IMG/VR virus record: IMGVR_UViG_3300042691_041718
Span: 122,466 to 186,465 of that record
Source of the DNA: a virus
Length of the DNA: 64,000 nucleotides
Reading direction: 5' to 3' (one strand)
Shown: positions 1-64,000 of the stretch, one piece after another
Layout: every line of letters begins with the position of its first letter
How positions within the stretch are numbered: the stretch's first letter is position 1
Position numbers and translations under genes: made by a program
The notes under the pieces: model-generated
The model's input: the letters and a program-made list of their open reading frames with translations, nothing else
Database searches by the model: none
What the model was told of the DNA's origin: nothing

Positions 1-867
1 TAATTGACCATTATCCCAAGTACCAATGTTATAATAACCAATAGATATTACTCTATCACTTACACACACTTTTGATTTCTTATCAAAGAAACCTGGATTG
101 AAACTAGTTAAATCTTTTTTAATTTTACTAATTAACATCAATTCATTAAAATTAAAGTTTACTAAGCTCTTTTTAAGATTATAAGCTGATTTAAGATCTA
201 AACCAAGAATCCATTTTATAACACTTGTTGATAATTTAAATTGTCCTATTGGTTGATTAACAATACCATATTCAAACAAACCATTATCTTTAATACCATA
301 ATAAAGTTCAATCTCATTTCTATCATATGGTACATCATTTACATATCTTTTAAGTGATGAAAATCTATTAAATATAGATTTAACATCATCTGAATTTAAT
401 TCGAATAAAAAATAAAAAAGATAGTCATCTGGTAATTTTTCATTATTTGGTAAGACATCTTTTTGACCAAGTGCTGTTAAACACTTTAAAAATGATGTGA
501 AAATGTTTTTACCAGCCATAGTAATTTCTGATTCAGTTAGGGGTTCTAAATCAGTTGAAAATTCTACATTAGTTTCTTTCTCCTGTATACCATTATCAAT
601 AAAATCTTTTATTAATGATTCTATTTCATTTTTAGTATTATCATCTAATATGTTAATCGCATTTGATAATCTAATATCAGAAGGTATATCACTCAAATCA
701 TCTTCTCTACTAATATTAAATTCTCTATTTACTATATTTTTGATATATTCTAAATCATCACCTTCTAAAGTTGAATATAAATACTCAACCCATTCACCTA
801 ATGAGTTAAAATCTTCTCTATTTTTACTAAAAGACTCATTAATGAATTCTAAATATTTCTTAATCAT
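1..867 (-). CDS. hypothetical protein, 3'-truncated by window edge; N-terminus resembles a T4-type capsid-targeting sequence
   Basis: Hand translation from ATG at 867 (MIKKYLEFINESFSKNREDFNSLGEW...) stays open to base 1. It is absent from the ORF track because it has no stop in the window. TAATATATA lies 4 nt upstream. Confidence 0.8.
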   Translation of the reverse strand, partial: MIKKYLEFINESFSKNREDFNSLGEWVEYLYSTLEGDDLEYIKNIVNREFNISREDDLSDIPSDIRLSNAINILDDNTKNEIESLIKDFIDNGIQEKETNVEFSTDLEPLTESEITMAGKNIFTSFLKCLTALGQKDVLPNNEKLPDDYLFYFLFELNSDDVKSIFNRFSSLKRYVNDVPYDRNEIELYYGIKDNGLFEYGIVNQPIGQFKLSTSVIKWILGLDLKSAYNLKKSLVNFNFNELMLISKIKKDLTSFNPGFFDKKSKVCVSDRVISIGYYNIGTWDNGQL

Positions 868-918
868 ATATTATATATTAAAATTAAAAATTCACTTTAT
901 AAAATATATATATAGAAT

Positions 919-1476
919 ATGAGTGATAAGTTATTTGAATTAGAAATAAGAAAAATTATACAAGAGTATAAATTATTGGAGATTGAAGAAGAATGGAAAA
1001 ATGAGCTAATAAATTCAAATAAGGAAACATTTCTAAAAGAAATTTATCACAAAAGGGGATTTGATAATGAGGTATCAAATCCAAAAGAGACATCAGTTGA
1101 TAAAGGTGTTGTTGTGGATAAAAGAAGGGATCACATTTCCGATAATATTAAGAAGTTATTTCGTGAGATAGTTAAATTAACACACCCCGATAAAACTTTT
1201 AATAAGAAAAATCGTCTTGAATTAAATGATCTTTATATAAAGGCTAAAATAGCATCAGAAGAATCAAATATTTATGATTTATTAGTTATCTGTGATAAGT
1301 TATCTATAAAATGGTCAATTGATTTATATGAGAAAAAAATATTAGAAGATAATTTAGAGGTTAAGAGAAATAAAATAAAATCTATAGAGAGTTCTTATAT
1401 CTGGTTATGGATTAATGCTGAAACTATAGAAGAAAAATATAAAATAGTAAATCTATTTATTGAAAAAAATAGCTAA
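919..1476 (+). CDS. J-domain (DnaJ-like) co-chaperone protein
   Basis: IKKLFREIVKLTHPDK contains the J-domain HPD motif followed by a helix III-like segment. Confidence 0.75.
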   Translation: MSDKLFELEIRKIIQEYKLLEIEEEWKNELINSNKETFLKEIYHKRGFDNEVSNPKETSVDKGVVVDKRRDHISDNIKKLFREIVKLTHPDKTFNKKNRLELNDLYIKAKIASEESNIYDLLVICDKLSIKWSIDLYEKKILEDNLEVKRNKIKSIESSYIWLWINAETIEEKYKIVNLFIEKNS

Positions 1477-1481
1477 ATATT

Positions 1482-2762
1482 ATGGAGAGATTAAAAATTG
1501 GAATTACAATTGGATTGAGAGAAAATACAGAATCCATTTGGAGTAATGGTATGAAACAAAATGTATTAGTTTTATATAGACTTTTAAAAAATTCTAAAAA
1601 AAACTATGATATATACTTATTGAATACTGTTAATATTAATGATTGGACTGAAGAAAATTCAACAGATTTTGCCAAGGGTTCTTGTTTAAGAGTTGATAAT
1701 GGTAATGGGGAAATTCTAATTCCCAAATATTTACAAGATATAAAGTTTCATAACTTTATTGATAAATATTTAGATATGGATATGTTGATTGTTATGGGTG
1801 CTCAAATATCAAATGCTGAAATAAAAAAATTTAAACAGAATCCAAATAAAAAAGTTATTTCATATAAATGTGGTAACAACTATGTTATTACTATGGAAAA
1901 TATTCTATTTAAAGAAGATGATCCCGGTAAATTACACCAATATGAAGATTCATATGATGAAGTTTGGTATATACCACAACAAGATGAAGTGAATCGAGGA
2001 TACTATCATACATTGTATAGAACAAATTCATTAATTGTTCCATTTGTTTGGCATAATCAATATCTATTAGAAGCTCTAACTGACATTGAAAGAGGATTTC
2101 AAAGAGGTCAATTCAAAAAAGATTATCGTTATCAAATTGGTAAGGAAAAAAAGAGAATTGGTGTAATGGAACCAAATATAAATATTGTAAAATTTGCACT
2201 TATACCAACAATGATTACTGAAGAATCTTATAGAGGTGATATTGGTAGAAAACATATTGAAAAATTAATGTTGACAAACTCAGAGAAAATCAGCAAAAAC
2301 AAAGAGTTTATGGGTATGATTTCAACTTTCGATTTATATAAGGATGATAAAATCACAGCTGAGAGTAGATATCAAACAGCATTTATACTTTCACAATATA
2401 TGGATATATTAGTTTGTCACCAAATACTAAATCCTCTGAATTATATTTACTTAGATGCAGCTTATATGGGTTATCCTGTTTTACATAATGCTCCTATGTG
2501 TAAGGATTTAGGTTATTATTATGAGGGATCCGATACCGTTGAGGGTGCTAGACAATTAGATTATATCTTAACCGAACACGATAAAAATATTGATTCTTAT
2601 AATGAAAGAAATGATAAGGTTTTAATGAGATATTATGCTGATAATCCAAGACTTGTTAAAACATATGACATGCTTATCGAAAATTTATTCAATGGTGGTA
2701 ATTATGGTTTAGAATATAACCCAAAAACAAATCTATATAAAAATAAAAAAGCCACTAAATAG
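1482..2762 (+). CDS. DUF2827-family putative glycosyltransferase
   Basis: SIWSNGMKQNVLVLY at the N-terminus and HQILNPLNYIYLDAAYMGYPVLHNAP near the C-terminus match the recalled DUF2827 pattern (IWxNG..QN; HQW.N.QNY.Y.D.L...YPL.HN). Confidence 0.7.
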   Translation: MERLKIGITIGLRENTESIWSNGMKQNVLVLYRLLKNSKKNYDIYLLNTVNINDWTEENSTDFAKGSCLRVDNGNGEILIPKYLQDIKFHNFIDKYLDMDMLIVMGAQISNAEIKKFKQNPNKKVISYKCGNNYVITMENILFKEDDPGKLHQYEDSYDEVWYIPQQDEVNRGYYHTLYRTNSLIVPFVWHNQYLLEALTDIERGFQRGQFKKDYRYQIGKEKKRIGVMEPNINIVKFALIPTMITEESYRGDIGRKHIEKLMLTNSEKISKNKEFMGMISTFDLYKDDKITAESRYQTAFILSQYMDILVCHQILNPLNYIYLDAAYMGYPVLHNAPMCKDLGYYYEGSDTVEGARQLDYILTEHDKNIDSYNERNDKVLMRYYADNPRLVKTYDMLIENLFNGGNYGLEYNPKTNLYKNKKATK

Positions 2763-2772
2763 TGGCTTTTTT
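2745..2772. terminator. bidirectional intrinsic terminator
   Basis: AAAAAAGCCACT-AAAT-AGTGGCTTTTTT between convergent genes. Confidence 0.85.
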
Positions 2773-2785
2773 ATTTTAAGTTTAA

Positions 2786-3016
2786 TTAAAGTTGTAATAT
2801 AGATTGAAAAAGAGAATCTGCAAATTCTCGTTCAAAAAATACATCACAAGCCTCTCTTCCATCATGCATGATTAAAGCTATTTGATATTGTTCTTCGTCT
2901 TTCATTTTAACTAGAGTAAGTACATCACCTTCATTTGATTCTGCAACTCTTAATAAATCAACGTCTTCTTCTGAGTCATATCCTGAAAAGACTTCTATAA
3001 ATTTTAAGTTTTCCAT
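2786..3016 (-). CDS. hypothetical acidic protein
   Basis: 76-aa ORF, last gene of the minus-strand array, with an A-rich leader. Confidence 0.65.
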   Translation of the reverse strand: MENLKFIEVFSGYDSEEDVDLLRVAESNEGDVLTLVKMKDEEQYQIALIMHDGREACDVFFEREFADSLFQSILQL

Positions 3017-3033
3017 ATTTTAATTTGTGTTTA

Positions 3034-3060
3034 AAAGACTCGCCTTTTTGACGAGTCTTT
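3034..3060 (-). terminator. conserved intergenic hairpin of the fibre array (terminator-like)
   Basis: AAAGACTCG...CGAGTCTTT inverted repeat; T-tract follows on the minus strand. Confidence 0.75.
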
Positions 3061-3069
3061 ATTTATATA

Positions 3070-6000
3070 TTAAAGTCCAAATCTTCCTCTTGAACTATTG
3101 AAGTTTTGTAGAACTTCAGTTGCTGATAAAGATCGATTATAAACTTTACCTGAGTAAATATTACCTTTCCATAATTCAGGAAAAACACTTGATCCACTAC
3201 CAATTCTCGCTTCAAAATTAGACCAGTTATTCATATTATAAGAAGTTATATTTGATGTAGTTGATCCATCTAATACACCATTTCTATATAAGTAAATTTT
3301 ATATACACCTGATTCTTTTTTGAATACTGCCGTATAATTAACGATTGTGTTAAGAATATCAGCACCTGTTAATTGAGAAGAAACCCAGGTTTGCGTAAAT
3401 CCAACAACATTAATATTTGCAAAAACTTTTCCAGAATTTGAACCGCTTCTAAACTTCCAAAGAGAAATAGAATTTGTTTGGTTAGAAGATCCAAGAGTTA
3501 TTATTTCATGATAAACATCCGAATTGTCCGTTACTTTAACCCAGAAGTCATATGTTATGTCTGTATCGTTAAACCTAAAGTTCGAACCCAAATTAACATA
3601 ATCATTAACACCGTCGAATAATATAGAACCTCCATTAGTAGAATCATAAGTTGGTCCATTAACTAAAGTACCATTATTACCGGCAGCTAAATCGAACCAA
3701 GTTGTTCCTGTTCCTGGATATGAGTTTGCATTACCTGCATCTAAATTAAGTACTAAACCGTTAGTGTTATAAACTGGAGTTCCAACTTGTCTTCCTAAAG
3801 CAGTTTGGAATTTTTGTACAATAGTTCTCATAGTAAGCGCATCTGTATCATTAAAGTTTTCTTGGAAATATACAATTGATAAATTTCTACTACTTAGATC
3901 TGATACCGCACCATTTTCACTTCTACCTCCTATAAGACATATTAAATTCACTGGATAATAAGCAAGTGATCTTGAATAAGATGTAGTATCTTTTAAAGTT
4001 TTAACCGTATTTGAATCTGTTCTATACGATTGGTAAAAACCTCTGGTGTCTGTATCTGCGAAACTAACAAAATCATCAGAGTTAACTCCACCAAATGTTG
4101 TAGTACTATTATGTGCAATTTGGAATGCTCTTACAGGGAAGTAACTAAGTGCACCAACATCAGTTGAAGAAATACTACTATTAGTAGTTGAATAAACACC
4201 TAATCCAGAAGCAATTGCAAAATTTACTGGGTTTAAAAACGTATTGGCATAACCTGTTGTACCATTTGGTTGAGCACCGCTAGATGTGTGAGTCCATCCG
4301 CCGTTAAACACCAATCTATATGCAGCATCCAAATCTCTAGGATCTTTTAAGTTCCATTTATGAGAAGTAGCGCTTCCGCCTACGAATGGATAAAGAGCTT
4401 TCATTTTAGTCCAGATACCAGCAGCTTTCAAATCAGTTACTAAAGTATTAACCGCAGAAGCTTGTTGAAAGCTAGTGATATTAGCCGCATTCAAGAAAGC
4501 TTGAGCATTTGTATCCGAAACTAATGGAACACTTACTTGTCTACCTAAAGTAGTTTGGAATGTTTGTACTGCTGTGTAGAATGCTGCTGATTCTGCATCT
4601 GTTAGACCATCTCCGATTGAATAAAAAGCAGTTTCTTTATTGTCAAATCCAGAAGCCACTAATTCATTATTCCTTGCACCTATGTAGTAGTTTATTGTTG
4701 GTCTTTCGGTCACACCATTAGATGAATCAATAAGTACTTTTACACCATCTTTCCATGCATTAACAGTAGTAGTTGAAATTCTATTACCCATCATTAAACC
4801 CCTGGTGTTATTAATAGGGCTGGTGAAAGGTGATAATGAGGTATTGAAAATAATATTACCTAATGTTGTTCCATTAGGATTTGACATTAATAAATATCTT
4901 TGTGGGGAATTATTATCATTACATCCACCCATGATAGCACTCACACTCCATGTAGTTCTACTATATGTAGAATGATGGAAACTACCTAGTGTTAATATAG
5001 ATGATGGTACCAATTTAGTATCAGCATATGCTGTTGTACCATTAGGTAAAGCACCAGTTGAGCTATGGGTCCATCCACCATTGAATACTAACCTATAAGC
5101 TGCGTCTAAATCTCTCGGATCTTTTAAATTGAATTTATGAGATGTAGCCGTACCACCAACAAATGGATAAATAGCTTTCATTTTAGTCCATATACCGACT
5201 GCTTTCAAATCAATAACTAATGTATTGATAGCCACCGCTTGATTTCCATCGGTAATTCCTGCCACAGTCAAGAAACTAACAGCATCTGCGTCACTAACAT
5301 AAGGAGTTCCGACATGACGACCTAATGTTGTTTGAAATTTTTGAATTGATGTATATAGATTAGTAGTATCAGTATCACTCATACCGTCAGCTATAACTGA
5401 AAATGCAGTCTCTCTATTTGAATAATAATTAGCCCCACTTGGACTTCCCATCGCACCAATTGCTATATTTACCGAACCGGCAATCGTAGAATCTGCAGAA
5501 CTTGTCAACACATTTCCATTTTTACCAAGTTTAGCATTTGTACTCACTTTATTAGTCCAATACCAGCCTCTTGAATCTGCCTGTATACCACCGTCTAATA
5601 AAACAGAACTGTCTGAGTTTCTAGCAAGTATATTATTATAAATTCCTGCTTTATACCAAGCAGATAGCCATGTCCATTTGCTCAAATCACTAGAACCCAT
5701 ATCTATCTGATCTGTTCCAGTATTACCATTAGTTATTGAGTAATATCCTAAGAAAGGTGTTAAATTACTAGATGGATTATAAAAAGTATTAGCATAACCA
5801 GTTGTTCCATTAGGTTTAGCACCAGTCGATGCATGTGTCCATCCGCCATTAAATACTAATCTAAATGCAGCATCCAAATCTCTTGGATCCTTTAAGTTAA
5901 ATTTATGTGAAGTTGCCGATCCACCGACAAATGGATAAATAGCTTTCATTTTTGTCCATATTCCATATGTCTTTAAATCATTTACTAATGTATTGATAGC

Positions 6001-6117
6001 TGCAGCCTGTGTTAAATCTGTAATTCCTGCAGCCGAAATGAATGCTTGTGCATCTGCATCTACTGCATTGACTACCGAAGTAACAAAAGATCTCCAGCCA
6101 ACTCTTGCTTGTGTCAT
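3070..6117 (-). CDS. fibre/adhesin protein: three repeats of the DADAQAF...DPRDLDAA domain plus a C-terminal LamG/concanavalin A-like domain
   Basis: Three copies of KMKAIYPFVGG...HKFNLKDPRDLDAA; C-terminal LDAGN...FDGVNDYV...YNRSLSATEVLQNF is typical of LamG-like phage fibres. Confidence 0.75.
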   Translation of the reverse strand: MTQARVGWRSFVTSVVNAVDADAQAFISAAGITDLTQAAAINTLVNDLKTYGIWTKMKAIYPFVGGSATSHKFNLKDPRDLDAAFRLVFNGGWTHASTGAKPNGTTGYANTFYNPSSNLTPFLGYYSITNGNTGTDQIDMGSSDLSKWTWLSAWYKAGIYNNILARNSDSSVLLDGGIQADSRGWYWTNKVSTNAKLGKNGNVLTSSADSTIAGSVNIAIGAMGSPSGANYYSNRETAFSVIADGMSDTDTTNLYTSIQKFQTTLGRHVGTPYVSDADAVSFLTVAGITDGNQAVAINTLVIDLKAVGIWTKMKAIYPFVGGTATSHKFNLKDPRDLDAAYRLVFNGGWTHSSTGALPNGTTAYADTKLVPSSILTLGSFHHSTYSRTTWSVSAIMGGCNDNNSPQRYLLMSNPNGTTLGNIIFNTSLSPFTSPINNTRGLMMGNRISTTTVNAWKDGVKVLIDSSNGVTERPTINYYIGARNNELVASGFDNKETAFYSIGDGLTDAESAAFYTAVQTFQTTLGRQVSVPLVSDTNAQAFLNAANITSFQQASAVNTLVTDLKAAGIWTKMKALYPFVGGSATSHKWNLKDPRDLDAAYRLVFNGGWTHTSSGAQPNGTTGYANTFLNPVNFAIASGLGVYSTTNSSISSTDVGALSYFPVRAFQIAHNSTTTFGGVNSDDFVSFADTDTRGFYQSYRTDSNTVKTLKDTTSYSRSLAYYPVNLICLIGGRSENGAVSDLSSRNLSIVYFQENFNDTDALTMRTIVQKFQTALGRQVGTPVYNTNGLVLNLDAGNANSYPGTGTTWFDLAAGNNGTLVNGPTYDSTNGGSILFDGVNDYVNLGSNFRFNDTDITYDFWVKVTDNSDVYHEIITLGSSNQTNSISLWKFRSGSNSGKVFANINVVGFTQTWVSSQLTGADILNTIVNYTAVFKKESGVYKIYLYRNGVLDGSTTSNITSYNMNNWSNFEARIGSGSSVFPELWKGNIYSGKVYNRSLSATEVLQNFNSSRGRFGL

Positions 6118-6136
6118 TTAATTTTAATTTTTTTAA

Positions 6137-6163
6137 AGAGACTCGTCAAAATGACGAGTCTCT
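6137..6163 (-). terminator. conserved intergenic hairpin of the fibre array
   Basis: AGAGACTCGTCA-AAA-TGACGAGTCTCT perfect 12-bp stem. Confidence 0.8.
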
Positions 6164-6174
6164 ATTTATATATT

Positions 6175-8580
6175 TTAGTATACTGAGTAGTACGAGTTTA
6201 TATTAGTATTAATTGCAGAATTATTGCTTAATTGCGATGTACTTCCATATATGATTAGTTCAGAGAAACCTGAACCACTTGTCAATCCATTACCCGCATC
6301 TCTTTTAAATATCACAACACCAGTAACAGCACCTCCGATATCATGTGCAAAATTAGTAACTAAATTAGCTCCATTCTCAAATACTGTAACGCCAGATGAG
6401 TTTTCATGTATGCTTATTAAATTAAATCCATTTGGTAATGCAGCAGCTGTAATCTCTTGTCCAGCGGAGTCATAGTATCTACCAGTTCCATTAGCATTTC
6501 TAGAAACGAAGTGTTGGTTAGAAGTACCTACTGAAGACATCATGGCCATCGCTCCTCTAGATGCATTTAATTTTATAGTTGCAAAAATAGAGTTAGTTGT
6601 CAGGTTCCAAGACGCCGAACTATTAATCATAAATGAACTTCCATCGGTTAGTATAACAGGTTTTGAATTTTGTGTATTTAAAACACCCGATAAAACTATA
6701 CTTGGTTGATTTGTAGCAGTTGTTTGTGTTGCATGTTGATTATTTCCACTTTGGTCGTACCATGTAGTTACGAATCCATTACCACTACCAACAAATGCCA
6801 ATAACGAAGTGGTATCTAAATTGCCATTTGCGTCAAACGAAATATCTTGTTCCAGATTATCAGAAGATCTTCTAACTCTAATAGCAAATCCATAATACCC
6901 AGTTCTTAATTTTCTTAATGAATATGCGGCAGCTGCACTTGAATAAGTATCTAATAAATTAGCAGTTTGACCAGATTCCAATACTGGAGTTCCAATTTGT
7001 CTTCCTAATGTTGTATTGAATTTTTGTACCGCAGTATAGAATGCGGTAGCTTCAGCATCTGTTAAACCATCTCCAATTGACGCGAATGCTGATTCAAATG
7101 TAGAATAACCATAAATACCACTATTATATATTGCAGCACCTAGACCAACATTGTAATTAGGTTTAACTGTTATTGTTTCTGTTTTAGTACCAATAACGCT
7201 ATTATTTATAATAGCTTTCTGAGTATTAGCTTCTTTTTTAATTATAAATAGTCCTCTAGTATCAGCAACTGGAGTATCAATTGGGTTAACAAAACCACCT
7301 AATCCAGCATATATATTAGGTGCTGCACCGTATATATCAATAGCATAATATCTTGAGTTTAATATATCATATGAACCTATCATGTAATTATCCTTACCAC
7401 TACCAGGAATTACTGTTGTTCTTGAATAATATGAAAGGTGACTATTTGTACCGTCTAAGGCAGTGTTTACGTTTAATTTAGTGTCAGCATATGCTGTCGT
7501 ACCATTTGGTTTAGCTCCGGTTGAACTGTGCGTCCATCCACCATTAAATACCAATCTAAATGCAGCATCTAAATCTCTTGGATCTTTCAAGTTGAATTTA
7601 TGTGTTGTTGCAGTTCCACCTACGAATGGATAAATTGCCTTCATCTTAGTCCAAATACCAGCCGCTTTTAAATCAACAACTAATGTATTAACCGCAGTAG
7701 CTTGGCCTAAATCTGTAATACCTGCAGCATTCAAGAAAGCTTGAGCATCTGAATCTGATACAATCGGAGATCCAACATGACGACCTAATGTTGTTTGAAA
7801 TTTTTGAATAGTCGTATAAAGGTTTGTTATATCAATATCTGATAGTCCATTTCCAATATAAGTAAAAGATTTTTCCCTAGTTGAATATGAACCAACAGTA
7901 CTACCTGAAAGTCTTATAGATATATTCGGGACAGAACCAGACATTGCAGTAGTGGTGGTTCCCAATATAGAAGTATTTCGGAATATTTTCATCATAGTTG
8001 TTGATGTTCTTGATAAAGATATGAGACCAGCTGAACTAGAATTAGTGACTACTATATTATATGGTACTGCATCTCTATAAATATATCCATATATTTTTCC
8101 ATCCGACCATCTAGTATCAATACCAATACATTGAGTACCACTATTGTAAGCTGATATATCATTAGAATTTTCCATTATATCAGTTCTTGAATAAAAACCA
8201 AAAGCCATATCATATTCAGTTGGATAATTGGAAGATGGTATTAATTTAGTATCTGCATATCCTGTAGTACCATTTCCTTTTATACCATTACTTGTATGTG
8301 TCCAACCACCATTAAATACTAATCTAAATGCAGCATCTAAATCCCTCGGATCTTTTAAGTTGAATTTATGTGAAGTTGCAGATCCACCAACAAATGGATA
8401 AATAGCTTTCATTTTTGACCATATTCCATAGGTCTTTAAATCATTTACTAACGTATTGATAGCTGCTGCTTGAGTTAAGTTAGTAATTCCTGCAGCTGAT
8501 ATAAATGCTTGAGCATCTGCATCTACTGCATTGACTACCGAAGTAACAAAAGCTCGCCATCCAACTCTTATTTGTGTCAT
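6175..8580 (-). CDS. fibre/adhesin protein: two DPRDLDAA domains plus a C-terminal arabinofuranosidase-B-like/ConA-like domain
   Basis: MTQIRVGWR start; AAYSLRKL...RVRRSSDN...NGFVTTWYDQSGN. Confidence 0.75.
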   Translation of the reverse strand: MTQIRVGWRAFVTSVVNAVDADAQAFISAAGITNLTQAAAINTLVNDLKTYGIWSKMKAIYPFVGGSATSHKFNLKDPRDLDAAFRLVFNGGWTHTSNGIKGNGTTGYADTKLIPSSNYPTEYDMAFGFYSRTDIMENSNDISAYNSGTQCIGIDTRWSDGKIYGYIYRDAVPYNIVVTNSSSAGLISLSRTSTTMMKIFRNTSILGTTTTAMSGSVPNISIRLSGSTVGSYSTREKSFTYIGNGLSDIDITNLYTTIQKFQTTLGRHVGSPIVSDSDAQAFLNAAGITDLGQATAVNTLVVDLKAAGIWTKMKAIYPFVGGTATTHKFNLKDPRDLDAAFRLVFNGGWTHSSTGAKPNGTTAYADTKLNVNTALDGTNSHLSYYSRTTVIPGSGKDNYMIGSYDILNSRYYAIDIYGAAPNIYAGLGGFVNPIDTPVADTRGLFIIKKEANTQKAIINNSVIGTKTETITVKPNYNVGLGAAIYNSGIYGYSTFESAFASIGDGLTDAEATAFYTAVQKFNTTLGRQIGTPVLESGQTANLLDTYSSAAAAYSLRKLRTGYYGFAIRVRRSSDNLEQDISFDANGNLDTTSLLAFVGSGNGFVTTWYDQSGNNQHATQTTATNQPSIVLSGVLNTQNSKPVILTDGSSFMINSSASWNLTTNSIFATIKLNASRGAMAMMSSVGTSNQHFVSRNANGTGRYYDSAGQEITAAALPNGFNLISIHENSSGVTVFENGANLVTNFAHDIGGAVTGVVIFKRDAGNGLTSGSGFSELIIYGSTSQLSNNSAINTNINSYYSVY

Positions 8581-8599
8581 ATTTTTTTTATTTTTTAAA

Positions 8600-8625
8600 A
8601 AAGACTCGCCCTTTGACGAGTCTTT
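8600..8625 (-). terminator. conserved intergenic hairpin of the fibre array
   Basis: AAAGACTCG...CGAGTCTTT, near-identical to 3034-3060. Confidence 0.75.
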
Positions 8626-8636
8626 ATTTATATAGT

Positions 8637-10118
8637 TTAGTATACTGAATAATAAGTATTCATGTTATCTTGAATATCTAATCTAGTACTTGACTTATCT
8701 GAATTCCAGAAAATAACCTCTTGAATATCCCCATCAAACTCATTCAAAAAATAAGGAGTTCCAGATGCAGCACCTATTGATATACCTCTTAATTCGATAT
8801 TTCCCAGAGCGGTAGAATTAATACCTCCATTATTAACAGATATTTTTGAATTCGATCCATCATAAAGCATAAACTTGATATTGTTATTAGTATTTGCATT
8901 TAATAATGAATAAAGATATCCACTAGTATATATTGAAAATTTACCATTTGTAATGGAATCTAAATAATTAGGGCTATATACTGAATACAAATCACCACCA
9001 ACAGCCACTCTATTGCCAGTATCGTTATATCTAGTAACAGTAAAAAGTGATACAGGTTTTGTTATAGTAAACGATCCGTAAGGATATCTAAGTATTCTAC
9101 CTCTATATGATGTATCCCCTCCTATGCTACTTCCGTATGAATTTAAACCAGTCGTGAACTTTTTCAAAGTTGCTTTACCATTATTCTTTAGCATAGCCCC
9201 TTCCCATACTATATACGGCTGATTTGCAGCAGTAGGTTGTGAAGCGTGTCTACTATTTCCACTCTGGTCATACCATGTTACTATAAAACCGTTACCTGCA
9301 GACCCAACTGTTGTTTTAGCATAAGGTTGTATAGTTTTTCCAGAAACATTATTTAAAGTACCTGTGACTTGCATACCCCAGATATAATATTTAGCACCAG
9401 TATCACCGGTAAAAGAGAAATTTCCATTATTACTACCGTTCCTGAAAATGTTTATCGGAAATTTATTTGCAGTTCTACCAGCAAGAACATCTCCACTCAT
9501 AGAACATCTCCACCAACCGTTTCCTTCATCAGTCATCGCTGCGCCAGTTATGTTTATACCAGAAGAATTAAAAATATAAGTAGTTCCTGTATCTAAATTG
9601 AACTCAACATATCCCCAAGAACCATTAAGGTCTTCCTTTGCTATAATTTTATTATTAGTTGATGTATTTCCAGGAGCTTTCTTAATATAGAAACTCGCGT
9701 TCCAGTTATATCCAGTAGGTAAAGTAGTGTTTGGATAATATCTATACATATAATGGTTACCTGATCCACTATTCTCTGAATAAAGATCAGCTGTCTGTGT
9801 TCCGTCAGGAGCAGTTCCCTGATCTGCAGTTATCGTAACACCAGACTTAGCATATACTGCATTAGTAAAATCTTGTGAATATGATAATTGATTGTATGCT
9901 CCGACGAAATTCATTAATGTAGTTTCATCTAGAACATTATTTAAAAAAGGTATATCCATTTCTGTATTATCTCCACTTCTTCTTACTCTAATGCATGCAC
10001 CAGTGTAATTAGTATTTAATTTTCTAAAGGAGTATGCTGCTAAAGAATTTGGAAATAGATCTAGTAGAAGAGCAGATTGATCTACGTATGTTCTCCATCC
10101 AACTTTTGTTTGTGTCAT
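8637..10118 (-). CDS. fibre/adhesin protein: AbfB-like domain with an inserted head-spike-fibre-like domain
   Basis: MTQTKVGWR; AYSFRKL...RVRRSGDN; insert with YSQDF...APDGTQTAD...DEGNGWWRCS; then NGFIVTWYDQSGN. Confidence 0.7.
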   Translation of the reverse strand: MTQTKVGWRTYVDQSALLLDLFPNSLAAYSFRKLNTNYTGACIRVRRSGDNTEMDIPFLNNVLDETTLMNFVGAYNQLSYSQDFTNAVYAKSGVTITADQGTAPDGTQTADLYSENSGSGNHYMYRYYPNTTLPTGYNWNASFYIKKAPGNTSTNNKIIAKEDLNGSWGYVEFNLDTGTTYIFNSSGINITGAAMTDEGNGWWRCSMSGDVLAGRTANKFPINIFRNGSNNGNFSFTGDTGAKYYIWGMQVTGTLNNVSGKTIQPYAKTTVGSAGNGFIVTWYDQSGNSRHASQPTAANQPYIVWEGAMLKNNGKATLKKFTTGLNSYGSSIGGDTSYRGRILRYPYGSFTITKPVSLFTVTRYNDTGNRVAVGGDLYSVYSPNYLDSITNGKFSIYTSGYLYSLLNANTNNNIKFMLYDGSNSKISVNNGGINSTALGNIELRGISIGAASGTPYFLNEFDGDIQEVIFWNSDKSSTRLDIQDNMNTYYSVY

Positions 10119-10137
10119 AGTTTTTTTTTATTTTTTA

Positions 10138-10159
10138 AAAGACCTCCGAAGAGGTCTTT
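10138..10159 (-). terminator. C(UUCG)G tetraloop hairpin terminator
   Basis: Minus strand AAAGACCTC-TTCG-GAGGTCTTTT. Confidence 0.85.
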
Positions 10160-10161
10160 AT

Positions 10162-10389
10162 TTATGGATTTACATCTCCAGGAAGCTCAACTTGAACCGG
10201 ATTGTGATCGATTTCTGGTAAATCATGAACCCATTCAGTTACTCCTCCATGTGTACATTGATTAACTTCCTCATTTGAGATAAACCAATTTCCATCAGCA
10301 TCTAATGTTGGGTTGAAGAATTGAATTCCATCATAAGTTTGACCAACTAATAGGTCTTTTTGTTCTTGTGTTAAAAGTCTTACTTTCAT
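10162..10389 (-). CDS. small fibre-associated protein (paralogue of 10444-10668)
   Basis: MKVRLLTQEQKDLLVGQ...FFNPTLDADGNWFIS, shared with its neighbour. Confidence 0.75.
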   Translation of the reverse strand: MKVRLLTQEQKDLLVGQTYDGIQFFNPTLDADGNWFISNEEVNQCTHGGVTEWVHDLPEIDHNPVQVELPGDVNP

Positions 10390-10418
10390 CGTTTATTACT
10401 TATTTTTTATTTTTTAGA

Positions 10419-10440
10419 AAAGACCTCATAAGAGGTCTTT
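10419..10440 (-). terminator. intergenic hairpin terminator
   Basis: AAAGACCTC-ATAA-GAGGTCTTT. Confidence 0.8.
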
Positions 10441-10443
10441 TAT

Positions 10444-10668
10444 TTATTCGGTTACTTCTCCCGGAAGTTCAGCAATGATCGGATTGTGAGGAATCTCAAC
10501 CAACTCAGAAATCCAAGCGAATTCAGTTCCTGTATATCCTTGAACTTCTTCGATAGAGATAAACCAGTTACCGTCTGCATCTAAAGTTGGGTTGAAGAAA
10601 GTTTCACCATCCCATTTTTGACCAACTAATTGATCTTTTTGTTCTAAAGTTAATTTATAGACTTTCAT
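10444..10668 (-). CDS. small fibre-associated protein (paralogue of 10162-10389)
   Basis: MKVYKLTLEQKDQLVGQ...FFNPTLDADGNWFIS. Confidence 0.75.
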   Translation of the reverse strand: MKVYKLTLEQKDQLVGQKWDGETFFNPTLDADGNWFISIEEVQGYTGTEFAWISELVEIPHNPIIAELPGEVTE

Positions 10669-10684
10669 AATATTTTATTTTTTT

Positions 10685-10906
10685 TTATTTTAATTCTGGT
10701 TGAGTAATTTCAAATTCAATTGGGGCACCTAATATTGTCTCAATAGATTCGTCAAATGTGATGTACCAAAATCCATCTAATTCAGCATTTTGATAATCTA
10801 CCCAGTGTTGAGTAACACATCCTTCTTTCGGATATCCGAAATGGGTGTCGCATTGTGTTCTAGCAGCAATTGCTTCTGCTTCTGTCATAAATTTGTAACC
10901 TTTCAT
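10685..10906 (-). CDS. small fibre-associated protein (paralogue of 14122-14343)
   Basis: MKGYKF.TEAEAIAAR...WVDY...ELDGFWYI...PIEFEITQPE. Confidence 0.75.
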   Translation of the reverse strand: MKGYKFMTEAEAIAARTQCDTHFGYPKEGCVTQHWVDYQNAELDGFWYITFDESIETILGAPIEFEITQPELK

Positions 10907-10957
10907 GTTAATTTATTTTTTTATTTTATTTATCATAAAACTATAATTATGATAATT

Positions 10958-12589
10958 TTATACGTTGTATCTAACTCTTCCAGCATTGAAGTTTTGTAAA
11001 ACTTCCGCTGCAGAAAGTTCTCGGTCATATATATGCATTGCTCCAAGAATACCTCTACCTGAACTTGTAGATGTAGCCGAATTAACACCCCATCCAGCAT
11101 TTGATGCTCTAAGTCCAGAACATGTCATTGTATTTGTTGCCTGTAACACACCATTTACATACATTTTAACATACGAATTTGGCTTCCAAACTACATAAAC
11201 ATTATACCAAACATCAGATTGTACAGTTGTTGTTGATTGAAATGTTCCTGAAATTGAACCAGACGTTGGAACAATGTTAATACCGAATTTAGAACCAATA
11301 GACATACTCAGAATAAAACTCCATCCACCACCATAAGAATCATGTCCTCTTGTTATAGCATAAAAACCATTATGTCTTGAAGAAACTTTAAACCATCCAC
11401 CTACCGTAAATGTACCTGTATCAGATCCTTTATAAAGTGTTTGTAAATAATCCGGCGAAGTACCAGATTGATACAGCTTAGTACCACCCGCAGTGTTATC
11501 AGAATTTCGAAATCTAAGTTCAGGTATACCCAAATCAGATTTATTATATTCTATAAAACGATTTTGCCAATCATATTGATTTAATCTAATTACTGTACCA
11601 TTATTACTATTACCACTACTATCAACCAATACATCATTTTGATAGTAATATAATCCTGGTAGGTCAGATGTTAATGATCTTTCATTTGGTGGAGTTTGAT
11701 TTTGAGCATCAATATTAATTTTTAAACCATTTGTAACTAATACATCGGTTGATGTATTAGTATTAATTGTTAATGGTGCAATAGAAGTTCCAATTTGTCT
11801 TGATAGAGATGAATTAAATCTTTGAACTGCGATATACATTAAATATGATTCCATCGTATTTAAAGCACTTGTTATATAAGCAGTTGAATATCTATTCGTT
11901 GAAGAAGAAGATCCAATTTTTACAGTTGAATTCGGATTTATTTTAGTTGTCGCAACTGTCTGTCTAGCACCTTGAACCTCTAAACCATCTTTAAACCAAC
12001 AAAAATATGTAGTATTATATCTTTTTAATTCATTTAAACCAGTAACAGTTGTTGGACTAATATAAAATGAAAACCAATCATGTGATGGAATACTTCTAAA
12101 AAACATTAAAGTTGGACTCGAAACAAAAGAATCTATTGAACCGTTTGTAGAATCATACGCTGAAATATCAGATCTAAATCCTCTAACATTGGAAGATTGG
12201 ATCGGATTATCATTTATATAAATACCAAAATTATGTTCGGTACTATTTGCACCAAAAGCGCTTCTTAAATTTAATTGAGTATCAGCAATTGTGTTTGATC
12301 CATTTGATTTAACACCATTTGAATCATGAATCCAACCGCCACTAAATGTTAAACTGTATATTTGTGTGTTAACTAAATTTAATCTATGAGATTCAGCATT
12401 TCCACCAACGAAAGGATAGAAAGCCTTTATTTTAGTCCAAAGACCATATCTTTTCAGATCTTTAACTAAAGTGTTAACTGCGGATTTTTGAGTTGTATCA
12501 GTAAGACCTGCAGCTAATGAAAAGGCTGTAGCGTCAGTATCTAGTCCTAAATCAACATAAGGTCTCCAACCTACTTTAATTTGTGTCAT
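10958..12589 (-). CDS. fibre/adhesin protein: one YPFVGG domain plus a C-terminal LamG-like domain
   Basis: MTQIKVGWR; KIKAFYPFVGG; C-terminal YVNGVLQ...IYDRELSAAEVLQNF. Confidence 0.7.
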   Translation of the reverse strand: MTQIKVGWRPYVDLGLDTDATAFSLAAGLTDTTQKSAVNTLVKDLKRYGLWTKIKAFYPFVGGNAESHRLNLVNTQIYSLTFSGGWIHDSNGVKSNGSNTIADTQLNLRSAFGANSTEHNFGIYINDNPIQSSNVRGFRSDISAYDSTNGSIDSFVSSPTLMFFRSIPSHDWFSFYISPTTVTGLNELKRYNTTYFCWFKDGLEVQGARQTVATTKINPNSTVKIGSSSSTNRYSTAYITSALNTMESYLMYIAVQRFNSSLSRQIGTSIAPLTINTNTSTDVLVTNGLKINIDAQNQTPPNERSLTSDLPGLYYYQNDVLVDSSGNSNNGTVIRLNQYDWQNRFIEYNKSDLGIPELRFRNSDNTAGGTKLYQSGTSPDYLQTLYKGSDTGTFTVGGWFKVSSRHNGFYAITRGHDSYGGGWSFILSMSIGSKFGINIVPTSGSISGTFQSTTTVQSDVWYNVYVVWKPNSYVKMYVNGVLQATNTMTCSGLRASNAGWGVNSATSTSSGRGILGAMHIYDRELSAAEVLQNFNAGRVRYNV

Positions 12590-12605
12590 AGTTTTTTATT
12601 ATTTT

Positions 12606-14105
12606 TTAGTATATTGAATAGAATGAATTAATACTTGATTCAATGATATTTCTATCAGAACTCACATCACCATTAAATAACACCATTTCTGATGCATAAA
12701 ATTGACCGGAATTACTTAAACCTAATTGTAGACCTTTCCAATTCGTAGTTGTAAGATTTTTACTATATGTTGAACCATTCTTACCAACTTTAGCACTATT
12801 TGAAGATATATTCATAAAATGTAGTGTTTGGTTTGTATCTACAATATCTTCTCCGTTAATTAAATTATTGTCAGCTGTATATAGAGTATAAGCATATCTT
12901 CCTAAACCAATAAAATATCTTATCCAGTAATTCCTATTGTTTTCTAATCCAGACAGTATTGGGAAGTCGTAGATACTTCCATATATTTTCATATTTATGA
13001 ATATGCTAAATGGTCTATTTAATGTTATCGAATTTAATGGTAAACCTAACCATTTTCTAGTAGTTCCAGAAAAAAGAAAAGAAAGAGTAGGTTTTCCATT
13101 TAGAGCTATCAATGTGCTATCTTCAATAATTGATGGCTGATTTGCAGAAGTTGTTTGTGATATATTCATATTATTACCCGACTGGTCATACCATATTGAT
13201 ACAAACCCAGAACCAGGAAGAGTATTAGTAGTTTTAGAATATGGTTTTAATTCTTGATAACTATCATCATCATTTTTAAGAGTTATTTGTAACCCCCACA
13301 ATAAATACTTACCATTCACATTACCATTCCAAGTTTGTCCATAACTAGGTGCGTTTACAATTGGAACACCACCATTGGTAGTTGCTGGAACTCTACCTAT
13401 TGCTATAGGTGTTTTTGTTGATTGACTTTCAGTACCAGTTTTTGGTGGTCTTTTTCCCCACATAGAACATCTCCACCAACCATTACCTTCATCAGACATA
13501 GAAGCACCTAAAACTCCTAATGAACCTCCAAAAATATTAAGGTCAGCAATATAATCAACATTACCAGTTTCTAAATTAAAAACTACAGTTGAACCACCAC
13601 TTGAATTACCACTTCTTTGTTGACGGAGCATTATTTTATTTTCAGTAAGTGTATTATCTGGTGATTTCTTAACATAAAAACTCATATTCCAACTACCCCC
13701 TACGAGAAGACCACTCTGAACATCTTCCCTATAGAAATAATGGTCCGTTGTTGTTGCTGTTTCAGTAAATAAATCAGCAGTTTGTGTACCATCTGGTGCT
13801 ATACCAGCATTAGGTGTTATAGTAACTCCGTTTTTTGACCAGTACGCATTATCTAGGTCTTCTGAATAATAAAATTTATTATTTGAACCAACGAATGTTG
13901 TTAATGCTACCGTATCCAAATTACCATCATTATCAAAACCAATGTCTTGTGATTGATTATCACTGGACCTTCTAACTCTGACTGCCGGTCCTGTATAAGA
14001 TCCATTTAATTTTCTCAGTGAGTATGCAGCAGCCGAACCCCCACTATAGATGTCTAATAAGTAAGGACTTACGTACTTTCTCCAGCCTACTCTTGATTGT
14101 GTCAT
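12606..14105 (-). CDS. fibre/adhesin protein: AbfB-like domain with an inserted spike-like domain
   Basis: MTQSRVGWR; AAYSLRKL; YSEDLDNAYW...DEGNGWWRCS; FVSIWYDQSGN. Confidence 0.7.
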   Translation of the reverse strand: MTQSRVGWRKYVSPYLLDIYSGGSAAAYSLRKLNGSYTGPAVRVRRSSDNQSQDIGFDNDGNLDTVALTTFVGSNNKFYYSEDLDNAYWSKNGVTITPNAGIAPDGTQTADLFTETATTTDHYFYREDVQSGLLVGGSWNMSFYVKKSPDNTLTENKIMLRQQRSGNSSGGSTVVFNLETGNVDYIADLNIFGGSLGVLGASMSDEGNGWWRCSMWGKRPPKTGTESQSTKTPIAIGRVPATTNGGVPIVNAPSYGQTWNGNVNGKYLLWGLQITLKNDDDSYQELKPYSKTTNTLPGSGFVSIWYDQSGNNMNISQTTSANQPSIIEDSTLIALNGKPTLSFLFSGTTRKWLGLPLNSITLNRPFSIFINMKIYGSIYDFPILSGLENNRNYWIRYFIGLGRYAYTLYTADNNLINGEDIVDTNQTLHFMNISSNSAKVGKNGSTYSKNLTTTNWKGLQLGLSNSGQFYASEMVLFNGDVSSDRNIIESSINSFYSIY

Positions 14106-14121
14106 AGTTTTTTATTATTTT

Positions 14122-14343
14122 TTAATTTATCTCCGGTTGAGTAACCTCGAATTCAATTGGTTCTCCTAAGACTTGTTCTAAACCTTCTACATGTTGAATG
14201 TAGTAGAACCCATCTAATTCTGAATGGTTGTAGTTTACCCAATATAAGGTATCACCAGTTGGGTTTGGTAAACCCATATAAGTAGCGGCTTGACTTCTTG
14301 CCATAATTGCTTCTTCTTCTGTTGTGTATTTATATCCTGTCAT
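14122..14343 (-). CDS. small fibre-associated protein (paralogue of 10685-10906)
   Basis: MTGYKYTTEEEAIMAR...WVNY...ELDGFYYI...PIEFEVTQPE. Confidence 0.75.
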   Translation of the reverse strand: MTGYKYTTEEEAIMARSQAATYMGLPNPTGDTLYWVNYNHSELDGFYYIQHVEGLEQVLGEPIEFEVTQPEIN

Positions 14344-14359
14344 AATTTATTTTATTTTT

Positions 14360-15862
14360 TTAGTAGATTGAGTAGTATGAGTTTATGTTTGATGAGATAC
14401 CTGTTCGGTTAGATGATTGGTCAACATTATAATAAGCCACTATTTCTTGTATGTTACCTTTTAATTTAAAGTTTGTACCTATTTCATCAGCACCTATTGA
14501 TAACGGTTGTGTAAATGTTGGTAGTGATGTGTTAGTTGTACCATCAAAACTCATAGTTTCTTGTACGTTATTTCTATAACTCTTTATACGTAAAGCACTT
14601 GTAACGTTTAATAAATCGGTTTGTTGTTCGTAAAGATATTGAGTGTTAATATTATATACACCAAAATCATAAGTTTTACTAGTTGTTACATCTCTCACTG
14701 ACATAATTGACCTTGCATTACTACGGTACCCAGAAAAATATACAGACATGTTGAATTGTTTAAAATGTCCTATTACTTGAGATGTTATGTTATTTGTTTC
14801 AATACTTGACACATGTGCTACATATACTTTATCAGTACTAGTAAATGGATAATTACTTGTAACTAAAAAGTCGTTCGAACCATCAAATTTTATTGTTGGT
14901 TTACCATTTGTAGTTATTAATGAACCATTACTTACTATTTGAGGTTGACTGGCAGATGCTTGTTGGGAAGCGTCATATGTTGATGATTGGTCATACCATA
15001 TGGATACGAATCCATTACCAGCTGTAGTTGTTGTTGTAGTTTTTGTATATGGTTGTGTTGTTAATACTGACGTATCGTTTAACGCTTTTTGAAATTGATA
15101 ACCCCATATGTAAATGTTTGATTGTACGTTACCAGGGTATAGTGAAGTATTGAGCGTATTTAAATTATTATTAAATCTAATTACACCTACTTGAGAACGG
15201 TTTCCAGTTACTGTTACTGTACCCCACACTGAACATCTCCACCAACCATTTCCAGCATCAACAATTGATGAACCAAAATTAGCATCATTAGATGCGTTCG
15301 AACTATCTAATACAGTACCTGATGATATATTAAATAGAACACAAGGAAGTGAAAAAACATTCCCCGTTGGGCTAGGAAATCCCAGAATAATTGTATCAGG
15401 TGCCGATGTTCCTGGTCCTTTTTTAACGTATACACTCACATTCCAACTTGTTCCAACAGCAAACGATAAAGATGTAGCGTTGTATAATGTGTGATAATTA
15501 TTAGCTGTGCTTTCTGCTAATAAATCGGCAGTCATTGTACCATCAGGTGCCGTTGTTTGATTTGAGGTAATGGTTGTAATATATTTACTCCAATAAACAT
15601 TATCAAATTCCTCAGAATATAATGCTTGGTTATTTGCACCGACAAAATTCAACATCGATGTTGTATCTAAATTACCATTTGCATCGAATCCGATGTCTTG
15701 GGATGTATTGTCAGACGAACGTCTAACACGAATTGCACTACCAGCGTATGCGTTTCTTAGTTTACGTAATGAGTAAGCTGCTGCCGCTCCATTATAAGTG
15801 TCTAAAAGGTATGATACTGGTTGTAAATTACCTGACCTCCATCCAACTTTTGTTTGTGTCAT
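14360..15862 (-). CDS. fibre/adhesin protein: AbfB-like domain with an inserted spike-like domain
   Basis: MTQTKVGWR; AAYSLRKL; YSEEFDNVYW...DAGNGWWRCS; NGFVSIWYDQS; IKFDGSNDFL. Confidence 0.7.
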   Translation of the reverse strand: MTQTKVGWRSGNLQPVSYLLDTYNGAAAAYSLRKLRNAYAGSAIRVRRSSDNTSQDIGFDANGNLDTTSMLNFVGANNQALYSEEFDNVYWSKYITTITSNQTTAPDGTMTADLLAESTANNYHTLYNATSLSFAVGTSWNVSVYVKKGPGTSAPDTIILGFPSPTGNVFSLPCVLFNISSGTVLDSSNASNDANFGSSIVDAGNGWWRCSVWGTVTVTGNRSQVGVIRFNNNLNTLNTSLYPGNVQSNIYIWGYQFQKALNDTSVLTTQPYTKTTTTTTAGNGFVSIWYDQSSTYDASQQASASQPQIVSNGSLITTNGKPTIKFDGSNDFLVTSNYPFTSTDKVYVAHVSSIETNNITSQVIGHFKQFNMSVYFSGYRSNARSIMSVRDVTTSKTYDFGVYNINTQYLYEQQTDLLNVTSALRIKSYRNNVQETMSFDGTTNTSLPTFTQPLSIGADEIGTNFKLKGNIQEIVAYYNVDQSSNRTGISSNINSYYSIY

Positions 15863-15883
15863 TATTTTTTATTTATTTTTTAG

Positions 15884-15915
15884 AAAAGAGTGTTCCTATT
15901 ATGAAACACTCTTTT
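15884..15915 (-). terminator. intergenic hairpin terminator
   Basis: AAAAGAGTGTT...AACACTCTTTT 11-bp stem. Confidence 0.75.
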
Positions 15916-15926
15916 ATTTTTTATTT

Positions 15927-18518
15927 TTAAATTAATCCATAAACACCATAAGCTCTAACTTTTGATCCATTATCTGGAGCAATTTCAAAAGTTACGGATT
16001 CTACTTTGTTATCGATATCAAAGTTAGGAGTATAATCTCCACTATCTTGTAATAGACCGTTAACATAGATTAACTCAGATCCACTTCTAACTGGAACACT
16101 CAATGTAAATGTTGTAATAATACCATTAGCAGATTCAACAATACTTACGTGTTTAGCATATATAGTTTCTAAGTCGTAAGCAATAGAAGCTTCTGCAGAC
16201 TCAGCTCTTGAAATTTCTGAATCTAAGTTATCAACAACCTCAGCAAATGAGTCAATTGAAGTTAAGTCAGTGTTAGCAATAATGTAAGATACCTCAGTCG
16301 ATAATACCGTAGCAATAGATCCCTCAGCAGCAGTAGCTCTCGAAATCTCAGCAGATAATGCACTATCTAGGGAATTATCAGCAGAAACTCTATTAGAAAC
16401 TTCAGAAGATAAATCAGCACCTAATAAATTAGATAAAGATAACTCAGCTGATGTTGCTCTTGAAATTTCCGAAGAAAGACCAGTAGCAATTGAGTTATCA
16501 GCAGCTAATCTAATAGAAGCCTCAGCTGTATCAGCAGATGTTCTAGCAACTAATTCAGAAGAAAGATCAGCAGCTATTGATACATCACCAAGAACTCTTA
16601 AAGAAGCCTCTGTTGAAACCGCATCTGCTCTGTTAACTAATTCGGAAGAAAGATCAGCAGCTATTGAATTGTCAGCAGAAATTCTATTTGATAATTCAGT
16701 GGATAATGCAGCATCGTTTGATAATACATAAGATGCAAATGCTTGATCATTGGTTGTATCAACAGAGTTAATTAATGAAACAATTTCAGCAAATGAGTCT
16801 TTATCAGCATCTGAAGCTAATAAAATAGCATCAATTCGATCTTTTTCTATAGAAAGCTTAGTATCTAAAGAGGCATCACCAGCAACTCTTAAAGAGGTTT
16901 CAGTAGAAACCGCAGATGCTCTAGCAACTAATTCAGAAGAAAGACCAGCAGCTATTGAATTATCAGCAGAAGCTCTAGCAACTAATTCAGAAGAAAGACC
17001 AGCAGCTATTGAATTATCAGCAACTAATCTTGTAGAAGCCTCAGTAGAAATTTGAGCACTTGTATAAGCCTTAGTAACTAAAGATAAATCACCAAATCCA
17101 GCTAATGAAGCTGGTTGAGCAGCAACGTTAATTAAACCAGAGAAAGTACGAGTGCCACTTGCAGGCGCACCAACCGATTCCATCAATCTAACTGTGTTAG
17201 TAGTAGCATCAACCTCAATTGTAGAACCATCAGTCATTGGAAAAGAGTTTATAACAGAAGCATCAGCAGAAATTCTAGCAACTAATTCAGCAGATAAGTT
17301 AGCAGCAATTGAAGCATCAGCAGAAGCTCTAGCAACTAATTCAGAAGAAAGACCAGCAGCAATTGAGTTATCAGCAGAAGCTCTAGCAACTAATTCAGAA
17401 GAAAGACCAGCAGCTATTGAATTATCAGCAGCTAATCTAATAGAAGCCTCAGCTGTATCAGCAGAAGCTCTAGCAACTAATTCAGAAGAAAGACCAGCAG
17501 CTATTGAATTATCAGCAGCTAATCTAATAGAAGCCTCAGCAGATAAATCGGATGAGTTATTAACATTTAAATTACTAATTAAAGTAGCTAAAGATGAATC
17601 ACCAGCAACTCTATTAGACAACTCAGTTGATAAATTTAAAGTTAACGAAAGCTCAGAGGATTCAGCTCTTGCTTGCTCAGCATCAACATCAGAAATACGA
17701 GCTTCAACTTCAGAAGAAAGATCTAAAGCAATAGAAGTATCTCCGGAAATCCTAGCTACGATTTCAGATGAGATAGCAGCAGCTCTATCAACTAATTCAG
17801 TTGATAAGTTAGCAGCTATTGAATCATCTGCAGCTAATCTTGTAGAAGCCTCAGCAGCGATTGCATTACTAGCTGATCCAGATAATAATGTGATGGCATT
17901 ATTCATATCACTATCAGCATTTTGGAATGCAGTAACGATTTCAGTTAAAGAGTCAATAGCTGAAGGATCTGTATTAGAAATAACAAAATCAACTTTTGTA
18001 TTCAATGAAGCTTCTGCTTCAATTGCTCTAGATGCTTCTGAACTTAAATCTGTTGCTAATGATAATTCAGCAGCTTCGGCTCTTGATTGTTCAGCATCAA
18101 CATCAGCTAATCTAGCTGAAGATTCGATCGAAATGTTGTTTTGTAAAGATTGTTCAGCAACGATTCTAGTAGAAATCTCAGCAGACATAGCAGCAGTTAC
18201 AGATAAATCCGCAATATCTCTATAATTTGCTTCATCAGCTAATGCGTTTTCTAAAGATAAATCACCAACAACTCTTAAAGATGCTTCAGAAGAAACAGCA
18301 GCAGTTCTTAAAGATTCCTCATTTGATAATGCAGTTTGTAAAGATAAATCACTGGAAACTCTTAAAGAAGCTTCAACACTCTCTTTAGTATCGATAGATG
18401 CGATAGTTGAAACCAATCCATTAATATCATCAATAACGATACCAACAGGAGCGGTAATCTGTGCGTTGTCCAATATTAAATCGGACTGTCTATTTAATAC
18501 AATTTTTGTACTTGACAT
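15927..18518 (-). CDS. long coiled-coil repeat virion fibre protein
   Basis: Many SSELVARASADNSIAAGL-type 18-aa repeats, three D(S)xxEIV knuckles (IDSLTEIV, KDSFAEIV, IDSFAEVV), and a C-terminal beta domain with YVNGLLQD. Confidence 0.75.
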   Translation of the reverse strand: MSSTKIVLNRQSDLILDNAQITAPVGIVIDDINGLVSTIASIDTKESVEASLRVSSDLSLQTALSNEESLRTAAVSSEASLRVVGDLSLENALADEANYRDIADLSVTAAMSAEISTRIVAEQSLQNNISIESSARLADVDAEQSRAEAAELSLATDLSSEASRAIEAEASLNTKVDFVISNTDPSAIDSLTEIVTAFQNADSDMNNAITLLSGSASNAIAAEASTRLAADDSIAANLSTELVDRAAAISSEIVARISGDTSIALDLSSEVEARISDVDAEQARAESSELSLTLNLSTELSNRVAGDSSLATLISNLNVNNSSDLSAEASIRLAADNSIAAGLSSELVARASADTAEASIRLAADNSIAAGLSSELVARASADNSIAAGLSSELVARASADASIAANLSAELVARISADASVINSFPMTDGSTIEVDATTNTVRLMESVGAPASGTRTFSGLINVAAQPASLAGFGDLSLVTKAYTSAQISTEASTRLVADNSIAAGLSSELVARASADNSIAAGLSSELVARASAVSTETSLRVAGDASLDTKLSIEKDRIDAILLASDADKDSFAEIVSLINSVDTTNDQAFASYVLSNDAALSTELSNRISADNSIAADLSSELVNRADAVSTEASLRVLGDVSIAADLSSELVARTSADTAEASIRLAADNSIATGLSSEISRATSAELSLSNLLGADLSSEVSNRVSADNSLDSALSAEISRATAAEGSIATVLSTEVSYIIANTDLTSIDSFAEVVDNLDSEISRAESAEASIAYDLETIYAKHVSIVESANGIITTFTLSVPVRSGSELIYVNGLLQDSGDYTPNFDIDNKVESVTFEIAPDNGSKVRAYGVYGLI
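16911..17530. repeat. 54-bp coding tandem repeats (boundaries approximate)
   Basis: Repeated TCAGCAGAAGCTCTAGCAACTAATTCAGAAGAAAGACCAGCAGCTATTGAATTA units in two clusters (~16911-17030 and ~17270-17530). Confidence 0.85.
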
Positions 18519-18701
18519 AAAAAAAATTATTTGTTATTTGACAGTGTGTCGTCAATATTTTTTTCTGCTAAATACAAATATAAATTTTAATAGTTTTTTG
18601 TGGATTTTATATTATCCACGATTTTTAATATAAATATTTTATATGTTATATATTTAATAAAAATACTGTTTTTTTTTCAAACCCCTTTTTTTATTGAAAA
18701 A

Positions 18702-18932
18702 TTACATATTGTATAATAAATTTTTTATATTTTTTATAGAATTTGAATAATTTAATGGATCACAAGAACCATTTTCAGTTAAATACTCATTCACAACATC
18801 CATTAGATCAGGAGTTTGAATAAATATAAAGTTTGATTTGGATTTTACTTTTTCAACTATAAATTTGAATCCTTTTATTTTTAAATATGCTGTTAAATAT
18901 AAATCCGATGTTGTGTATTTTTTTTCGTCCAT
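18702..18932 (-). CDS. DUF5659-like small protein
   Basis: YTTSDLYLTAYLKIKGFK matches the recalled DUF5659 N-terminal pattern. Confidence 0.6.
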   Translation of the reverse strand: MDEKKYTTSDLYLTAYLKIKGFKFIVEKVKSKSNFIFIQTPDLMDVVNEYLTENGSCDPLNYSNSIKNIKNLLYNM

Positions 18933-19012
18933 TTTAATATTTTTTTTATTTATATCTTATATATTTATTTTTTTATTCAATAAATTGTATATTTCTATAT
19001 TTTTTAATTTTT

Positions 19013-19579
19013 TTAAAAGTTTTTTTCAACACTCATATAACTACATCTAATTTTAGATTCGGGTAGTGGAGCTTCATCAAAAACAATTTGGTTACCAGTT
19101 ATTATATAATCACCTTCATCTTGTAATAATCCATTTAAATATAGATGATCACTTCCTATTATGGGGTTATATAAAAGAGTAAATACTCTATTAAAACCAT
19201 CTATATCACCAATTGGAACCTCTTTATTTATTACTGTTGATTCTATCTGTTTAATAATTCTATCAGCTGTCCAAATATCTTTATTTGTTAACCCAAAATC
19301 ATTTATTTTATAACCAGATGATATAACAGATTCGGAATTAGTAGTTAATAACTCACCTTCTATAAAATTAGAATTGTTTAAACCACCTCTTTCCATTGGT
19401 AGTTGACCTTGCCAACCAACAACAAAGGAATGTGTTGATGAGTTAGTAGATGTGACAATATCAAGTAAAATGTTAGAATCACTACTTGGAATAAGATATT
19501 GAGTGGATCCTGGTGACCCATTAATACTCCTTAAAACCGTATTACTTACAATTTGTTTACCATGAATTCTTCCCTCCAT
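19013..19579 (-). CDS. putative virion protein with a YLNGLLQD beta domain
   Basis: C-terminal domain resembles the C-terminus of 15927-18518; late motif upstream. Confidence 0.65.
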   Translation of the reverse strand: MEGRIHGKQIVSNTVLRSINGSPGSTQYLIPSSDSNILLDIVTSTNSSTHSFVVGWQGQLPMERGGLNNSNFIEGELLTTNSESVISSGYKINDFGLTNKDIWTADRIIKQIESTVINKEVPIGDIDGFNRVFTLLYNPIIGSDHLYLNGLLQDEGDYIITGNQIVFDEAPLPESKIRCSYMSVEKNF

Positions 19580-19693
19580 TATAATTAATAATAATTAATT
19601 TATGTATATATATTATTAATTAATTTCTTTTTTAATTAAACATAAAAAAAGATAAAAAAAATTAATATATACTAGATAAATTAATTCACAAAA

Positions 19694-20506
19694 ATGAAGA
19701 ATATTGGTAGATATGATATAGAAACTTATAATGTTACAGTGAATGGTATTACTGAAACAAGAAAAAAAATACTTTATTATAACAATAATAATGAAGATTT
19801 CTTTGTAGAAAGATATTATGGTATAATACGTGATGGATACGAGCAAACCGAAATAATATTTAAAAATCTAAGATGGTTTGATATAAAAACAAATATTGTT
19901 GGTAAATCATTTTATATCAGTGATAGAGGAACACCACCAATTCCATATGTTTATTTTACAATTGCTGATATTGACTCTATACAAAGAGAAACCTCAACAA
20001 AATTAAAGGTAATAGATACTACAAATAATCCGATTGCTTTAGTATTTGAAACAGAATTTGATTGTAATCAGGCTTACTCCTTAATAATTCTCCTATTGGA
20101 TGATCCAAATGCTGATACTAATAATGTAACAGTCGATTCATCCGGTCCAATTATACATTTTAATAGTAATTTTTATAATGTTGATGTTTTGGATAATAAT
20201 TTTCAAACCGGTACATTTTCATCAGATGCAACAACATCATTAATCTTAAATATAAATACTCATAGTTTTACAGGAACTTTACCAATTTCTAAAGGTGATA
20301 TAAGAACTCATTTAGTAAAGGGAGTTACTGATAATAGAGATATTAGTATAAATATGATGGATAATGATATAACTATTAATGCCGGGTCTATTACCGGAAC
20401 TGAAGTAAGTAATATCTCAACAACTGGTTTGTTTTTTATCAAATTTGAAATATCTGATCTAGTTAAAAATAAAACGGTATTTACTGTTTTAGCAAACTTA
20501 ACTTAA
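19694..20506 (+). CDS. hypothetical protein
   Basis: 270-aa ORF with no recognised motif. Confidence 0.7.
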   Translation: MKNIGRYDIETYNVTVNGITETRKKILYYNNNNEDFFVERYYGIIRDGYEQTEIIFKNLRWFDIKTNIVGKSFYISDRGTPPIPYVYFTIADIDSIQRETSTKLKVIDTTNNPIALVFETEFDCNQAYSLIILLLDDPNADTNNVTVDSSGPIIHFNSNFYNVDVLDNNFQTGTFSSDATTSLILNINTHSFTGTLPISKGDIRTHLVKGVTDNRDISINMMDNDITINAGSITGTEVSNISTTGLFFIKFEISDLVKNKTVFTVLANLT

Positions 20507-20520
20507 ATAATATATAATAA

Positions 20521-21450
20521 ATGAGTAATTATAGTTTAAATAAATTTGTTAGGGAAGCAAAACCAACAGATAATTTAGTAACAATATATAATATCAATGG
20601 TTTACCAACCTATACAGTTAACCCACTTTCTATAACTAGGGTTTTAGTTCAAAATAATTTAGTTGTTTTAACTACAAACAAAAACGTAGTTATAAATCTC
20701 GACTTTACTGATAATAATGAAGCTAGATTAGCACTTGTTGAATTACAAAGACAATTCGATATAATCAGAAAAAGAATCACAACACAAGCTCAAGCTCAGG
20801 CTCAAGCAGTTGAAATAGTACAATCTGGTACCGACTTTACCCAAATTTATAATCAAATTATTTATGGTACACAAAGTGGTGGTACACAAAGTGGTGGTAC
20901 ACAAAGTAGTATTGAGAGTAGAATAGTTGACTTGGTTAAAATGATCAGTCAAAGTATGAATACCCTACAACAAAATATCGGTATTACAGATGCTGGTCCC
21001 GATTTTATAAGTATGTATGATATAAAGAAATTAGAATATAATCCAATTCTATCAACATACTCAACAACTGATAGTTTAACACAAAGAATAAAAACACTTA
21101 CAGAACATATAGCTCAGGATATTTACACATTAAATCAAAAACAAGAAAAAATTTCAAATTCATTTAACCCAGTAAACACTTTTAGTGGCAATGAACCTGT
21201 TGATATATTAAACTTAACTTTTAATGAATTGAGTGAAGGACCTGTAACAATTTTAATAAATGGAATTTATTTAAAACCGAGTAATTCAATTCAGAATATC
21301 GCATTTTTTTCAAATGATGGTATGCAAACAGCTACTGATTATATACAAGAGGGATCTATACTCTATATAAATCCAAATAAATTAGGATATGATATTGATG
21401 AGAATGATACAATTACAATAGAATATTTAACTAGAAATATTCTATTTTAA
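20521..21450 (+). CDS. hypothetical, probably virion protein
   Basis: 309-aa ORF; TAATATATA 4 nt before the ATG; low-complexity QAQAQ/TQSGG linker. Confidence 0.7.
   Translation: MSNYSLNKFVREAKPTDNLVTIYNINGLPTYTVNPLSITRVLVQNNLVVLTTNKNVVINLDFTDNNEARLALVELQRQFDIIRKRITTQAQAQAQAVEIVQSGTDFTQIYNQIIYGTQSGGTQSGGTQSSIESRIVDLVKMISQSMNTLQQNIGITDAGPDFISMYDIKKLEYNPILSTYSTTDSLTQRIKTLTEHIAQDIYTLNQKQEKISNSFNPVNTFSGNEPVDILNLTFNELSEGPVTILINGIYLKPSNSIQNIAFFSNDGMQTATDYIQEGSILYINPNKLGYDIDENDTITIEYLTRNILF
20866..20910 (+). repeat. 15-bp tandem repeat x3 (GTQSG)
   Basis: GGTACACAAAGTGGT x2 + GGTACACAAAGTAGT. Confidence 0.9.
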
Positions 21451-22169
21451 TAATTCATTATTATAAATTCAGTACCCATAATTGTCATCTTTTTCTCAAT
21501 TCTAAAGTTATTATATAAATTCTCCAAATCATCAAATTGCCAATAACTTAAAACAAATCTACCTTTAATAGATTTTAATATATCAGATAACTCTTTATGA
21601 GATTCTTTATTAAAATTATGATTTATGTAGTAATTCTCTTTACCCATATAAGGTGGATCAATATAAAAAAATGTTGATTCTGAATCATATTCGGTAAAAA
21701 TCTTTTTATAATCCCAGTTATGTATTTTAGTTATTTTATCTAAAAGTGGTTTATAAGCCCTAAGTTTTAATTTGAATATCTCAAACTCACTATCACCTAA
21801 CCAAGAATTTTTACCTATTTTATTTGTTGATGAACAAGTTAAAATTATTAACCACTGAATTGCCTTTTGTAATTCATCACCATCATTAAGTTTATTTAAA
21901 ACATCAGAATAGTAGTTTTGATCTACTTTGATATTTTTTATTTCCGAAATAAAATCTTTGTTAAATTTTAGTTGATTAAATAAATTATAATTCAAATAAT
22001 TAATATCATTATAGATATAATCAACACCCTTAAACTTACTAAAGTTTAAAGAAAAGAAAACACCCATTGCCCCACCAAAAGGCTCAATATATGTTTTTAT
22101 ATCGGTTGGTATATTTGGTGTTATAAAATTTGATAACCTACTTTTTTCACCTAAATACGGTATTAACAT
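21447..22169 (-). CDS. dam: DNA adenine methyltransferase (Dam/D12 class)
   Basis: IPYLGEKSRL, YIEPFGGAMGV (motif I), YNDIN, FFYIDPPY (motif IV). Confidence 0.9.
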   Translation of the reverse strand: MLIPYLGEKSRLSNFITPNIPTDIKTYIEPFGGAMGVFFSLNFSKFKGVDYIYNDINYLNYNLFNQLKFNKDFISEIKNIKVDQNYYSDVLNKLNDGDELQKAIQWLIILTCSSTNKIGKNSWLGDSEFEIFKLKLRAYKPLLDKITKIHNWDYKKIFTEYDSESTFFYIDPPYMGKENYYINHNFNKESHKELSDILKSIKGRFVLSYWQFDDLENLYNNFRIEKKMTIMGTEFIIMNY

Positions 22170-22639
22170 TAATCAGTTCTATATTTTATACTATATATTG
22201 TATATGACTTTATATATTCAATTTGACTATCGTTCAATACTTCATTAAACTTTGGCATAATCATTGATTTTGGCATCCATTTATTAAATAATACTTCAGT
22301 ATGTTTATATTTTTTTGATAAATCACTTATATCTTTAACACTTTCATTAAAGTATTTAAAAGAAATACTATCATTTAATTTTGGACCAGCAAAATCTTTA
22401 TCAAAAGAGTGACAACTAGCACAGTATCTAGAGAATAAAACTTTACCAGAATCAATATATTCTGGTAAAATATTTATCTCAGATAAAGTATCATCTTTAT
22501 CTCTATAATCAGAAATATTTCCAGTTGTTGGTTTATTATAACTATTAATTTTTGGCTCAAGATAAGTTCTACAAAATGTGTGTATTAAAAACCAAATACC
22601 AAATATAACCAAAAACTCATATATTATTAGTTTTTTCAT
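22169..22639 (-). CDS. membrane-anchored class I c-type cytochrome
   Basis: N-terminal hydrophobic helix; GKVLFSRYCASCH (CxxCH), AGPKL, candidate distal Met in SMIMPKF. Confidence 0.75.
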   Translation of the reverse strand: MKKLIIYEFLVIFGIWFLIHTFCRTYLEPKINSYNKPTTGNISDYRDKDDTLSEINILPEYIDSGKVLFSRYCASCHSFDKDFAGPKLNDSISFKYFNESVKDISDLSKKYKHTEVLFNKWMPKSMIMPKFNEVLNDSQIEYIKSYTIYSIKYRTD

Positions 22640-22995
22640 CTATTCCAATAATAGTATTGATAATTGTAGTTATAATTATAGTTTTGTCTTGGGTAATAGT
22701 AATTTTCATAATACCAATTAGACCAATAACAATACCAAGCATAAGAATTCCAATATTGTGCTAACCAACCATTTACAGTCCAAACATAAATATATCCAGA
22801 ATACTGCTGTTGTTCCCATTGTAAAATTCTGTATCTTTTTTGATAACCACCTTGAAAATTATATTGATAATAATAGTCATATTCTTTAACTCTTTGACCT
22901 TGATATTGGTAATAATTACCAGATTGCCAACCTGATTGTGAAAAAGAAAATAAAGTTGTTAATGTTATTAATAATGTTAGTAAAAATTTTCTCAT
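22636..22995 (-). CDS. secreted Tyr/Trp/Gln-rich protein
   Basis: Signal peptide MRKFLLTLLITLTTLFSFSQ; aromatic-rich mature part. Confidence 0.65.
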   Translation of the reverse strand: MRKFLLTLLITLTTLFSFSQSGWQSGNYYQYQGQRVKEYDYYYQYNFQGGYQKRYRILQWEQQQYSGYIYVWTVNGWLAQYWNSYAWYCYWSNWYYENYYYPRQNYNYNYNYQYYYWNR

Positions 22996-22997
22996 AA

Positions 22998-24107
22998 TTA
23001 TTTCTTAAATTCATTTTTGTCATTTGATACATAAAAATTATCAAATTGATAGTACTTATCATAAACTTCTTTAACCTTCATAAAGTTAACTTCATCTAAG
23101 ATGTCATAAACACTCCAACCTTCTGGATTTATGAATTGATTTACGTTTTTATATCTTAAAATTTCATCTTTCTTTTGTCTAACTGAGTAGAAATCTTTAA
23201 CTAAGTCAAATCTGTCTTTTGTTAAATACTTTTTAGGATTGTCTAAAACCAATTTAGTAGCATCTACAACAGCATTAAAGTTTTTATTAGATGTTTGAGT
23301 TGCGATAGCATTGATTCCTTGTTGATTCATTCTTGATTGATAGCAGTGTACATAATAAACTAAACCTCTTTTTTCTCTAATTTCTTGATAAAGTGGAGAT
23401 TTTAATCCTAATGATAACATTGCGTTGATATAATGAACATAAGCAAAGTCTTCATTGATAATAGGTGATAACATAATTAAAGATGATTTATCTTTAAAAT
23501 CATTATTTAACTCAAATGGTACTTTGTAGTCACCATACTCAACATTTTTAATGATTTCTCTTTCAGCAAAATCTAAAGTCTTGTTCTTATAAGGATTGTT
23601 TTTAGAAACATTAATTACTTTAGTTGGTTTAGCATATTGTAGTTCCCAAAAGTTTATTATGTCTAAAAATTTTAAACTTTCTAAATCTTCTTTTAAACCG
23701 ATAGGGCCATAGTCATTAAATAATTTTCTAGAAAGATTTAACATATGAGATTCACTTAAATCTGTGAAGCTATCCATATATTCTTCCATTACAATCTTTC
23801 TCTCATTCTCAAAATCTTCTTTTGTTATTTTAAAATCGAAAATTAAATCTACTATAATATGTTTCCATTTATTTACTTTTTCATCAAGCCCTTGGATATA
23901 CATACATATATCATTAGAACTTGTCCATAAATTCCATTCGACACCGTCTCGGTCAAAATCTTCTTGTAAGTGATCAATCATTTTTGTTTGCAAATGTTCT
24001 ACCAAATGAGATATCCCGAAATTTCCTTTCTTTTCAAGGTTAGTTGAGCCTTCCCATAGTATGTAAAATGAACTTAGATCATTTTCACTCTTTAAATTAA
24101 TTATCAT
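22998..24107 (-). CDS. M16 (insulinase/pitrilysin) family zinc peptidase
   Basis: GISHLVEHL (HxxEH), FENERKIVMEE, LYQEIREKRGLVYYV. Confidence 0.85.
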   Translation of the reverse strand: MIINLKSENDLSSFYILWEGSTNLEKKGNFGISHLVEHLQTKMIDHLQEDFDRDGVEWNLWTSSNDICMYIQGLDEKVNKWKHIIVDLIFDFKITKEDFENERKIVMEEYMDSFTDLSESHMLNLSRKLFNDYGPIGLKEDLESLKFLDIINFWELQYAKPTKVINVSKNNPYKNKTLDFAEREIIKNVEYGDYKVPFELNNDFKDKSSLIMLSPIINEDFAYVHYINAMLSLGLKSPLYQEIREKRGLVYYVHCYQSRMNQQGINAIATQTSNKNFNAVVDATKLVLDNPKKYLTKDRFDLVKDFYSVRQKKDEILRYKNVNQFINPEGWSVYDILDEVNFMKVKEVYDKYYQFDNFYVSNDKNEFKK

Positions 24108-24261
24108 TTTCTTCTAAATATTTTTTTATTAAATACTCTACAAATCTAGATTTTTTATAAAACTTAGATTTTAGTAGTTCATCTATTTTTTGATTTAGTT
24201 TAGGATCAATACTTATTGAAATTTTAATCCTTTTTTCATCATCGGGTATTTTATTATTCAT
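24097..24261 (-). CDS. small ribbon-helix-helix-like DNA-binding protein (54 aa, not in the ORF track)
   Basis: Hand translation: MNNKIPDDEKRIKISISIDPKLNQKIDELLKSKFYKKSRFVEYLIKKYLEENDN. It has an alternating beta strand (KISISID), two helices and an S-x-x-V-x-x-L-I pattern; its stop overlaps the M16 start. Confidence 0.65.
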   Translation of the reverse strand: MNNKIPDDEKRIKISISIDPKLNQKIDELLKSKFYKKSRFVEYLIKKYLEENDN

Positions 24262-24336
24262 AATTACTTATAAAAAAAATTTTAAAAAAGTTTATAAAAA
24301 GTATGTAGGAAAGTGGTAAGTTTTTATATATAAATT

Positions 24337-25137
24337 ATGTTATTAAATAAATTTATAAAAGTTAAAGTTTCCAATAGAACTAAAAAATATTTCCTTGAAA
24401 AGGGATATATTGAAGATAATGGTTATTTTATGGTTTTACCAGAGGATATGAATGATTCTAATAGAACAAAAGTAAAATGTGAATGTGAATATTGTGGAGT
24501 AATAAATGATGTAACTTGGTCAAATTATATATTACAAATGAATAAAGCGGAAGAGAAAATATATTCATGTCATAAATGTCATTTTAATAAGACAAAAATC
24601 ATCTTTATGAAAAATTATGGGGTAGATAATATTCAAATTTTAGATCAAGTTAAAAATAAAATTAAAAAAACTTGTATGGAAAAATATGGTGTTGATTGTG
24701 TTTTAAAATCAAAAAAGATAAAAGATAAAATTAAAAATATTTTTATAGAGAAGTATGGTGTAGATCACCCTATGAAAAATGAAAAAATTTTTAATAAAGC
24801 TCAGAAAAACTCATATAGAACTATAAAATATAAAGAAACTGAATTATATTATAAAGGAACGTATGAATTAGATTTTATAGAATATTGTATAAAAAATGAA
24901 ATTAATATAGAAAATGGTCCAACTATAAAATATAAATTGTGTGAAAAAGAAAGAGTTTATTATTCGGATTTCTTAATAAGAGATATTAATCTAATTGTTG
25001 AAGTAAAGTCAACTTATACTTATTGTGATTATGATGAAAATATAGCAAAAATGAAATACACAATAGAGAATGGTTATAACTTTATTTTCATTATAGATAA
25101 GGACTATACTGATTTTGAAAAAATAATAAATTCTTAA
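24337..25137 (+). mobile_element. free-standing homing endonuclease (KYGV repeats + PD-(D/E)xK nuclease)
   Basis: Repeats MKNYGVD/MEKYGVD/IEKYGVD; Cys pairs; C-terminal YYSDF...LIVEVKS. Confidence 0.7.
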
Positions 25138-25165
25138 TACTCTTTTTCATAAAGTATATATTAAA

Positions 25166-26140
25166 TTAAAATACTCTACTCTTTAGGTGTTTTATAAAGT
25201 CAAAACTAACTTCATGTGAATTTACAATCATATCATCATTTATATCAATTTCGATAAAATCATCCATATTTCTCATTTTCTGAAAATAGTGCTCAGCAGC
25301 GTCTTTAGCAAACTTACTTACCACAACTTTGGTTGGTATTAAATAATAATCAAAAAGATCTCTTAGAATACAAGCTGTTCTTAAACCAACCGGATCATTA
25401 TCAGCCACAATAGTTATTTTACTAGGCTTCTTTTTAAGAACTTGGTATAATTGAATTCCACTCCACATAGCACTTGAACAAGAAACGGCATTCCTACCCA
25501 TATTATTAATGGCTACCATATCAAATATACCTTCGGTTATCCATATTTCACTTCCTTCTAAAATAGTATCTAATCCCCAAACAGGCACATCAGGACAAGC
25601 TAAAGAGTATTTTAAAGTTTTAGTATCGTTATTTTCTATTGAAATTTTTCTGATAGCACAATTCACTAATTCACCACCTTCAAAAAGTGGAATAACTATT
25701 CCACCAACATTTAAACCATCATCTAAAAACTTTCTAAGAACTGGATGTACGGTTGCTCCTAAAATCTCCAAGTGTTCTTTACTTTCAACAGATGATAAAC
25801 CGAATAATTGATATTTAAGAATTGTTTGTTCGCCAATTCCTCTATTAACTAAATACTCATATTCTAAGTCATTAAAAGAACCAATCAAGTTGGATACTAA
25901 TGGTGTTAATTCAGTAATCTGTTGTTTTGTAACATAAACATCACCTGAACTTAAATCTAGTTCTTTTGAATTAACCTCAATGAACCTTTGTGAGTTATAC
26001 ATACTCTTAATCTTTGATAGATTCTCTTCTAACTCAATTAGTTTATAAGGATTGATGTTACTTGGTAGGAAATTTTTAACCACTCCATTAACAGAGCGAT
26101 TATTAAATAAAATAAAACTCAAATCTTCTTTAGAATACAT
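25166..26140 (-). CDS. DNA primase-like TOPRIM protein
   Basis: YLVNRGI, IVIPLF, IWITEGIFD, ITIVADNDPVG; no N-terminal CHC2 zinc finger seen. Confidence 0.75.
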   Translation of the reverse strand: MYSKEDLSFILFNNRSVNGVVKNFLPSNINPYKLIELEENLSKIKSMYNSQRFIEVNSKELDLSSGDVYVTKQQITELTPLVSNLIGSFNDLEYEYLVNRGIGEQTILKYQLFGLSSVESKEHLEILGATVHPVLRKFLDDGLNVGGIVIPLFEGGELVNCAIRKISIENNDTKTLKYSLACPDVPVWGLDTILEGSEIWITEGIFDMVAINNMGRNAVSCSSAMWSGIQLYQVLKKKPSKITIVADNDPVGLRTACILRDLFDYYLIPTKVVVSKFAKDAAEHYFQKMRNMDDFIEIDINDDMIVNSHEVSFDFIKHLKSRVF

Positions 26141-26173
26141 AAATAATTTTTATGTTAAATTTTATATATTTTT

Positions 26174-26204
26174 TTTGAAATGTTTAATAAAATCTATATA
26201 TTTG
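26174..26204 (+). promoter_or_regulatory. Bacteroidota-type primary-sigma promoter (-33 TTTG / -7 TAnnTTTG)
   Basis: TTTG-N19-TATATTTG upstream of ATG 26214. Confidence 0.7.
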
Positions 26205-26213
26205 TATTATAAA

Positions 26214-26864
26214 ATGAAAAATATGATAAAAGTAGGCTTATCAGGTAATAGATATTCAGGTAAAGATGTTTGTTGTAGAATATTTGAACAAATCGGTGTT
26301 CCGGTATTTAATGCAGATGTTGTACTTAAATTTATTCTTAATTATAATTATGAGATTAATTATAAAATCAGAAGTGCGTTTGGTGATGTTTTTTCACTAA
26401 AAGGTGATTTACTTGATTTGAATAAGTTTTCAGAAAAGAGAAAGTTTGATGATTTACTTGATATTGTCGAGTATGAATTGTTAAATGCTTATGACGAGTT
26501 CAATAAACGTCATAAACAAAAAGTCTATACTATCTTCCACTCTTCTATTTTATATGAAAGAGAATGGCATAAAGTAATGGATTATAACATTACTGTTTTC
26601 TCTTCAAGAGACGAAAGAATAGATCGTTGTAAAAAATCAACAAAGTTAGAAGAGCATAAAATCAAACAATTGATAAGTTCTGAGTTAGACGAGTTATGTA
26701 AAAACTCTTATGGAGACTTTGTATTAAGTAATTACTTAGGAGCAGTTCCATCTTATGGTGATATTATAGACCAAATAAGTAGAGTTGATCAAAAAATTGT
26801 TGATAAGTACTTATTGAAAGAACAAACAACTTACGGAGAAGATTTTAATCCTAATTTATTATAA
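26214..26864 (+). CDS. coaE: dephospho-CoA kinase-like protein (true start probably 26214 or 26223, not 26052)
   Basis: IKVGLSGNRYSGKD P-loop, VPVFNADVV, SSILYE, ERIDR; CoaE fold with a divergent Walker A. Confidence 0.65.
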   Translation: MKNMIKVGLSGNRYSGKDVCCRIFEQIGVPVFNADVVLKFILNYNYEINYKIRSAFGDVFSLKGDLLDLNKFSEKRKFDDLLDIVEYELLNAYDEFNKRHKQKVYTIFHSSILYEREWHKVMDYNITVFSSRDERIDRCKKSTKLEEHKIKQLISSELDELCKNSYGDFVLSNYLGAVPSYGDIIDQISRVDQKIVDKYLLKEQTTYGEDFNPNLL

Positions 26865-27193
26865 TGAGAAAAAAAATATATTTAGCAATCGCATACACGG
26901 GTTATGAGGATCTTAGTTTCGACTTGGCTAATAAAGAAGCAGCGAAACTAATTAATGAGGGTCACTTTGTATTTTCACCAATTAGTATGTCACATCCAAT
27001 ATCAAAACTTGGTGGTTTGGATGGATCATGGGACACTTGGAAAGAATTAGATATGGAGTTTATCAGATGGTGTGATGAAGTCCATGTTATAAACTTTAAT
27101 GATTTAGCAACTAAAAATTCAGTCGGTGTTAATGACGAGATTAAATACGCTAAAGAAATAGGAAAAGAAGTTATTTATATTCAAAAATTTTAA
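26864..27193 (+). CDS. DUF1937 / nucleoside 2-deoxyribosyltransferase-like protein
   Basis: IYLAIAYT...VFSPISMSH...W...D.EFIRWCDEV...SVGV..EI..A. Confidence 0.7.
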   Translation: MRKKIYLAIAYTGYEDLSFDLANKEAAKLINEGHFVFSPISMSHPISKLGGLDGSWDTWKELDMEFIRWCDEVHVINFNDLATKNSVGVNDEIKYAKEIGKEVIYIQKF

Positions 27194-27195
27194 TT

Positions 27196-27591
27196 ATGGC
27201 AAACGCTTATGTACATTCAAAATCTTCAGCTAGAAAGTTCGGTGGTGAAGTAGAAGATTATTTACCAATTCATATCAAAATGGATTGCTCAAAGGCTTAT
27301 ATTTCAGATAATCGACACAGATGCTTGACGCATAATTCATTCTGGATTCATGAAGTTATGATTCCAATTTTTGGATATACTATTACAAACTCTGTTGGTA
27401 AAGTAGTTTCTGTAAAAGATATTTGTGAACAACATATTTTAGAAGATTTTGGTATGAGATTTATTCCAACTGCTCAAGACTATTTAGAAAATATGGAGTT
27501 TCAAGATTGGATGCAAAATGGTATTAAAGGTAGCCCATCATCATTTAAAAAATTAAGTGAAAAGGGCAATATTAAAGTAAATATGGATTAA
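27196..27591 (+). CDS. DUF6915-like protein
   Basis: HSKSSARKFGG..EDYL.IH..MD.SK...D.RHR.L.H...EQHI.ED. Confidence 0.7.
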   Translation: MANAYVHSKSSARKFGGEVEDYLPIHIKMDCSKAYISDNRHRCLTHNSFWIHEVMIPIFGYTITNSVGKVVSVKDICEQHILEDFGMRFIPTAQDYLENMEFQDWMQNGIKGSPSSFKKLSEKGNIKVNMD

Positions 27592-27592
27592 T

Positions 27593-28333
27593 ATGTATGT
27601 AATAGCCAAATCTACGTCAAAACGTTTAATTAAAGGTTCTACTTATGAAGTTGATAAACTTTTCAATAGTGGTACTAACCAAAATCGTTGGATGGAGGGT
27701 AGAATAGTCTTAAAAGAAGTTAAAGGATGGTTTAGAGTAACTCAATTTACTGATGTTAATGGTAATGATGTTCCAAGAACAGATATCAATAACGTTATGA
27801 CTACTTTTATCAGTGATAGTGCAAAGTTTGAAGAATTAAAAGTTGGTGATATACTTGTTTGTAAAACAGATAACTATAAAACTATTGTAAACGGTGGTTA
27901 TTATAAAATTGAAAGTTTAGATACTAAAACTAAACAAGTACAAAGTTGGACTGGTAACAATTACACAAGTAGTGAGAATAAAATTAAGTTTGTTGGAGTT
28001 AAGAGAGTTATGAAATATAACTCTTGGAATTTCAGAAAAATGACTACTCAGGAGTTAAGAGATGCTAACTTAAATGAATTATTAAATAATGAGAAACTTA
28101 ATGTTTTTGATAAACCGATTTCAAGAAAATTAGACTACTCGGAAAATCCTGATTTAGATTTAATTAAATCATTAGCAATGTCAATTTTAGATCCTAATAG
28201 ACATAAATTATCAATTATTGATTGGGCATGTGAAAAACATGATCGAAAATTAGGAATACAAAATAAAGATTTTGAAAGATTATTGGAGTTGCCTCTTAAA
28301 GATTTATTAGAATTAATAGAAACAAACAAATAA
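27593..28333 (+). CDS. hypothetical protein with duplicated SH3-like modules and an internal RDxNLxxLL motif
   Basis: 246-aa ORF; LIKGSTYEV and IVNGGYYKI repeats; ELRDANLNELL. Confidence 0.7.
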   Translation: MYVIAKSTSKRLIKGSTYEVDKLFNSGTNQNRWMEGRIVLKEVKGWFRVTQFTDVNGNDVPRTDINNVMTTFISDSAKFEELKVGDILVCKTDNYKTIVNGGYYKIESLDTKTKQVQSWTGNNYTSSENKIKFVGVKRVMKYNSWNFRKMTTQELRDANLNELLNNEKLNVFDKPISRKLDYSENPDLDLIKSLAMSILDPNRHKLSIIDWACEKHDRKLGIQNKDFERLLELPLKDLLELIETNK

Positions 28334-28396
28334 CAACACACACCCTACGATAAAAGGGAGTATCTTGTATTTTATATATAAAAATAAAATACTAAT

Positions 28397-28975
28397 ATGA
28401 AGTGGAAAGATAATGATGTTATAAATGGATTTAAATTATTAGAAAGATCTGAAAAGAAAGGTTATTGGAAAGCTGAACATAAATGTGGTAGAGTATATGA
28501 GTTCAGAACATCACAAATAAGATCACAAAGTCATTGCAAAGGATGTATAAATGAGTATCATATTGAAAATAGAGGTAAAAATCACAAATCATGGAAAGGA
28601 TGTGGTGAGTTATCATCAGATCTTTTTACAACAATAAAATTAAATGCTAGAGATAGAAAATTGACTTTTGATTTGACTATTGAATTTCTTTGGGATTTAT
28701 TTTTAAAACAAGATGGAAAGTGTGCTTTATCAAAGATACCAATTTATTTAAATGAAAAGTGTAGTGATAAAAAATACAAAACCGCGACTTTAGATAGAAT
28801 TGATAGTAATAAAGGATATATAGTCGGTAATGTTCAATGGTTACATAGAGATATAAATAAAATGAAGAATAACTTTCCAGAGGATTATTTTTTCAAAATG
28901 TGTGAATTAGTAAGTTCAAACAACAAAAATGAGAATTTTGATATAAAACCTGGATATTTTTTTAACAACAATTAA
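28397..28975 (+). mobile_element. HNH-type free-standing homing endonuclease
   Basis: QDGKCALS...TLDRIDSNKGYIVGNVQWLHRDINKMK; N-terminal HxC...HCxxC zinc motif. Confidence 0.75.
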
Positions 28976-28985
28976 ATAATATAAT

Positions 28986-29480
28986 ATGGAAATAAACGAA
29001 AAACTAGAAAACCTTAAAAAACTTAAAAAGGAGTTAAGGTCTAAAAGAACTGAATTGGATGATGCTTCATCAGATCTTTTTGACTCTTGGTGTAAAGATT
29101 TTTTTACTAAAAACTCAGATGTGATTGAGTCATTCGCTTGGAACCAATACACACCCTATTTTAACGACGGGGACGCGACAGTGTTCTCAGCAAACACAGA
29201 TTACATAAAAGTAAATGATGTTTATTGTGATGAATTGGAAAATATTCAAAAAATAAAAGTAACAAATTGGGGTACTTGGAACAGAGTAACTAAAAAGTAT
29301 GATAATCGAGTAGAGTTTGAAAATCCAAACTATGATGAAAGATTGGATAATTTAGTTACTGAGATTAAAGATTTTTTACAATTATTTGATGATGATTTTT
29401 ATCTAAGTAAATATGGAGATCATACAGAAATAACAGTAACTAAAAATGGTGTTGATGTTGATGAATACGATCACGATTAA
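28986..29480 (+). CDS. conserved phage protein (QYTPYFNDGD motif)
   Basis: W.QYTPYFNDGD motif recalled from phage hypothetical proteins. Confidence 0.7.
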   Translation: MEINEKLENLKKLKKELRSKRTELDDASSDLFDSWCKDFFTKNSDVIESFAWNQYTPYFNDGDATVFSANTDYIKVNDVYCDELENIQKIKVTNWGTWNRVTKKYDNRVEFENPNYDERLDNLVTEIKDFLQLFDDDFYLSKYGDHTEITVTKNGVDVDEYDHD

Positions 29481-30358
29481 TAGAATTTTCTACCCAATGA
29501 CCAACCATCATTTAAGTATAGATCTAATTGGTCCAAACTAACTTGTTTTGATTTTTTTAATATATCATTCTTAATCCACTTGGTGTTTAATTGGTTATTT
29601 GTTTTTTCTTTTGGGCGACCTAGGTAAAATCCATTTTGTAAATAGGTTGATAGGTCGTCTTTAGATACAGCTATAGTTTTCCCATCTTCTATATTAGTAA
29701 CAAATGTTCTGTTATACATTGGATTTTTCCCACCACCTTTTGGAATTTTCTTAAATTTTTCTCTTGTCTCTTCGCTTATTACTCGATCCTTTGTTATATG
29801 CTTGTATTCACCATTTAAGAATTTTGGGTCATTTACTGAAACCCATTTTTTAATTCCATTTTTGTCAATTATTAAAGTCTTTCCTTTAATTTTTGAGAAT
29901 ATCTCACCTGATATAATTCTTGGATCGTCTTTTTTAACGCGATAATTATTACCATCTGAGTCAACTGCCATTATAAAGTCACTCAATGTTGATTTTAATT
30001 TACCAGATATAAAATCTGGATCATCTTTTGAAACTCTAAATCTTTTACCAATCTCATTTTCTACTAAAATAGAACCATTATTTGGTCTCCACCCACCACC
30101 TAGTATAATATTATATGTGTCTTTTCGTTCTATGAATTCCCTATTAACAATTTTCTTTTCCATTAATATCATGTCATCTCTATTATCAAAAATGTATAAT
30201 ACCTCTTTTGTGAAATTTTCTCGTCCATATAACTTTAAGTCTAATTTTAAATTTTTACCGGATCCCATATAGGAATCGTTTATATCATAGGTCTTATGTA
30301 TTCCCACATAAATTTTACCATTCAATATATTTTTTATTTTATATACAATATAATACAT
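29477..30358 (-). mobile_element. GIY-YIG (Seg-like) homing endonuclease
   Basis: YYIVYKIKNILNGKIYVGIH...YMGSG...YNIILGG; the ATG at 30358 is preferred over TTG at 30364. Confidence 0.85.
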
Positions 30359-30473
30359 TTTCAAATATACTTTTTATTGTATATATAAAATAGTCTTAGG
30401 TCTCCGAACCTACTTATGGATAAAAAAAGTAAATTGAGTTCTTAATATATACATTAAGAATTTTTTTTATTTT

Positions 30474-30938
30474 ATGAAACATATTAAATTATTTGAAGCA
30501 TTTAAAGGTAGACCTTATATAGACAGAAGAGCTATGGCTGCTAGAAAACCTGTTGAGATTGGCTATTTAAAACAACCAGTTGAGATTAGAGTTGAGATTG
30601 AAAAACCAACACACACATCAGATCGTCAATGGAGACATGGTGTGGATGATAAGATAACAGATGATGATATAGTAGAAACTATTGAAAAGGCTATTGAGCA
30701 ACTTACTATTGATTTAATGCAGGATGAATTTGATATCTATCAAAATGAGGATGATTATCCAACAAGAGGTGTTAAAGCTGGTGATTTTAATAGATTTGTT
30801 ATAAAAAACAAAGAGAATAACTTAAATATTGTTTGTATTCTTCAACCAGGAGAATGGGAATTTACATTAACTATAATAACTATAATGACTAAACCGAATT
30901 TCACAACATATCCAGGTCAGCATGTTATTGTGGTTTAA
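30474..30938 (+). CDS. hypothetical protein with a capsid-targeting-like N-terminus
   Basis: MKHIKLFEAF start; TAATATATAC upstream. Confidence 0.7.
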   Translation: MKHIKLFEAFKGRPYIDRRAMAARKPVEIGYLKQPVEIRVEIEKPTHTSDRQWRHGVDDKITDDDIVETIEKAIEQLTIDLMQDEFDIYQNEDDYPTRGVKAGDFNRFVIKNKENNLNIVCILQPGEWEFTLTIITIMTKPNFTTYPGQHVIVV

Positions 30939-31288
30939 TCTAGTAAATCTCTAAGTATTCTATCTCTTTTTTGTCTTTTTGATTCTTTACCGGATTCAAT
31001 AATTTCAACTTCAATATATGAATTATTAGTTGGTGTGAAATTACTACGCTCCCACTTACCAAACTTACCAACTAATAAAGATTTTTTATATTTAACACCA
31101 CATTTTTGACATTGACAAAATACATCTTTCCAGACTTTACCATTAAATCTATCATAGAAGTATGATGTTTCATCTTCTACAAACCACTTCATATCCCAAC
31201 CTCTCATTTGATGACGACAAAATAATATTTTAATAGACTTTTTAATTTCTATTAAGGATGATTTTATAATTTCTATTGTACTAATCAT
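30935..31288 (-). CDS. hypothetical protein (CxH...CxxC) with a C-terminal RD motif
   Basis: FCRHQ...CQCQKCG; ends KRDRILRDLLD. Confidence 0.65.
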   Translation of the reverse strand: MISTIEIIKSSLIEIKKSIKILFCRHQMRGWDMKWFVEDETSYFYDRFNGKVWKDVFCQCQKCGVKYKKSLLVGKFGKWERSNFTPTNNSYIEVEIIESGKESKRQKRDRILRDLLD

Positions 31289-31667
31289 TTATTTGAAGCC
31301 ACATCCCATCAGTTAGTAATTGATACTTACCAATGAATACATATTTATTTTTCCATTCTTCTGGTGATATAATAGATAAAAATTCATATTCACCATTCGA
31401 ATAAAGATAATAATTATTTCCAACAATTGGTTGAAAGTTATACTTAGATTTATAAATACGTTCATTTAAATTTATACTATTCATCAAATCTTCATATTGA
31501 GATTTAATTTCGTTAAATCTTTGAGTATAATGATGTTTTAATCTATTGGATTTATCAAGTTTAAACAACTCAATATTATCGGGTTCAAATGGTTGTGAAC
31601 CAATTTCAGTTGGATATGCTTTAGAATACCTATCAGGTACATAACTATCGGGTAACTTTTTTTCCAT
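31281..31667 (-). CDS. DUF2452-like protein
   Basis: AYPTEIGS..F.P...N.RIY.SKYNFQPIVG..YYLY...LS.I.PEEW. Confidence 0.7.
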   Translation of the reverse strand: MEKKLPDSYVPDRYSKAYPTEIGSQPFEPDNIELFKLDKSNRLKHHYTQRFNEIKSQYEDLMNSINLNERIYKSKYNFQPIVGNNYYLYSNGEYEFLSIISPEEWKNKYVFIGKYQLLTDGMWLQIND

Positions 31668-31678
31668 AAATTTTATAT

Positions 31679-31710
31679 AAAAAAACCTCTGAAAGTTTCA
31701 GAGGTTTTTT
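31679..31710. terminator. intrinsic terminator after the S1-like gene
   Basis: AAAAACCTCTGAA-AGT-TTCAGAGGTTTTT. Confidence 0.85.
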
Positions 31711-31728
31711 AAAGAGTTTTAAATAATC

Positions 31729-32841
31729 TTAAGCTAATGTTAAGAATATTTTTCTACTTGAACGATCAACAGATAAAACTTTTACGTTTAAATCTTGACC
31801 AACATTGAATTTCTTATTCAATTTCTCCATTTCTGAAGTGTGAATTAATCCAACTGTCTCATCATCAAGATTAATTAAAGTACCAAATTGTTTAGTATCT
31901 TTAACAGAACCTTTTAATGTTTGACCATTTTTGATAGTGTCCCAAAGAGTTTCTCTTAAAATCTGAGTTAAGATGATTTTATCTCTTGTAGGGTCTCCTT
32001 TAGCATCTTTAACGATCTCTTTGATATAAAAATCAATTTCAAAACCAGGTTTAATATCGTTAAGTTTTTCTTGCCAGTCTGGGTGTACATTTGCTTTGTG
32101 AATCATACCAGTTAAACACTCGTTAAATTCAACAAACACACCAAATGGAGCTGTTCCTGTAACGTTTCCTGTGTAAACAGTTTCGTTATTAAGTTCTTTA
32201 ATAGCTGCTGGGATAAGTGATTGTAAGAATTTTCTTCTACTAACAATATAAGTACCTTCATGGTCTGAGTAAGACTCAATTGCTACTTCAAATGTTTCAC
32301 CAACAATAGAATTTGGATCAAATAATTTGTTGATACCAGCCAACGTATTTGGCATAAATCCAGGAAGAGTAACACCACCGTGGAATACATCAACATCATA
32401 TCCCGCTGGATTAAGTGATTTAATATAGGCTGTTACCGATTCTCCTTCCTCAAGAGATTTCAAGTTAGCGTGAGCTCTTGACTCGTATAAGTTCGCGATA
32501 GATCCTTTGATCATGAAGTTTTTATCACTAATATCATAGATTAAGACATCAACTACATCACCAAATTCAGCATTTTTAAGGTATTTTTCTTCATTACCCT
32601 TGTTATCAATTCTGATGAAGTCTTTATAACCAGAAACTTCAAATAAAAATTGTTCTGATGTTTTACCAACATAAACTGCTGATACCACAGAATTCTTTTT
32701 AGGTACATTAATTTCAATAGAATCGTAAAGTGCTGATAATTTACTGTCTATTTTTCTGTTTTTGTTTTTTCTTGGTGAAAACGTATTGTCTTCGAAGAGA
32801 TAATCTAACTCTTCATTACCGATTTTGTTTATCATATTCAT
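31729..32841 (-). CDS. rpsA: phage-encoded ribosomal protein S1-like protein (four S1/OB domains)
   Basis: GFMP..L, TYIVSRRKFL, GNVTGTAPFGVFVEF...GMIHK, GSVKDTKQFGTLI...GLIHTSE...VKVLSVDRSSRKIFLTL. Confidence 0.8.
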   Translation of the reverse strand: MNMINKIGNEELDYLFEDNTFSPRKNKNRKIDSKLSALYDSIEINVPKKNSVVSAVYVGKTSEQFLFEVSGYKDFIRIDNKGNEEKYLKNAEFGDVVDVLIYDISDKNFMIKGSIANLYESRAHANLKSLEEGESVTAYIKSLNPAGYDVDVFHGGVTLPGFMPNTLAGINKLFDPNSIVGETFEVAIESYSDHEGTYIVSRRKFLQSLIPAAIKELNNETVYTGNVTGTAPFGVFVEFNECLTGMIHKANVHPDWQEKLNDIKPGFEIDFYIKEIVKDAKGDPTRDKIILTQILRETLWDTIKNGQTLKGSVKDTKQFGTLINLDDETVGLIHTSEMEKLNKKFNVGQDLNVKVLSVDRSSRKIFLTLA

Positions 32842-32900
32842 AAATTTAAAAGTTACTAACTAATGATTATATTGACTAACTTATATAAAAGTTTAAAAAA

Positions 32901-33287
32901 TTATTTTATTCTTTTAATATTATTTTTAATCATATAATCTCTCAATCTCGCAGCATCTTCGTATCTCTCTTCATTTATAAGAGTTTCTAACTTTTCATTA
33001 AGTGCTGCTGCAATTTCTTCCGGATTCTTAGAATTACCAATTCTTTTAATATCATCTGTTAATGAATTAAAATATTTGTTCATTTGATTTATATCCAAAA
33101 AAAGATTTTTTTGTTTAGGATCATTTGAATCTATAAGTTCTTTTAAAGAAGAGCTATTCATTACTTTTTTAATAAAATCCTCTGTTAAAGCAGAATTCTC
33201 TATTAAATATTTAGCTAAATGAAAAGGTCTATTTTTGAACATCTTTAATAAGATTACAAAATTTCTATATAAATCTTCATTTTCCAT
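32901..33287 (-). CDS. UVR (UvrB/C coiled-coil) domain protein
   Basis: C-terminal LETLINEERYEDAARLRD. Confidence 0.75.
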   Translation of the reverse strand: MENEDLYRNFVILLKMFKNRPFHLAKYLIENSALTEDFIKKVMNSSSLKELIDSNDPKQKNLFLDINQMNKYFNSLTDDIKRIGNSKNPEEIAAALNEKLETLINEERYEDAARLRDYMIKNNIKRIK

Positions 33288-33321
33288 ACTTAAATATTAT
33301 ATTTTGGGTACTTAGTAAGTT

Positions 33322-34011
33322 TTATATTTTAGTGAATAATAAATTAAAATAGTAGTTAAAGTTATATAGTGTACTAGGTACTTCTTGATTAAAGAATAAT
33401 TTTATTGATGTTCCGTCGAATTTAGTTTCAGTTTGAAGTTTCTTCATTTGAAATTCGGGTTTGAACGCTGATGAATTCCAATTATTTTTAAATCTAAGTA
33501 GATTTTGACTTCTCAAATCTTTATTCTCAACATATAAGTCAACTCTATTGATCTTGTATCTATCAAGTACATTATTATTTATGTAATTTTTAAGAGATGA
33601 ATTAACATCATTATTCAATGTCATATTATTTTTAATGCCTTCAAAAGTTCTCCATCTCTTCATTTCTGCAAAAATATAATCTATTAAAATATTTCTTAAA
33701 TCAATAGTTATGATCCAACGGGTTGCATTATCTCTAGTATATGTAGATTGAGTTTGATCTAGCTCCAATAAGTGATAATTTTTTTTTGAAGTTGATGAAG
33801 AGTAGATGTTTGAATCCAATATTTGTTCTGATGATAAGTCAATCTGCTCACCATTTGAGTTTTGAAAATAGATAATATCTTGTACATCAATATAGATTGA
33901 GTCTTCTATTTCAAGCATTTTGGATCCAAAGAAATTACTTTCTTCAACCATATTAAGACTACCATTTATATCTTTGTGTGTAAACTCAGGACTTATGTAA
34001 CTTCTTCTCAT
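33322..34011 (-). CDS. hypothetical, probably structural protein
   Basis: 229-aa ORF, last of a co-oriented block of large genes. Confidence 0.7.
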   Translation of the reverse strand: MRRSYISPEFTHKDINGSLNMVEESNFFGSKMLEIEDSIYIDVQDIIYFQNSNGEQIDLSSEQILDSNIYSSSTSKKNYHLLELDQTQSTYTRDNATRWIITIDLRNILIDYIFAEMKRWRTFEGIKNNMTLNNDVNSSLKNYINNNVLDRYKINRVDLYVENKDLRSQNLLRFKNNWNSSAFKPEFQMKKLQTETKFDGTSIKLFFNQEVPSTLYNFNYYFNLLFTKI

Positions 34012-34487
34012 ATATAATCATTTCTATTTATATTAAAACTTCTAATTGGTCTACCAATATCAATAGTTTCGGTTGGGATAATACCAGTATTTATTTCAAA
34101 ATTATCTCTCCAATCTATTAAAACTCTCTCATAATTATTTCTATTTTTATTATAGAATTTTAGATTACTTAAATCATAAGTATATGATGGATTCGTAGAT
34201 TCAAATGTTTCTAAATGATATTCATAATCCCAAGTAGATTTAAATATAAAAAAATCAGTTACTGAATATCCAAATTCATCTAACATTGGATAAATTGATT
34301 TAATATCCTTATCATCTTTTAATTTTAAAACACTCTGTATTCTATTTATTTTTCTAAATTTTCTTTCTTTTACAACACCAAATGCTGTTAGATCTGTATC
34401 AAAAGAATAATTACCATAAATAGGGTTATAGTAAGAGTTTTCTTTTTTTAAATAATTACTTTGACTGAAAAAAACAGGTGCTGACAT
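34008..34487 (-). CDS. hypothetical, probably structural protein
   Basis: 159-aa ORF; AAATATATA 4 nt upstream of the ATG. Confidence 0.7.
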   Translation of the reverse strand: MSAPVFFSQSNYLKKENSYYNPIYGNYSFDTDLTAFGVVKERKFRKINRIQSVLKLKDDKDIKSIYPMLDEFGYSVTDFFIFKSTWDYEYHLETFESTNPSYTYDLSNLKFYNKNRNNYERVLIDWRDNFEINTGIIPTETIDIGRPIRSFNINRNDYI

Positions 34488-34503
34488 AATCTATATATTT
34501 ATT

Positions 34504-37500
34504 TTAAAAGAACTCATAATAAAAAGTACTATCAACTGTTGTTGTTTCAGTATTTGAGTTTATTGTATATATTGACTTAGAAGAAGTTATACCATAAAAA
34601 TCTTTGGTATAAATCTCAAAGTAAATCTTAGTATCATTACTATTTTGAGCAAATGTTTTATCAGCTGTATAAGTAACAGTACTAGTAAATGATGATAATG
34701 CTGAGCTATAAGTACCAGATTTGTAACCAAAAGCATACTCGTATGGTGGATGACCAGAAGTTGCTGATAAAACAAAAGTAATATTTGAATCGGAATAACT
34801 ATTTGAAATATCAAATAACAAAGTAGGAACCGTTTGTTTTGCTGAAATCTTCAAATTCCCAAATGATGACTTATATTTAACTGATAAAACATCATAATTC
34901 TGATTAGTAGTATTATCAATATAACTATCATCTTTTTTTAGAACTTCAAATATAAATCCAGCTCCTGAAAAAAGACTTTGGTTATACAAAATATTCATAA
35001 TATCATTATAATATGAATTAGCTTTAATATTATAGTTTTGTTCAACAATAGTTCCGTCTTTTTCAAATGTAAATGTAAACTCATCATCTATTTCAGTATA
35101 GAATATGAATTGTATCTCATTATAATTTGTACTATTATCCTTCTTAAACAACTCAATATCATAAAATAGTGGCATATAATTACCACTAAATCTATAAACA
35201 TAACTATTAACTTGATTTCTAATACCGTGCATAAAAGATAATACCGGTGTCTCACTCAAATTCTCTACTATTGTCGTTGCAACTGGTGTTTGATTATAGT
35301 AATTTAAATTATATAAATTATCTATAAATCCATTATTTAAATTCTTTTTTGATTTTAACTTTTCGACATTTATAGGATATTTTAATAAAGAATTCATTTT
35401 AAAATAAGTTGATCTTGGTTTATCAGCAAATATAATTAATGGTAACTGTTCAATATTATTATAGTCATATTCCTTAATATTTAAATTCTCATCAATAACA
35501 ATATATTTAACATAGTCGGTAAAATCATATTTATTTGTTAAATTATTTATAGAATCTATAAAGTTTTTAGCAGATAATTTAGAATAGATAGATTTATAAA
35601 GATCATCTCTATCAGTATTTTCTAAATTTGATAGTGTATTATCATTTACAACAATATTTACTAAAACATTTTTCCATTTTTTATTAACATAAATTCTGAT
35701 ACCATTTTCTAATGTACTTTTATTTGGATTTGACTTAATTTTATATATTTCATCATTCATTATTATATAAGGATTTGATGAGGTTCCATAAACAAAATTA
35801 GTATCAGGTTCCATACTATAAACTCTTTTCCAATATAGAGATATACCAGGCTCTTCATTATTTTTAATAAATTGATTTTCTGGATTTGAAAAAGTACCAA
35901 CAAAAACAATATCATCATGAACAACATATGAGTTATAATCATATACTGTTCCTGGATTCCAAACTGATATTTTTAACCATTTAGGATTTATAGATGTTGG
36001 AAGAGATTCAATTTTCTTCCAATTTGTTGTCCAGGTCATACCACTTTTAGAGACCGGACTTATAAAATCTTCATTTATCTCATATTCAAAATATTGATTT
36101 GAATAGACTCTTATTTCTTGATTAAAATCAGGTTTTTGAAAGTTATAGTCAATTAATGATTCATAATAATCACCCTTATAAATAACAATAGAACCTTTGT
36201 TGTATCCATTTAAAGTACCATATTGTGTTTTTTGTTCATCACCAACAAAATCATTAGCATGACTACCAGTTCCACCAAATAGTAAACTCTTATAAGGATT
36301 CCAAAAGTCAACACTTGAGAATGTATTTGAATTTATTATATACCACTCACCACTATTATAAATAATTGTATTGTCAGTATATTTAGAAACTCCATTAACA
36401 TCGGGACTTAATCCAGATAATAAAGATCTATAAGGATTCCAAAATGGGGAATTTTCATTTGAATAATATGACCAATATTGATCTCTTTTTGAATCGGTTA
36501 AAATATTAGTTACTTTAACACCATTTGTATTTATTAAAGTTGAGTAAGGACTAGATTTAATATTTACACTACCAGAAGTTTGTAATGTAGAATATCTATA
36601 TGTATAAGATGGTTCATTTATTTGATTATAACCCAAAGATTGATATAATATATCATCATAAATGACTATCGATCCGGTAGCATAAGCTTTTTCCATTTCC
36701 CAATTCTCTATAATATCCCACTCCATGTTATTACTATCCGAAGTTAGTAAAATACTAAATTTATAGTCTTCATAATTATTTGTATTTCTAGTATTTATAA
36801 CATCAATATTACCGTCATTATTCTTTTTGATATCCTGAACATCATATAAACTAAATTTAATACCCTTGAATAAAGTTGAGTTTGGATAATCTTCACTACC
36901 TCTATTAAATAAAGAATACTTAACAACATTTTTCTTTAACGTATTATTTAAGAATGATGTTTTTCTTTCAAAAAACCACTTAAAGTAATCAAAATTGTAT
37001 AGATTTACAGAATTTGTACCAGTTACATACGTATCTTTTCCTAAATATTTATCAAAATCAAAAAAGAAATTTAAATCAATACCATTATTATTATTGTTCT
37101 CAACATGTAATGTATGATGTAGATAAGAAAAGGTAGATGAATTTATTGTATAAAAATAATCTAATGTTCTTTCACTTCTAATTAAGTCAGCATCATAAGT
37201 ATTTGCAGTTCTATTAAATCTTTCAAATAATTTAGAATTATTTAATAGATATGGATAGTCATTAGCTGATAATGAGTTATTGTAAACCCATCTACAATAT
37301 ACAGAGTTTTTTCGCCAAAGAGGTGTTAAGTCATTGTCTTGTATTTTAAATGTCTCATGATTAGCCGTATATTCAGATGAGATTGGTATATTCTCAGTTT
37401 CATTTTTATACACAAAGTCTTCTGGAGAAGCCGGACTCTCGTTTAGATTGATAAAATACATTTTTGTTTCATCAGTGTTTGTGATCTCATCTCTCTTCTC

Positions 37501-39099
37501 ATACTCAAATTTAGAATATTCAGTATCAACAATCCTATCATCAAAATCTTTAATATCAGTAAAATTAAGTCTATAAATATTAAACTTTTTAGGAGTTTCT
37601 CCTATATTTAATATAAAACTAACTTCTTTAGTATAAGAAGGATCGTTTTTATTAATCCAATAAGTATAAGTATTTTCTTTAAAATTAAATTCATAATCAG
37701 TATTCAATTTTAAATAACCATCTTCTTTTATTATATTATGATAAACCCCATCAATTTCTATAATCCAAACATCTGCTAGTTCAAAATCATCTATTTCTAT
37801 CTTATTACCACTATAATCAACTATTCTTTTGTTGGAATCAATTATAGCAGTATTTTTATTTAGTAAATTTTCTTTTCCCGATAGATCCACTGAAGATATT
37901 ATTCTCCACTTATCAACAATTGGTGTAATTATTTCATCGGTGAATAAATTTCTCGAAACTGGAATTGAATTAACTGTTCTACCAAATAAGCCTGATCCAC
38001 GTGATCCAACTTTTGGTAAAAATCTAAAGTTTAAAGGAATTCTAACTCTAGAGTTAAAAAGACTATATCTAATATCTTGTGTAAATTTTTCAACTTTATA
38101 GTATTGACCTAAATACTCAATGTAATATTCTTTATTGGAATCCCATCCATCTATAAAAGGTGATAGGTTATCAACACTTTCTAAAACATTACCAATTAAT
38201 ACTTTAACTCCGTTTTTTAATTTTGGTGTAGAATATGGAGAAATAGTTTTAACTAAATCCATTCCATTTAAATAAAATCCATAGTATCTATTAATAGACC
38301 ATTTTCTCAATAAATCACCAGTCGCTGGGGTATCATCAAATAAGAATGAAAAGTTCAATATATTAGGAAATATAGTACCTGATTCTTTATAGTTATCAAA
38401 TACGAATTTTTCAAATTCAAAAATCTCATTTTCCTTTTCTAAAAAATCATCTAAAAACAAAGATCTAGTTGTATATCCACCAGATTTATAATCTATACCA
38501 TTCCACTCACTGAATTCAAGTCTATCAAAACTCATTTCAAATGGAGATTCAGGAAAAAAATCGTTATCAACAAAGTTATTATTTAACCACTCTCCTAAAT
38601 TTGTCTTTTTACTAAAGTCAAATAATTTAACAGTTTTAAATTTATTAATAATTTCTCTTTTAAAATTAAATCTATCTAAGTCTAAAAGACCAGGACCATC
38701 AACTCTAAATATTATAAATCCATTTGGTAATTTATCTTTTATTAAATAAAGTGGTGCAAAATACTCAAACTCTTCTGAGTAATTTTTATTATCTATAATA
38801 TTTCTGGCGCCATATTGATATATCTCATCGTATTGATTGGAAAAATCATTACTCATTGTGCTATTATCATTATCATATTTAATAGAGTATGCTATTTGAG
38901 ATGGTAAATCTTTCCATAAATATGGAACTAATTCATCATAATAATTATTCTTATTAAATGATAATTTTTTATATTTAGAATTTTTCAATTCTGGAACAGA
39001 ATCAATACTATCTAATGAAAGATTATATTGACTATCAACCATTATTTTAACATTTGTTGTTAAACCCACATTTGTTCTTAAAATACCAAAACTCTTCAT
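34504..39099 (-). CDS. large hypothetical virion structural protein (1531 aa)
   Basis: Long Asn/Tyr-rich ORF with W...Y..G.IV.Y repeats (WEMEKAYATGSIVIY, WNPGTVYDYNSYVVH) resembling carbohydrate-binding repeats. Confidence 0.7.
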   Translation of the reverse strand: MKSFGILRTNVGLTTNVKIMVDSQYNLSLDSIDSVPELKNSKYKKLSFNKNNYYDELVPYLWKDLPSQIAYSIKYDNDNSTMSNDFSNQYDEIYQYGARNIIDNKNYSEEFEYFAPLYLIKDKLPNGFIIFRVDGPGLLDLDRFNFKREIINKFKTVKLFDFSKKTNLGEWLNNNFVDNDFFPESPFEMSFDRLEFSEWNGIDYKSGGYTTRSLFLDDFLEKENEIFEFEKFVFDNYKESGTIFPNILNFSFLFDDTPATGDLLRKWSINRYYGFYLNGMDLVKTISPYSTPKLKNGVKVLIGNVLESVDNLSPFIDGWDSNKEYYIEYLGQYYKVEKFTQDIRYSLFNSRVRIPLNFRFLPKVGSRGSGLFGRTVNSIPVSRNLFTDEIITPIVDKWRIISSVDLSGKENLLNKNTAIIDSNKRIVDYSGNKIEIDDFELADVWIIEIDGVYHNIIKEDGYLKLNTDYEFNFKENTYTYWINKNDPSYTKEVSFILNIGETPKKFNIYRLNFTDIKDFDDRIVDTEYSKFEYEKRDEITNTDETKMYFINLNESPASPEDFVYKNETENIPISSEYTANHETFKIQDNDLTPLWRKNSVYCRWVYNNSLSANDYPYLLNNSKLFERFNRTANTYDADLIRSERTLDYFYTINSSTFSYLHHTLHVENNNNNGIDLNFFFDFDKYLGKDTYVTGTNSVNLYNFDYFKWFFERKTSFLNNTLKKNVVKYSLFNRGSEDYPNSTLFKGIKFSLYDVQDIKKNNDGNIDVINTRNTNNYEDYKFSILLTSDSNNMEWDIIENWEMEKAYATGSIVIYDDILYQSLGYNQINEPSYTYRYSTLQTSGSVNIKSSPYSTLINTNGVKVTNILTDSKRDQYWSYYSNENSPFWNPYRSLLSGLSPDVNGVSKYTDNTIIYNSGEWYIINSNTFSSVDFWNPYKSLLFGGTGSHANDFVGDEQKTQYGTLNGYNKGSIVIYKGDYYESLIDYNFQKPDFNQEIRVYSNQYFEYEINEDFISPVSKSGMTWTTNWKKIESLPTSINPKWLKISVWNPGTVYDYNSYVVHDDIVFVGTFSNPENQFIKNNEEPGISLYWKRVYSMEPDTNFVYGTSSNPYIIMNDEIYKIKSNPNKSTLENGIRIYVNKKWKNVLVNIVVNDNTLSNLENTDRDDLYKSIYSKLSAKNFIDSINNLTNKYDFTDYVKYIVIDENLNIKEYDYNNIEQLPLIIFADKPRSTYFKMNSLLKYPINVEKLKSKKNLNNGFIDNLYNLNYYNQTPVATTIVENLSETPVLSFMHGIRNQVNSYVYRFSGNYMPLFYDIELFKKDNSTNYNEIQFIFYTEIDDEFTFTFEKDGTIVEQNYNIKANSYYNDIMNILYNQSLFSGAGFIFEVLKKDDSYIDNTTNQNYDVLSVKYKSSFGNLKISAKQTVPTLLFDISNSYSDSNITFVLSATSGHPPYEYAFGYKSGTYSSALSSFTSTVTYTADKTFAQNSNDTKIYFEIYTKDFYGITSSKSIYTINSNTETTTVDSTFYYEFF

Positions 39100-39116
39100 T
39101 TATTATAAATTTTTTA

Positions 39117-42100
39117 TTATATGAAATTTGTATTTGTAAAATCAGTAAATCTAGCTGCTTTACTTGATAATATATCAAAATCTGTATTTACACCTCTTTG
39201 TATATAAGGAGCGATGTTTAAGTCTGGTTGATAATTAATTACTTTACTTCTGTTTATATTAAACTTAATTGTAAACGTAAACTCTTTACCATCAGCCTCA
39301 TTATCAAGTAAAAATTTAACTTTTTTAACGTGTTTAACAGTATTTCTTGTTTTGTTCAAATTTATGTATTGGTAATTTAAACCAGGTTGGTTGTTATCCA
39401 AAGCATTCATTTTAAAATAAATATTAATTGGTATTATAACAGAATTAGCTTCTCCAGGTGAAATACTTTTAACTTGATCAGAATTTGTTTCAACAATGTT
39501 TTCTAATTTTTTAATAACTGGATGAACAGATGTTAATAATTTAGTTGTTGAGTTAACCGATACCGCTCTATCTATCCACTTAGATCTATCTAAAACAGAT
39601 TTATTATTACCAACAAAATTCAAAGGTGTTGTTTCATAATATCCTAAGTTAAATTCAGTAGATCCCAAAACAGATGTTAAAGAGTTATTACCAATATTAT
39701 TAAATGTATTACCAATATTTTCAGAAAGCTTTTGAACGGAGTTTGATGTAATTGAATCGTAATTAACACTCCAAAGATACTGATAGTTTAACTGAGTTCT
39801 TGTTTGTCCTGTTGTTTCAGTTGTAATCAACTCATCTCTATCATTTACCCAAAATATTTGTGGTGCACTTGAGTTATAAACAGAAGCATTATTCAAATAT
39901 GTTTTATTTGAAAGTAATCCAAGTGGTGAGTCAGCTGATTTATTTCTTAATTTAACAAGAAAATCTTTAATAACATAAATATTATTAGCATAAACTCTAC
40001 CAGTTGGTATACCAGTTCCTTTAAATAATTGTAAATAATCTTCACACTCAATATTGAATGTTATTTCTGTACCATTTTTAACAGGATATTCTTGGTTATT
40101 TCTAAGTACAACAACTTCAAGTTCACCCTTAGCTCTTGTAATTTTTTCTTCAAGTGTTTTAATTCTATTTTCAAGTTTTTGTAAATACTCAAATAAATCT
40201 AAAGCTACTCCATTCTCATCTTTAAATCCAGATAATATTTTATCAGAATCGTGATGAAAGATTTTATTATTTATAGTAACTGTATCAGAAAGGTGTTCAT
40301 CTAAACCTTTAGCTGATAACTCTCTATTCATAGAAACTTTTAAATCTTCTTTGGTAGCCTCTTGTAAAATAAATTGATTTTCATTTAAAACATTATTTAA
40401 ATCATCCGGAAAATCAACAGTTAATACTTCCGACCATTCAGACTCAACTGGTGATTCAGGCCATCCAACTTCTGAAATAGATTTAACTCTAATTTCTACT
40501 CTCTCATTAGCTCTAATTGGAATATCTATTTGGTTAATATTTGGTGTATCAGCACTTGTAACATCTTCTATTTGCCAAGTATATCCACCAGTAGCAGCGT
40601 CAAAAACTCGTTTTCTAGCATCTGTTTTAAACTCATTCCAATTTGAGAAAGCTGCTGTTGTTTGTGTATTATCTAATGAGAAAGTTTCAACCGGTGTTTC
40701 TTTACCATCCTTACTTAAATATCTATATTGAACTCTAAATTGTACAATTTCTTGTGGTTTAGTACTTCTAGTGATTACAGCTTCTGGTATACTCCAAAAA
40801 CCTCTAATTCTAAATACAGGTTGAACTTCACTAAAACTTGTTCTACTAAGATCTAAAATTTCTCTCGTAGTGGAATTTAATAAGTTAGATATACTATCTC
40901 TTTTTCTACCCAATTCTTCTATTTCAAATTGAGCTTCTACTCTTAGAGATTCTGATTTAAATCTTGATACTTTAGAAGTTCTATTTCTAGATATAATACC
41001 TTTAGATATTTGCTCTAATTGAGATTTTAAACTTTGTTGATAATTATGTTTTTGTTTAATCAAATTAGCATCTGGTGTATCAGTTAAATGTTTATTTATT
41101 TGAACTACTTTAAAGTTAGTCGCATTAAGAGTAGGTGATACCGGAGTACCAGCCAATTTATTAGGTGTTTTCTTAGCAACTAAATCTTGTAAAACTGTTC
41201 CATAATCATAAACATAGTCAATATAAAACTGCTCCATTGTTATACCATCATCTGGTGAATTAGCACTTAATCTTAAATCATTTGACCAATATCCAGTTCC
41301 AAAAGACCATTCTCTCGAAAGTAAATGATTTTCAGTATTTATTGGTTTAGCAAATATTATATTTCTTTCATTATAACCAATACTAACTCTAACAGACTTT
41401 TTATAAACAATTGGTGAATATATCTTCATAGTTCCAACACCAATTGGAATAGCCTCTAAACCTTCAACTCTCTCAACTCTTATTCTTGGACTAGTATCAG
41501 CTGTTGATATCTCAGTAACTCTATACTTTGTTGATGTTTGAGCTCTGTTAACAATAAGTTCACTACCAATTTTTAATTGTTGAATTTGATTCAGAGAAAT
41601 ATCAAGATAATCTAATGTGTTTAAAACATACCAAAGTTTTCTATTAATTCTATCCTCATCAACTCTTAAAACCGAGAATTGACCTTCATACAATAATTCA
41701 TTAGGATCTAAATCAAATACTTGCTCATCAATACGTGGATTTAATGGATCCACAACACCAGGTGTTGTTCTATGCCAATTTTCAAAATCAGTAATATTAA
41801 TATTTGTATTACCTCTAAATAAAGTATTAAAACTATTTAAAGCTGATTGACCTAAGTTAGTAAAGTTTCCAGCACTATCTTTAGCAAATTCAACAATATA
41901 TCTTCTTATTTGTACTTTTCTAACATTATCTTCAATTTGACCAGTTAAGTCTAATTCAATATTTAACATCGGATTTAACATAGAGTCAAAAAACCAATTA
42001 TTTGTTGTATTAAAAGTTGTTATTGAACCTAAACTACTAATTGGATTAGGCTCTCTATTTAAGTCAACTGTTATAACTCGTTTAAATGAGTTAGGTGAAG

Positions 42101-42359
42101 TTTGAATTAGTGAACCAGTTACATCAATACTATAAAGTGAATTGATATTATTATTTAGTCTATCAATTTCAGATTTAAGTGAATTAATACTAGGTAGTGT
42201 ATAGTTTTTTAATACACCATTTTCATTAAATATTTGAAGACTTACAGTAGGATCAGTTGTTGTAGTTATCGAATTTATCTTTGATAATATATCAACAATA
42301 TTTTTATTAAAGTTTAATATCTGATCAGCTACTTTAGGAAAAGAACTTTGAATTGGCAT
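39117..42359 (-). CDS. large hypothetical virion structural protein (1080 aa, baseplate/tail candidate)
   Basis: Long ORF with coiled coils and FnIII-like segments (VQFRVQYRY, VRVKSISEVGWP); late motif TAATATATAC upstream. Confidence 0.7.
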   Translation of the reverse strand: MPIQSSFPKVADQILNFNKNIVDILSKINSITTTTDPTVSLQIFNENGVLKNYTLPSINSLKSEIDRLNNNINSLYSIDVTGSLIQTSPNSFKRVITVDLNREPNPISSLGSITTFNTTNNWFFDSMLNPMLNIELDLTGQIEDNVRKVQIRRYIVEFAKDSAGNFTNLGQSALNSFNTLFRGNTNINITDFENWHRTTPGVVDPLNPRIDEQVFDLDPNELLYEGQFSVLRVDEDRINRKLWYVLNTLDYLDISLNQIQQLKIGSELIVNRAQTSTKYRVTEISTADTSPRIRVERVEGLEAIPIGVGTMKIYSPIVYKKSVRVSIGYNERNIIFAKPINTENHLLSREWSFGTGYWSNDLRLSANSPDDGITMEQFYIDYVYDYGTVLQDLVAKKTPNKLAGTPVSPTLNATNFKVVQINKHLTDTPDANLIKQKHNYQQSLKSQLEQISKGIISRNRTSKVSRFKSESLRVEAQFEIEELGRKRDSISNLLNSTTREILDLSRTSFSEVQPVFRIRGFWSIPEAVITRSTKPQEIVQFRVQYRYLSKDGKETPVETFSLDNTQTTAAFSNWNEFKTDARKRVFDAATGGYTWQIEDVTSADTPNINQIDIPIRANERVEIRVKSISEVGWPESPVESEWSEVLTVDFPDDLNNVLNENQFILQEATKEDLKVSMNRELSAKGLDEHLSDTVTINNKIFHHDSDKILSGFKDENGVALDLFEYLQKLENRIKTLEEKITRAKGELEVVVLRNNQEYPVKNGTEITFNIECEDYLQLFKGTGIPTGRVYANNIYVIKDFLVKLRNKSADSPLGLLSNKTYLNNASVYNSSAPQIFWVNDRDELITTETTGQTRTQLNYQYLWSVNYDSITSNSVQKLSENIGNTFNNIGNNSLTSVLGSTEFNLGYYETTPLNFVGNNKSVLDRSKWIDRAVSVNSTTKLLTSVHPVIKKLENIVETNSDQVKSISPGEANSVIIPINIYFKMNALDNNQPGLNYQYINLNKTRNTVKHVKKVKFLLDNEADGKEFTFTIKFNINRSKVINYQPDLNIAPYIQRGVNTDFDILSSKAARFTDFTNTNFI

Positions 42360-42422
42360 CTTATTCTATTTGATTTTTTAGTATATATTAAAAAAATGCT
42401 TTCTTTCATGTAAAATTTTTCA

Positions 42423-42430
42423 TATATTTG
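42423..42430 (+). promoter_or_regulatory. Bacteroidota-type -7 element
   Basis: TATATTTG 4 nt before ATG 42435; a second TATATTTG at 42669-42676 lies before ligA. Confidence 0.55.
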
Positions 42431-42434
42431 TAGA

Positions 42435-42656
42435 ATGAAGAATTTATTTGATAAAGCTAAAAGTAAAAAAGAAGAGTCATTCTGTCTTTATTGTAAATCT
42501 AGTTTTATACCAGATAAAAGAAATTTGAAAAGAGGATGGGGGCTTTGTTGTTCAAAGTCTTGCGCAGCTTCATATAAAACTAAACTAAAACACTTAAAAG
42601 GAGTAGAAAAGATTAGAGAAACTAGAGATTATAAATTAAATCAATTAAGAATTTAA
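42435..42656 (+). CDS. small zinc-finger protein with a C-terminal RD motif
   Basis: FCLYC...CCSKSC; ends TRDYKLNQLRI. Confidence 0.7.
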   Translation: MKNLFDKAKSKKEESFCLYCKSSFIPDKRNLKRGWGLCCSKSCAASYKTKLKHLKGVEKIRETRDYKLNQLRI

Positions 42657-42680
42657 TAATAATTTTATTATATTTGTATT

Positions 42681-44549
42681 ATGATAGAACAATTAAAGAA
42701 TAAGATTAAAGAAGCAAACGAGGCATATAGAATTGGAAAACCAATTATGTCTGATAAAGAATATGATATTCTTGTAGAAGAGTTATCTGATATGTCACCA
42801 GATGATGAATTGTTATCTGTTGTAGGACATGAAATTCTTGACGAAACGAGAAAAACTCGTCTACCTATTCCAATGGCTTCTATGAACAAAATTAAGTCTT
42901 TAGAAGAAATTAAAGACTGGCAACGTCTTAAACTTATCCCAAACTCTGTTGAAATTATCTGTACACCTAAATATGATGGTCTTTCTTTATGTAAAGATGA
43001 AGAAAACAACGGTGATGCTATCACTCGTGGAGATGGTGTTTATGGTCAAAAATCAAATGAACACTATAAACTTATAGGAAACAAGTTATATGACATTGAA
43101 AATGATATAGATCCTTTCGCACCTATTACTTTCTCACATAGTTATGGTGAAGTTATTATGCCTAAACGAGTATTTATCGATAAATACTCAAATGATTATG
43201 CTAACCCAAGAAACTTCGTGGCTGGTCTTATCAACTCACCAGATGCGAGAGAAGCTTTAAAAGATTGTAACTTTATTAAATATGGTGCTATTCCATCATC
43301 AAAATTCAGAAATCATTTCACCACTAAACAACAAATATTAGATGAATTAAATGAGAATCAAAAAGTAAAAGTACCTTATCATGTTTGTGGCATTTTAGAT
43401 TTAACAGAAGAATTACTTATCTCTTTATTTAAAGAATGGTCTGAAGAATATGAGATTGATGGTATTATCTTAGAGGTAAATAACTTAGCAACACAATCAT
43501 CATTAGGTCGTGAAACTTCATCAGGTAACCCAGTATTCGCAAGAGCATTCAAACACCCAAGTTTCGAGCAATCAGCTGAAACAGAAGTAATTGGTATTAC
43601 TTGGAATATTTCTAAACAAGGTTTATTAAAACCGGTATTACATATCAAACCTGTTAAATTAGACGGAGTTACTGTATCTAATGTAACTGGTAATAACGCT
43701 CGTTTCGTAAAAGATATGGGATTGGGAGTTGGTGCTAAAGTTGTTGTTAAACGTAGTGGTATGGTTATTCCAATTATTGCTGACGTATTAGAAACAGTTG
43801 AATTTGTTTTACCAACTATCGAAGGTGTTGAGATTGATTGGAATGAGGCTGGTATTGAGTTAATCACATTAACTGAAACAGAAGAGCAAAAATTAAAAAA
43901 GAATATCGCTTTCTTTGAGATATTAGAAGCTGATAATGTTTCAGAAGGTGTTATCACACAATTGTGGGATGCTGGTTATAAAACTATTAAAGATATTTTA
44001 AATCTTAAAGTAGAAAACTTAGAAAAGATTGATCGTTTTGGTAAACGTAAAGCTAAAATTGTTTATGACTCAATTCAAAAGTCTATCACTGGTGTTCAAT
44101 TATCTAAATTACAACACGCTACTGGCATCTTCTCTGGATTAGGAAGTAAAAAGTTAGCTCTGTTAGAACACTTCAATGAAAAACCTACTGTTGGAAAAGT
44201 TATGGAAATTGAAGGATTTGCTGAGATTTCTGCTAAAACTTATGTTGATAATTATGATAAGTTCTTCGAGTTTATTTCTGATTTACCAGTTACTATTTCT
44301 GAGAAAGTTGAAGTAGTACAAGTTTCTAATGACTTAGAAGGTAAGCAGTTTGTATTCACAGGAGTTCGTCGAAAAGAATTAGAAGAGGTTATTGAATCTC
44401 GTGGTGGTAAAATTGGTGGTAGTGTTAGTAAAAACACAACACACTTAGTTATGAAAGCGATTGGTTCTGGTTCTTCTAAAGAGAAAAAGGCTCTTGATTT
44501 GGGAGTAGAAGTTATTACTGTTGAACAATTAGAGGATCTATTAAAATAA
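42681..44549 (+). CDS. ligA: NAD-dependent DNA ligase
   Basis: AYRIGKPIMSDKEYD, TPKYDGLS (KxDG), TRGDG..G, ANPRNFVAG, IDGII, OB domain, HhH repeats and a C-terminal BRCT domain. Confidence 0.95.
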   Translation: MIEQLKNKIKEANEAYRIGKPIMSDKEYDILVEELSDMSPDDELLSVVGHEILDETRKTRLPIPMASMNKIKSLEEIKDWQRLKLIPNSVEIICTPKYDGLSLCKDEENNGDAITRGDGVYGQKSNEHYKLIGNKLYDIENDIDPFAPITFSHSYGEVIMPKRVFIDKYSNDYANPRNFVAGLINSPDAREALKDCNFIKYGAIPSSKFRNHFTTKQQILDELNENQKVKVPYHVCGILDLTEELLISLFKEWSEEYEIDGIILEVNNLATQSSLGRETSSGNPVFARAFKHPSFEQSAETEVIGITWNISKQGLLKPVLHIKPVKLDGVTVSNVTGNNARFVKDMGLGVGAKVVVKRSGMVIPIIADVLETVEFVLPTIEGVEIDWNEAGIELITLTETEEQKLKKNIAFFEILEADNVSEGVITQLWDAGYKTIKDILNLKVENLEKIDRFGKRKAKIVYDSIQKSITGVQLSKLQHATGIFSGLGSKKLALLEHFNEKPTVGKVMEIEGFAEISAKTYVDNYDKFFEFISDLPVTISEKVEVVQVSNDLEGKQFVFTGVRRKELEEVIESRGGKIGGSVSKNTTHLVMKAIGSGSSKEKKALDLGVEVITVEQLEDLLK

Positions 44550-44595
44550 TAGATAGTATCAAATAGATAATTCTAAGGTAAGGTGAAATGAACAA

Positions 44596-44622
44596 CCCAT
44601 ATCTTAATATATAAGATATGGG
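44596..44622 (+). promoter_or_regulatory. perfect 11-bp hairpin burying the AUG of the LAGLIDADG gene, with the late motif across the loop
   Basis: CCCATATCTTA-ATATA-TAAGATATGGG. Confidence 0.8.
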
Positions 44623-45409
44623 AAAGAAAAAACAAATTGATGAAAAAGAGATTATTAGACTTTATACCGAAGAGAATTTTAGTGCTAGTAAAATAGGAAG
44701 ACTTTTTAATGTTGATGTCGCTACTATAACAAACAGGTTAAAAGTTAATAATATTGAGGTTAAAAAGACTCATAGAAAATATTTGATAAACAAAGATTAT
44801 TTTGAAGTAATAGATTCGGAAGATAAAGCTTATTGGTTGGGTTTTTTGATGGCTGATGGTTATAATAGTGGTAAGTTTATTAGAGTGGATATACAAGATG
44901 AGGGACATTTGGAAAAATTGAGAGATAAAATTTATGTAAATTGTGATATGCCGGTTAGAAAAAAGAAAAATATAATAAACGGTAAAGATATTTTTTATCT
45001 AACAATACAAGATAAAAAGTTATTATCTGATGTTGATTGTTTAGGATTAGTTAAGAGAAAAAGCAAAATTGTTACTTATCCAAATATAGATTCGGAATTT
45101 GATAGATTTTTTATAAAAGGTATTTTTGATGGTGATGGTTGTTTGACTTACTCAATGGATAAAAATTATAGAAGATATACTTTTTCCATTGTTGGTTCTT
45201 ATGATTTGATGAAGACTTTACAATTAATACTTTCTAAAAATAATGTTAATATTAAATTAAGAAAAATGAAGTCGATATATTCAGTTTATCTAAGAGGTAA
45301 TAGACAAATAATTAAGGTTTTAGATTGGTTGTATGATGAAACAACCACTCATTTAGATAGAAAATATGAAAAATATCAAGATATGTTAAATTACTATAAA
45401 AATAAATAA
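44618..45409 (+). mobile_element. LAGLIDADG homing endonuclease
   Basis: KAYWLGFLMADG and FFIKGIFDGDG motifs; N-terminal HTH. Confidence 0.9.
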
Positions 45410-45410
45410 T

Positions 45411-45911
45411 GTGGGGTGTGATTGTCATTTTTTTGTAGAGAGGTGGACAGATTCTAATGATTATGAAGGTCCAAGAGATCTTTCAGAAGAAAGAGATTTG
45501 AGATTAAATCAGATTTTAGATGAAAGTCCATCTCATTTTAGATGGGTATCTGCTGATAGTTGGGAGATAGAAACTGATGGATTTAATGAGTATTGGAACA
45601 CCTTATATGAAGAACGTTTTTATTCTGGTAGAAACTACTCTTTATTTTCAATATTAGCTGATGTTAGAGGTTACGGAGAATATAATGCTATCTCAGATCC
45701 AAGAGGAATTCCAAAAGATGCTTCTTTTGGATATAAGTATATGTGTGAACAATGGAATGGTGACGGTCACTCACACTCATACTTTACTTTAAAAGAGTTA
45801 TTAGAGTATGATTGGACTGATTTTCCAAATTTTAAATCCACTTTGGATAAAATGAGTAAGTTGGATACAAATCCATCTTTTGTTAGATGTTGTTTCTTTT
45901 TTGATAATTAG
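45411..45911 (+). CDS. conserved phage hypothetical protein
   Basis: MGCDCH...RNYSLFSILADVR...PRGIPKD...HSHSYFTLKEL; internal ERDLRLNQILD. Confidence 0.75.
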   Translation: MGCDCHFFVERWTDSNDYEGPRDLSEERDLRLNQILDESPSHFRWVSADSWEIETDGFNEYWNTLYEERFYSGRNYSLFSILADVRGYGEYNAISDPRGIPKDASFGYKYMCEQWNGDGHSHSYFTLKELLEYDWTDFPNFKSTLDKMSKLDTNPSFVRCCFFFDN

Positions 45912-45912
45912 T

Positions 45913-46494
45913 ATGAAATTTAAAATTGAAAATAATCAAGAGTTTAGGATCTTACCGATATGGAACGGTCAGAGTTTTGACTTGAATATATCGACAAGAT
46001 ACGTCTATATTGATAGTAAAATATACTATGATTTAGATGGTAAACTATCAAATAAAATTTGGCTTTACAAAAGAGAATTTGATAATTCTAAAATCGCATC
46101 TAAAGTTAAGAGTATTGGAACTAGATATTTCTATTCAGTTATTCTTAATGGTGAGATTGGTTATATAGAAGTTGGTAAGTCACTAAATGATATAATAACA
46201 AACGAGTTTGTGAATAAAAGTCCACAAGATGTTATAACTGGTAGAAAATTGAGTATATCAGAAAAATATGTAAATAATATTTATCCAGATTATAAAAATT
46301 CATTTTTTTCGGATTGTGATAAATTAGATATAGACTTAGAAGATATTAAGAGAAATCAGTTTAATTTCTTTGAATATATAAATAAAATGAGTATTTTATC
46401 GAACCGACATCTTATTGACTCGGATATAAATACTATGCTTTCTCATTTCATTGGTGAGATAAGAGACGAAAAAATAGATAAAATTTTAAATTAA
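45913..46494 (+). CDS. hypothetical protein with a C-terminal RD motif
   Basis: ATG at 45913 is the likely start; ends IRDEKIDKILN. Confidence 0.65.
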   Translation: MKFKIENNQEFRILPIWNGQSFDLNISTRYVYIDSKIYYDLDGKLSNKIWLYKREFDNSKIASKVKSIGTRYFYSVILNGEIGYIEVGKSLNDIITNEFVNKSPQDVITGRKLSISEKYVNNIYPDYKNSFFSDCDKLDIDLEDIKRNQFNFFEYINKMSILSNRHLIDSDINTMLSHFIGEIRDEKIDKILN

Positions 46495-46499
46495 GTAAT

Positions 46500-46721
46500 A
46501 TGACACACAATGAGTACACGGTTGCTATCAATGTAGTTGAGGAGCACCACCAATTAGGAACAATTGAAAAATATTCGACCGTTGTTTTAGTTGAGGCTGA
46601 TGGGATTGGACAAGCTGAACAACTTGTTTTCGACCATTTTGAACACATGGATAATGAGAACATCATCACTCACACAGTAGAGATTATCAAAACAATACCA
46701 AAAATACATTTTCATAAATAA
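46500..46721 (+). CDS. hypothetical protein
   Basis: 73-aa ORF translationally coupled to the next gene (TAATG). Confidence 0.6.
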   Translation: MTHNEYTVAINVVEEHHQLGTIEKYSTVVLVEADGIGQAEQLVFDHFEHMDNENIITHTVEIIKTIPKIHFHK

Positions 46722-47107
46722 TGAGTGTAAATCCACCAAATATCAATATAAACATTGATGAGCTTAATAAACTCAAAAATGGTCCTCATGAGGTAACAGT
46801 ACAATCATATACTAGATCTGAAATAAGATTAATTGAGACCGTTGATGAATTGGTTGAGTTAATAGTGGATAAAAAGTATGATATTGAATCCAAAATAAAA
46901 GAGATTGGATATGATATAAATAATCTTACAGATATTGATATTTATGACGTTATAGATCTTATTATGAAAATGGAAAAAGATTTAGATGTATCTATATCTG
47001 ATGGAGTAATGGAAGATGATCATTTTGATGACTTTTTACGAAAAGTTTATTCAATGATTATTTCAAAAAGAAGAGATGAAAAATTAGGTGATTTAGGAAT
47101 TAATTAA
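46721..47107 (+). CDS. acyl-carrier-protein-like protein lacking the pantetheinylated Ser, with a C-terminal RD motif
   Basis: LIVDK...DIYDVIDLIMKMEKDLDVSISD aligns by eye with ACP [22 protein letters not shown]. Confidence 0.55.
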   Translation: MSVNPPNININIDELNKLKNGPHEVTVQSYTRSEIRLIETVDELVELIVDKKYDIESKIKEIGYDINNLTDIDIYDVIDLIMKMEKDLDVSISDGVMEDDHFDDFLRKVYSMIISKRRDEKLGDLGIN

Positions 47108-47119
47108 AAACAAAATAAA

Positions 47120-47533
47120 ATGGAGCTAGATTTTGATAGTTGGGATGATTATGTCCCAGTTGGTGATAATGCTATTACACCAAAAGAAGTGAACAACCCA
47201 AATATTATCAACTTGAAAAAAGATGATAATATTAATTTATTGGAAATTGAAAAAGACTCATTTAATGAGATTTTTGATTATCAAAAAGAATATGATTTCA
47301 ATGAAAATGAAATTATGAGATTTAAGAAAGTTGAAACTCTCGATAATGGTATTGAAGTTTTTGAAAATGAAGACTCTTTCTTAATTAAGAAAGATGAGAA
47401 AATTTACTTTCTAAACGTTTATCAGTCAAATGGATACTATGAAGATGATAATAAATTAACCTTTACTGGTTGGGATTATAATATAATTGTGAATTTAAAC
47501 ACAATGACTGCTAAGACTAAATATGTCCGTTAA
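47120..47533 (+). CDS. hypothetical acidic protein
   Basis: 137-aa ORF. Confidence 0.65.
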   Translation: MELDFDSWDDYVPVGDNAITPKEVNNPNIINLKKDDNINLLEIEKDSFNEIFDYQKEYDFNENEIMRFKKVETLDNGIEVFENEDSFLIKKDEKIYFLNVYQSNGYYEDDNKLTFTGWDYNIIVNLNTMTAKTKYVR

Positions 47534-47559
47534 TATACAAAAAAATTTATAAAAGTAGT

Positions 47560-47587
47560 AAACTTTTTATAAATAAATAAGTATAAT
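47560..47587 (+). promoter_or_regulatory. putative phage promoter AAACTT-N16-TATAAT upstream of the sigma gene
   Basis: The same bipartite motif is found before six other genes (see findings). Confidence 0.5.
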
Positions 47588-47620
47588 ATTACTTGGTCTT
47601 CTCATAGAGGGGATTAAGTT

Positions 47621-48307
47621 ATGAATAAATATAAGGCAATGACGGCAGTCAATAAAATTTTAACGGCAATTATGAAAGAAAACATTTTATTCTCAGAACA
47701 AGAAAAGTTTTTCGTAGAAAAAACAGGTAAAGATTTTTCAACTCTTTACAAAAAGTATTATCCAAAATTAATTTATTACACTTCTAAAATGTGTAATGAT
47801 CCTCAAAAAACAGAAGACATAGCAACAGATTCGTTCTTAACAGCTTTTGAAAAGATTGATAAGTATGATGATGAAAAAGCTCAATTTTCAACTTGGCTAT
47901 TCACTATAGCTAAAAATCTTGCTCTTCAAGCAATCAAAAATGATAAAAGAAATGTATCTCTTGATACAGAGTATGATGATGAAGGTACAACAATGAAAGA
48001 TTTTATACCTGAAGATTATCAAACTAATTTAGAATTATATGAGTCTAATGATATTAAGGCTTCTATTATGATAGAACAAATATCTAAATTAAAAGAACCA
48101 TATAAAACAGTCATTGAAATGAGAGAGATTAGAAAAATGTCTTACAAAGAAATCTCTGATCAATTAGGTAAAAACCTAAGTACAATCAAATCACAAATAA
48201 GAAATGGTAGGTCAATTCTTATTGGTGAAACTAAAAACGACTTTAAGAAAATTGATGAAGTTTATGAAGGTCGTAGATGGAGAAATTGTATTGATACAGT
48301 TAAATAA
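47621..48307 (+). CDS. ECF-type (sigma-70 group 4) RNA polymerase sigma factor
   Basis: EDIATDSFLTAFEKIDKYD...FSTWLFTIAKN (region 2); L.EPYKTVIEMR...MSYKEIS..LG.NLSTIKSQIRNGR (region 4). Confidence 0.9.
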   Translation: MNKYKAMTAVNKILTAIMKENILFSEQEKFFVEKTGKDFSTLYKKYYPKLIYYTSKMCNDPQKTEDIATDSFLTAFEKIDKYDDEKAQFSTWLFTIAKNLALQAIKNDKRNVSLDTEYDDEGTTMKDFIPEDYQTNLELYESNDIKASIMIEQISKLKEPYKTVIEMREIRKMSYKEISDQLGKNLSTIKSQIRNGRSILIGETKNDFKKIDEVYEGRRWRNCIDTVK

Positions 48308-48570
48308 TGGATTTTAATATTGGTGATATAGTTATCTGTACTGGTTTTGACCGTCTTTTCAAAAAGGACAGTCAAAATCTTTTAGAGTCATTTGGTATTG
48401 ATAGAAATCAAAAATTAATGGTTTTGGATACTTTTGAAGATGGTGAAGAAAAACTTCTGATATTTGAAAACCCTTCTAAAATCCATGCTGATAAATTTTG
48501 TATAGATAAAAGTTTCTTCACAAAAGTAGAAGAAATAAGAGATAGTAAACTCATAAAACTTTTAAAATGA
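48307..48570 (+). CDS. small SH3-like hypothetical protein with a C-terminal RD motif
   Basis: FNIGDIVIC start; ends IRDSKLIKLLK. Confidence 0.65.
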   Translation: MDFNIGDIVICTGFDRLFKKDSQNLLESFGIDRNQKLMVLDTFEDGEEKLLIFENPSKIHADKFCIDKSFFTKVEEIRDSKLIKLLK

Positions 48571-49841
48571 ATATAGAAAGTCTTTGTAGATCAGCTCTAC
48601 AAATAATTAAAGATACTTGGGGTATTCCAAAAACAGGATTTATTGCTGGTGGTTCTATTGCTAATATTGCGTGGGAATTAGTTTCCGGTAAAAAAGCAGT
48701 TGTAAATGATATTGATGTTTTTATTTTTAGAAATAAAATAGATAAATTCTCTAATGTTGATAGAGATAGTCTTTATAGATATAAAGTTGATGATATTAAA
48801 GCTTATGAAGATTATACTGGTATAAACTGGAGTACTTACACAAAAAATTTCTATTCAATCGCATCGTCTGAAAAAGACGGAATATTTAATATTATAGAAT
48901 ACGATTCAAATATCGAAGATCCAAAGTTTATTATAGACTCATTTGATATAAATTGTACAGCAGTTGGTTATTCAATTGATGAAGATAAATTTTATTGGAC
49001 TAAAGAGTTTGAGAATTTCTTGAAAACCGGTGAATTGAAGATAGTTAACTTAACCACACCATCACATACTGCTATCAGAATAATTAAAAAGTCTGATGAA
49101 TTAGGTTGTGAATTAGATGAATTTGAGTATAAGATCCTGTCTTATGTAATCAGTAATAGTTACTATTTCTCAGATGTTTCAAAAAGAATGTTTAAAGAAA
49201 GATATTATGAAATATTTGAAAAATACTCAGATAAGTTAAGTAATTACTTTAATATAGTTAGGTGTTTAGATGATGAGATGTATATAAAAACTATGTTTAA
49301 TTCTGATGATAAGTTATATAAATTGATACCAGTTAAATATGTTAAAGAAGAAAAAGTATTATTTGATGTTATAAACATGGTTGATAAAGGATTTGAATAT
49401 TGGAGTGACTCTGATATAACATCTATTCAAACTTGTAAGAACTTCTTATTCTATATAAGAAATGTTTATGAAAATGAAGAGATTAAAAAAATATGGAAGT
49501 CTTATAATTTTAACACAGAAGATTATATAGATTGTCAACCGAGTAAAGAAGATTTAGATTTACTTAAAAGACTTGTTGAGAACACAAGAGCAATAAACTC
49601 ACTCAATGGTTACACTCTATCAGAACAATTAAATATAATTAAAACTTTATTTAATGAGTTTTCTGATGATCCAATTATAGCAATTTCTCTATTAGAAAAA
49701 GAGGGGTTTAAAATGCCTGATATTATTGATGATAGTGAGAAATTATTATTGGAATTATCGGTTAGAAAAGAAATTGTTAATGATACTAAAGGTAAAGTTA
49801 GAAAAGTTCTAAACTTAGAGAATAAAATTAAAGAAATTTAA
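48567..49841 (+). CDS. nucleotidyltransferase (CCA/poly(A) polymerase head-like)
   Basis: FIAGGSIAN, VNDIDVF (DxD), DSFDINCTAVG. Confidence 0.7.
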   Translation: MNIESLCRSALQIIKDTWGIPKTGFIAGGSIANIAWELVSGKKAVVNDIDVFIFRNKIDKFSNVDRDSLYRYKVDDIKAYEDYTGINWSTYTKNFYSIASSEKDGIFNIIEYDSNIEDPKFIIDSFDINCTAVGYSIDEDKFYWTKEFENFLKTGELKIVNLTTPSHTAIRIIKKSDELGCELDEFEYKILSYVISNSYYFSDVSKRMFKERYYEIFEKYSDKLSNYFNIVRCLDDEMYIKTMFNSDDKLYKLIPVKYVKEEKVLFDVINMVDKGFEYWSDSDITSIQTCKNFLFYIRNVYENEEIKKIWKSYNFNTEDYIDCQPSKEDLDLLKRLVENTRAINSLNGYTLSEQLNIIKTLFNEFSDDPIIAISLLEKEGFKMPDIIDDSEKLLLELSVRKEIVNDTKGKVRKVLNLENKIKEI

Positions 49842-50544
49842 AAAATCTACCTTTAATACTTCTTAATTTATTATTACAAACTCTACTAATATTACCCTGA
49901 TCTAATTTTGTATCTCTTGAACAATCCATAATAGATAACCATCTATTAATTTCCAATCCATTATAATCAACCTCAATGACTATTTTTTTAACAGCATTGG
50001 GGTTTTCTAATTTTATATCACTATTCATTTCATATCTAAAAATATATCCCCCTGTGTGTTTAAACTTACCATTACAACATCTTGATATATTACCATGATT
50101 TAGATTTAATTCAGAAGCGGCTGTTCTCGCACTTCTAAACTCCTTTATGAAATTACCATCTAAATCATATTGATATACTTTTTTACCAGAGTTTTCAGAT
50201 TGTCTATCTAAAACTTCTCTCTTGCGATTTGTATTGCCTTGTCCAGTTTCATCAGAGTTAGTTAATCTATTACAAGAATAAATTTTTATATACTCAGTCT
50301 CATACTTCTCATATTCATGAGATGGACATGTTCTTAAAAAGGTTATTTTGGGATGTAAACCAATTGATGTTAATTTTCTCAACCAGTTAACTCTATAATT
50401 TTTTTTATTTATATCTTTAGACTCTATTAAATGACTTTCTAATCTGGAATGTGGATTAATTGTTTTACCAATATACCTTATCTCATCATTTCTAGGATCA
50501 ACCAATCCATAGATATAAGCAACTTCACAAGTTAAATTTTCCAT
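49828..50544 (-). mobile_element. GIY-YIG homing endonuclease with NUMOD1 repeats
   Basis: YIYGLVDP...RYIGKT..P.SRL..H; VYQYDLDGNFIKEF.S..AA...ISRCC. Confidence 0.85.
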
Positions 50545-50640
50545 ATTTTATAAACTGGTAGTTATTAAAATGGTGGTGCTTCCCTTGTATAATAAACTTT
50601 TTTATATTTAAATGATATAAATAAAAAATAAAATAAAATT

Positions 50641-50967
50641 ATGATAGCTTATATTACTGAATTAAATGAACAAAACTATGAGTCTTTTACTAAAAATGGT
50701 TTGGTATTAGTTGACGTTCTAGCGACGTGGTGTGGACCGTGTCGGGTTGTTGGTCCTTTAGTAGATCAAATTTCTTCAGAGTACAAAGAAAAGGGTTTAA
50801 GTGTTGGTAAATTAGATGCTGATGGAGCCAAAGACTTAATTAGAGAATTAGGAATAAGAAATATTCCAACTTTACTTGTCTATAAAGATGGTGAAATAGT
50901 TGAGAGAAATACAGGAAATGTAACAAAAGAAAAAATAGAAGAATTAATTAATAACCATTTAAATTAA
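50641..50967 (+). CDS. trxA: thioredoxin
   Basis: WCGPC active site, IRNIPTL cis-Pro loop. Confidence 0.95.
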   Translation: MIAYITELNEQNYESFTKNGLVLVDVLATWCGPCRVVGPLVDQISSEYKEKGLSVGKLDADGAKDLIRELGIRNIPTLLVYKDGEIVERNTGNVTKEKIEELINNHLN

Positions 50968-50972
50968 TTTTT

Positions 50973-51509
50973 ATGAAATCAATTGAGTATTTATATAGTT
51001 TAGTAGATCAATCTAACTTTACTACAATTGGATATACTTCAAATGATAAAAATTTAAAAAATGAATTTATTTCTAAATTATCATATATTGATTTAAGAGA
51101 AATAGATCCATCTTTTTCTTTTAATGGTAGTCTTAAACAAAAGATAAGAGATATTAGATTAGATTCTATTCTAAATGATTCGGAAGATTTATCAAAAATA
51201 AACTTTAAATACATATTGATTGATTACAACGATTTACCACATTTACAAAAAAGTGATGTATATAAATCAATACAATTAAATCAAATAGTTGAAAAGTTAA
51301 GAAGTGAGTGTGTAGAATGTGGATTAAAAGTAATTTTTACTGCACCAACATACACTTCATTAGAAGTAACACCATCTCAAAATTTAAAGGGAGGGAGTGG
51401 AAGTATGTATATTGCTGATTTGGCTTTTATGATTGATAAGGGAGTTGCTAAACTAATGAAAAATAGATTTGGAGCGGATAACGAAACATTTTCATTAAAT
51501 GAATTATAA
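50973..51509 (+). CDS. degenerate DnaB/RecA-like fold protein
   Basis: YILIDY, GGSGSMYIADL, KNRFG resemble DnaB C-terminal motifs; no intact Walker A. Confidence 0.45.
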   Translation: MKSIEYLYSLVDQSNFTTIGYTSNDKNLKNEFISKLSYIDLREIDPSFSFNGSLKQKIRDIRLDSILNDSEDLSKINFKYILIDYNDLPHLQKSDVYKSIQLNQIVEKLRSECVECGLKVIFTAPTYTSLEVTPSQNLKGGSGSMYIADLAFMIDKGVAKLMKNRFGADNETFSLNEL

Positions 51510-52568
51510 TGATATATAATTACTAATTATGTTAGATATATTTTCAAAATCTGTATATTTTATCACTATTAAATTTATATTCATATTATTACAATAATTA
51601 ACTTTTATATTATCCTTAGTTTTAATATCTAATAAATAAGAATGTCCTCCAAAAGCTTTAACTTCTCCATAATGTTGAATACCATTATATTCTATACAAG
51701 TATTATATTCGGGTAAATAGAAGTCAAATCTTAATTTTTTCTTATAAACACAATCATCAAAAGTTTTTTGTGTTTCATATTTTATACCTTTTTTAGTCAA
51801 AAACCAAGATATAATCTTTTCACCTTTTGACTCATTACATTTAGCACAACCTGATCCAGATGTATGTAAATAAGGTTTTTGTTTAAAAATTCCGTGTTTT
51901 TTACATATTATATTAACATCAGTTTTGAAGTTTTTATATACTGATAAACTATAATCATATTTATCACCATGTACTTTAATCGATTTATCTACAAAATCAT
52001 CATTATCATATACAAATCCACCACATTTCTGGCAACCAGATACAAGATGGTTTGATATTCTTTGTGTAAACACACCATGAATTTCACACTTGATATCTAT
52101 AAAGTCCGACAATTTATATCTTTCTTCACAGAGGAGATAAGTATAAGAACCATTATGTTTATCATTAAATCTTTTTATTAATTCATCATTTTTTATACAT
52201 TTCACATTACACATTGAGCATCCACTACCATTTAAGTGTGATTGTGGAGTTTGGTTAAAAATTCCGTGTTTAGTACAAATTATCTCGACTTTAGTCCTAT
52301 TATTAATATAATTCACCAATGAGTAATCATATAAATTACCATGTTTACTAACCGACTTTTTGATAAAATCATCCTTTGATAAAGATGGCGCACCCTTTGT
52401 ACATTTACCACAACCACCACCTCGTTTATGATGATGTGGTGTTTGTTCAAAAACGCCATGAATCTTACATATTATCTCTATTTTTGTTATATTGTTAATA
52501 TAATTAACTAATGAGTAGTCATAAGCATCACCGTGTATAGACTTAAACTTTTCTATCTCTTTTTTCAT
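51504..52568 (-). mobile_element. homing endonuclease with DUF723-like Zn repeats + PD-(D/E)xK/Vsr-like nuclease
   Basis: Four HG..YDYSL..Y......V.I.C..HG.F.Q....H..G.GC..C repeats; LRFDFYLPEYNTCIEYNGIQHY. Confidence 0.8.
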
Positions 52569-52677
52569 TTTCTATTTTTTTCTTTCTACTGAACATTCCT
52601 TTACAAGATCTTCTACAAAAAAGAGAGTCAGATCTTTTATCAACCAATTCTTTATTACACCATTTACACTTTTTCAT
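52543..52677 (-). CDS. small zinc-finger protein (44 aa, not in the ORF track) overlapping the endonuclease start
   Basis: Hand translation: MKKCKWCNKELVDKRSDSLFCRRSCKGMFSRKKKIENEKRDRKV. Confidence 0.65.
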   Translation of the reverse strand: MKKCKWCNKELVDKRSDSLFCRRSCKGMFSRKKKIENEKRDRKV

Positions 52678-52697
52678 TATTTATATATTAAATAATG
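52675..52697 (-). promoter_or_regulatory. perfect 9-bp hairpin burying the AUG, with the late motif across the loop
   Basis: Minus strand CATTATTTA-ATATA-TAAATAATG. Confidence 0.8.
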
Positions 52698-52740
52698 TAG
52701 CCCCTTATAAAACTTTTGTTTATTTTTGTATAAAAAATAT

Positions 52741-53181
52741 ATGATAGTAAGTAATAGAAAGGCTCGATATTCGTTTGATGTAATTGAAGAATTTGATTGC
52801 GGTATTATTTTAACAGGTAGTGAAGTTAAATCTATCAGAAGAGGTGATGTTACCTTAGTTGATTCGTATGCTTACTTTAAGTCTGGTGAGTTATGGATTA
52901 AAAACTTAAAAGTTTCTCGTTACAAATGGTCTCATAAAATTGAAGTTCATGATGAAAATCGTGAAAAGAAATTATTATTACATAAGAAAGAGATCGCTAA
53001 AATAGATAGACTTATACAAGATAAAGGAACTACTATTATACCATTAGGTATTTTCATTCAAAATAACAGATTGAAATTGAAAATTGGTGTTTGTAAAGGT
53101 AAGAAACTTTGGAATAAAAAGCAAGATATCAAACAAAGGGATATTGATAGAGATGCTAAAAGAGAAATGAATTTTAGATAA
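52741..53181 (+). CDS. smpB: SsrA-binding protein
   Basis: NRKARY....EEFDCGIILTGSEVKSIR, R.KKLLLHKKEI, G.TIIPL, KGKK..NK...IK.RD..R. Confidence 0.95.
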   Translation: MIVSNRKARYSFDVIEEFDCGIILTGSEVKSIRRGDVTLVDSYAYFKSGELWIKNLKVSRYKWSHKIEVHDENREKKLLLHKKEIAKIDRLIQDKGTTIIPLGIFIQNNRLKLKIGVCKGKKLWNKKQDIKQRDIDRDAKREMNFR

Positions 53182-53531
53182 TGGGTAAAAACTTTGATGA
53201 ATATCAAAAAATACTTAAAGAATTAAATCAGTCTAATACTGAGGAAGATATCATTTCAAATATTGAAAAGATAGTTAAAGGATTTAGTGTTGATTTTTAC
53301 AGAGAAGATTTAACAAAAAATCCTTTTTATAAATCTATCTTATTAGAGATAAAGGAAGATGTATTAGAAGATCTTTATAAGATTAGACAAACTATTTTAG
53401 ATGAAATGGAATCAATAAGTAGGTCTATATTAGAAGAGGTTGATGTAGATAAACTAATTCAATTAAAAGTTGAATGTCAGTTACTTTTAATTGAATTAGA
53501 TTATAAAATAGAAGATATTAAATCTATATAA
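53181..53531 (+). CDS. hypothetical helical protein
   Basis: 116-aa ORF coupled to smpB. Confidence 0.6.
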   Translation: MGKNFDEYQKILKELNQSNTEEDIISNIEKIVKGFSVDFYREDLTKNPFYKSILLEIKEDVLEDLYKIRQTILDEMESISRSILEEVDVDKLIQLKVECQLLLIELDYKIEDIKSI

Positions 53532-55296
53532 GATCAATCATTCTTTCCATGAATTTAATACCTTTCATTGATTTATTATAATCATCATCATCAAAATTAC
53601 GCATCATATTCTCAACTTCATCGCTGTATCTAAATTCCTCCATAATTCTTATGGTTCTGTATGATAATCTATTAGTATCATGTATATTGTGAATATTTTG
53701 AAGATTACTAATAATAATTGAAATATCATAAAGATTTACTATTTCTCTGGATCTAATTTTAGTTGTAAATTTTTTACCAATTCTCAATATATTTTCAAAT
53801 ACTTCTTTTAACTTTTCGTTATCAGATTTCATTATTAACTCATATGAATTCTTAAACTTAGGAGTGGTTGATTGATAATCCTCTAATAATTTTCTATATT
53901 GTTCTTTAATTGATTGAAGTGAACTCTCAACATAATTTTTCAGTTGTTCTTCATTTTGCAGTTTTTCAATACTTTCAAGACCATCAAAAAAGTAATAAAA
54001 TCCACTTATAATACTCGCATTAAAACCTCTAAATAGTGTAATAATAACATAATCATCTTTCAATATTTTCAACAAGATTGATTTTAGATTAGACATTTCA
54101 TCGATTTTAAGATTTTGATCTATTTTCATTTTGTCAACTAAATAATCAAGTCTTTTATCAACATTAATCTTTTTAATTTCTTCATTACTCATTAAAGCAG
54201 TAGCTCCGGATTTACTCTCAATTCTTTCTTTTCTAATACTTGTTAAGTCTCCTTCCATCTGTGGGAGAAACTCATCTATGTAAAATATTATAGCAAAATC
54301 TGAATCTTCTAAATCTTCTTTATAAATAGATTTGTTTTTTTCATCACTTCTATCATACTTTTGTATTTCAAAAGTTCTAAGACTATTAATATCTTTACGA
54401 ACACTCAAGTTCCAAGTATTAGGATCTTCATTCTCAGCTTTTTTGGGAGAATCACCAACAACATGTAAATCTTCACTTGTATGTTTATAAAGATGTACTT
54501 TGTAATTATCACTTTGTAAACCAACACCACTCTCAGATAAAATCCAAGATCCTATATAATTACGTTCTCTATCACTTACATTACTATATAAATGATCAAT
54601 TACACTAGCATATTCTACACCGTTTTCATCATAATAATAATCAGCAGATCCACCACTAAGATTTTTACCATAAGCAACATATGATCTAAAACGACCATAT
54701 TCATCATGAGATGAGAAAATTTTAGCCCAATTTAAGTGATAAGAATAGTCTCTACTATAATTTATATCACCACTACAACTATAAAAGGCTATAATATCAC
54801 CTGTTTTTAAATGTAGATTTTTAACATAATCATTATCAACTATACTTAATTCTCCTTTTGTTAAATCGACACCTATTAACTGGGAAGCGGAGTCAACCGC
54901 TTTCTCCTTTAATAGAGAAATTTCTTCTGGTTCAAATGGTTCAAATTTTCTACTCTCACTTTTACTTTTAACTCTTTCTCCACTTCTATTCGGAGTAACA
55001 CTAAATCCTTTATAACCATCAGTTGCGGAAAACCAAAATTTAATAGCCCAAGTATGATTAACCGAATCTTCTGGTGCTCTCATCTTAATAGCTTTATTGG
55101 CTAATATATTAACATCAAAAAAGTTATCAGTTATAGAACTTAAAGGAATTGAATTATTTTCACATATTTTCTTTAAATCTTCAATAAAAGGTTTGCTATT
55201 TAATTTCATTTTAGATAACCACCCAGTTGTCTTTGTTAAAAATTGAGATTCAAATTTCTCATTTAAAAAACTTTGTCTATATTTAAGGTATTTCAT
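53524..55296 (-). CDS. hypothetical protein with a capsid-targeting-like N-terminus
   Basis: MKYLKYRQSFLNEKF; TAATATATA 5 nt upstream. Confidence 0.7.
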   Translation of the reverse strand: MKYLKYRQSFLNEKFESQFLTKTTGWLSKMKLNSKPFIEDLKKICENNSIPLSSITDNFFDVNILANKAIKMRAPEDSVNHTWAIKFWFSATDGYKGFSVTPNRSGERVKSKSESRKFEPFEPEEISLLKEKAVDSASQLIGVDLTKGELSIVDNDYVKNLHLKTGDIIAFYSCSGDINYSRDYSYHLNWAKIFSSHDEYGRFRSYVAYGKNLSGGSADYYYDENGVEYASVIDHLYSNVSDRERNYIGSWILSESGVGLQSDNYKVHLYKHTSEDLHVVGDSPKKAENEDPNTWNLSVRKDINSLRTFEIQKYDRSDEKNKSIYKEDLEDSDFAIIFYIDEFLPQMEGDLTSIRKERIESKSGATALMSNEEIKKINVDKRLDYLVDKMKIDQNLKIDEMSNLKSILLKILKDDYVIITLFRGFNASIISGFYYFFDGLESIEKLQNEEQLKNYVESSLQSIKEQYRKLLEDYQSTTPKFKNSYELIMKSDNEKLKEVFENILRIGKKFTTKIRSREIVNLYDISIIISNLQNIHNIHDTNRLSYRTIRIMEEFRYSDEVENMMRNFDDDDYNKSMKGIKFMERMIDLI

Positions 55297-55459
55297 AAAA
55301 GTATATATTAAACTTATACTCTCATTTTTTATATAATTTTTATTGTAGTAAGTAGCTAATAAATAAATTTTAGTCTTTAATAAAGTTAGTGAAATTCAAA
55401 TTCTACCTTGAGATAATATATATGATAACAAAGACTATTTATTATATAATAAATGATAA

Positions 55460-55485
55460 AAAACCACCAAAAAATTGGTGGTTTT
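55460..55485. terminator. hairpin (terminator-like), overlapping a host-type promoter (TTG-N20-TAATTTTG, 55475-55505)
   Basis: AAAACCACCAA-AAAA-TTGGTGGTTTT. Confidence 0.65.
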
Positions 55486-55527
55486 ATTTTTTATCCTTAA
55501 TTTTGTCTAAATTAAAAAATAAGTATT

Positions 55528-55926
55528 ATGACACTAAAACAAAAAATCAGTACTGATTACATGACTGCGTTTAAAGCAAAAGACGTAGTATCAAAAAACT
55601 TACTTTCTGTAATCAAAGGTGAAATTCAAACTCTTGAAAAGAATACCGGTGTCGATTCTTTATCTGATGAAGAAGTGACAAAAATTCTTAACAAAACAGT
55701 TAAATCACTAAAAGAAACTATCGAAAAAGGTGGTGAAATTGCTAAAATGGAATTAGCTATTATCGAAGCTTATTTACCAAAACAGTTATCTAAAGAAGAT
55801 ATTGTTGCTAAGGTAACTGAGTTGAAATTAGCGGGTATCACTAATATCGGACAAATTATGAAAGAGTTCTCTACTCTACCAGTAGATAGAAAACTTGTCA
55901 GTGAAGTAATTAAAGAAGTTATCTAA
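55528..55926 (+). CDS. yqeY: GatB/YqeY domain protein
   Basis: LKQKI..D...AFKAKD...L..IKGEI...E...E..IIEAYLPKQLS.E.I...G.IMK. Confidence 0.85.
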   Translation: MTLKQKISTDYMTAFKAKDVVSKNLLSVIKGEIQTLEKNTGVDSLSDEEVTKILNKTVKSLKETIEKGGEIAKMELAIIEAYLPKQLSKEDIVAKVTELKLAGITNIGQIMKEFSTLPVDRKLVSEVIKEVI

Positions 55927-55929
55927 TAA

Positions 55930-55957
55930 AAAAACCTCAACTATTGTTGAGGTTTTT
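55930..55957. terminator. bidirectional intrinsic terminator
   Basis: AAAAACCTCAAC-TATT-GTTGAGGTTTTT between convergent genes. Confidence 0.85.
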
Positions 55958-56213
55958 CGTTTTTAATATCTGCTATATTTTTAAACTTTTCTCTGATTGT
56001 ATCAGCATCAACTCCTCTTGAAAGAAGTATAACTGCCCATCCAAAAAAGAAAAGAAAAGCAAATAAAAATACAATAAGTACAATACAAACTGGTATCCAA
56101 ATTGGTGAAGTAACCCACCACCAAGACCAATCAATATTATTAGTCAATTTCAAAGTTAAGAATATTAAAAATAAAATTGACGTTACACCAATACCACCTT
56201 TACTTTTTTCCAT
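55941..56213 (-). CDS. small two-TM membrane protein (conserved phage family)
   Basis: GGIG...LFLIFLTLKLT..IDWSWWWV.SPIW; likely start at ATG 56213. Confidence 0.7.
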   Translation of the reverse strand: MEKSKGGIGVTSILFLIFLTLKLTNNIDWSWWWVTSPIWIPVCIVLIVFLFAFLFFFGWAVILLSRGVDADTIREKFKNIADIKNEKPQQ

Positions 56214-56214
56214 A

Positions 56215-56961
56215 TTAACTAATTTCACCGTTAACTTGCCATACTGACCAGTCAACTAACATTTCTTTTTTATGTAGAAATCTCGCATCTAATACAGCTT
56301 CTACTTTATAACCTAATTCTTTAGCTCTCCAAACAAAATCAATATCTTCTGATCTTTCTTCTGAACCATTTGCTTTAGAAAGAGTTCTAAAAATTGGAAG
56401 TGCCTCATCATCACCCAATTCGGTTGGTTTACCATCAGCTGAAACATACTTCTTACTCAACATCATTCTTTGATCTTCAGCAACTTTTCTACTAATTAGT
56501 AGTGAACCAGTACCAGCCGCATCAATTGGAATAATTTGACTTTGGCCTTTATAGTTTTTTGGATTAATTGCTTGAAATCCTTTTGGGTTATTTTCATCAC
56601 CATCTTTTTGATAAATGGCTGAACTAAGTGTAGGTCTTGAGCCTTCCATTAAAAGAAGATAGTAAAGTCCTGAAACAATATCAGCATCTGAATTAAAAAT
56701 ATTTAGAGCTGTTTCGGTTGGTACTAAATCATCATCAATAAACCACAATTTATCAGCAGTCTTATTATTTAAGAAGTTTGTAATTGCCACGTTTCTAGCG
56801 TAAGCAACTGGTCTTAAACCAGGGACATACATAACTTCATATGTTCTTGGATGGTTTGGATCATTATTTAACTTTCTTATGTTATCTAACCACCATAAGA
56901 AACTAACATTAACCGAATCTCTAAATGTTAATAAGGCTATTAATATTACTTCTTTTTTCAT
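56215..56961 (-). CDS. GT-A fold (GT2-like) glycosyltransferase
   Basis: ARNVAI..FL, LWFIDDD (DxD), IDAAGTGSLLISR, SEDIDF..RA..LG. Confidence 0.8.
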   Translation of the reverse strand: MKKEVILIALLTFRDSVNVSFLWWLDNIRKLNNDPNHPRTYEVMYVPGLRPVAYARNVAITNFLNNKTADKLWFIDDDLVPTETALNIFNSDADIVSGLYYLLLMEGSRPTLSSAIYQKDGDENNPKGFQAINPKNYKGQSQIIPIDAAGTGSLLISRKVAEDQRMMLSKKYVSADGKPTELGDDEALPIFRTLSKANGSEERSEDIDFVWRAKELGYKVEAVLDARFLHKKEMLVDWSVWQVNGEIS

Positions 56962-57875
56962 ACGTTTTCTAATTCTTTTTTATGTTCAACTTCTAATAGT
57001 GTAGTGTCAAAGTTAAGTGCTTTTAATATTTGTTGTTTATCAAACATCACACCAGGTGGTGTAGCTAATTGAATAGGATCACCTGATATATCATAAGCTT
57101 CATATAAAGAATTTTTTAAACTAGCAGCTTGAAATTTAGAAGAGATATTTGTGTGTATTTTATACCCAAATACTTTTGGTGAATTACAACTCCAAAGTAC
57201 AACAGATGGTAGATTTAAAGAAGCTGCCGCATGTTGTAAATAAGAATCAATTAATAATCTCTTATCAGATTGAAGAAGTGCTAAAGCTAATTGTCTAATA
57301 CTTAATGATAAATATTCACAATTTTTAAGAGCAATTTGATCTTCTCTTCTTACTTGAATAACTCTATAATATTTAGATGCCTCATCAACAATATCTTGTG
57401 CTAAAACTGGTGGAATATCTCTCGCCCAAGAGTACTTATGTTGTTGATTAACAGCTCCACCAAAAGCATTGATTAAGAATATTGGTTTATCTTTATTGAT
57501 AAGTGTTTGAACAAACTCAGCTTCTAATTGTGTAAAGTAAAGTTCTGGTTGTTCTCCATCCCATTCAATACCATACATATCACACCAGATTTGAGAAAGA
57601 TGTTTTTTTCGGTAAATATAATCACTTTCTCTATAAGGATCATGTGACATAACAATAGTGTCTTTATTTTCAATATACTCTTGGTAAAAATATTGAGTTT
57701 GACCAAATTGATATGCTCTATGAACTCTTGGGTTTAATTCAAAAATATCTGGATAAGCAGTTAAAACGATTATCTTTCTATTTTTATACTTTTTTTGAAT
57801 TGCTCTAATAACAGCTGTAGCAATTACATTTTTTCCAATACCACCTTCAATATGAAGTACAACGTATTTATCCAT
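56958..57875 (-). CDS. GT-B fold (GT9/heptosyltransferase-like) glycosyltransferase
   Basis: GGIGKNVIATAVI, P.L.F, LLIDS.LQHAAASL.LPSVVLW. Confidence 0.75.
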   Translation of the reverse strand: MDKYVVLHIEGGIGKNVIATAVIRAIQKKYKNRKIIVLTAYPDIFELNPRVHRAYQFGQTQYFYQEYIENKDTIVMSHDPYRESDYIYRKKHLSQIWCDMYGIEWDGEQPELYFTQLEAEFVQTLINKDKPIFLINAFGGAVNQQHKYSWARDIPPVLAQDIVDEASKYYRVIQVRREDQIALKNCEYLSLSIRQLALALLQSDKRLLIDSYLQHAAASLNLPSVVLWSCNSPKVFGYKIHTNISSKFQAASLKNSLYEAYDISGDPIQLATPPGVMFDKQQILKALNFDTTLLEVEHKKELENV

Positions 57876-59404
57876 TATAACAAATTATTTTTTATGAAAA
57901 GAACATTATCTTGTATATGAGCTCCTGTTTCTGGATGATTTATAGATTCAATAATAGAAACTTTAGTAAATCCTATATTATTCATGTATTCGATAACTTC
58001 TTCTGACAATGGAGAACCATCATTATATTGAGAATATGAAACTTCCATAATGATTCCCTTAGCTAAATTAACCAAATCTTTACCACCTTTTAAAATATCT
58101 AATTCAGAACCTTGTGTATCAATTTTAATTAAATCAAATGATTTATTTTCAAATAATGAGTCCAATGTTTTTGTTTGTTTTTTAACTGATAAAGAATTAT
58201 TATAATACTGAGTATTTTCTTTATAGATTGAATTACCAGTTGCGTATGGATCATCAGTTCTCATCCAAAAGTCAACTTCTTTAACATCATCACTTAAAAG
58301 TACAATTGAATAATCTTCACCAAACTCTTTTATTTTACTTTCACACATTGGATTACCTTCTACTAAATGATATTTAGCTTCAGGATAAATACTTTTACAA
58401 TTTAAATAAAATTGCCCAACGTTAGCACCAATATCAAGTATAGATTGTGGTGTAAAATAATTAGAAATTTGTTTCAGTGAATTATCATTTTGTTCTTTCC
58501 AACCAATTGATTTGAAAAAGTTATTCCAATCTTTAATTCTTGTTTCCCAACTCCAGTTTTTAGAATAAACTTCTTGTTGAGTTTTTAGGTGTTCTACTAA
58601 ATCACCAGATTTCATTTTTTCAATCTCTTCTGCTAAAACTTTAGCAAAAAATTGACCGTGTTGTTCTCTATCTTCAATATAAGAGTACATTCTAGCCCAA
58701 CCTTCACAAGTTTCTGGAAGAGCACCAATTGATGATGTAACAACTCTTAAACCAGTTGCTAAAGCTTCAATAACAGCAACACAAGAAGTTTCTTCAAATG
58801 TTGACGGATAAGCTAGAATGTCAAATTCCGGTAATTCTTTTCTTAATTCATCATTCGGTATAGACCCTCTATAAACTACATTTGGCAATCTTTTACACCA
58901 ATCATAAAGAAATTCATACTGATTATCATTTTTAGAAAAATCAGTACCATAAATTTTACAAGAAGAAAAAACGTGTAATTCACAATCTTGTGGATTTAAG
59001 ATCTCCCACGCTAAAAGCAAAACATCTAATCCTCTCCAAGGTGTTGATGTATAACAAATTTTTAATTTTTCTTTTTTTGTTATTTTTTTTGGAAAAACAC
59101 CTAAGTGTGCATTTTTTAAGACATGAGTTTTTTGACCAGGAACTTTGAAAATTTTTCTAAATTGTTCTGCTTGCCAATTACTCACAAAAATAAAATTATT
59201 AATTAAATTAATATTTTGTTCATGTTGAAGAAATTGAACAGCTTCTTGGTCATAAGAAAGCTGATTCCAGTAAACCATATGTTTACTGGGATCAGCATTT
59301 GGAACATAATTAAATATGCTTATTTTATCTAATAATTCTTTGGGTACTCTTGATATCAACTCATTATACATCAATTCTGTACCACCTAATGGTTTCTCAA
59401 ACAT
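57875..59404 (-). CDS. GT4-like glycosyltransferase fused to an FkbM-family methyltransferase
   Basis: YTSTPWRGL, YPSTFEETSCVAVIEA; then ILDIGANVG...VEGNP...IKIDTQGSELDIL.G. Confidence 0.85.
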   Translation of the reverse strand: MFEKPLGGTELMYNELISRVPKELLDKISIFNYVPNADPSKHMVYWNQLSYDQEAVQFLQHEQNINLINNFIFVSNWQAEQFRKIFKVPGQKTHVLKNAHLGVFPKKITKKEKLKICYTSTPWRGLDVLLLAWEILNPQDCELHVFSSCKIYGTDFSKNDNQYEFLYDWCKRLPNVVYRGSIPNDELRKELPEFDILAYPSTFEETSCVAVIEALATGLRVVTSSIGALPETCEGWARMYSYIEDREQHGQFFAKVLAEEIEKMKSGDLVEHLKTQQEVYSKNWSWETRIKDWNNFFKSIGWKEQNDNSLKQISNYFTPQSILDIGANVGQFYLNCKSIYPEAKYHLVEGNPMCESKIKEFGEDYSIVLLSDDVKEVDFWMRTDDPYATGNSIYKENTQYYNNSLSVKKQTKTLDSLFENKSFDLIKIDTQGSELDILKGGKDLVNLAKGIIMEVSYSQYNDGSPLSEEVIEYMNNIGFTKVSIIESINHPETGAHIQDNVLFIKNNLL

Positions 59405-59437
59405 ATTACTTATATGTTGAGTAGTTTAAAATGTTTA

Positions 59438-59689
59438 TTAAACTGAAGCTGTTAATCCCAAAGTAGTTAAAACTAAGTTATTGATATAAGTATCATCAGT
59501 TCCCCAAGATGCGTAATCATCACCAGAAACTTCAACAAACTCAATACTAATTAATTTTGAACTCGCATCCAATAATTTAACAGGAAATCTAACTGATTGA
59601 CCTAATTGAATATTTCCTTCTAAAATTTCAACTTGTGAAATTGTTTGAGTAGTTACTACTTCTTTGTTTTGTACATTAATAATTGACAT
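59438..59689 (-). CDS. small tail-fibre-associated protein
   Basis: Directly downstream of the fibre; G.DYASWG.DD.YI motif. Confidence 0.6.
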   Translation of the reverse strand: MSIINVQNKEVVTTQTISQVEILEGNIQLGQSVRFPVKLLDASSKLISIEFVEVSGDDYASWGTDDTYINNLVLTTLGLTASV

Positions 59690-59715
59690 AATTTATTTTT
59701 ATTTTTTTTTATTTA

Positions 59716-62700
59716 TTAAACTGCATAATAAGGTATCTTATAGTTAGTACCATTTATATTTGTACATATGTAACCAGCAATCGCACCAGCCGAAACAGCT
59801 GTGGCTAATGGATAAAGTGATGAACCTAAAGCTAATTGACCATCTACACTTGGTTGAGCTCTCATACCAATTGCAATAGCACATGAGTAATTACCACTGA
59901 TACCAGCACACGTACCAATAAATGTATTAAACCTACCCGTTGTTTGATTTAGACCAGTACATTCACCAATAAATATGTTGTTACCACCGGTTGTATTATA
60001 GTAACCAGCCGCTCTACCCAAGAATGTGTTGTTTGCTCCAGTTGTATTACAATAACCAGCTGCATATCCAACAAATGTGTGAGCACAAGAGAATAAATTA
60101 TTTTTACCAGCTTCACCACCAACAAATGTATTAAAATTAGCATCATTACAATTACAATATCCGGCATTGTTTCCAATAAATACGTTTCCACGACCACTTG
60201 TATTATTATAACCAGAACTATTACCAATAAATGTATTACCTACACCAGTTGTGTTGGATAAACCAGAAAAAGCACCAACAAATGTGTTACCGGTTGTTGT
60301 ATTTGCTCTACCAGCAGCATATCCTACAAATGTATTATTACATCCGTCTGTATTAACACAACCAGTATTAACACCTACAAATGTATTATAATCACCAGTT
60401 TCACTAACAAAACCAGAGCAATATCCGATAAATGTATTATAAATACCACTTGTATTACCATAACCAGATGATTCACCAATAAATGTATTACCTTGACCCG
60501 AAACATTTGATGCACCCGATGCCCAACCTATATATGTGTTTGATATACCAGTTGTATTTTGCCATCCAGCATAAACACCAAAGAATGAGTTATAATTTCC
60601 AATTGTGTTATACTGTCCTGCTTGTACACCAACAATAGTATTTTCAAAACCAGTGGTATTTTCAAAACCAGCATTAGTACCTAAGAATGTATTTAATCTA
60701 CCTGATGTATTTGAATAACCAGTACCAGAACCAATGAATGTATTTAATTCACCAGTTGTATTAACTGGACCTGTACAAGATCCTACAAATGTGTTATCAG
60801 TACCACAACCACCATTATTTATCGCTGACTTACCAGAATGATATCCAATAAACGTATTATCAAGTCCATTAGCACAACATCCTGCACAAGTACCTATAAA
60901 TGTATTTCTTCGACCAGTAGTATTACAATAACCAGCATCTGCTCCAATAAAAGTATTACATTCACCAGAAACATTATAGTAACCACTCGATTTACCAACA
61001 AATGTATTTTCATGTCCAGTTGTATTACTGAAACCCGCTTGATTACCAACAAATGTATTATTTGAACCAGTTACGTTAGTAGAACCACTAAGATTACCAA
61101 TGAATGTATTATTTGAACCTGATGTGTTGGAAGATCCGGAGCAAAATCCAACGAATGTATTGGTACTAGTTTTGTTATTATAACCAGAGCAAACACCAAT
61201 AAATGTATTTTGAGACGATTGGGTTCCACTGAAACCGGATAATTTTCCAATATATACATTACTAAAACCAATATTATTATCATAACCAGAGCAATTACCT
61301 ATAAATATATTATCAGAACCAGATGTAAAATACCCAGCTCTAACACCCATTGATATCGTATTTGACGCACCATTACTAGAAAAACCGGATAATGTACCAA
61401 TATAGATATTTTCGCTAGTTGTTGTATTACTATAACCAGCACCTTGACCAATATAAGTATTACAAATTCCGACCGTATTAGAAACTCCAGCGTTAACGCC
61501 AATAAATGTATTTCTTTCACCTGCTGTGTTACTACCACCAGTACAGTGTCCTATAAATACATTAGCAATCCCGGTTAAATTACACATACCTGATTGATAT
61601 CCAATGAAAGTGTTGAAAGATCCTGTTGTGTTTTCACTCCCAGATTTATAACCGATAAATGAATTAGAAGATCCAATTGTATTTTTATTACCCGATAGAT
61701 ATCCAATAAATGTATTACTGTTTATAATATTGGAATATCCTGAACAAAAACCTATAAATGTATTAAATGATGATTGTGTTCCCGAATAACCAGATCTAAA
61801 TCCCAAATATGTATTATCACAGGAATAAAAACTTAAAAAACCAGATTGATGACCAAATATCACGTTGCATTTTTGTGAATTTGTTGCATTCTGTGAATTA
61901 GGATTTGGGTTAAAAGATCCACCGGTTTGATATCCTACAAATGTATTTAGACATGAATACTTATTACCACCCCCACTATAAGCACCTATAAATAAATTTG
62001 TTGATGATACACCAGTACAAGCACCTGAACAAAATCCAATCATGACACTTGAAAATCCATATGAATCTGAGTATCCAGCAAAAGATCCAATATATGTATT
62101 TTGACCAATACCATATGATATAGATCCACCAGACGCTGCACCTAGTGATGTGTTGTAAGAACTAGTGGCGTTTATTAACCCCCCACCTCCACCAGAAATA
62201 TATCCAACTAAAGTATTGAATTGACCTTGTAATTCAGCACCAGTAAAAGCACCAATATAAGTGTTAGCTATTTGTACTGTGTTGCAATTAGCTGAGTAAT
62301 TACCTATAAATGTGTTATAACTACCAGTTGTGTTACTACAACCAGAATTACTACCAATGAATAAGTTATTATCACCAAAGGTATTACTACAACCTGACTT
62401 AGTACCAATAAATATATTTTCAAAACCGGTTATATTATTAGAACCAGATAGAGATCCGATGAATATATTACTAAATCCGGTTGTGTTACCACAACCAGAT
62501 TGATGTCCTATAAATGTATTATCCAATCCGGTTGTGTTTATTGGACTACTATTGTTTATAAGAATTGAACCCCTAGTCGAATCCATCAATCCAAATTGAC
62601 CCAATCCACCTAAACCATTATTAATCTGTATTTGATTTTGAACACCGGCTACTAATAAGGAGGTTCCTGAAGTACCAGAAGTACCTTTAACTCCAGATGT

Positions 62701-63351
62701 TCCGGATGTTCCTTGGCTACCAGATGTACCGGAAAATTGTATAGATATAGAACATAAGTATGATGAGTTTAAATTCCAATTACCGGATATAACACTAACA
62801 CCAAAATCCCAATAAGATCCAACATCAGTTTTTGATGTTACATATAATATCCCAAAGTTTGTTGTTGAGTTATCATTACCTCTTATAATTATATAATCGC
62901 CTACACCTATACCAAATAAATAAGATGTTTGTATAACAGATAAATTATCAATCTCATTTATATAAATATTAGTAACATTTGAGAATGATGATGTTCTTAT
63001 TAGTTTAAAATTACTAACACCTGGATCAGCCATTGTACCAGATGAAATAAAGTTATAAAGAAGACCGGAAGAAGGCCCTTGTGATCCGGATGTACCGGAT
63101 GTACCACGAGTACCGGATGTACCTTGAATACCGGATGTACCGGATGTACCACGAGTACCGGATGTACCTTGAATACCGGATGTACCGGATGTACCACGAG
63201 TACCGGATGTACCGGATGTACCCGTACCTGATATATCAGTTCTATATTTTAGAACACCATCAGCACCATATATTAATATTCGGTTATCTGTTGCTGTTTC
63301 GGAAGCTGTACCAAGCGCTAGACCTTTTCTAGCAAAGAATTCATTACCCAT
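59716..63351 (-). CDS. tail fibre protein: GTSG collagen-like stalk + ~60 NTFIG..SG..NT.G 14-aa beta-helix repeats
   Basis: Repeat structure is directly visible; C-terminal INGTNYKIPYY cap. Confidence 0.8.
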   Translation of the reverse strand: MGNEFFARKGLALGTASETATDNRILIYGADGVLKYRTDISGTGTSGTSGTRGTSGTSGIQGTSGTRGTSGTSGIQGTSGTRGTSGTSGSQGPSSGLLYNFISSGTMADPGVSNFKLIRTSSFSNVTNIYINEIDNLSVIQTSYLFGIGVGDYIIIRGNDNSTTNFGILYVTSKTDVGSYWDFGVSVISGNWNLNSSYLCSISIQFSGTSGSQGTSGTSGVKGTSGTSGTSLLVAGVQNQIQINNGLGGLGQFGLMDSTRGSILINNSSPINTTGLDNTFIGHQSGCGNTTGFSNIFIGSLSGSNNITGFENIFIGTKSGCSNTFGDNNLFIGSNSGCSNTTGSYNTFIGNYSANCNTVQIANTYIGAFTGAELQGQFNTLVGYISGGGGGLINATSSYNTSLGAASGGSISYGIGQNTYIGSFAGYSDSYGFSSVMIGFCSGACTGVSSTNLFIGAYSGGGNKYSCLNTFVGYQTGGSFNPNPNSQNATNSQKCNVIFGHQSGFLSFYSCDNTYLGFRSGYSGTQSSFNTFIGFCSGYSNIINSNTFIGYLSGNKNTIGSSNSFIGYKSGSENTTGSFNTFIGYQSGMCNLTGIANVFIGHCTGGSNTAGERNTFIGVNAGVSNTVGICNTYIGQGAGYSNTTTSENIYIGTLSGFSSNGASNTISMGVRAGYFTSGSDNIFIGNCSGYDNNIGFSNVYIGKLSGFSGTQSSQNTFIGVCSGYNNKTSTNTFVGFCSGSSNTSGSNNTFIGNLSGSTNVTGSNNTFVGNQAGFSNTTGHENTFVGKSSGYYNVSGECNTFIGADAGYCNTTGRRNTFIGTCAGCCANGLDNTFIGYHSGKSAINNGGCGTDNTFVGSCTGPVNTTGELNTFIGSGTGYSNTSGRLNTFLGTNAGFENTTGFENTIVGVQAGQYNTIGNYNSFFGVYAGWQNTTGISNTYIGWASGASNVSGQGNTFIGESSGYGNTSGIYNTFIGYCSGFVSETGDYNTFVGVNTGCVNTDGCNNTFVGYAAGRANTTTGNTFVGAFSGLSNTTGVGNTFIGNSSGYNNTSGRGNVFIGNNAGYCNCNDANFNTFVGGEAGKNNLFSCAHTFVGYAAGYCNTTGANNTFLGRAAGYYNTTGGNNIFIGECTGLNQTTGRFNTFIGTCAGISGNYSCAIAIGMRAQPSVDGQLALGSSLYPLATAVSAGAIAGYICTNINGTNYKIPYYAV
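63086..63220. repeat. 45-bp tandem repeat x3 encoding GTSG collagen-like units
   Basis: CCGGATGTACCGGATGTACCACGAGTACCGGATGTACCTTGAATA: two exact copies plus a third diverging at its end. Confidence 0.9.
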
Positions 63352-63432
63352 TTACAATAACTCAATTTTTTCACTTTCCAAAATAAGTTAAAGTATATAT
63401 TAAATTCATAAACTTCTTTTATTCCAAAATGT

Positions 63433-64000
63433 TTAAATTGCTCTAATTATTGTTCTAATTTCCCAATTTGTCAATGATGAAATTCCTTGTAAAACTGCAT
63501 TTGGTGTTGATAATACAGCTGAGAATGTAAAAGCATTTACACCAGTTGTGGTATTACCTATATCCATAGTTGATGTTTCGGTGAATTGAATACTACTTCC
63601 TGTCCAAACCGCTACTATATTACCCGCTCTTAAATTAGTTCCATTTTTAATATAATATTCATAAAACATACTAGTATATGATGCTGTTGCGACAGAAAAG
63701 ATATTTGTAGTACCAACTCCTATAACAGTTCCTTTAGTAGCATATAAAGATGGTGTTAGACCTATTATAATTGTATCATTACCAGCTTGGAAAAAATTAC
63801 CACTTGCATTACCAACCGTGAATGTAGTTCCGTCATATTTTAAATACTGTTCTACTGTAGCATTTGGTTGAGTACCATTTAATGTAATAATACCATTATC
63901 GGTAGATCCAGTCAATAATAATAAACCACTTGTACCAGCAGATCCACCACCACTTGTACCGGATGTTCCACGTGTACCAGCAGATCCACCACCACTTGTA
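63433..64000 (-). CDS. tail fibre/virion protein, 5'-truncated by window edge
   Basis: The frame stays open past the track's TTG start to the window end (TSGGGSAGTRGTSGTSGGGSAGTSGLLLLTGSTDNG). Confidence 0.75.
   Translation of the reverse strand, partial: TSGGGSAGTRGTSGTSGGGSAGTSGLLLLTGSTDNGIITLNGTQPNATVEQYLKYDGTTFTVGNASGNFFQAGNDTIIIGLTPSLYATKGTVIGVGTTNIFSVATASYTSMFYEYYIKNGTNLRAGNIVAVWTGSSIQFTETSTMDIGNTTTGVNAFTFSAVLSTPNAVLQGISSLTNWEIRTIIRAI

Follow-up and report, generated by a model that had tools for sequence, protein, structure and literature searches.

The window analysed here is a 64,000-nt stretch of a 191-kb contig (73% complete) from an uncultured giant T4-related phage of Bacteroidota with a genome G+C content of 28%. 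Many of its genes are preceded by an A/T box, TTAATATATA, which lies exactly 4–5 bases before the ATG at about one gene in seven. The box has the consensus tTTAATATATA, with ATATATA as its core and without a -35 partner. Below, class C1 denotes a box 4–6 nt from the ATG and class C2 a box 15–27 nt from it, and the N4 class comprises box, 4-nt spacer and then ATG. The relatives compared are published 630-kb genomes, in which the box design is conserved, including LR745206 (complete at 634 kb) and LR756502 (also complete). An earlier note on this DNA had listed eight sites in the window, seven of them N4 and one, at 55296(-), N5; we checked each, and all are as it described (Table 1). Its longer spacings are likewise right, with the box 22 nt before 30474 and 42359, 25/27 nt before 19579 and 42 nt before 63351. 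One N4 copy absent from that list lies at 25148-25163(-), and a transcript from it would run antisense to the endonuclease gene 24337-25137. The boxes at 865-880 and 906-921 are divergent and 51 bp apart.

Table 1 Box sites and related features of the window.
Feature	Position	Strand	Box + spacer + start	Distance to ATG (nt)	Gene or frame
C1	865-880	-	TAATATATA + ATAT + ATG	4	1..867(-), 332 aa in full contig
C1	906-921	+	ATATATATA + GAAT + ATG	4	919-1476(+), 185 aa
C1	20508-20523	+	TAATATATA + ATAA + ATG	4	20521-21450, 309 aa, without family match
C1	24324-24339	+	TTATATATA + AATT + ATG	4	24337-25137, homing-endonuclease-like (phrog_15137, phrog_3339)
C1	34485-34500	-	AAATATATA + GATT + ATG	4	34008-34487(-), 159 aa
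C1	44605-44620	+	TAATATATA + AGAT + ATG	4	44618-45409, endonuclease (phrog_4645, E 4e-50)
C1	52675-52690	-	TAATATATA + AATA + ATG	4	ORF 52543-52677(-), only 44 codons, ahead of gene 51504-52568(-)
C1, 5-nt spacer	55294-55310	-	TAATATATA + CTTTT + ATG	5	53524-55296(-), 590 aa
Uncertain site	25148-25163	-	TAATATATA + CTTT + ATG	4	only a 19-codon frame after the ATG
C2 box	18958-18964	-		25	18702-18932(-)
C2 box	19605-19613	-		25/27	19013-19579(-)
C2 box	19665-19671	+		22	19694-20506(+)
C2 box	22192-22198	-		22	21447-22169(-), D12-class N6-adenine DNA methyltransferase
C2 box	26163-26169	-		22	25166-26140(-), Toprim-like protein
C2 box	28374-28380	+		16	28397-28975(+)
C2 box	30380-30386	-		21	29477-30358(-), weak SegE GIY-YIG match
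C2 box	30445-30451	+		22	30474-30938(+)
C2 box	42382-42388	-		22	39117-42359(-), 1080 aa, phrog_29329
Box with longer leader, weaker case	63394-63400	-		42	59716-63351(-), virion structural or tail-spike-like
Host-type box	30356-30369		TATATTTG	3	29477-30358(-)
Host-type Bacteroidota -7 box	42423-42437	+	TATATTTG + TAGA + ATG	4	73-aa ORF 42435-42656
Host-type -7 box	42669-42683	+	TATATTTG + TATT + ATG	4	42681-44549, NAD-dependent DNA ligase
ECF-type sigma factor of the phage (Sigma70_r2 + r4_2)	47621-48307	+			69% identical to one in LR745206

The 9-mer alone is not above chance in the AT-rich window (32 copies vs. 28.8 in dinucleotide shuffles), whereas ATATATANNNNATG (ATATATA-N4-ATG) occurs there in 8 copies against 1.18 expected, a number that none of 100 shuffles attains. 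The non-randomness lies in the position of the box and not in its count. Across the whole contig there are 26 copies of ATATATA-N4-ATG vs. 2 for the reversed control, with 0–1 at N0–N3, and in LR745206 and LR756502 the numbers are 74 and 75 vs. 12 and 9. ATATATA is the top enriched 7-mer in the 60 nt upstream of ORF starts (18.7-fold), and 86 of its 160 copies on both strands are sense-oriented within 60 nt 5' of an ORF start, so that the positional enrichment which the earlier note had suggested looking for is very strong. The distance from box to ATG is bimodal in the contig, with about 29 genes at 4–6 nt (22 at 4 nt, 6 at 5 nt and 2 at 6 nt, and none at 0–3 nt) and 35 genes at 15–27 nt, where the second mode has its summit at 22 nt. 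Spacing in LR745206 is alike, with 62 genes at 4 nt, 31 at 5 nt, 7 at 6 nt and a second mode at 17–28 nt.

The surroundings of the box suggest a promoter. It is aligned with gene direction and found at operon heads and divergent junctions, not at internal genes; the median upstream gap is 35–75 nt for box genes vs. 5–6 nt for box-free genes, and a same-strand upstream neighbour is present for about half of the former vs. 83–88% of the latter. A logo of 295 aligned sites contains information only at TTA + ATATATA and the fifth downstream base, no -35 element is conserved from -20 to -60 in these sites, and E. coli-type sigma-70 promoters, tested for enrichment, are not enriched. Operon-head position and the missing -35 both support the lone -10-type promoter that had been proposed earlier.

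The bases that follow the box point to a start nucleotide. Leadered genes carry A as the fifth base past the box in 84% of cases in the contig (p 4e-4) and 81% in LR745206 (p 9e-10) vs. ~50% at bases 1–4, and this position coincides with the A of the ATG in the N4 class. A T stands directly before the ATG in 76–82% of the N4 class vs. ~49% elsewhere (p 3e-5). In Flavobacterium, the -7 box spans -12 to -5 and the start lies 4–5 nt after it (PMC6847099, PMC9723704). The polymerase would start at the fifth, sometimes the sixth, nucleotide after the box, which at about 29 contig genes (8 in the window) would be the A of the ATG; the suggestion that +1 lies at or beside the AUG thus agrees with a geometry that would put the initiating nucleotide on the ATG's A. 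At the 35 other genes, with the box 15–27 nt upstream, the same start would give a short A-rich leader of ~11–23 nt. Since the box stands exactly 4–5 bases before the ATG, the 5' ends of the C1 mRNAs most likely coincide with the start codon, which would make these messages leaderless. Among the sequencing runs listed, none contains this DNA as RNA. An mRNA whose 5' end is the AUG must be translated as a leaderless message. Between -18 and -5 the base composition of all genes includes only 2–8% G (no Shine-Dalgarno sequence).

To judge by its conservation, the ATG after the box is the real start codon. The frame upstream of it is closed by the box in most cases (TA then A or G), orthologue alignments start at residue 1, and an orthologue of 25% identity retains both MKYIKLYE and TTTTAATATATA-N4-ATG. 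The spacing class is likewise kept between orthologues of 27–65% identity: in 99 reciprocal best-hit pairs with LR745206, C1 is paired with C1 in 10 of 17 (p 3e-7), C2 with C2 in 11 of 16, and no box with no box in 54 of 62.

A second promoter type with the same 4-nt spacing is TATATTTG, the host-type -7 box, which is carried by a separate gene set. Gene starts in LR745206 follow it after 4 nt in 19 cases and after 5 nt in 9, and in the window the ATG of the DNA ligase gene follows it after 4 nt. The Bacteroidota sigma-A -7 box TAnnTTTG is not matched by the ATATATA box, and the 295-site logo has no -33 partner; the start geometry of Bacteroidota sigma-A promoters (-33 TTTG, -7 TAnnTTTG) would nevertheless put +1 on the ATG's A, as here. 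Host genes are mostly leadered, with a median of 24–33 nt, and ~5% are leaderless in Flavobacteria (PMC6847099, PMC9723704).

With respect to the genes served, the box in LR745206 precedes orthologues of T4 gp4, gp17, gp18, gp19, gp20, gp23, gp25 and uvsW, and 8 of 10 T4 late-gene orthologues there have it within 6–45 nt; gp43, gp47 and the gp55-like gene have no preceding box, and gp44 and gp46 have one only at 42–48 nt. In the contig it also stands before genes that are not classically late, namely those for the Toprim protein and two DNA methyltransferases (Dam-type), and many homing endonucleases are preceded by it. The late class proposed in the earlier note is supported by the T4 late-gene orthologues of LR745206 but is not made up of virion genes only, as it includes Toprim, methyltransferase and endonuclease genes, and late timing of the box genes is suggested by the relatives. 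In T4, the late box TATAAATA lies at -13 to -6, and the gp55 pocket residues have been described (PMC7892883). End-aligned to it, AATATATA shares 6 of the 8 bases, among them the A's held by T4 gp55 at -12 and -8, with T replacing the A held at -9. As at T4 late promoters (TATAAATA, gp55 + gp33 + gp45 clamp), there is a lone 8-bp A/T box at -10 without a -35; the predicted start here is 5 nt after the box vs. 6 in T4, since a start on the ATG's A makes the box-to-start distance one nucleotide shorter. Exact TATAAATA occurs only in hairpin modules (3016-3070, 6117-6173 and upstream of 8580). In T4, too, homing-endonuclease genes often have late promoters. T4 late mRNAs carry Shine-Dalgarno leaders, whereas ~45% of the promoters here adjoin the ATG instead.

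A candidate for the sigma factor is a 121-aa gp55-like protein of LR745206 and LR756502, whose sole PHROG match is phrog_234 (late sigma transcription factor; E 2e-7 and 1e-5). It is also present in other huge phages and in every complete relative examined. The protein retains the T4 gp55 pocket residues N13, F86, Y97 and T99, but H95 is replaced by F and the C-terminal third of T4 gp55 is missing. In the 73%-complete contig, a gp55-like gene, phrog_234, phrog_12791 and a gp45 clamp were not found, and gp45 (phrog_223) has a weak match in LR745206 only (E 1.8e-4). The gp55-like late sigma that the earlier note had proposed searching for is therefore present in LR745206 and LR756502 and absent from the contig. 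The pattern is missing from cultured phages of Bacteroidota that do have a gp55-like gene (Tenacibaculum pT24, Chryseobacterium MA9V-1). Most likely, the box is read by the RNA polymerase of the host together with a gp55-type sigma of the phage. As a whole, we consider it probable that the box is the phage's own late-type promoter, a variant of T4 late TATAAATA that would be read with a gp55-type sigma and start at the fifth nucleotide, making the N4 class leaderless; the start nucleotide, the sigma identity, the timing and the leaderless translation of the box genes are what we infer from the sequence.

Several other explanations could account for part of these observations. The chance-level count of the 9-mer (32 vs. 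28.8) would be expected if the pattern were an artefact of composition in a genome of 28% G+C, an idea to which we give virtually no credence: shuffles and reversed-pattern controls refute it (8 vs. 1.18 copies of box-N4-ATG in the window, 26 vs. 2 in the contig), the orientation bias of the box is strong, and the box is kept at orthologues with only 25–65% protein identity. The box could also act in RNA, as an AU-rich landing pad for the ribosome or S1, an element bound by a translational factor of the phage or a signal for RNA processing, with the promoters further upstream. Initiation in Bacteroidota depends on A/U-rich unstructured upstream sequence (PMC6847099), the phage has its own bS21, and read-through transcripts would contain the box. 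Such a role is highly improbable given the two separate distances (4–6 and 15–27 nt), the boxes up to 45 nt before late-gene orthologues and the marking of operon heads and divergent junctions but not internal genes. For translation, there is no evident reason why leadered genes should conserve an A at the fifth base past the box, and an unrelated host -7 promoter box has the same 4–5 nt spacing to the ATG. The translation-initiation element which the earlier note had offered as its alternative is a poor fit for the same reason, as the box also stands at 15–27 nt with a conserved fifth-base A.

If the box is a promoter, transcription might still start some bases away from the A, for example on the G or downstream. 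The ATG next to the box would then not serve as the 5'-terminal start codon, and ribosomes would have to initiate at a later codon or by another mechanism. By T4 geometry, with the box end at -6 (PMC7892883), +1 would fall on the ATG's T at N4, and start-site choice is unreadable from DNA alone. We nevertheless regard a shifted start as quite improbable: the spacing needs no fixing to an ATG that is not used, orthologue alignments open at residue 1, the T-then-A step is enriched at the proposed start, the conserved fifth-base A of the leadered class indicates the same start position, and the host polymerase begins 4–5 nt past its own box. Finally, promoter and leaderless geometry could be the same and the reader be the ECF-type sigma (47621-48307) rather than a gp55-type one, so that the class would not be 'late' in the T4 sense. 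Its gene is in the window (Sigma70_r2 60 bits, r4_2 42 bits), with a homologue of 69% identity in LR745206 and one also in LR756502, the contig has no gp55-like gene, and no third promoter motif was found that this sigma might serve instead. This remains the less likely reader, and on balance an unlikely one. Its region-4 domain is expected to need a -35, which none of the 295 aligned sites has; the box shares 6 of 8 bases with the T4 late box and stands before T4 late-gene orthologues; and each complete relative examined encodes a gp55-like protein whose DNA-pocket residues are conserved.

Comparable designs are known elsewhere. In poxvirus late promoters the TAAATG initiator overlaps the start codon and late messages are almost without templated leader; poxviruses infect eukaryotes, have a polymerase of their own, give their messages a 5' poly(A) head by slippage and are evolutionarily unrelated to the phage. 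In Actinobacteria, Deinococcus, archaea and phage lambda (cI), leaderless mRNAs have a -10-type element fixed 5–7 nt before the ATG, no leader or Shine-Dalgarno sequence and an ATG start, as here, whereas the present design, as judged from DNA alone, would belong to a promoter class specific to the phage, within a phylum of hosts that rarely make leaderless mRNAs. Early promoters of the AR9/phiKZ type (AAATATATATTAT-N6-G+1) also have an AT-rich box with ATATATA and a start fixed a few nt downstream, but they depend on a multisubunit RNA polymerase of the virion and give leaders of at least 26 nt. Start-site maps contain no leaderless messages for either phiKZ (PMC8244752) or AR9, where UTRs are 26–491 nt (PMC5312081). 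Searches of the complete relatives for RNA_pol_Rpb1_2 and T7-type polymerase domains found neither, the T7-type search being one without a positive control. We found no published description of the box-to-ATG pattern in the literature.

For the proposed late-type promoter, efficient leaderless translation in the host phylum is an assumption, because only ~5% of mRNAs are leaderless in host Flavobacteria. As that phylum does not use Shine-Dalgarno pairing, a leader may be dispensable without loss. The 13-nt cassette of box, spacer and ATG would then be the most compact self-contained expression signal, which fits its occurrence on 10 of 11 free-standing homing-endonuclease genes.

The outstanding property of the ATATATA box is its placement, its frequency being unremarkable in AT-rich DNA: the 9-mer is present in 32 copies in the window vs. 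28.8 in shuffles, and by itself is not over-represented. ATATATA followed by a 4-nt spacer and ATG (N4) occurs 8 times in the window where 1.18 copies are expected, a count reached in none of 100 shuffles, and 26 times in the contig (the whole 191-kb record) vs. 2 in a reversed control, with 0–1 copies at spacers of 0–3 nt. ATATATA is also the top enriched 7-mer upstream of genes (18.7-fold), and 86 of its 160 copies on both strands lie in sense orientation at most 60 nt from an ORF start. The earlier note had placed the box just before the ATG at eight sites in the window and at longer spacings at four others; on re-inspection all eight are exactly as claimed, and the four longer spacings are also correct. 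The positional enrichment it proposed to look for is clear from a histogram anchored on gene starts, together with the shuffles and reversed control. This histogram, based on our own ORF calls (204 genes in the contig), is bimodal, with almost no distances of 0–3 or 7–14 nt. Class C1 comprises 29 genes with a spacing of 4 nt (22 genes), 5 nt (6; N5) or 6 nt (2), and class C2 comprises 35 genes with a spacing of 15–27 nt, most often 22 nt (11 genes).

The window corresponds to the minus strand of bases 69694–133693 of a single linear IMG/VR virus record of 191,442 bp, with a G+C content of 28% and a completeness of 73% (CheckV). Its protein content is phage-like, with tail fibres, virion structural proteins, an NAD-dependent DNA ligase, many homing endonucleases and DNA methyltransferases. 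The runs listed for the contig are only lake-water metatranscriptomes from the same study, and the three RNA runs listed for window positions 18601–28600, which are stored as contigs, contain next to none of its sequence words. Megablast against a phage collection gave no close DNA relatives of the contig, and single-protein searches for related loci returned few relatives, or near-identical ones only. The nearest complete genomes, found via tblastn against the phage collection, are LR745206.1 (634,780 bp) and LR756502.1 (642,428 bp), both published huge phages that the Mar_Mega_1 paper (PMC9723777) assigns to the study of Al-Shayeb et al. 2020 (PMC7162821), in which the five genomes >634 kb had Bacteroidetes as the predicted hosts for their replication. 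Promoters and leaderless messages are mentioned in neither paper. A Shine-Dalgarno signal is absent upstream of every gene class in the contig and G makes up only 2–8% of the bases at −18 to −5 upstream of genes, matching the expectation for a Bacteroidota host.

The bimodal arrangement recurs in LR745206, where 62, 31 and 7 genes have the box at 4, 5 and 6 nt and a second mode lies at 17–28 nt; the N4 pattern is present in 74–75 copies in LR745206 and LR756502 vs. 9–12 in the control. Of the 99 reciprocal best hits linking the contig with LR745206 (27–69% identity), class was kept for 10 of 17 C1 genes (Fisher p 3e-7), 11 of 16 C2 genes (p 1e-7) and 54 of 62 genes without a box, which makes the predicted state of each gene, leaderless or leadered, a property under selection. 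ATATATA-N4-ATG shows weak enrichment in Lak-C1 (36 vs. 15) and is not enriched in Tenacibaculum pT24, Chryseobacterium MA9V-1, Xanthomonas XacN1 or Sphingomonas PAU, despite their gp55-like genes. The design seems confined to this megaphage group and certain other genomes.

The box is very probably a promoter. In both the contig and LR745206, genes with a box sit at operon heads, with a median upstream gap of 35–75 nt and a same-strand upstream neighbour in about half of the cases, whereas for genes without a box the gap is 5–6 nt and 83–88% have same-strand neighbours. The logo of 295 sites reads tTTA followed by ATATATA, with a next base that is rarely T, and contains no −35 element whatever. 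The box does not match the host consensus TAnnTTTG, and a scan for E. coli-type sigma-70 promoters gave fewer sites than in shuffles. De novo motif searches upstream of LR745206 genes without a box gave no convincing third promoter motif; the words enriched there were rejected as promoters, as they resemble codons of a C-terminal tag shared by the upstream genes. At one place in the window two N4 boxes face apart across a 51-bp divergent intergenic region, where an alternating run, ATATATATATA, can be read as a box on either strand; the two would form a minimal pair of bidirectional leaderless promoters. Elsewhere, a perfect TAATATATA-N4-ATG opens a frame of just 19 codons antisense to an endonuclease gene, and may encode a micro-ORF, drive an antisense transcript or be what is left of a decayed cassette.

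For C1 genes, transcription probably starts at the AUG or within 1–2 nt of it. The fifth base after the box in C2 genes is A in 84% (contig; p 4e-4) and 81% (LR745206; p 9e-10) of cases vs. ~50% at bases 1–4, and this A coincides in position with the A of the ATG in N4 genes, giving it the look of a conserved initiating nucleotide. In N4 genes the ATG is preceded by T in 82% and 76% of cases vs. ~49% elsewhere (p 3e-5). Polymerases favour a pyrimidine-then-purine step at start sites, and such a step would be present at the proposed start of N4 genes; A at −3 is weakly depleted in the N4 class (39% vs. 53%, p 0.03). In Flavobacterium johnsoniae transcription starts 4 or 5 nt past the −7 box, and the F. 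psychrophilum −7 box spans −12 to −5 (PMC6847099, PMC9723704); applied to the phage box, this geometry would put +1 at the A of the ATG for both N4 and N5, the two dominant spacings. As judged from sequence comparison, the ATG after the box is the true start: most boxes, together with the first spacer base (TA, then A or G), close the reading frame, alignments of orthologues start at residue 1, and a homologue of only 25% identity retains both the N-terminus MKYIKLYE and TTTTAATATATA-N4-ATG. In the proposed mechanism, the polymerase would start C1 messages on the A of the ATG, yielding leaderless mRNAs that begin with 5'-AUG.

A second promoter type points the same way. In LR745206, 41 gene starts have a host-type Bacteroidota −7 box, mostly TATATTTG and often with TTTG ~20 nt upstream, at 4 nt (19 genes), 5 nt (9), 3 nt (5), 6 nt (4) or 7 nt (4). 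This class has only six genes in the contig, and was counted from the gene-start-anchored analysis only, raw TAnnTTTG-Nk-ATG counts being blurred by 3-nt coding periodicity. The leaderless design thus seems to reach presumed early, host-polymerase promoters, and its apparent use by a promoter type unrelated to the ATATATA box supports, but does not prove, the leaderless reading.

Bacteroidota ribosomes ignore Shine-Dalgarno sequences, and leaderless mRNAs are rarely used. It is conceivable, but unlikely, that a large share of megaphage genes is expressed from 5'-AUG leaderless messages made at host-type early and own late promoters, with phage translation proteins possibly biasing ribosomes and so creating a phage-specific translation channel. 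The phage encodes bS21 (PF01165, E 1e-11), the gene for which sits in an operon without a box; bS21 in Bacteroidia helps to mask the anti-Shine-Dalgarno sequence, and S1 and initiation factors have been reported from relatives. As a separate observation, the putative C2 leaders are uniform and short (~11–23 nt; mode 18 in the contig and 16–17 in LR745206) and are predicted to open with an A-run, A making up 70–89% of the first three transcribed bases.

The box resembles T4 late promoters in standing alone and, in LR745206, in its association with late genes. Since PF07068 (major capsid protein) matches the contig in two short pieces only, the core head module appears to be missing from it. In the complete sequence of LR745206, T4 core orthologues were located by phmmer, showing that core virion orthologues belong mostly to the leadered class (see table). 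End-aligned, AATATATA is identical to the T4 consensus TATAAATA at 6 of 8 positions; the adenines at −12 and −8, which T4 gp55 holds in pockets (PMC7892883), are kept, and the −9 adenine of T4 is T in the phage box. Between large minus-strand virion genes of the window there is also a repeated module, with similar ones upstream of 10118 and 10389, in which a stop codon is followed by (ATA)TATAAATA, where the T4 late consensus is present in exact form, and then by a hairpin rich in G+C and bearing a T-run, an A-rich stretch and ATG. The hairpin could terminate the upstream transcript, or lie as a stem-loop at the 5' end of a transcript that begins at the box.

Which sigma factor reads the box? 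The earlier note had suggested looking elsewhere in the genome for a gp55-like late sigma; this is absent from the 73%-complete contig but present in the complete relatives LR745206 and LR756502. The contig gave no matches with T4 gp55, gp45, gp44 and rpbA (phmmer) or with the profiles phrog_234, phrog_12791 and phrog_223. The conserved 121-aa protein of the relatives has phrog_234 'late sigma transcription factor' as its only PHROG match (E 2e-7 and 1e-5) and a weak Sigma70_r2 match, and a PDB sequence search with it gave nothing significant. Homologues are found in all huge LR7565xx phages, Lak phages and cultured jumbo phages, some annotated as late sigma. Aligned to T4 gp55, the protein keeps the pocket residues N13, F86, Y97 and T99. 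H95, which contacts the −9 adenine in T4 (PMC7892883), is replaced by F, and the box has T at −9; this apparent co-variation is suggestive only. Unlike T4 gp55, the protein has no C-terminal third, so that clamp coupling may differ. Alternatively, the box might be read by an ECF-type sigma (regions 2 and 4) that is encoded in the window as well as in LR745206 and LR756502 (Sigma70_r2 60 bits, r4_2 42 bits; 69% identity to the LR745206 copy), but this factor is disfavoured by the total absence of a −35 element, and no promoter motif for it to act on was found. An Rpb1-type polymerase domain was not found in the complete relatives, and a search there for a T7-type polymerase, run without a positive control, was empty. 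We regard a gp55-type sigma as the likely reader based on these comparisons, and the explanation as a whole, a late-type promoter combining a T4-type late promoter with leaderless initiation and read by such a sigma, as reasonably likely.

Positions and box spacings of features in the window, the contig (G000:C1) and its relatives LR745206 (L020) and LR756502 (L021)
Feature	Location	Strand	Remark
Host-type box TATATTTG	window 42669-42683	+	4 nt before ATG of NAD-dependent DNA ligase
Host-type box TATATTTG	window 42423-42437	+	4 nt before ATG of 73-codon ORF
Host-type box TATATTTG	window 30356-30369	-	3 nt before ATG at 30358(-)
Homing-endonuclease-family genes	window 24337-25137, 44618-45409, 29477-30358		examples
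Divergent N4 boxes	window 865-921		
Alternating run	window 904-914		
TAATATATA-N4-ATG	window 25148-25163	-	antisense to 24337-25137
Repeated modules	window 3016-3070, 6117-6173, 8580-8640	-	
Putative C2 leaders	window 42360-42381, 26141-26162		examples
ECF-type sigma	window 47621-48307	+	
bS21	G000:C1:140294-140482	+	outside window
bS21	LR745206 296645-296839		
gp55-like protein	L020:1516-1881		
gp55-like protein	L021:1510-1875		
gp4 orthologue	LR745206		box-to-ATG 18 nt
gp17 orthologue	LR745206		box-to-ATG 22 nt
gp18 orthologue	LR745206		box-to-ATG 28 nt
gp19 orthologue	LR745206		box-to-ATG 45 nt
gp20 orthologue	LR745206		box-to-ATG 19 nt
gp23 orthologue	LR745206		box-to-ATG 30 nt
gp25 orthologue	LR745206		box-to-ATG 6 nt
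uvsW orthologue	LR745206		box-to-ATG 8 nt
gp3, gp5 orthologues	LR745206		no box; gp5 directly after upstream coding sequence
gp43, gp47, gp55-like	LR745206		no box
gp44, gp46 orthologues	LR745206		box only at 42-48 nt

The products of the scanned C1 genes include endonucleases (three of the HNH homing type, one protein like endonuclease VII, and two others), along with a DNA methyltransferase, a tail fibre and many proteins without assigned function. A box is present on 10 of the 11 homing-endonuclease-family genes of the contig (7 C1, 3 C2) vs. 31% of all genes (p 4.5e-5). Mobile genes of this kind apparently move together with a minimal expression cassette, and a 13-nt unit of promoter plus start fits the need of such genes to bring an expression signal along.

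The predicted leaderless share of ~45% of box promoters differs from what is known for other systems: ~5% of F. psychrophilum transcripts are leaderless and 87% of F. johnsoniae transcripts have a leader >10 nt (PMC6847099, PMC9723704), start-site mapping of two giant phages found no leaderless transcripts in phiKZ (PMC8244752) and UTRs of 26–491 nt in AR9 (PMC5312081). Searches of full-text literature, incomplete in coverage, turned up no account of the box, and none of leaderless late messages in phages that are T4-related or infect Bacteroidota. The 13-nt box-N4-ATG cassette provides a practical start-codon rule for gene calling in such genomes, would explain how free-standing homing endonucleases bring their own expression signal, and could serve in Bacteroidota synthetic biology as a minimal cassette for expression, provided that the cognate sigma is supplied. 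If confirmed, this would give the largest phages known (630–735 kb, uncultured) their first promoter grammar, making ~1,000 mostly unknown megaphage genes sortable into temporal classes by sequence alone. If true, it would mean that T4-type late transcription has been rebuilt to suit a host that does not recognize Shine-Dalgarno sequences, with ~45% of promoters giving rise to leaderless messages.

Follow-up and report, generated by a model that had tools for sequence, protein, structure and literature searches.

The window analysed here is a stretch of 64,000 nucleotides from the viral IMG/VR record IMGVR_UViG_3300042691_041718 (positions 122,466 to 186,465). Two overlapping genes of its minus strand face smpB, which occupies positions 52741..53181 of the plus strand with its real start at ATG 52741. 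The larger one (51504..52568, minus strand) encodes a protein of 354 amino acids, which is of the homing-endonuclease type, with DUF723/DUF4379-like repeats of the treble-clef kind and a C-terminal region resembling Vsr. In front of it lies a mini-gene (52543..52677, minus strand), the first cistron, whose 44-amino-acid product combines a Cys4 zinc finger with a basic helix. The two genes share 26 nt (52543..52568, minus strand); the nuclease ORF is in the +1 frame and starts from the ATG at 52566–52568. Read on the minus strand from 52697 to 52675, the beginning of the mini-gene is CATTATTTA-ATATA-TAAATAATG, which is a perfect palindrome of 9 bp with a 5-nt centre (52675..52697), and the final three bases of its 3′ arm (52675–52677) are the ATG of ORF 52543–52677. 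Within the palindrome lies the promoter-like motif TAATATATA (52682..52690, minus strand; together with its T-run 52682–52692), which ends 4 nt before this ATG, and the outer pairs of the palindrome are formed by the CAT of a cassette-specific box AAGGGGCTACAT (52695..52706, minus strand) with the family consensus AAGGG-N-YACAT. In front of smpB, a −7 box of the Bacteroidota type, TATTTTTG (52721..52728, plus strand), contains TTG at 52726. The perfect 9-bp palindrome and the overlapping ORF with the CxxC...CxxxC pattern had both been described in the original prediction and were found as described, including the ATATA centre, which is identical in a second palindrome (44597–44621; the site given as 44596).

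The nuclease matches phrog_559 (8.5e-95) and phrog_9084 “homing endonuclease” (4e-27), contains DUF4379 repeats, and at the DNA level is similar to “VSR homing endonuclease” genes of Staphylococcus phages, for instance phiIPLA-RODI. By its affiliation with phrog_559 and by the presence of paralogs (it is one of five in this genome) it resembles free-standing Vsr-like/DUF723 homing endonucleases of large phages, but unlike them it is preceded by a mini-gene, which the other four paralogs do not have. The order thioredoxin–(ORF178)–smpB–ORF590 is preserved in nine contigs of related huge phages (LR745206 and eight IMG/VR contigs of 150–483 kb), none of which carries the cassette. In L017, L051/52 and L055 ORF178 directly abuts smpB, and homology to the relatives ends at the nuclease start. 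Freshwater samples were the source of the related contigs. A scan of viral contigs with a single SmpB sequence found nothing, and the contigs containing this gene were recovered with an alignment query. The 207-aa neighbour gene of the relatives has no homolog in the genome under study. Since the promoter, the mini-gene and the nuclease gene are jointly missing from the same site in nine relatives, they can be regarded as one inserted unit of approximate extent 51510..52720 on the minus strand, which agrees with the two-gene mobile unit and with the empty site before smpB anticipated earlier. Taken as a whole, the explanation that we consider rather probable is that the region comprises the control elements and the leading cistron of a homing-endonuclease cassette that is free-standing, measures about 1.2 kb and has ORF178 on one side and smpB on the other in a huge Bacteroidota phage of the T4-like type. 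Site-specific cleavage of the empty allele and gene conversion would be the putative activity of such a cassette. The idea that the cassette supplies smpB with an outward promoter of the host type was rejected, because cassette-free relatives already have a TAnnTTTG box before smpB; this box is therefore ancestral and lies outside the cassette.

The mini-gene is a true gene and evolves under purifying selection. Its product (MKKCKWC...FCRRSC, that is C-x2-C-x13-C-x3-C) belongs to a family found in about 20 lineages, in each of which it is encoded by the first cistron. Small homologs have a length of 45–46 aa and about 60% identity; in 20 distinct loci C4, C7, C21 and C25 are invariant, as are 12 residues in all, and dN/dS has a median of 0.17, synonymous sites being nearly saturated. 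Thus, the conservation expected for this ORF was borne out, and a peptide selected in this way is not a mere leader. An intact overlapping nuclease ORF follows the mini-gene in 15 of the 19 related lineages, in line with the predicted co-occurrence of the two genes; in a further lineage the nuclease begins with GTG, and in another it is truncated where the contig ends. Elsewhere in the approximately 20 mini-gene loci the partner is an HNH-type gene of phrog_1035, and the Vsr/DUF723 type was registered at 51504–52568 only.

The AlphaFold model of the mini-protein (mean pLDDT 78) consists of a β-hairpin and a helix at residues 15–43. Against Pfam nothing rose above threshold (the best model, zf-RRPl_C4, gave 17.8 bits at a cut-off of 28.9), PDB sequences gave no match at E ≤ 10, Foldseek gave no fold match (best E 4.6), and tblastn gave no match in 50,697 deposited phage genomes. 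Modules of the same type are found in tandem copies in HNH, DUF559+NUMOD3 and SegE-type GIY-YIG proteins and, also in tandem, fused to Vsr-like nucleases; the C-x2-C...FC-x2/3-C module matches the tandem repeats of such nucleases with E from 6e-6 to 9e-4. The mini-protein therefore shares its Cys4 module with the zinc-finger/treble-clef modules of homing endonucleases (DUF2116-like; HNH, GIY-YIG and DUF559 fusions), but in contrast to these nuclease-fused modules it is free-standing, single-copy and only 44 aa long. Based on its basic helix and on the related modules, it is predicted to bind zinc and most likely binds nucleic acid. Co-transcribed with the overlapping nuclease gene, it would then act as a partner or regulator of the nuclease and not as a passive leader peptide. 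The literature yielded nothing relevant on zinc-finger proteins as partners of homing endonucleases, and neither the literature nor the same deposited genomes gave another example of the conserved architecture in which a zinc-finger mini-protein gene precedes a nuclease gene, so that this partner gene is apparently undescribed.

The loop and the inner stem of the hairpin coincide with an abundant phage promoter-like motif, (T)TTAATATATA. Its form TAATATATA, which we designate as class A, is present in 54 copies in the 191-kb genome, and an ORF of at least 40 aa starts within 30 nt of 44 of them (81% versus 14% for AT-only 9-mers). The modal spacing between the motif and the ORF is 4 nt, with 21 copies located 3–6 nt before ATG; genome-wide statistics indicate that just two single substitutions are tolerated, and an A at position +5 after the motif is present in 43 of the 54 copies. 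No −35 element was found with these copies. In all related mini-gene loci both the motif and its 4-nt spacing are kept, and the conserved A coincides with the mini-gene ATG, which makes the A of this ATG (52677) the predicted start site. For the host −7 box TAnnTTTG, with its G at −5, the position of the start site is known (PMC6847099), and the host-type box (class B) has the same 4-nt geometry before smpB in the relatives. Since the motif of the cassette ends 4 nt before ATG in the geometry of the host −7 box, the cassette RNA is expected to start at or beside AUG and to be leaderless, as the modal spacing predicts for TAATATATA transcripts in general. That the motif is a promoter, and where its start site lies, is inferred from motif statistics and geometry, which point to two candidate promoter classes, TAATATATA and the host-type TAnnTTTG, in this uncultured phage group. 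Genes of class A encode virion proteins, and also one primase-like protein. Neither a T4 gp55 homolog, which might have dated the class as “late”, nor any late sigma factor was detected in the 73%-complete contig, and the Pfam model of Gp23 hit a mini-mimic only. Searching publications for the motif as a literal string brought up nothing relevant.

A free-standing homing endonuclease has to be produced in a way that does not harm its phage host. To our knowledge, T4 is almost the sole system in which control of such genes has been worked out. The initiation regions of I-TevI, I-TevII, I-TevIII and segB, as well as of mobE in Aeh1, are sequestered by a hairpin with a late promoter inside (PMC2988022), and through this location of the promoter T4-type phages prevent translation of I-TevI, segB and mobE from read-through RNA (PMC2988022). 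By analogy, the regulatory layout observed here is the known scheme of I-TevI, segB and mobE. As in T4, a putative phage-specific AT-rich promoter of a single element is placed in a stem-loop, the 3′ arm of which holds the initiation signal; RNA started from this promoter would, as predicted from the motif position, be free of the 5′ arm; and the device occurs in a T4-like phage in front of homing-endonuclease genes (LAGLIDADG, HNH and the mini-gene cassette). Unlike in T4, it is the start codon itself that is paired, and Shine-Dalgarno is not involved because the host phylum lacks it; RNA from the gene's own promoter is predicted to lack a leader, TAATATATA takes the place of TATAAATA as the motif, and at the mini-gene cassette the hairpin is weak, unconserved and located after a divergent rather than a co-oriented early gene. 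Promoter-in-hairpin logic of T4 would in this case be reused in huge Bacteroidota phages in a form fitted to a phylum without Shine-Dalgarno, with a hidden AUG and a leaderless transcript. The original prediction took recurrence of the AUG-burying design for convergent domestication of selfish genes. The recurrence stands, as the design precedes three nuclease families in this genome, but the shared loop is a common promoter-like motif and not an independent invention, and the design itself is the one established for T4 (PMC2988022) and does not speak for convergent domestication.

The mechanism proposed for the cassette is that the palindromic extension forms only on RNA begun farther upstream, where AUG would pair with the CAU of the conserved box and initiation would become dearer by about 4 kcal/mol. 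The hairpin core at 52675–52697 has an energy of −4.2 kcal/mol, and release of AUG costs 4.3 kcal/mol, that is about 4 kcal/mol, which is weak. The stem is composed of A-U pairs except for one G-C pair, the start codon forms its last three pairs with a pairing probability of 0.99, and the z-score of the fold in the 101-nt context is −1.2. A co-oriented gene of 590 aa is located 850 nt upstream of the hairpin with no terminator predicted between them, and the immediate upstream neighbour is divergent both at the smpB locus and in the mini-gene relatives. The source of any read-through RNA would have to be the 590-aa gene, transcribed across smpB in the antisense direction; as this gene uses the same promoter class, there is no obvious temporal switch to enforce. 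Co-oriented upstream transcription is clearly present at the LAGLIDADG and HNH genes. The LAGLIDADG hairpin, which lies downstream of a DNA ligase gene driven by class B, is kept with changes in the inner stem in relatives whose protein identity goes down to 59%; these relatives were obtained by protein search and contig look-ups, as scanning viral contigs with the LAGLIDADG protein as the one query sequence found nothing. At the mini-gene locus the hairpin is weak and not conserved in the 19 related loci, and the upstream neighbour is divergent, which makes its function uncertain. We assume with moderate confidence that it plays a role on read-through RNA, and at this cassette such a role would be weak and lineage-specific.

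A possible, if rather doubtful, explanation is that the 9-bp palindrome is a functionless by-product of the CAT in the box, of the T-run with a nearly symmetric motif, and of an A/T-rich 4-nt spacer, a small deletion having set the register. Most relatives keep CAT due to the box and TTTA due to the motif, so that about four further bases and the spacing have to fit. The perfect palindrome is absent from all 19 related mini-gene loci, including the closest relatives L020, L024, L037 and L015, where hairpins of this type are missing, and is thus unique to 52675–52697; the weakness of the structure and the divergent upstream neighbour, which leaves little read-through to be gated, also speak for this explanation. 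Against it stands the rarity of such stems. The perfect stem around the 54 TAATATATA copies comprises 2–4 bp in 51 cases and 7, 9 and 11 bp in the other three; with position-specific composition, stems of at least 9 bp are expected 0.034 times genome-wide and observed twice, stems of at least 7 bp are expected 0.37 times and observed three times, and the per-site probability of the 52675–52697 stem is 7e-4. The CAT of the 5′ arm is part of the conserved box and the inner arm is part of the promoter motif, which leaves a smaller number of free bases than the count implies. All three long palindromic extensions head homing-endonuclease cassettes (the LAGLIDADG gene, the HNH gene and the mini-gene cassette), by the cost of opening AUG they take places 1, 5 and 7 among 193 gene starts, and homing-endonuclease genes differ in this cost from other gene starts (Mann-Whitney p = 0.03), although AUG burial is lacking in 11–13 of the 16 homing-endonuclease genes of the genome. 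About half of the mini-gene relatives bury AUG by at least 2.5 kcal/mol, which exceeds the maximum of 2.4 registered for short-spacer promoters of other genes in the genome. Where burial is present in the relatives, the promoter T-run pairs with Lys codons in a register different from that of 52675–52697. The original prediction made the hairpin depend on its presence in homologous loci, and there the register shifts and the opening cost varies from 0.05 to 5.5 kcal/mol, being below 1 kcal/mol in 6 of the 19 relatives, so that this part held only partly, whereas conservation of the mini-gene did hold.

It is unlikely that the mini-ORF serves, as had been proposed, as a hairpin-gated leader, the translation of which is required for the nuclease; the coupling would proceed via termination and re-initiation across the 26-nt overlap. 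The regularity of the overlap is in favour of such coupling: it comprises 26 nt here and 8–23 nt in the relatives, and is 2 mod 3 at every locus with an intact partner. There is also no promoter motif inside the mini-gene, which makes the nuclease gene the second cistron. However, the nuclease AUG is unpaired (opening cost 0.19 kcal/mol) and lies in an A-rich stretch, so its translation is not forced to depend on the mini-ORF; the 200-nt transcript has no significant structure (z = 0.19), and A-rich context suits direct initiation independent of Shine-Dalgarno in Bacteroidota (PMC6847099). The strong constraint on the peptide described above is not what a leader would need, the mini-gene remains intact where the nuclease has decayed, and the four paralogous nucleases manage without it. 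Fusion of the two ORFs by a frameshift or a sequencing error was also considered and rejected, as a TAG located two codons ahead of the nuclease ATG closes that reading frame, a gain or loss of one A in the A8 run leads to stops and not to a fusion, and in L015 the frame is closed too.

Even less probable is that the palindrome acts as DNA, either bound by a dimeric regulator or folded into a cruciform where the promoters of the cassette and smpB diverge. It is a perfect inverted repeat over the promoter, one product of the cassette is a zinc finger that may bind DNA, and I-TevI is known to repress its own late promoter via an overlapping operator (PMC2988022). But the arms of the three palindromes share only the motif and complementarity up to the start codon, and among the mini-gene relatives the arms vary while the protein is conserved. 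A bidirectional promoter including smpB was rejected, since on the plus strand TTATATATT has a change at a position where substitutions drop to background, and smpB has its own ancestral −7 box. The conserved box is, moreover, a better operator candidate than the palindrome. Hardly probable as well is that TAATATATA is a signal of RNA processing or translation initiation, with 5′ ends beside AUG produced by cleavage: the promoter reading rests on sequence statistics, the contig revealed no late sigma factor and the motif also occurs right after stop codons in tightly packed operons, but position-specific stringency, the fixed distance to the conserved A, independence from downstream context and the geometry of the host −7 box fit a promoter, and by cleavage or by initiation the 5′ arm is gone from the mature RNA with the same consequence for the hairpin.

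The AAGGG-N-YACAT box occurs at no other promoter of the genome, and no second copy was found within 2 kb in any mini-gene locus. The readings of the box as a second operator copy or as a mimic of a homing site were rejected, and no similarity between it and a homing site was found. As in the case of I-TevI autorepression, a conserved cis element abuts the cassette promoter and a protein of the DNA-binding type is encoded nearby, in the cassette itself; unlike in that case, the putative repressor is a separate 44-aa protein and not the nuclease. One can tentatively suggest that the mini-gene, the box and the promoter constitute a portable 5′ module serving different nuclease families, the protein being a trans-acting DNA-binding partner, either a repressor acting at the box or a targeting/accessory subunit. 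If the mini-protein does regulate or target the nuclease, it would stand for a new class of accessory to selfish nucleases and offer a compact DNA-binding module that might find practical use. In its repressor version the module would amount to self-control of the I-TevI style split off into a separate protein. Its nuclease partner is of the HNH type in about 19 lineages and of the Vsr/DUF723 type at 51504–52568.

What appears to be new at the cassette between ORF178 and smpB (promoter, mini-gene and nuclease gene, minus strand, window ~51510–52720) is a conserved zinc-finger mini-gene that forms the first cistron, carries a private upstream box and serves homing endonucleases of two families. 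No mini-gene with a private box was found as first cistron for homing endonucleases in the searched literature, and the zinc-finger mini-gene was absent from deposited phage genomes. On the minus strand positions 52697 to 52675 read CATTATTTA-ATATA-TAAATAATG, a stretch that closes with the start codon, ATG, of an ORF of 44 codons (52543–52677) encoding C-x2-C-x13-C-x3-C. The original prediction had described correctly this palindrome, the ORF, its overlap with the 354-aa Vsr/DUF723-type nuclease gene (51504–52568), and the same ATATA centre in a second palindrome (44597–44621). An exhaustive profile-free search returned two free-standing homologs of the mini-protein (45–46 aa, about 60% identity), and scans of viral and metagenomic contigs extended the family to 20 distinct loci. 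Twelve residues, the four cysteines included, are invariant. With the overlap left out, the remaining 31 codons have a median pairwise dN/dS of 0.17, and their synonymous sites are almost saturated. By these sequence measures the mini-gene is real, and the constraint on its peptide argues that it is more than a leader. AlphaFold, supplied with the family alignment, predicted a short beta-hairpin and, after it, a helix over residues 15–43 (mean pLDDT 78); neither sequence nor fold search gave a solved relative. Since weaker matches are to further copies of this module, arranged in tandem in proteins ending in HNH, in DUF559 (Vsr-like) plus NUMOD3, or in SegE-type GIY-YIG, the mini-protein appears to be a free-standing copy of a putative DNA-binding module used by homing endonucleases.

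At every locus the mini-gene is preceded, in this order, by an AAGGG-N-YACAT box, a T-run, the motif (T/A)ATATATA and a 4-nt spacer. Each locus has a single copy of the box, and no further promoter in the phage genome carries it. Co-occurrence of the mini-peptide with a nuclease, which the original prediction had proposed to test, was seen in 15 of 19 relatives, where the 3′ end of the mini-gene is overlapped by a nuclease ORF that is intact and begins with ATG. The other four comprise one GTG-start nuclease, one cut by the contig end, one frameshifted and one C-terminal HNH remnant, and none of these four has lost an intact mini-gene. Decayed partners thus lie beside intact mini-genes at L023:339-560 and L032:1810-2563 (HNH remnant and frameshift, respectively); this is the degenerative phase expected of the homing-endonuclease life cycle, the mini-gene outlasting the nuclease. 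Where the partner is intact, the overlap measures 26 nt in the cassette and 8–23 nt in relatives, always 2 mod 3; the cassette nuclease is in frame +1 relative to the mini-gene, and the nuclease start falls within the K-N-E/D codons of the mini-protein. All relatives have an HNH-type gene of phrog_1035 as partner (that of L020 is 39% identical to the stand-alone HNH gene of the phage genome); a partner of Vsr/DUF723 type is seen in the cassette only. Because DNA homology to the relatives begins at the promoter, extends to around codon 33 of the mini-gene and stops at the nuclease start, and because the partner type differs, the 5′ module has been recombined with a different nuclease in the cassette. 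Four nuclease paralogs in the phage genome have a promoter directly 5′ of their own ATG and no mini-gene.

The cassette nuclease gene lacks a separate promoter and is therefore a second cistron by necessity. The sequence around its AUG is A-rich and unpaired (opening cost, i.e. free energy of keeping AUG unpaired, 0.19 kcal/mol; z=0.19 for the 200-nt transcript), and contexts of this kind allow ribosomes of Bacteroidota to initiate directly (PMC6847099). Of the coupling to the mini-ORF that had been proposed, re-initiation after this ORF is possible, but with the nuclease AUG unpaired nothing requires it.

The thioredoxin-(ORF178)-smpB-(ORF116)-ORF590 block (window 50641–55296) is kept in nine related contigs of 150–635 kb (among them L017 and L049–L055). 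The original prediction had called for a check of relatives for an empty site between the 50973 ORF and smpB, and all nine contigs lack both nuclease and mini-gene at that position. The homolog of ORF178 directly adjoins smpB, or overlaps it, in L017, L051/52 and L055. Since the TAnnTTTG box before smpB (52721–52728) is also present in empty alleles, it is ancestral, and the cassette entered immediately 5′ of this box, oriented divergently from smpB. A TTG at 52726 lies within this box, so smpB starts at ATG 52741. Conservation of the block makes phage-encoded SmpB a stable feature of this phage group. In two relatives (L053:1646-2956) a 436-aa S-adenosylhomocysteine-hydrolase-like gene replaces ORF178 between thioredoxin and smpB; ORF116 and ORF590 are convergent, with an 8-nt overlap and no terminator.

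The window corresponds, in reverse complement, to positions 69694–133693 of a 191-kb viral contig (28% G+C, completeness estimate 73%), and the nearest deposited relatives of the phage are genomes of 630–735 kb. TAnnTTTG is the sigma-A −7 element of Bacteroidota (PMC6847099), and such boxes, mostly TATATTTG, stand upstream of 21 genes in the phage genome, DNA ligase and smpB included, by which a host-phylum signal of Bacteroidota was confirmed at the sequence level. Shine-Dalgarno sequences are not evident in this genome.

A second element, TTTAATATATA, is found a few bases 5′ of ATG in 5/5 nuclease paralogs and at the gene at 44618. The class A motif TAATATATA has 54 copies genome-wide, and an ORF of at least 40 aa begins within 30 nt downstream of 44 of them (81%), against 14% for all AT-only 9-mers. 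Twenty-one copies are located 3–6 nt 5′ of ATG (background 2.5%), and a second cluster lies 17–25 nt upstream. Only two single substitutions, TTATATATA and AAATATATA, retain the ORF association, all others being at background level. The fifth base past the motif is A in 43/54 copies, long-spacer class included, and no −35-like element was found around the 54 copies. This is the pattern of a single-element promoter whose start site is fixed, in which class A resembles T4 late promoters. The host −7 box, with G at −5 (PMC6847099), has geometry identical to that of class A (last base, four bases, then A), and upstream of smpB in relatives it is spaced 4 nt from ATG, as in class A. From this shared geometry and spacing we infer that short-spacer class A genes, the mini-gene among them, are probably transcribed as leaderless mRNAs. 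Both classes (65 genes for TAATATATA, 21 for TAnnTTTG) often end exactly 4 nt short of ATG (e.g. window 52721–52728 and 44549–44618; upstream of smpB in L017, L049, L050 and L055), which predicts many leaderless mRNAs in the phage group; most mRNAs of the host phylum are leadered. Genes behind class A encode virion proteins, several homing endonucleases and a primase-like protein; those behind class B (TAnnTTTG) encode ligase, SmpB and further enzymes. The label “late” would be plausible for class A; the 73%-complete contig yielded no homolog of gp55.

The perfect stem around TAATATATA has 2–4 bp in 51/54 copies and 7, 9 and 11 bp in the remaining three, so that two stems of at least 9 bp were observed versus 0.034 expected from position-specific composition. 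These long palindromes head the LAGLIDADG homing endonuclease gene (PF14528; 44618–45409, plus strand), a stand-alone HNH gene outside the window (G000:C1 60459–61238 of the phage genome; L001) and the cassette (52675–52697, minus strand). Among 193 gene starts their AUG opening costs are 9.8 (1st), 5.2 (5th) and 4.3 kcal/mol (7th), respectively. As a class homing-endonuclease starts are more buried than those of other genes (Mann-Whitney p=0.03), and burial is absent in 11–13 of 16 of them. Two looser hairpins previously listed for the window leave the AUG exposed. The arms at the three loci have nothing in common beyond the motif except complementarity reaching the start codon, which argues for a role in secondary structure over a common protein operator.

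The 11-bp palindrome CCCATATCTTA-ATATA-TAAGATATGGG (window 44595–44623, plus strand) buries the AUG of the LAGLIDADG gene and is retained in relatives (L040–L048) whose proteins are between 94% and 59% identical; their inner stems are altered and still pair. Upstream of it lies a co-oriented, class B-driven gene of NAD-dependent DNA ligase. In T4 the initiation region is hidden on read-through RNA, and RNA that can be translated comes from the gene’s own promoter, which lies within the hairpin (PMC2988022); the LAGLIDADG locus, with its hairpin 3′ of a co-oriented class B-driven gene, has exactly the same arrangement. The HNH region (G000:C1:60446-61238), downstream of two co-oriented genes, carries a separate TAATATATA promoter, enclosed by a 7–8-bp palindrome extending to the AUG. 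What differs from T4 is the phage’s motif, the predicted leaderless geometry and occlusion of the start codon in place of SD, all of which adapt the design to a host that lacks SD sequences. The hairpin-plus-promoter design is already known from T4, and that of the cassette is a weak, lineage-specific instance.

The cassette hairpin is weaker, having one G-C pair and a core that folds at −4.2 kcal/mol, and when folded with its surroundings (101 nt) it does not reach significance (z=−1.2). Because the conserved box contributes the CAT of the 5′ arm, there are fewer free positions than the raw pair count implies. Retention of the hairpin in homologous loci was not borne out: over 19 related mini-gene loci the AUG opening cost has a median of 2.1 kcal/mol and spans 0.05–5.5 kcal/mol, it is essentially nil in six, the closest by upstream sequence among them, and where burial does occur the promoter T-run pairs with Lys codons 3′ of ATG in a register different from that of the cassette. 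Since the upstream neighbour is divergent, both in the window and in relatives, read-through RNA would have to come from the 590-aa gene, antisense across smpB; this gene uses the promoter class of the cassette, and no terminator is predicted on the path from it to the hairpin. An RNA-gating function can be proposed here only tentatively, its chances falling somewhat short of even; that the palindrome is a neutral by-product is slightly less likely again.

Predicted burial of AUG also reaches 8.4, 6.4 and 5.9 kcal/mol at G000:C1 136244, 28455 (both outside the window) and 74290, which are non-HEG or HEG-adjacent gene starts. The GIY-YIG/NUMOD endonuclease gene (49828–50544, minus strand) is without an exact class A motif and has box-like AAGGGAAGCAC upstream (50545–50600); its opening cost is moderate, 2.6 kcal/mol, rank 20/193.
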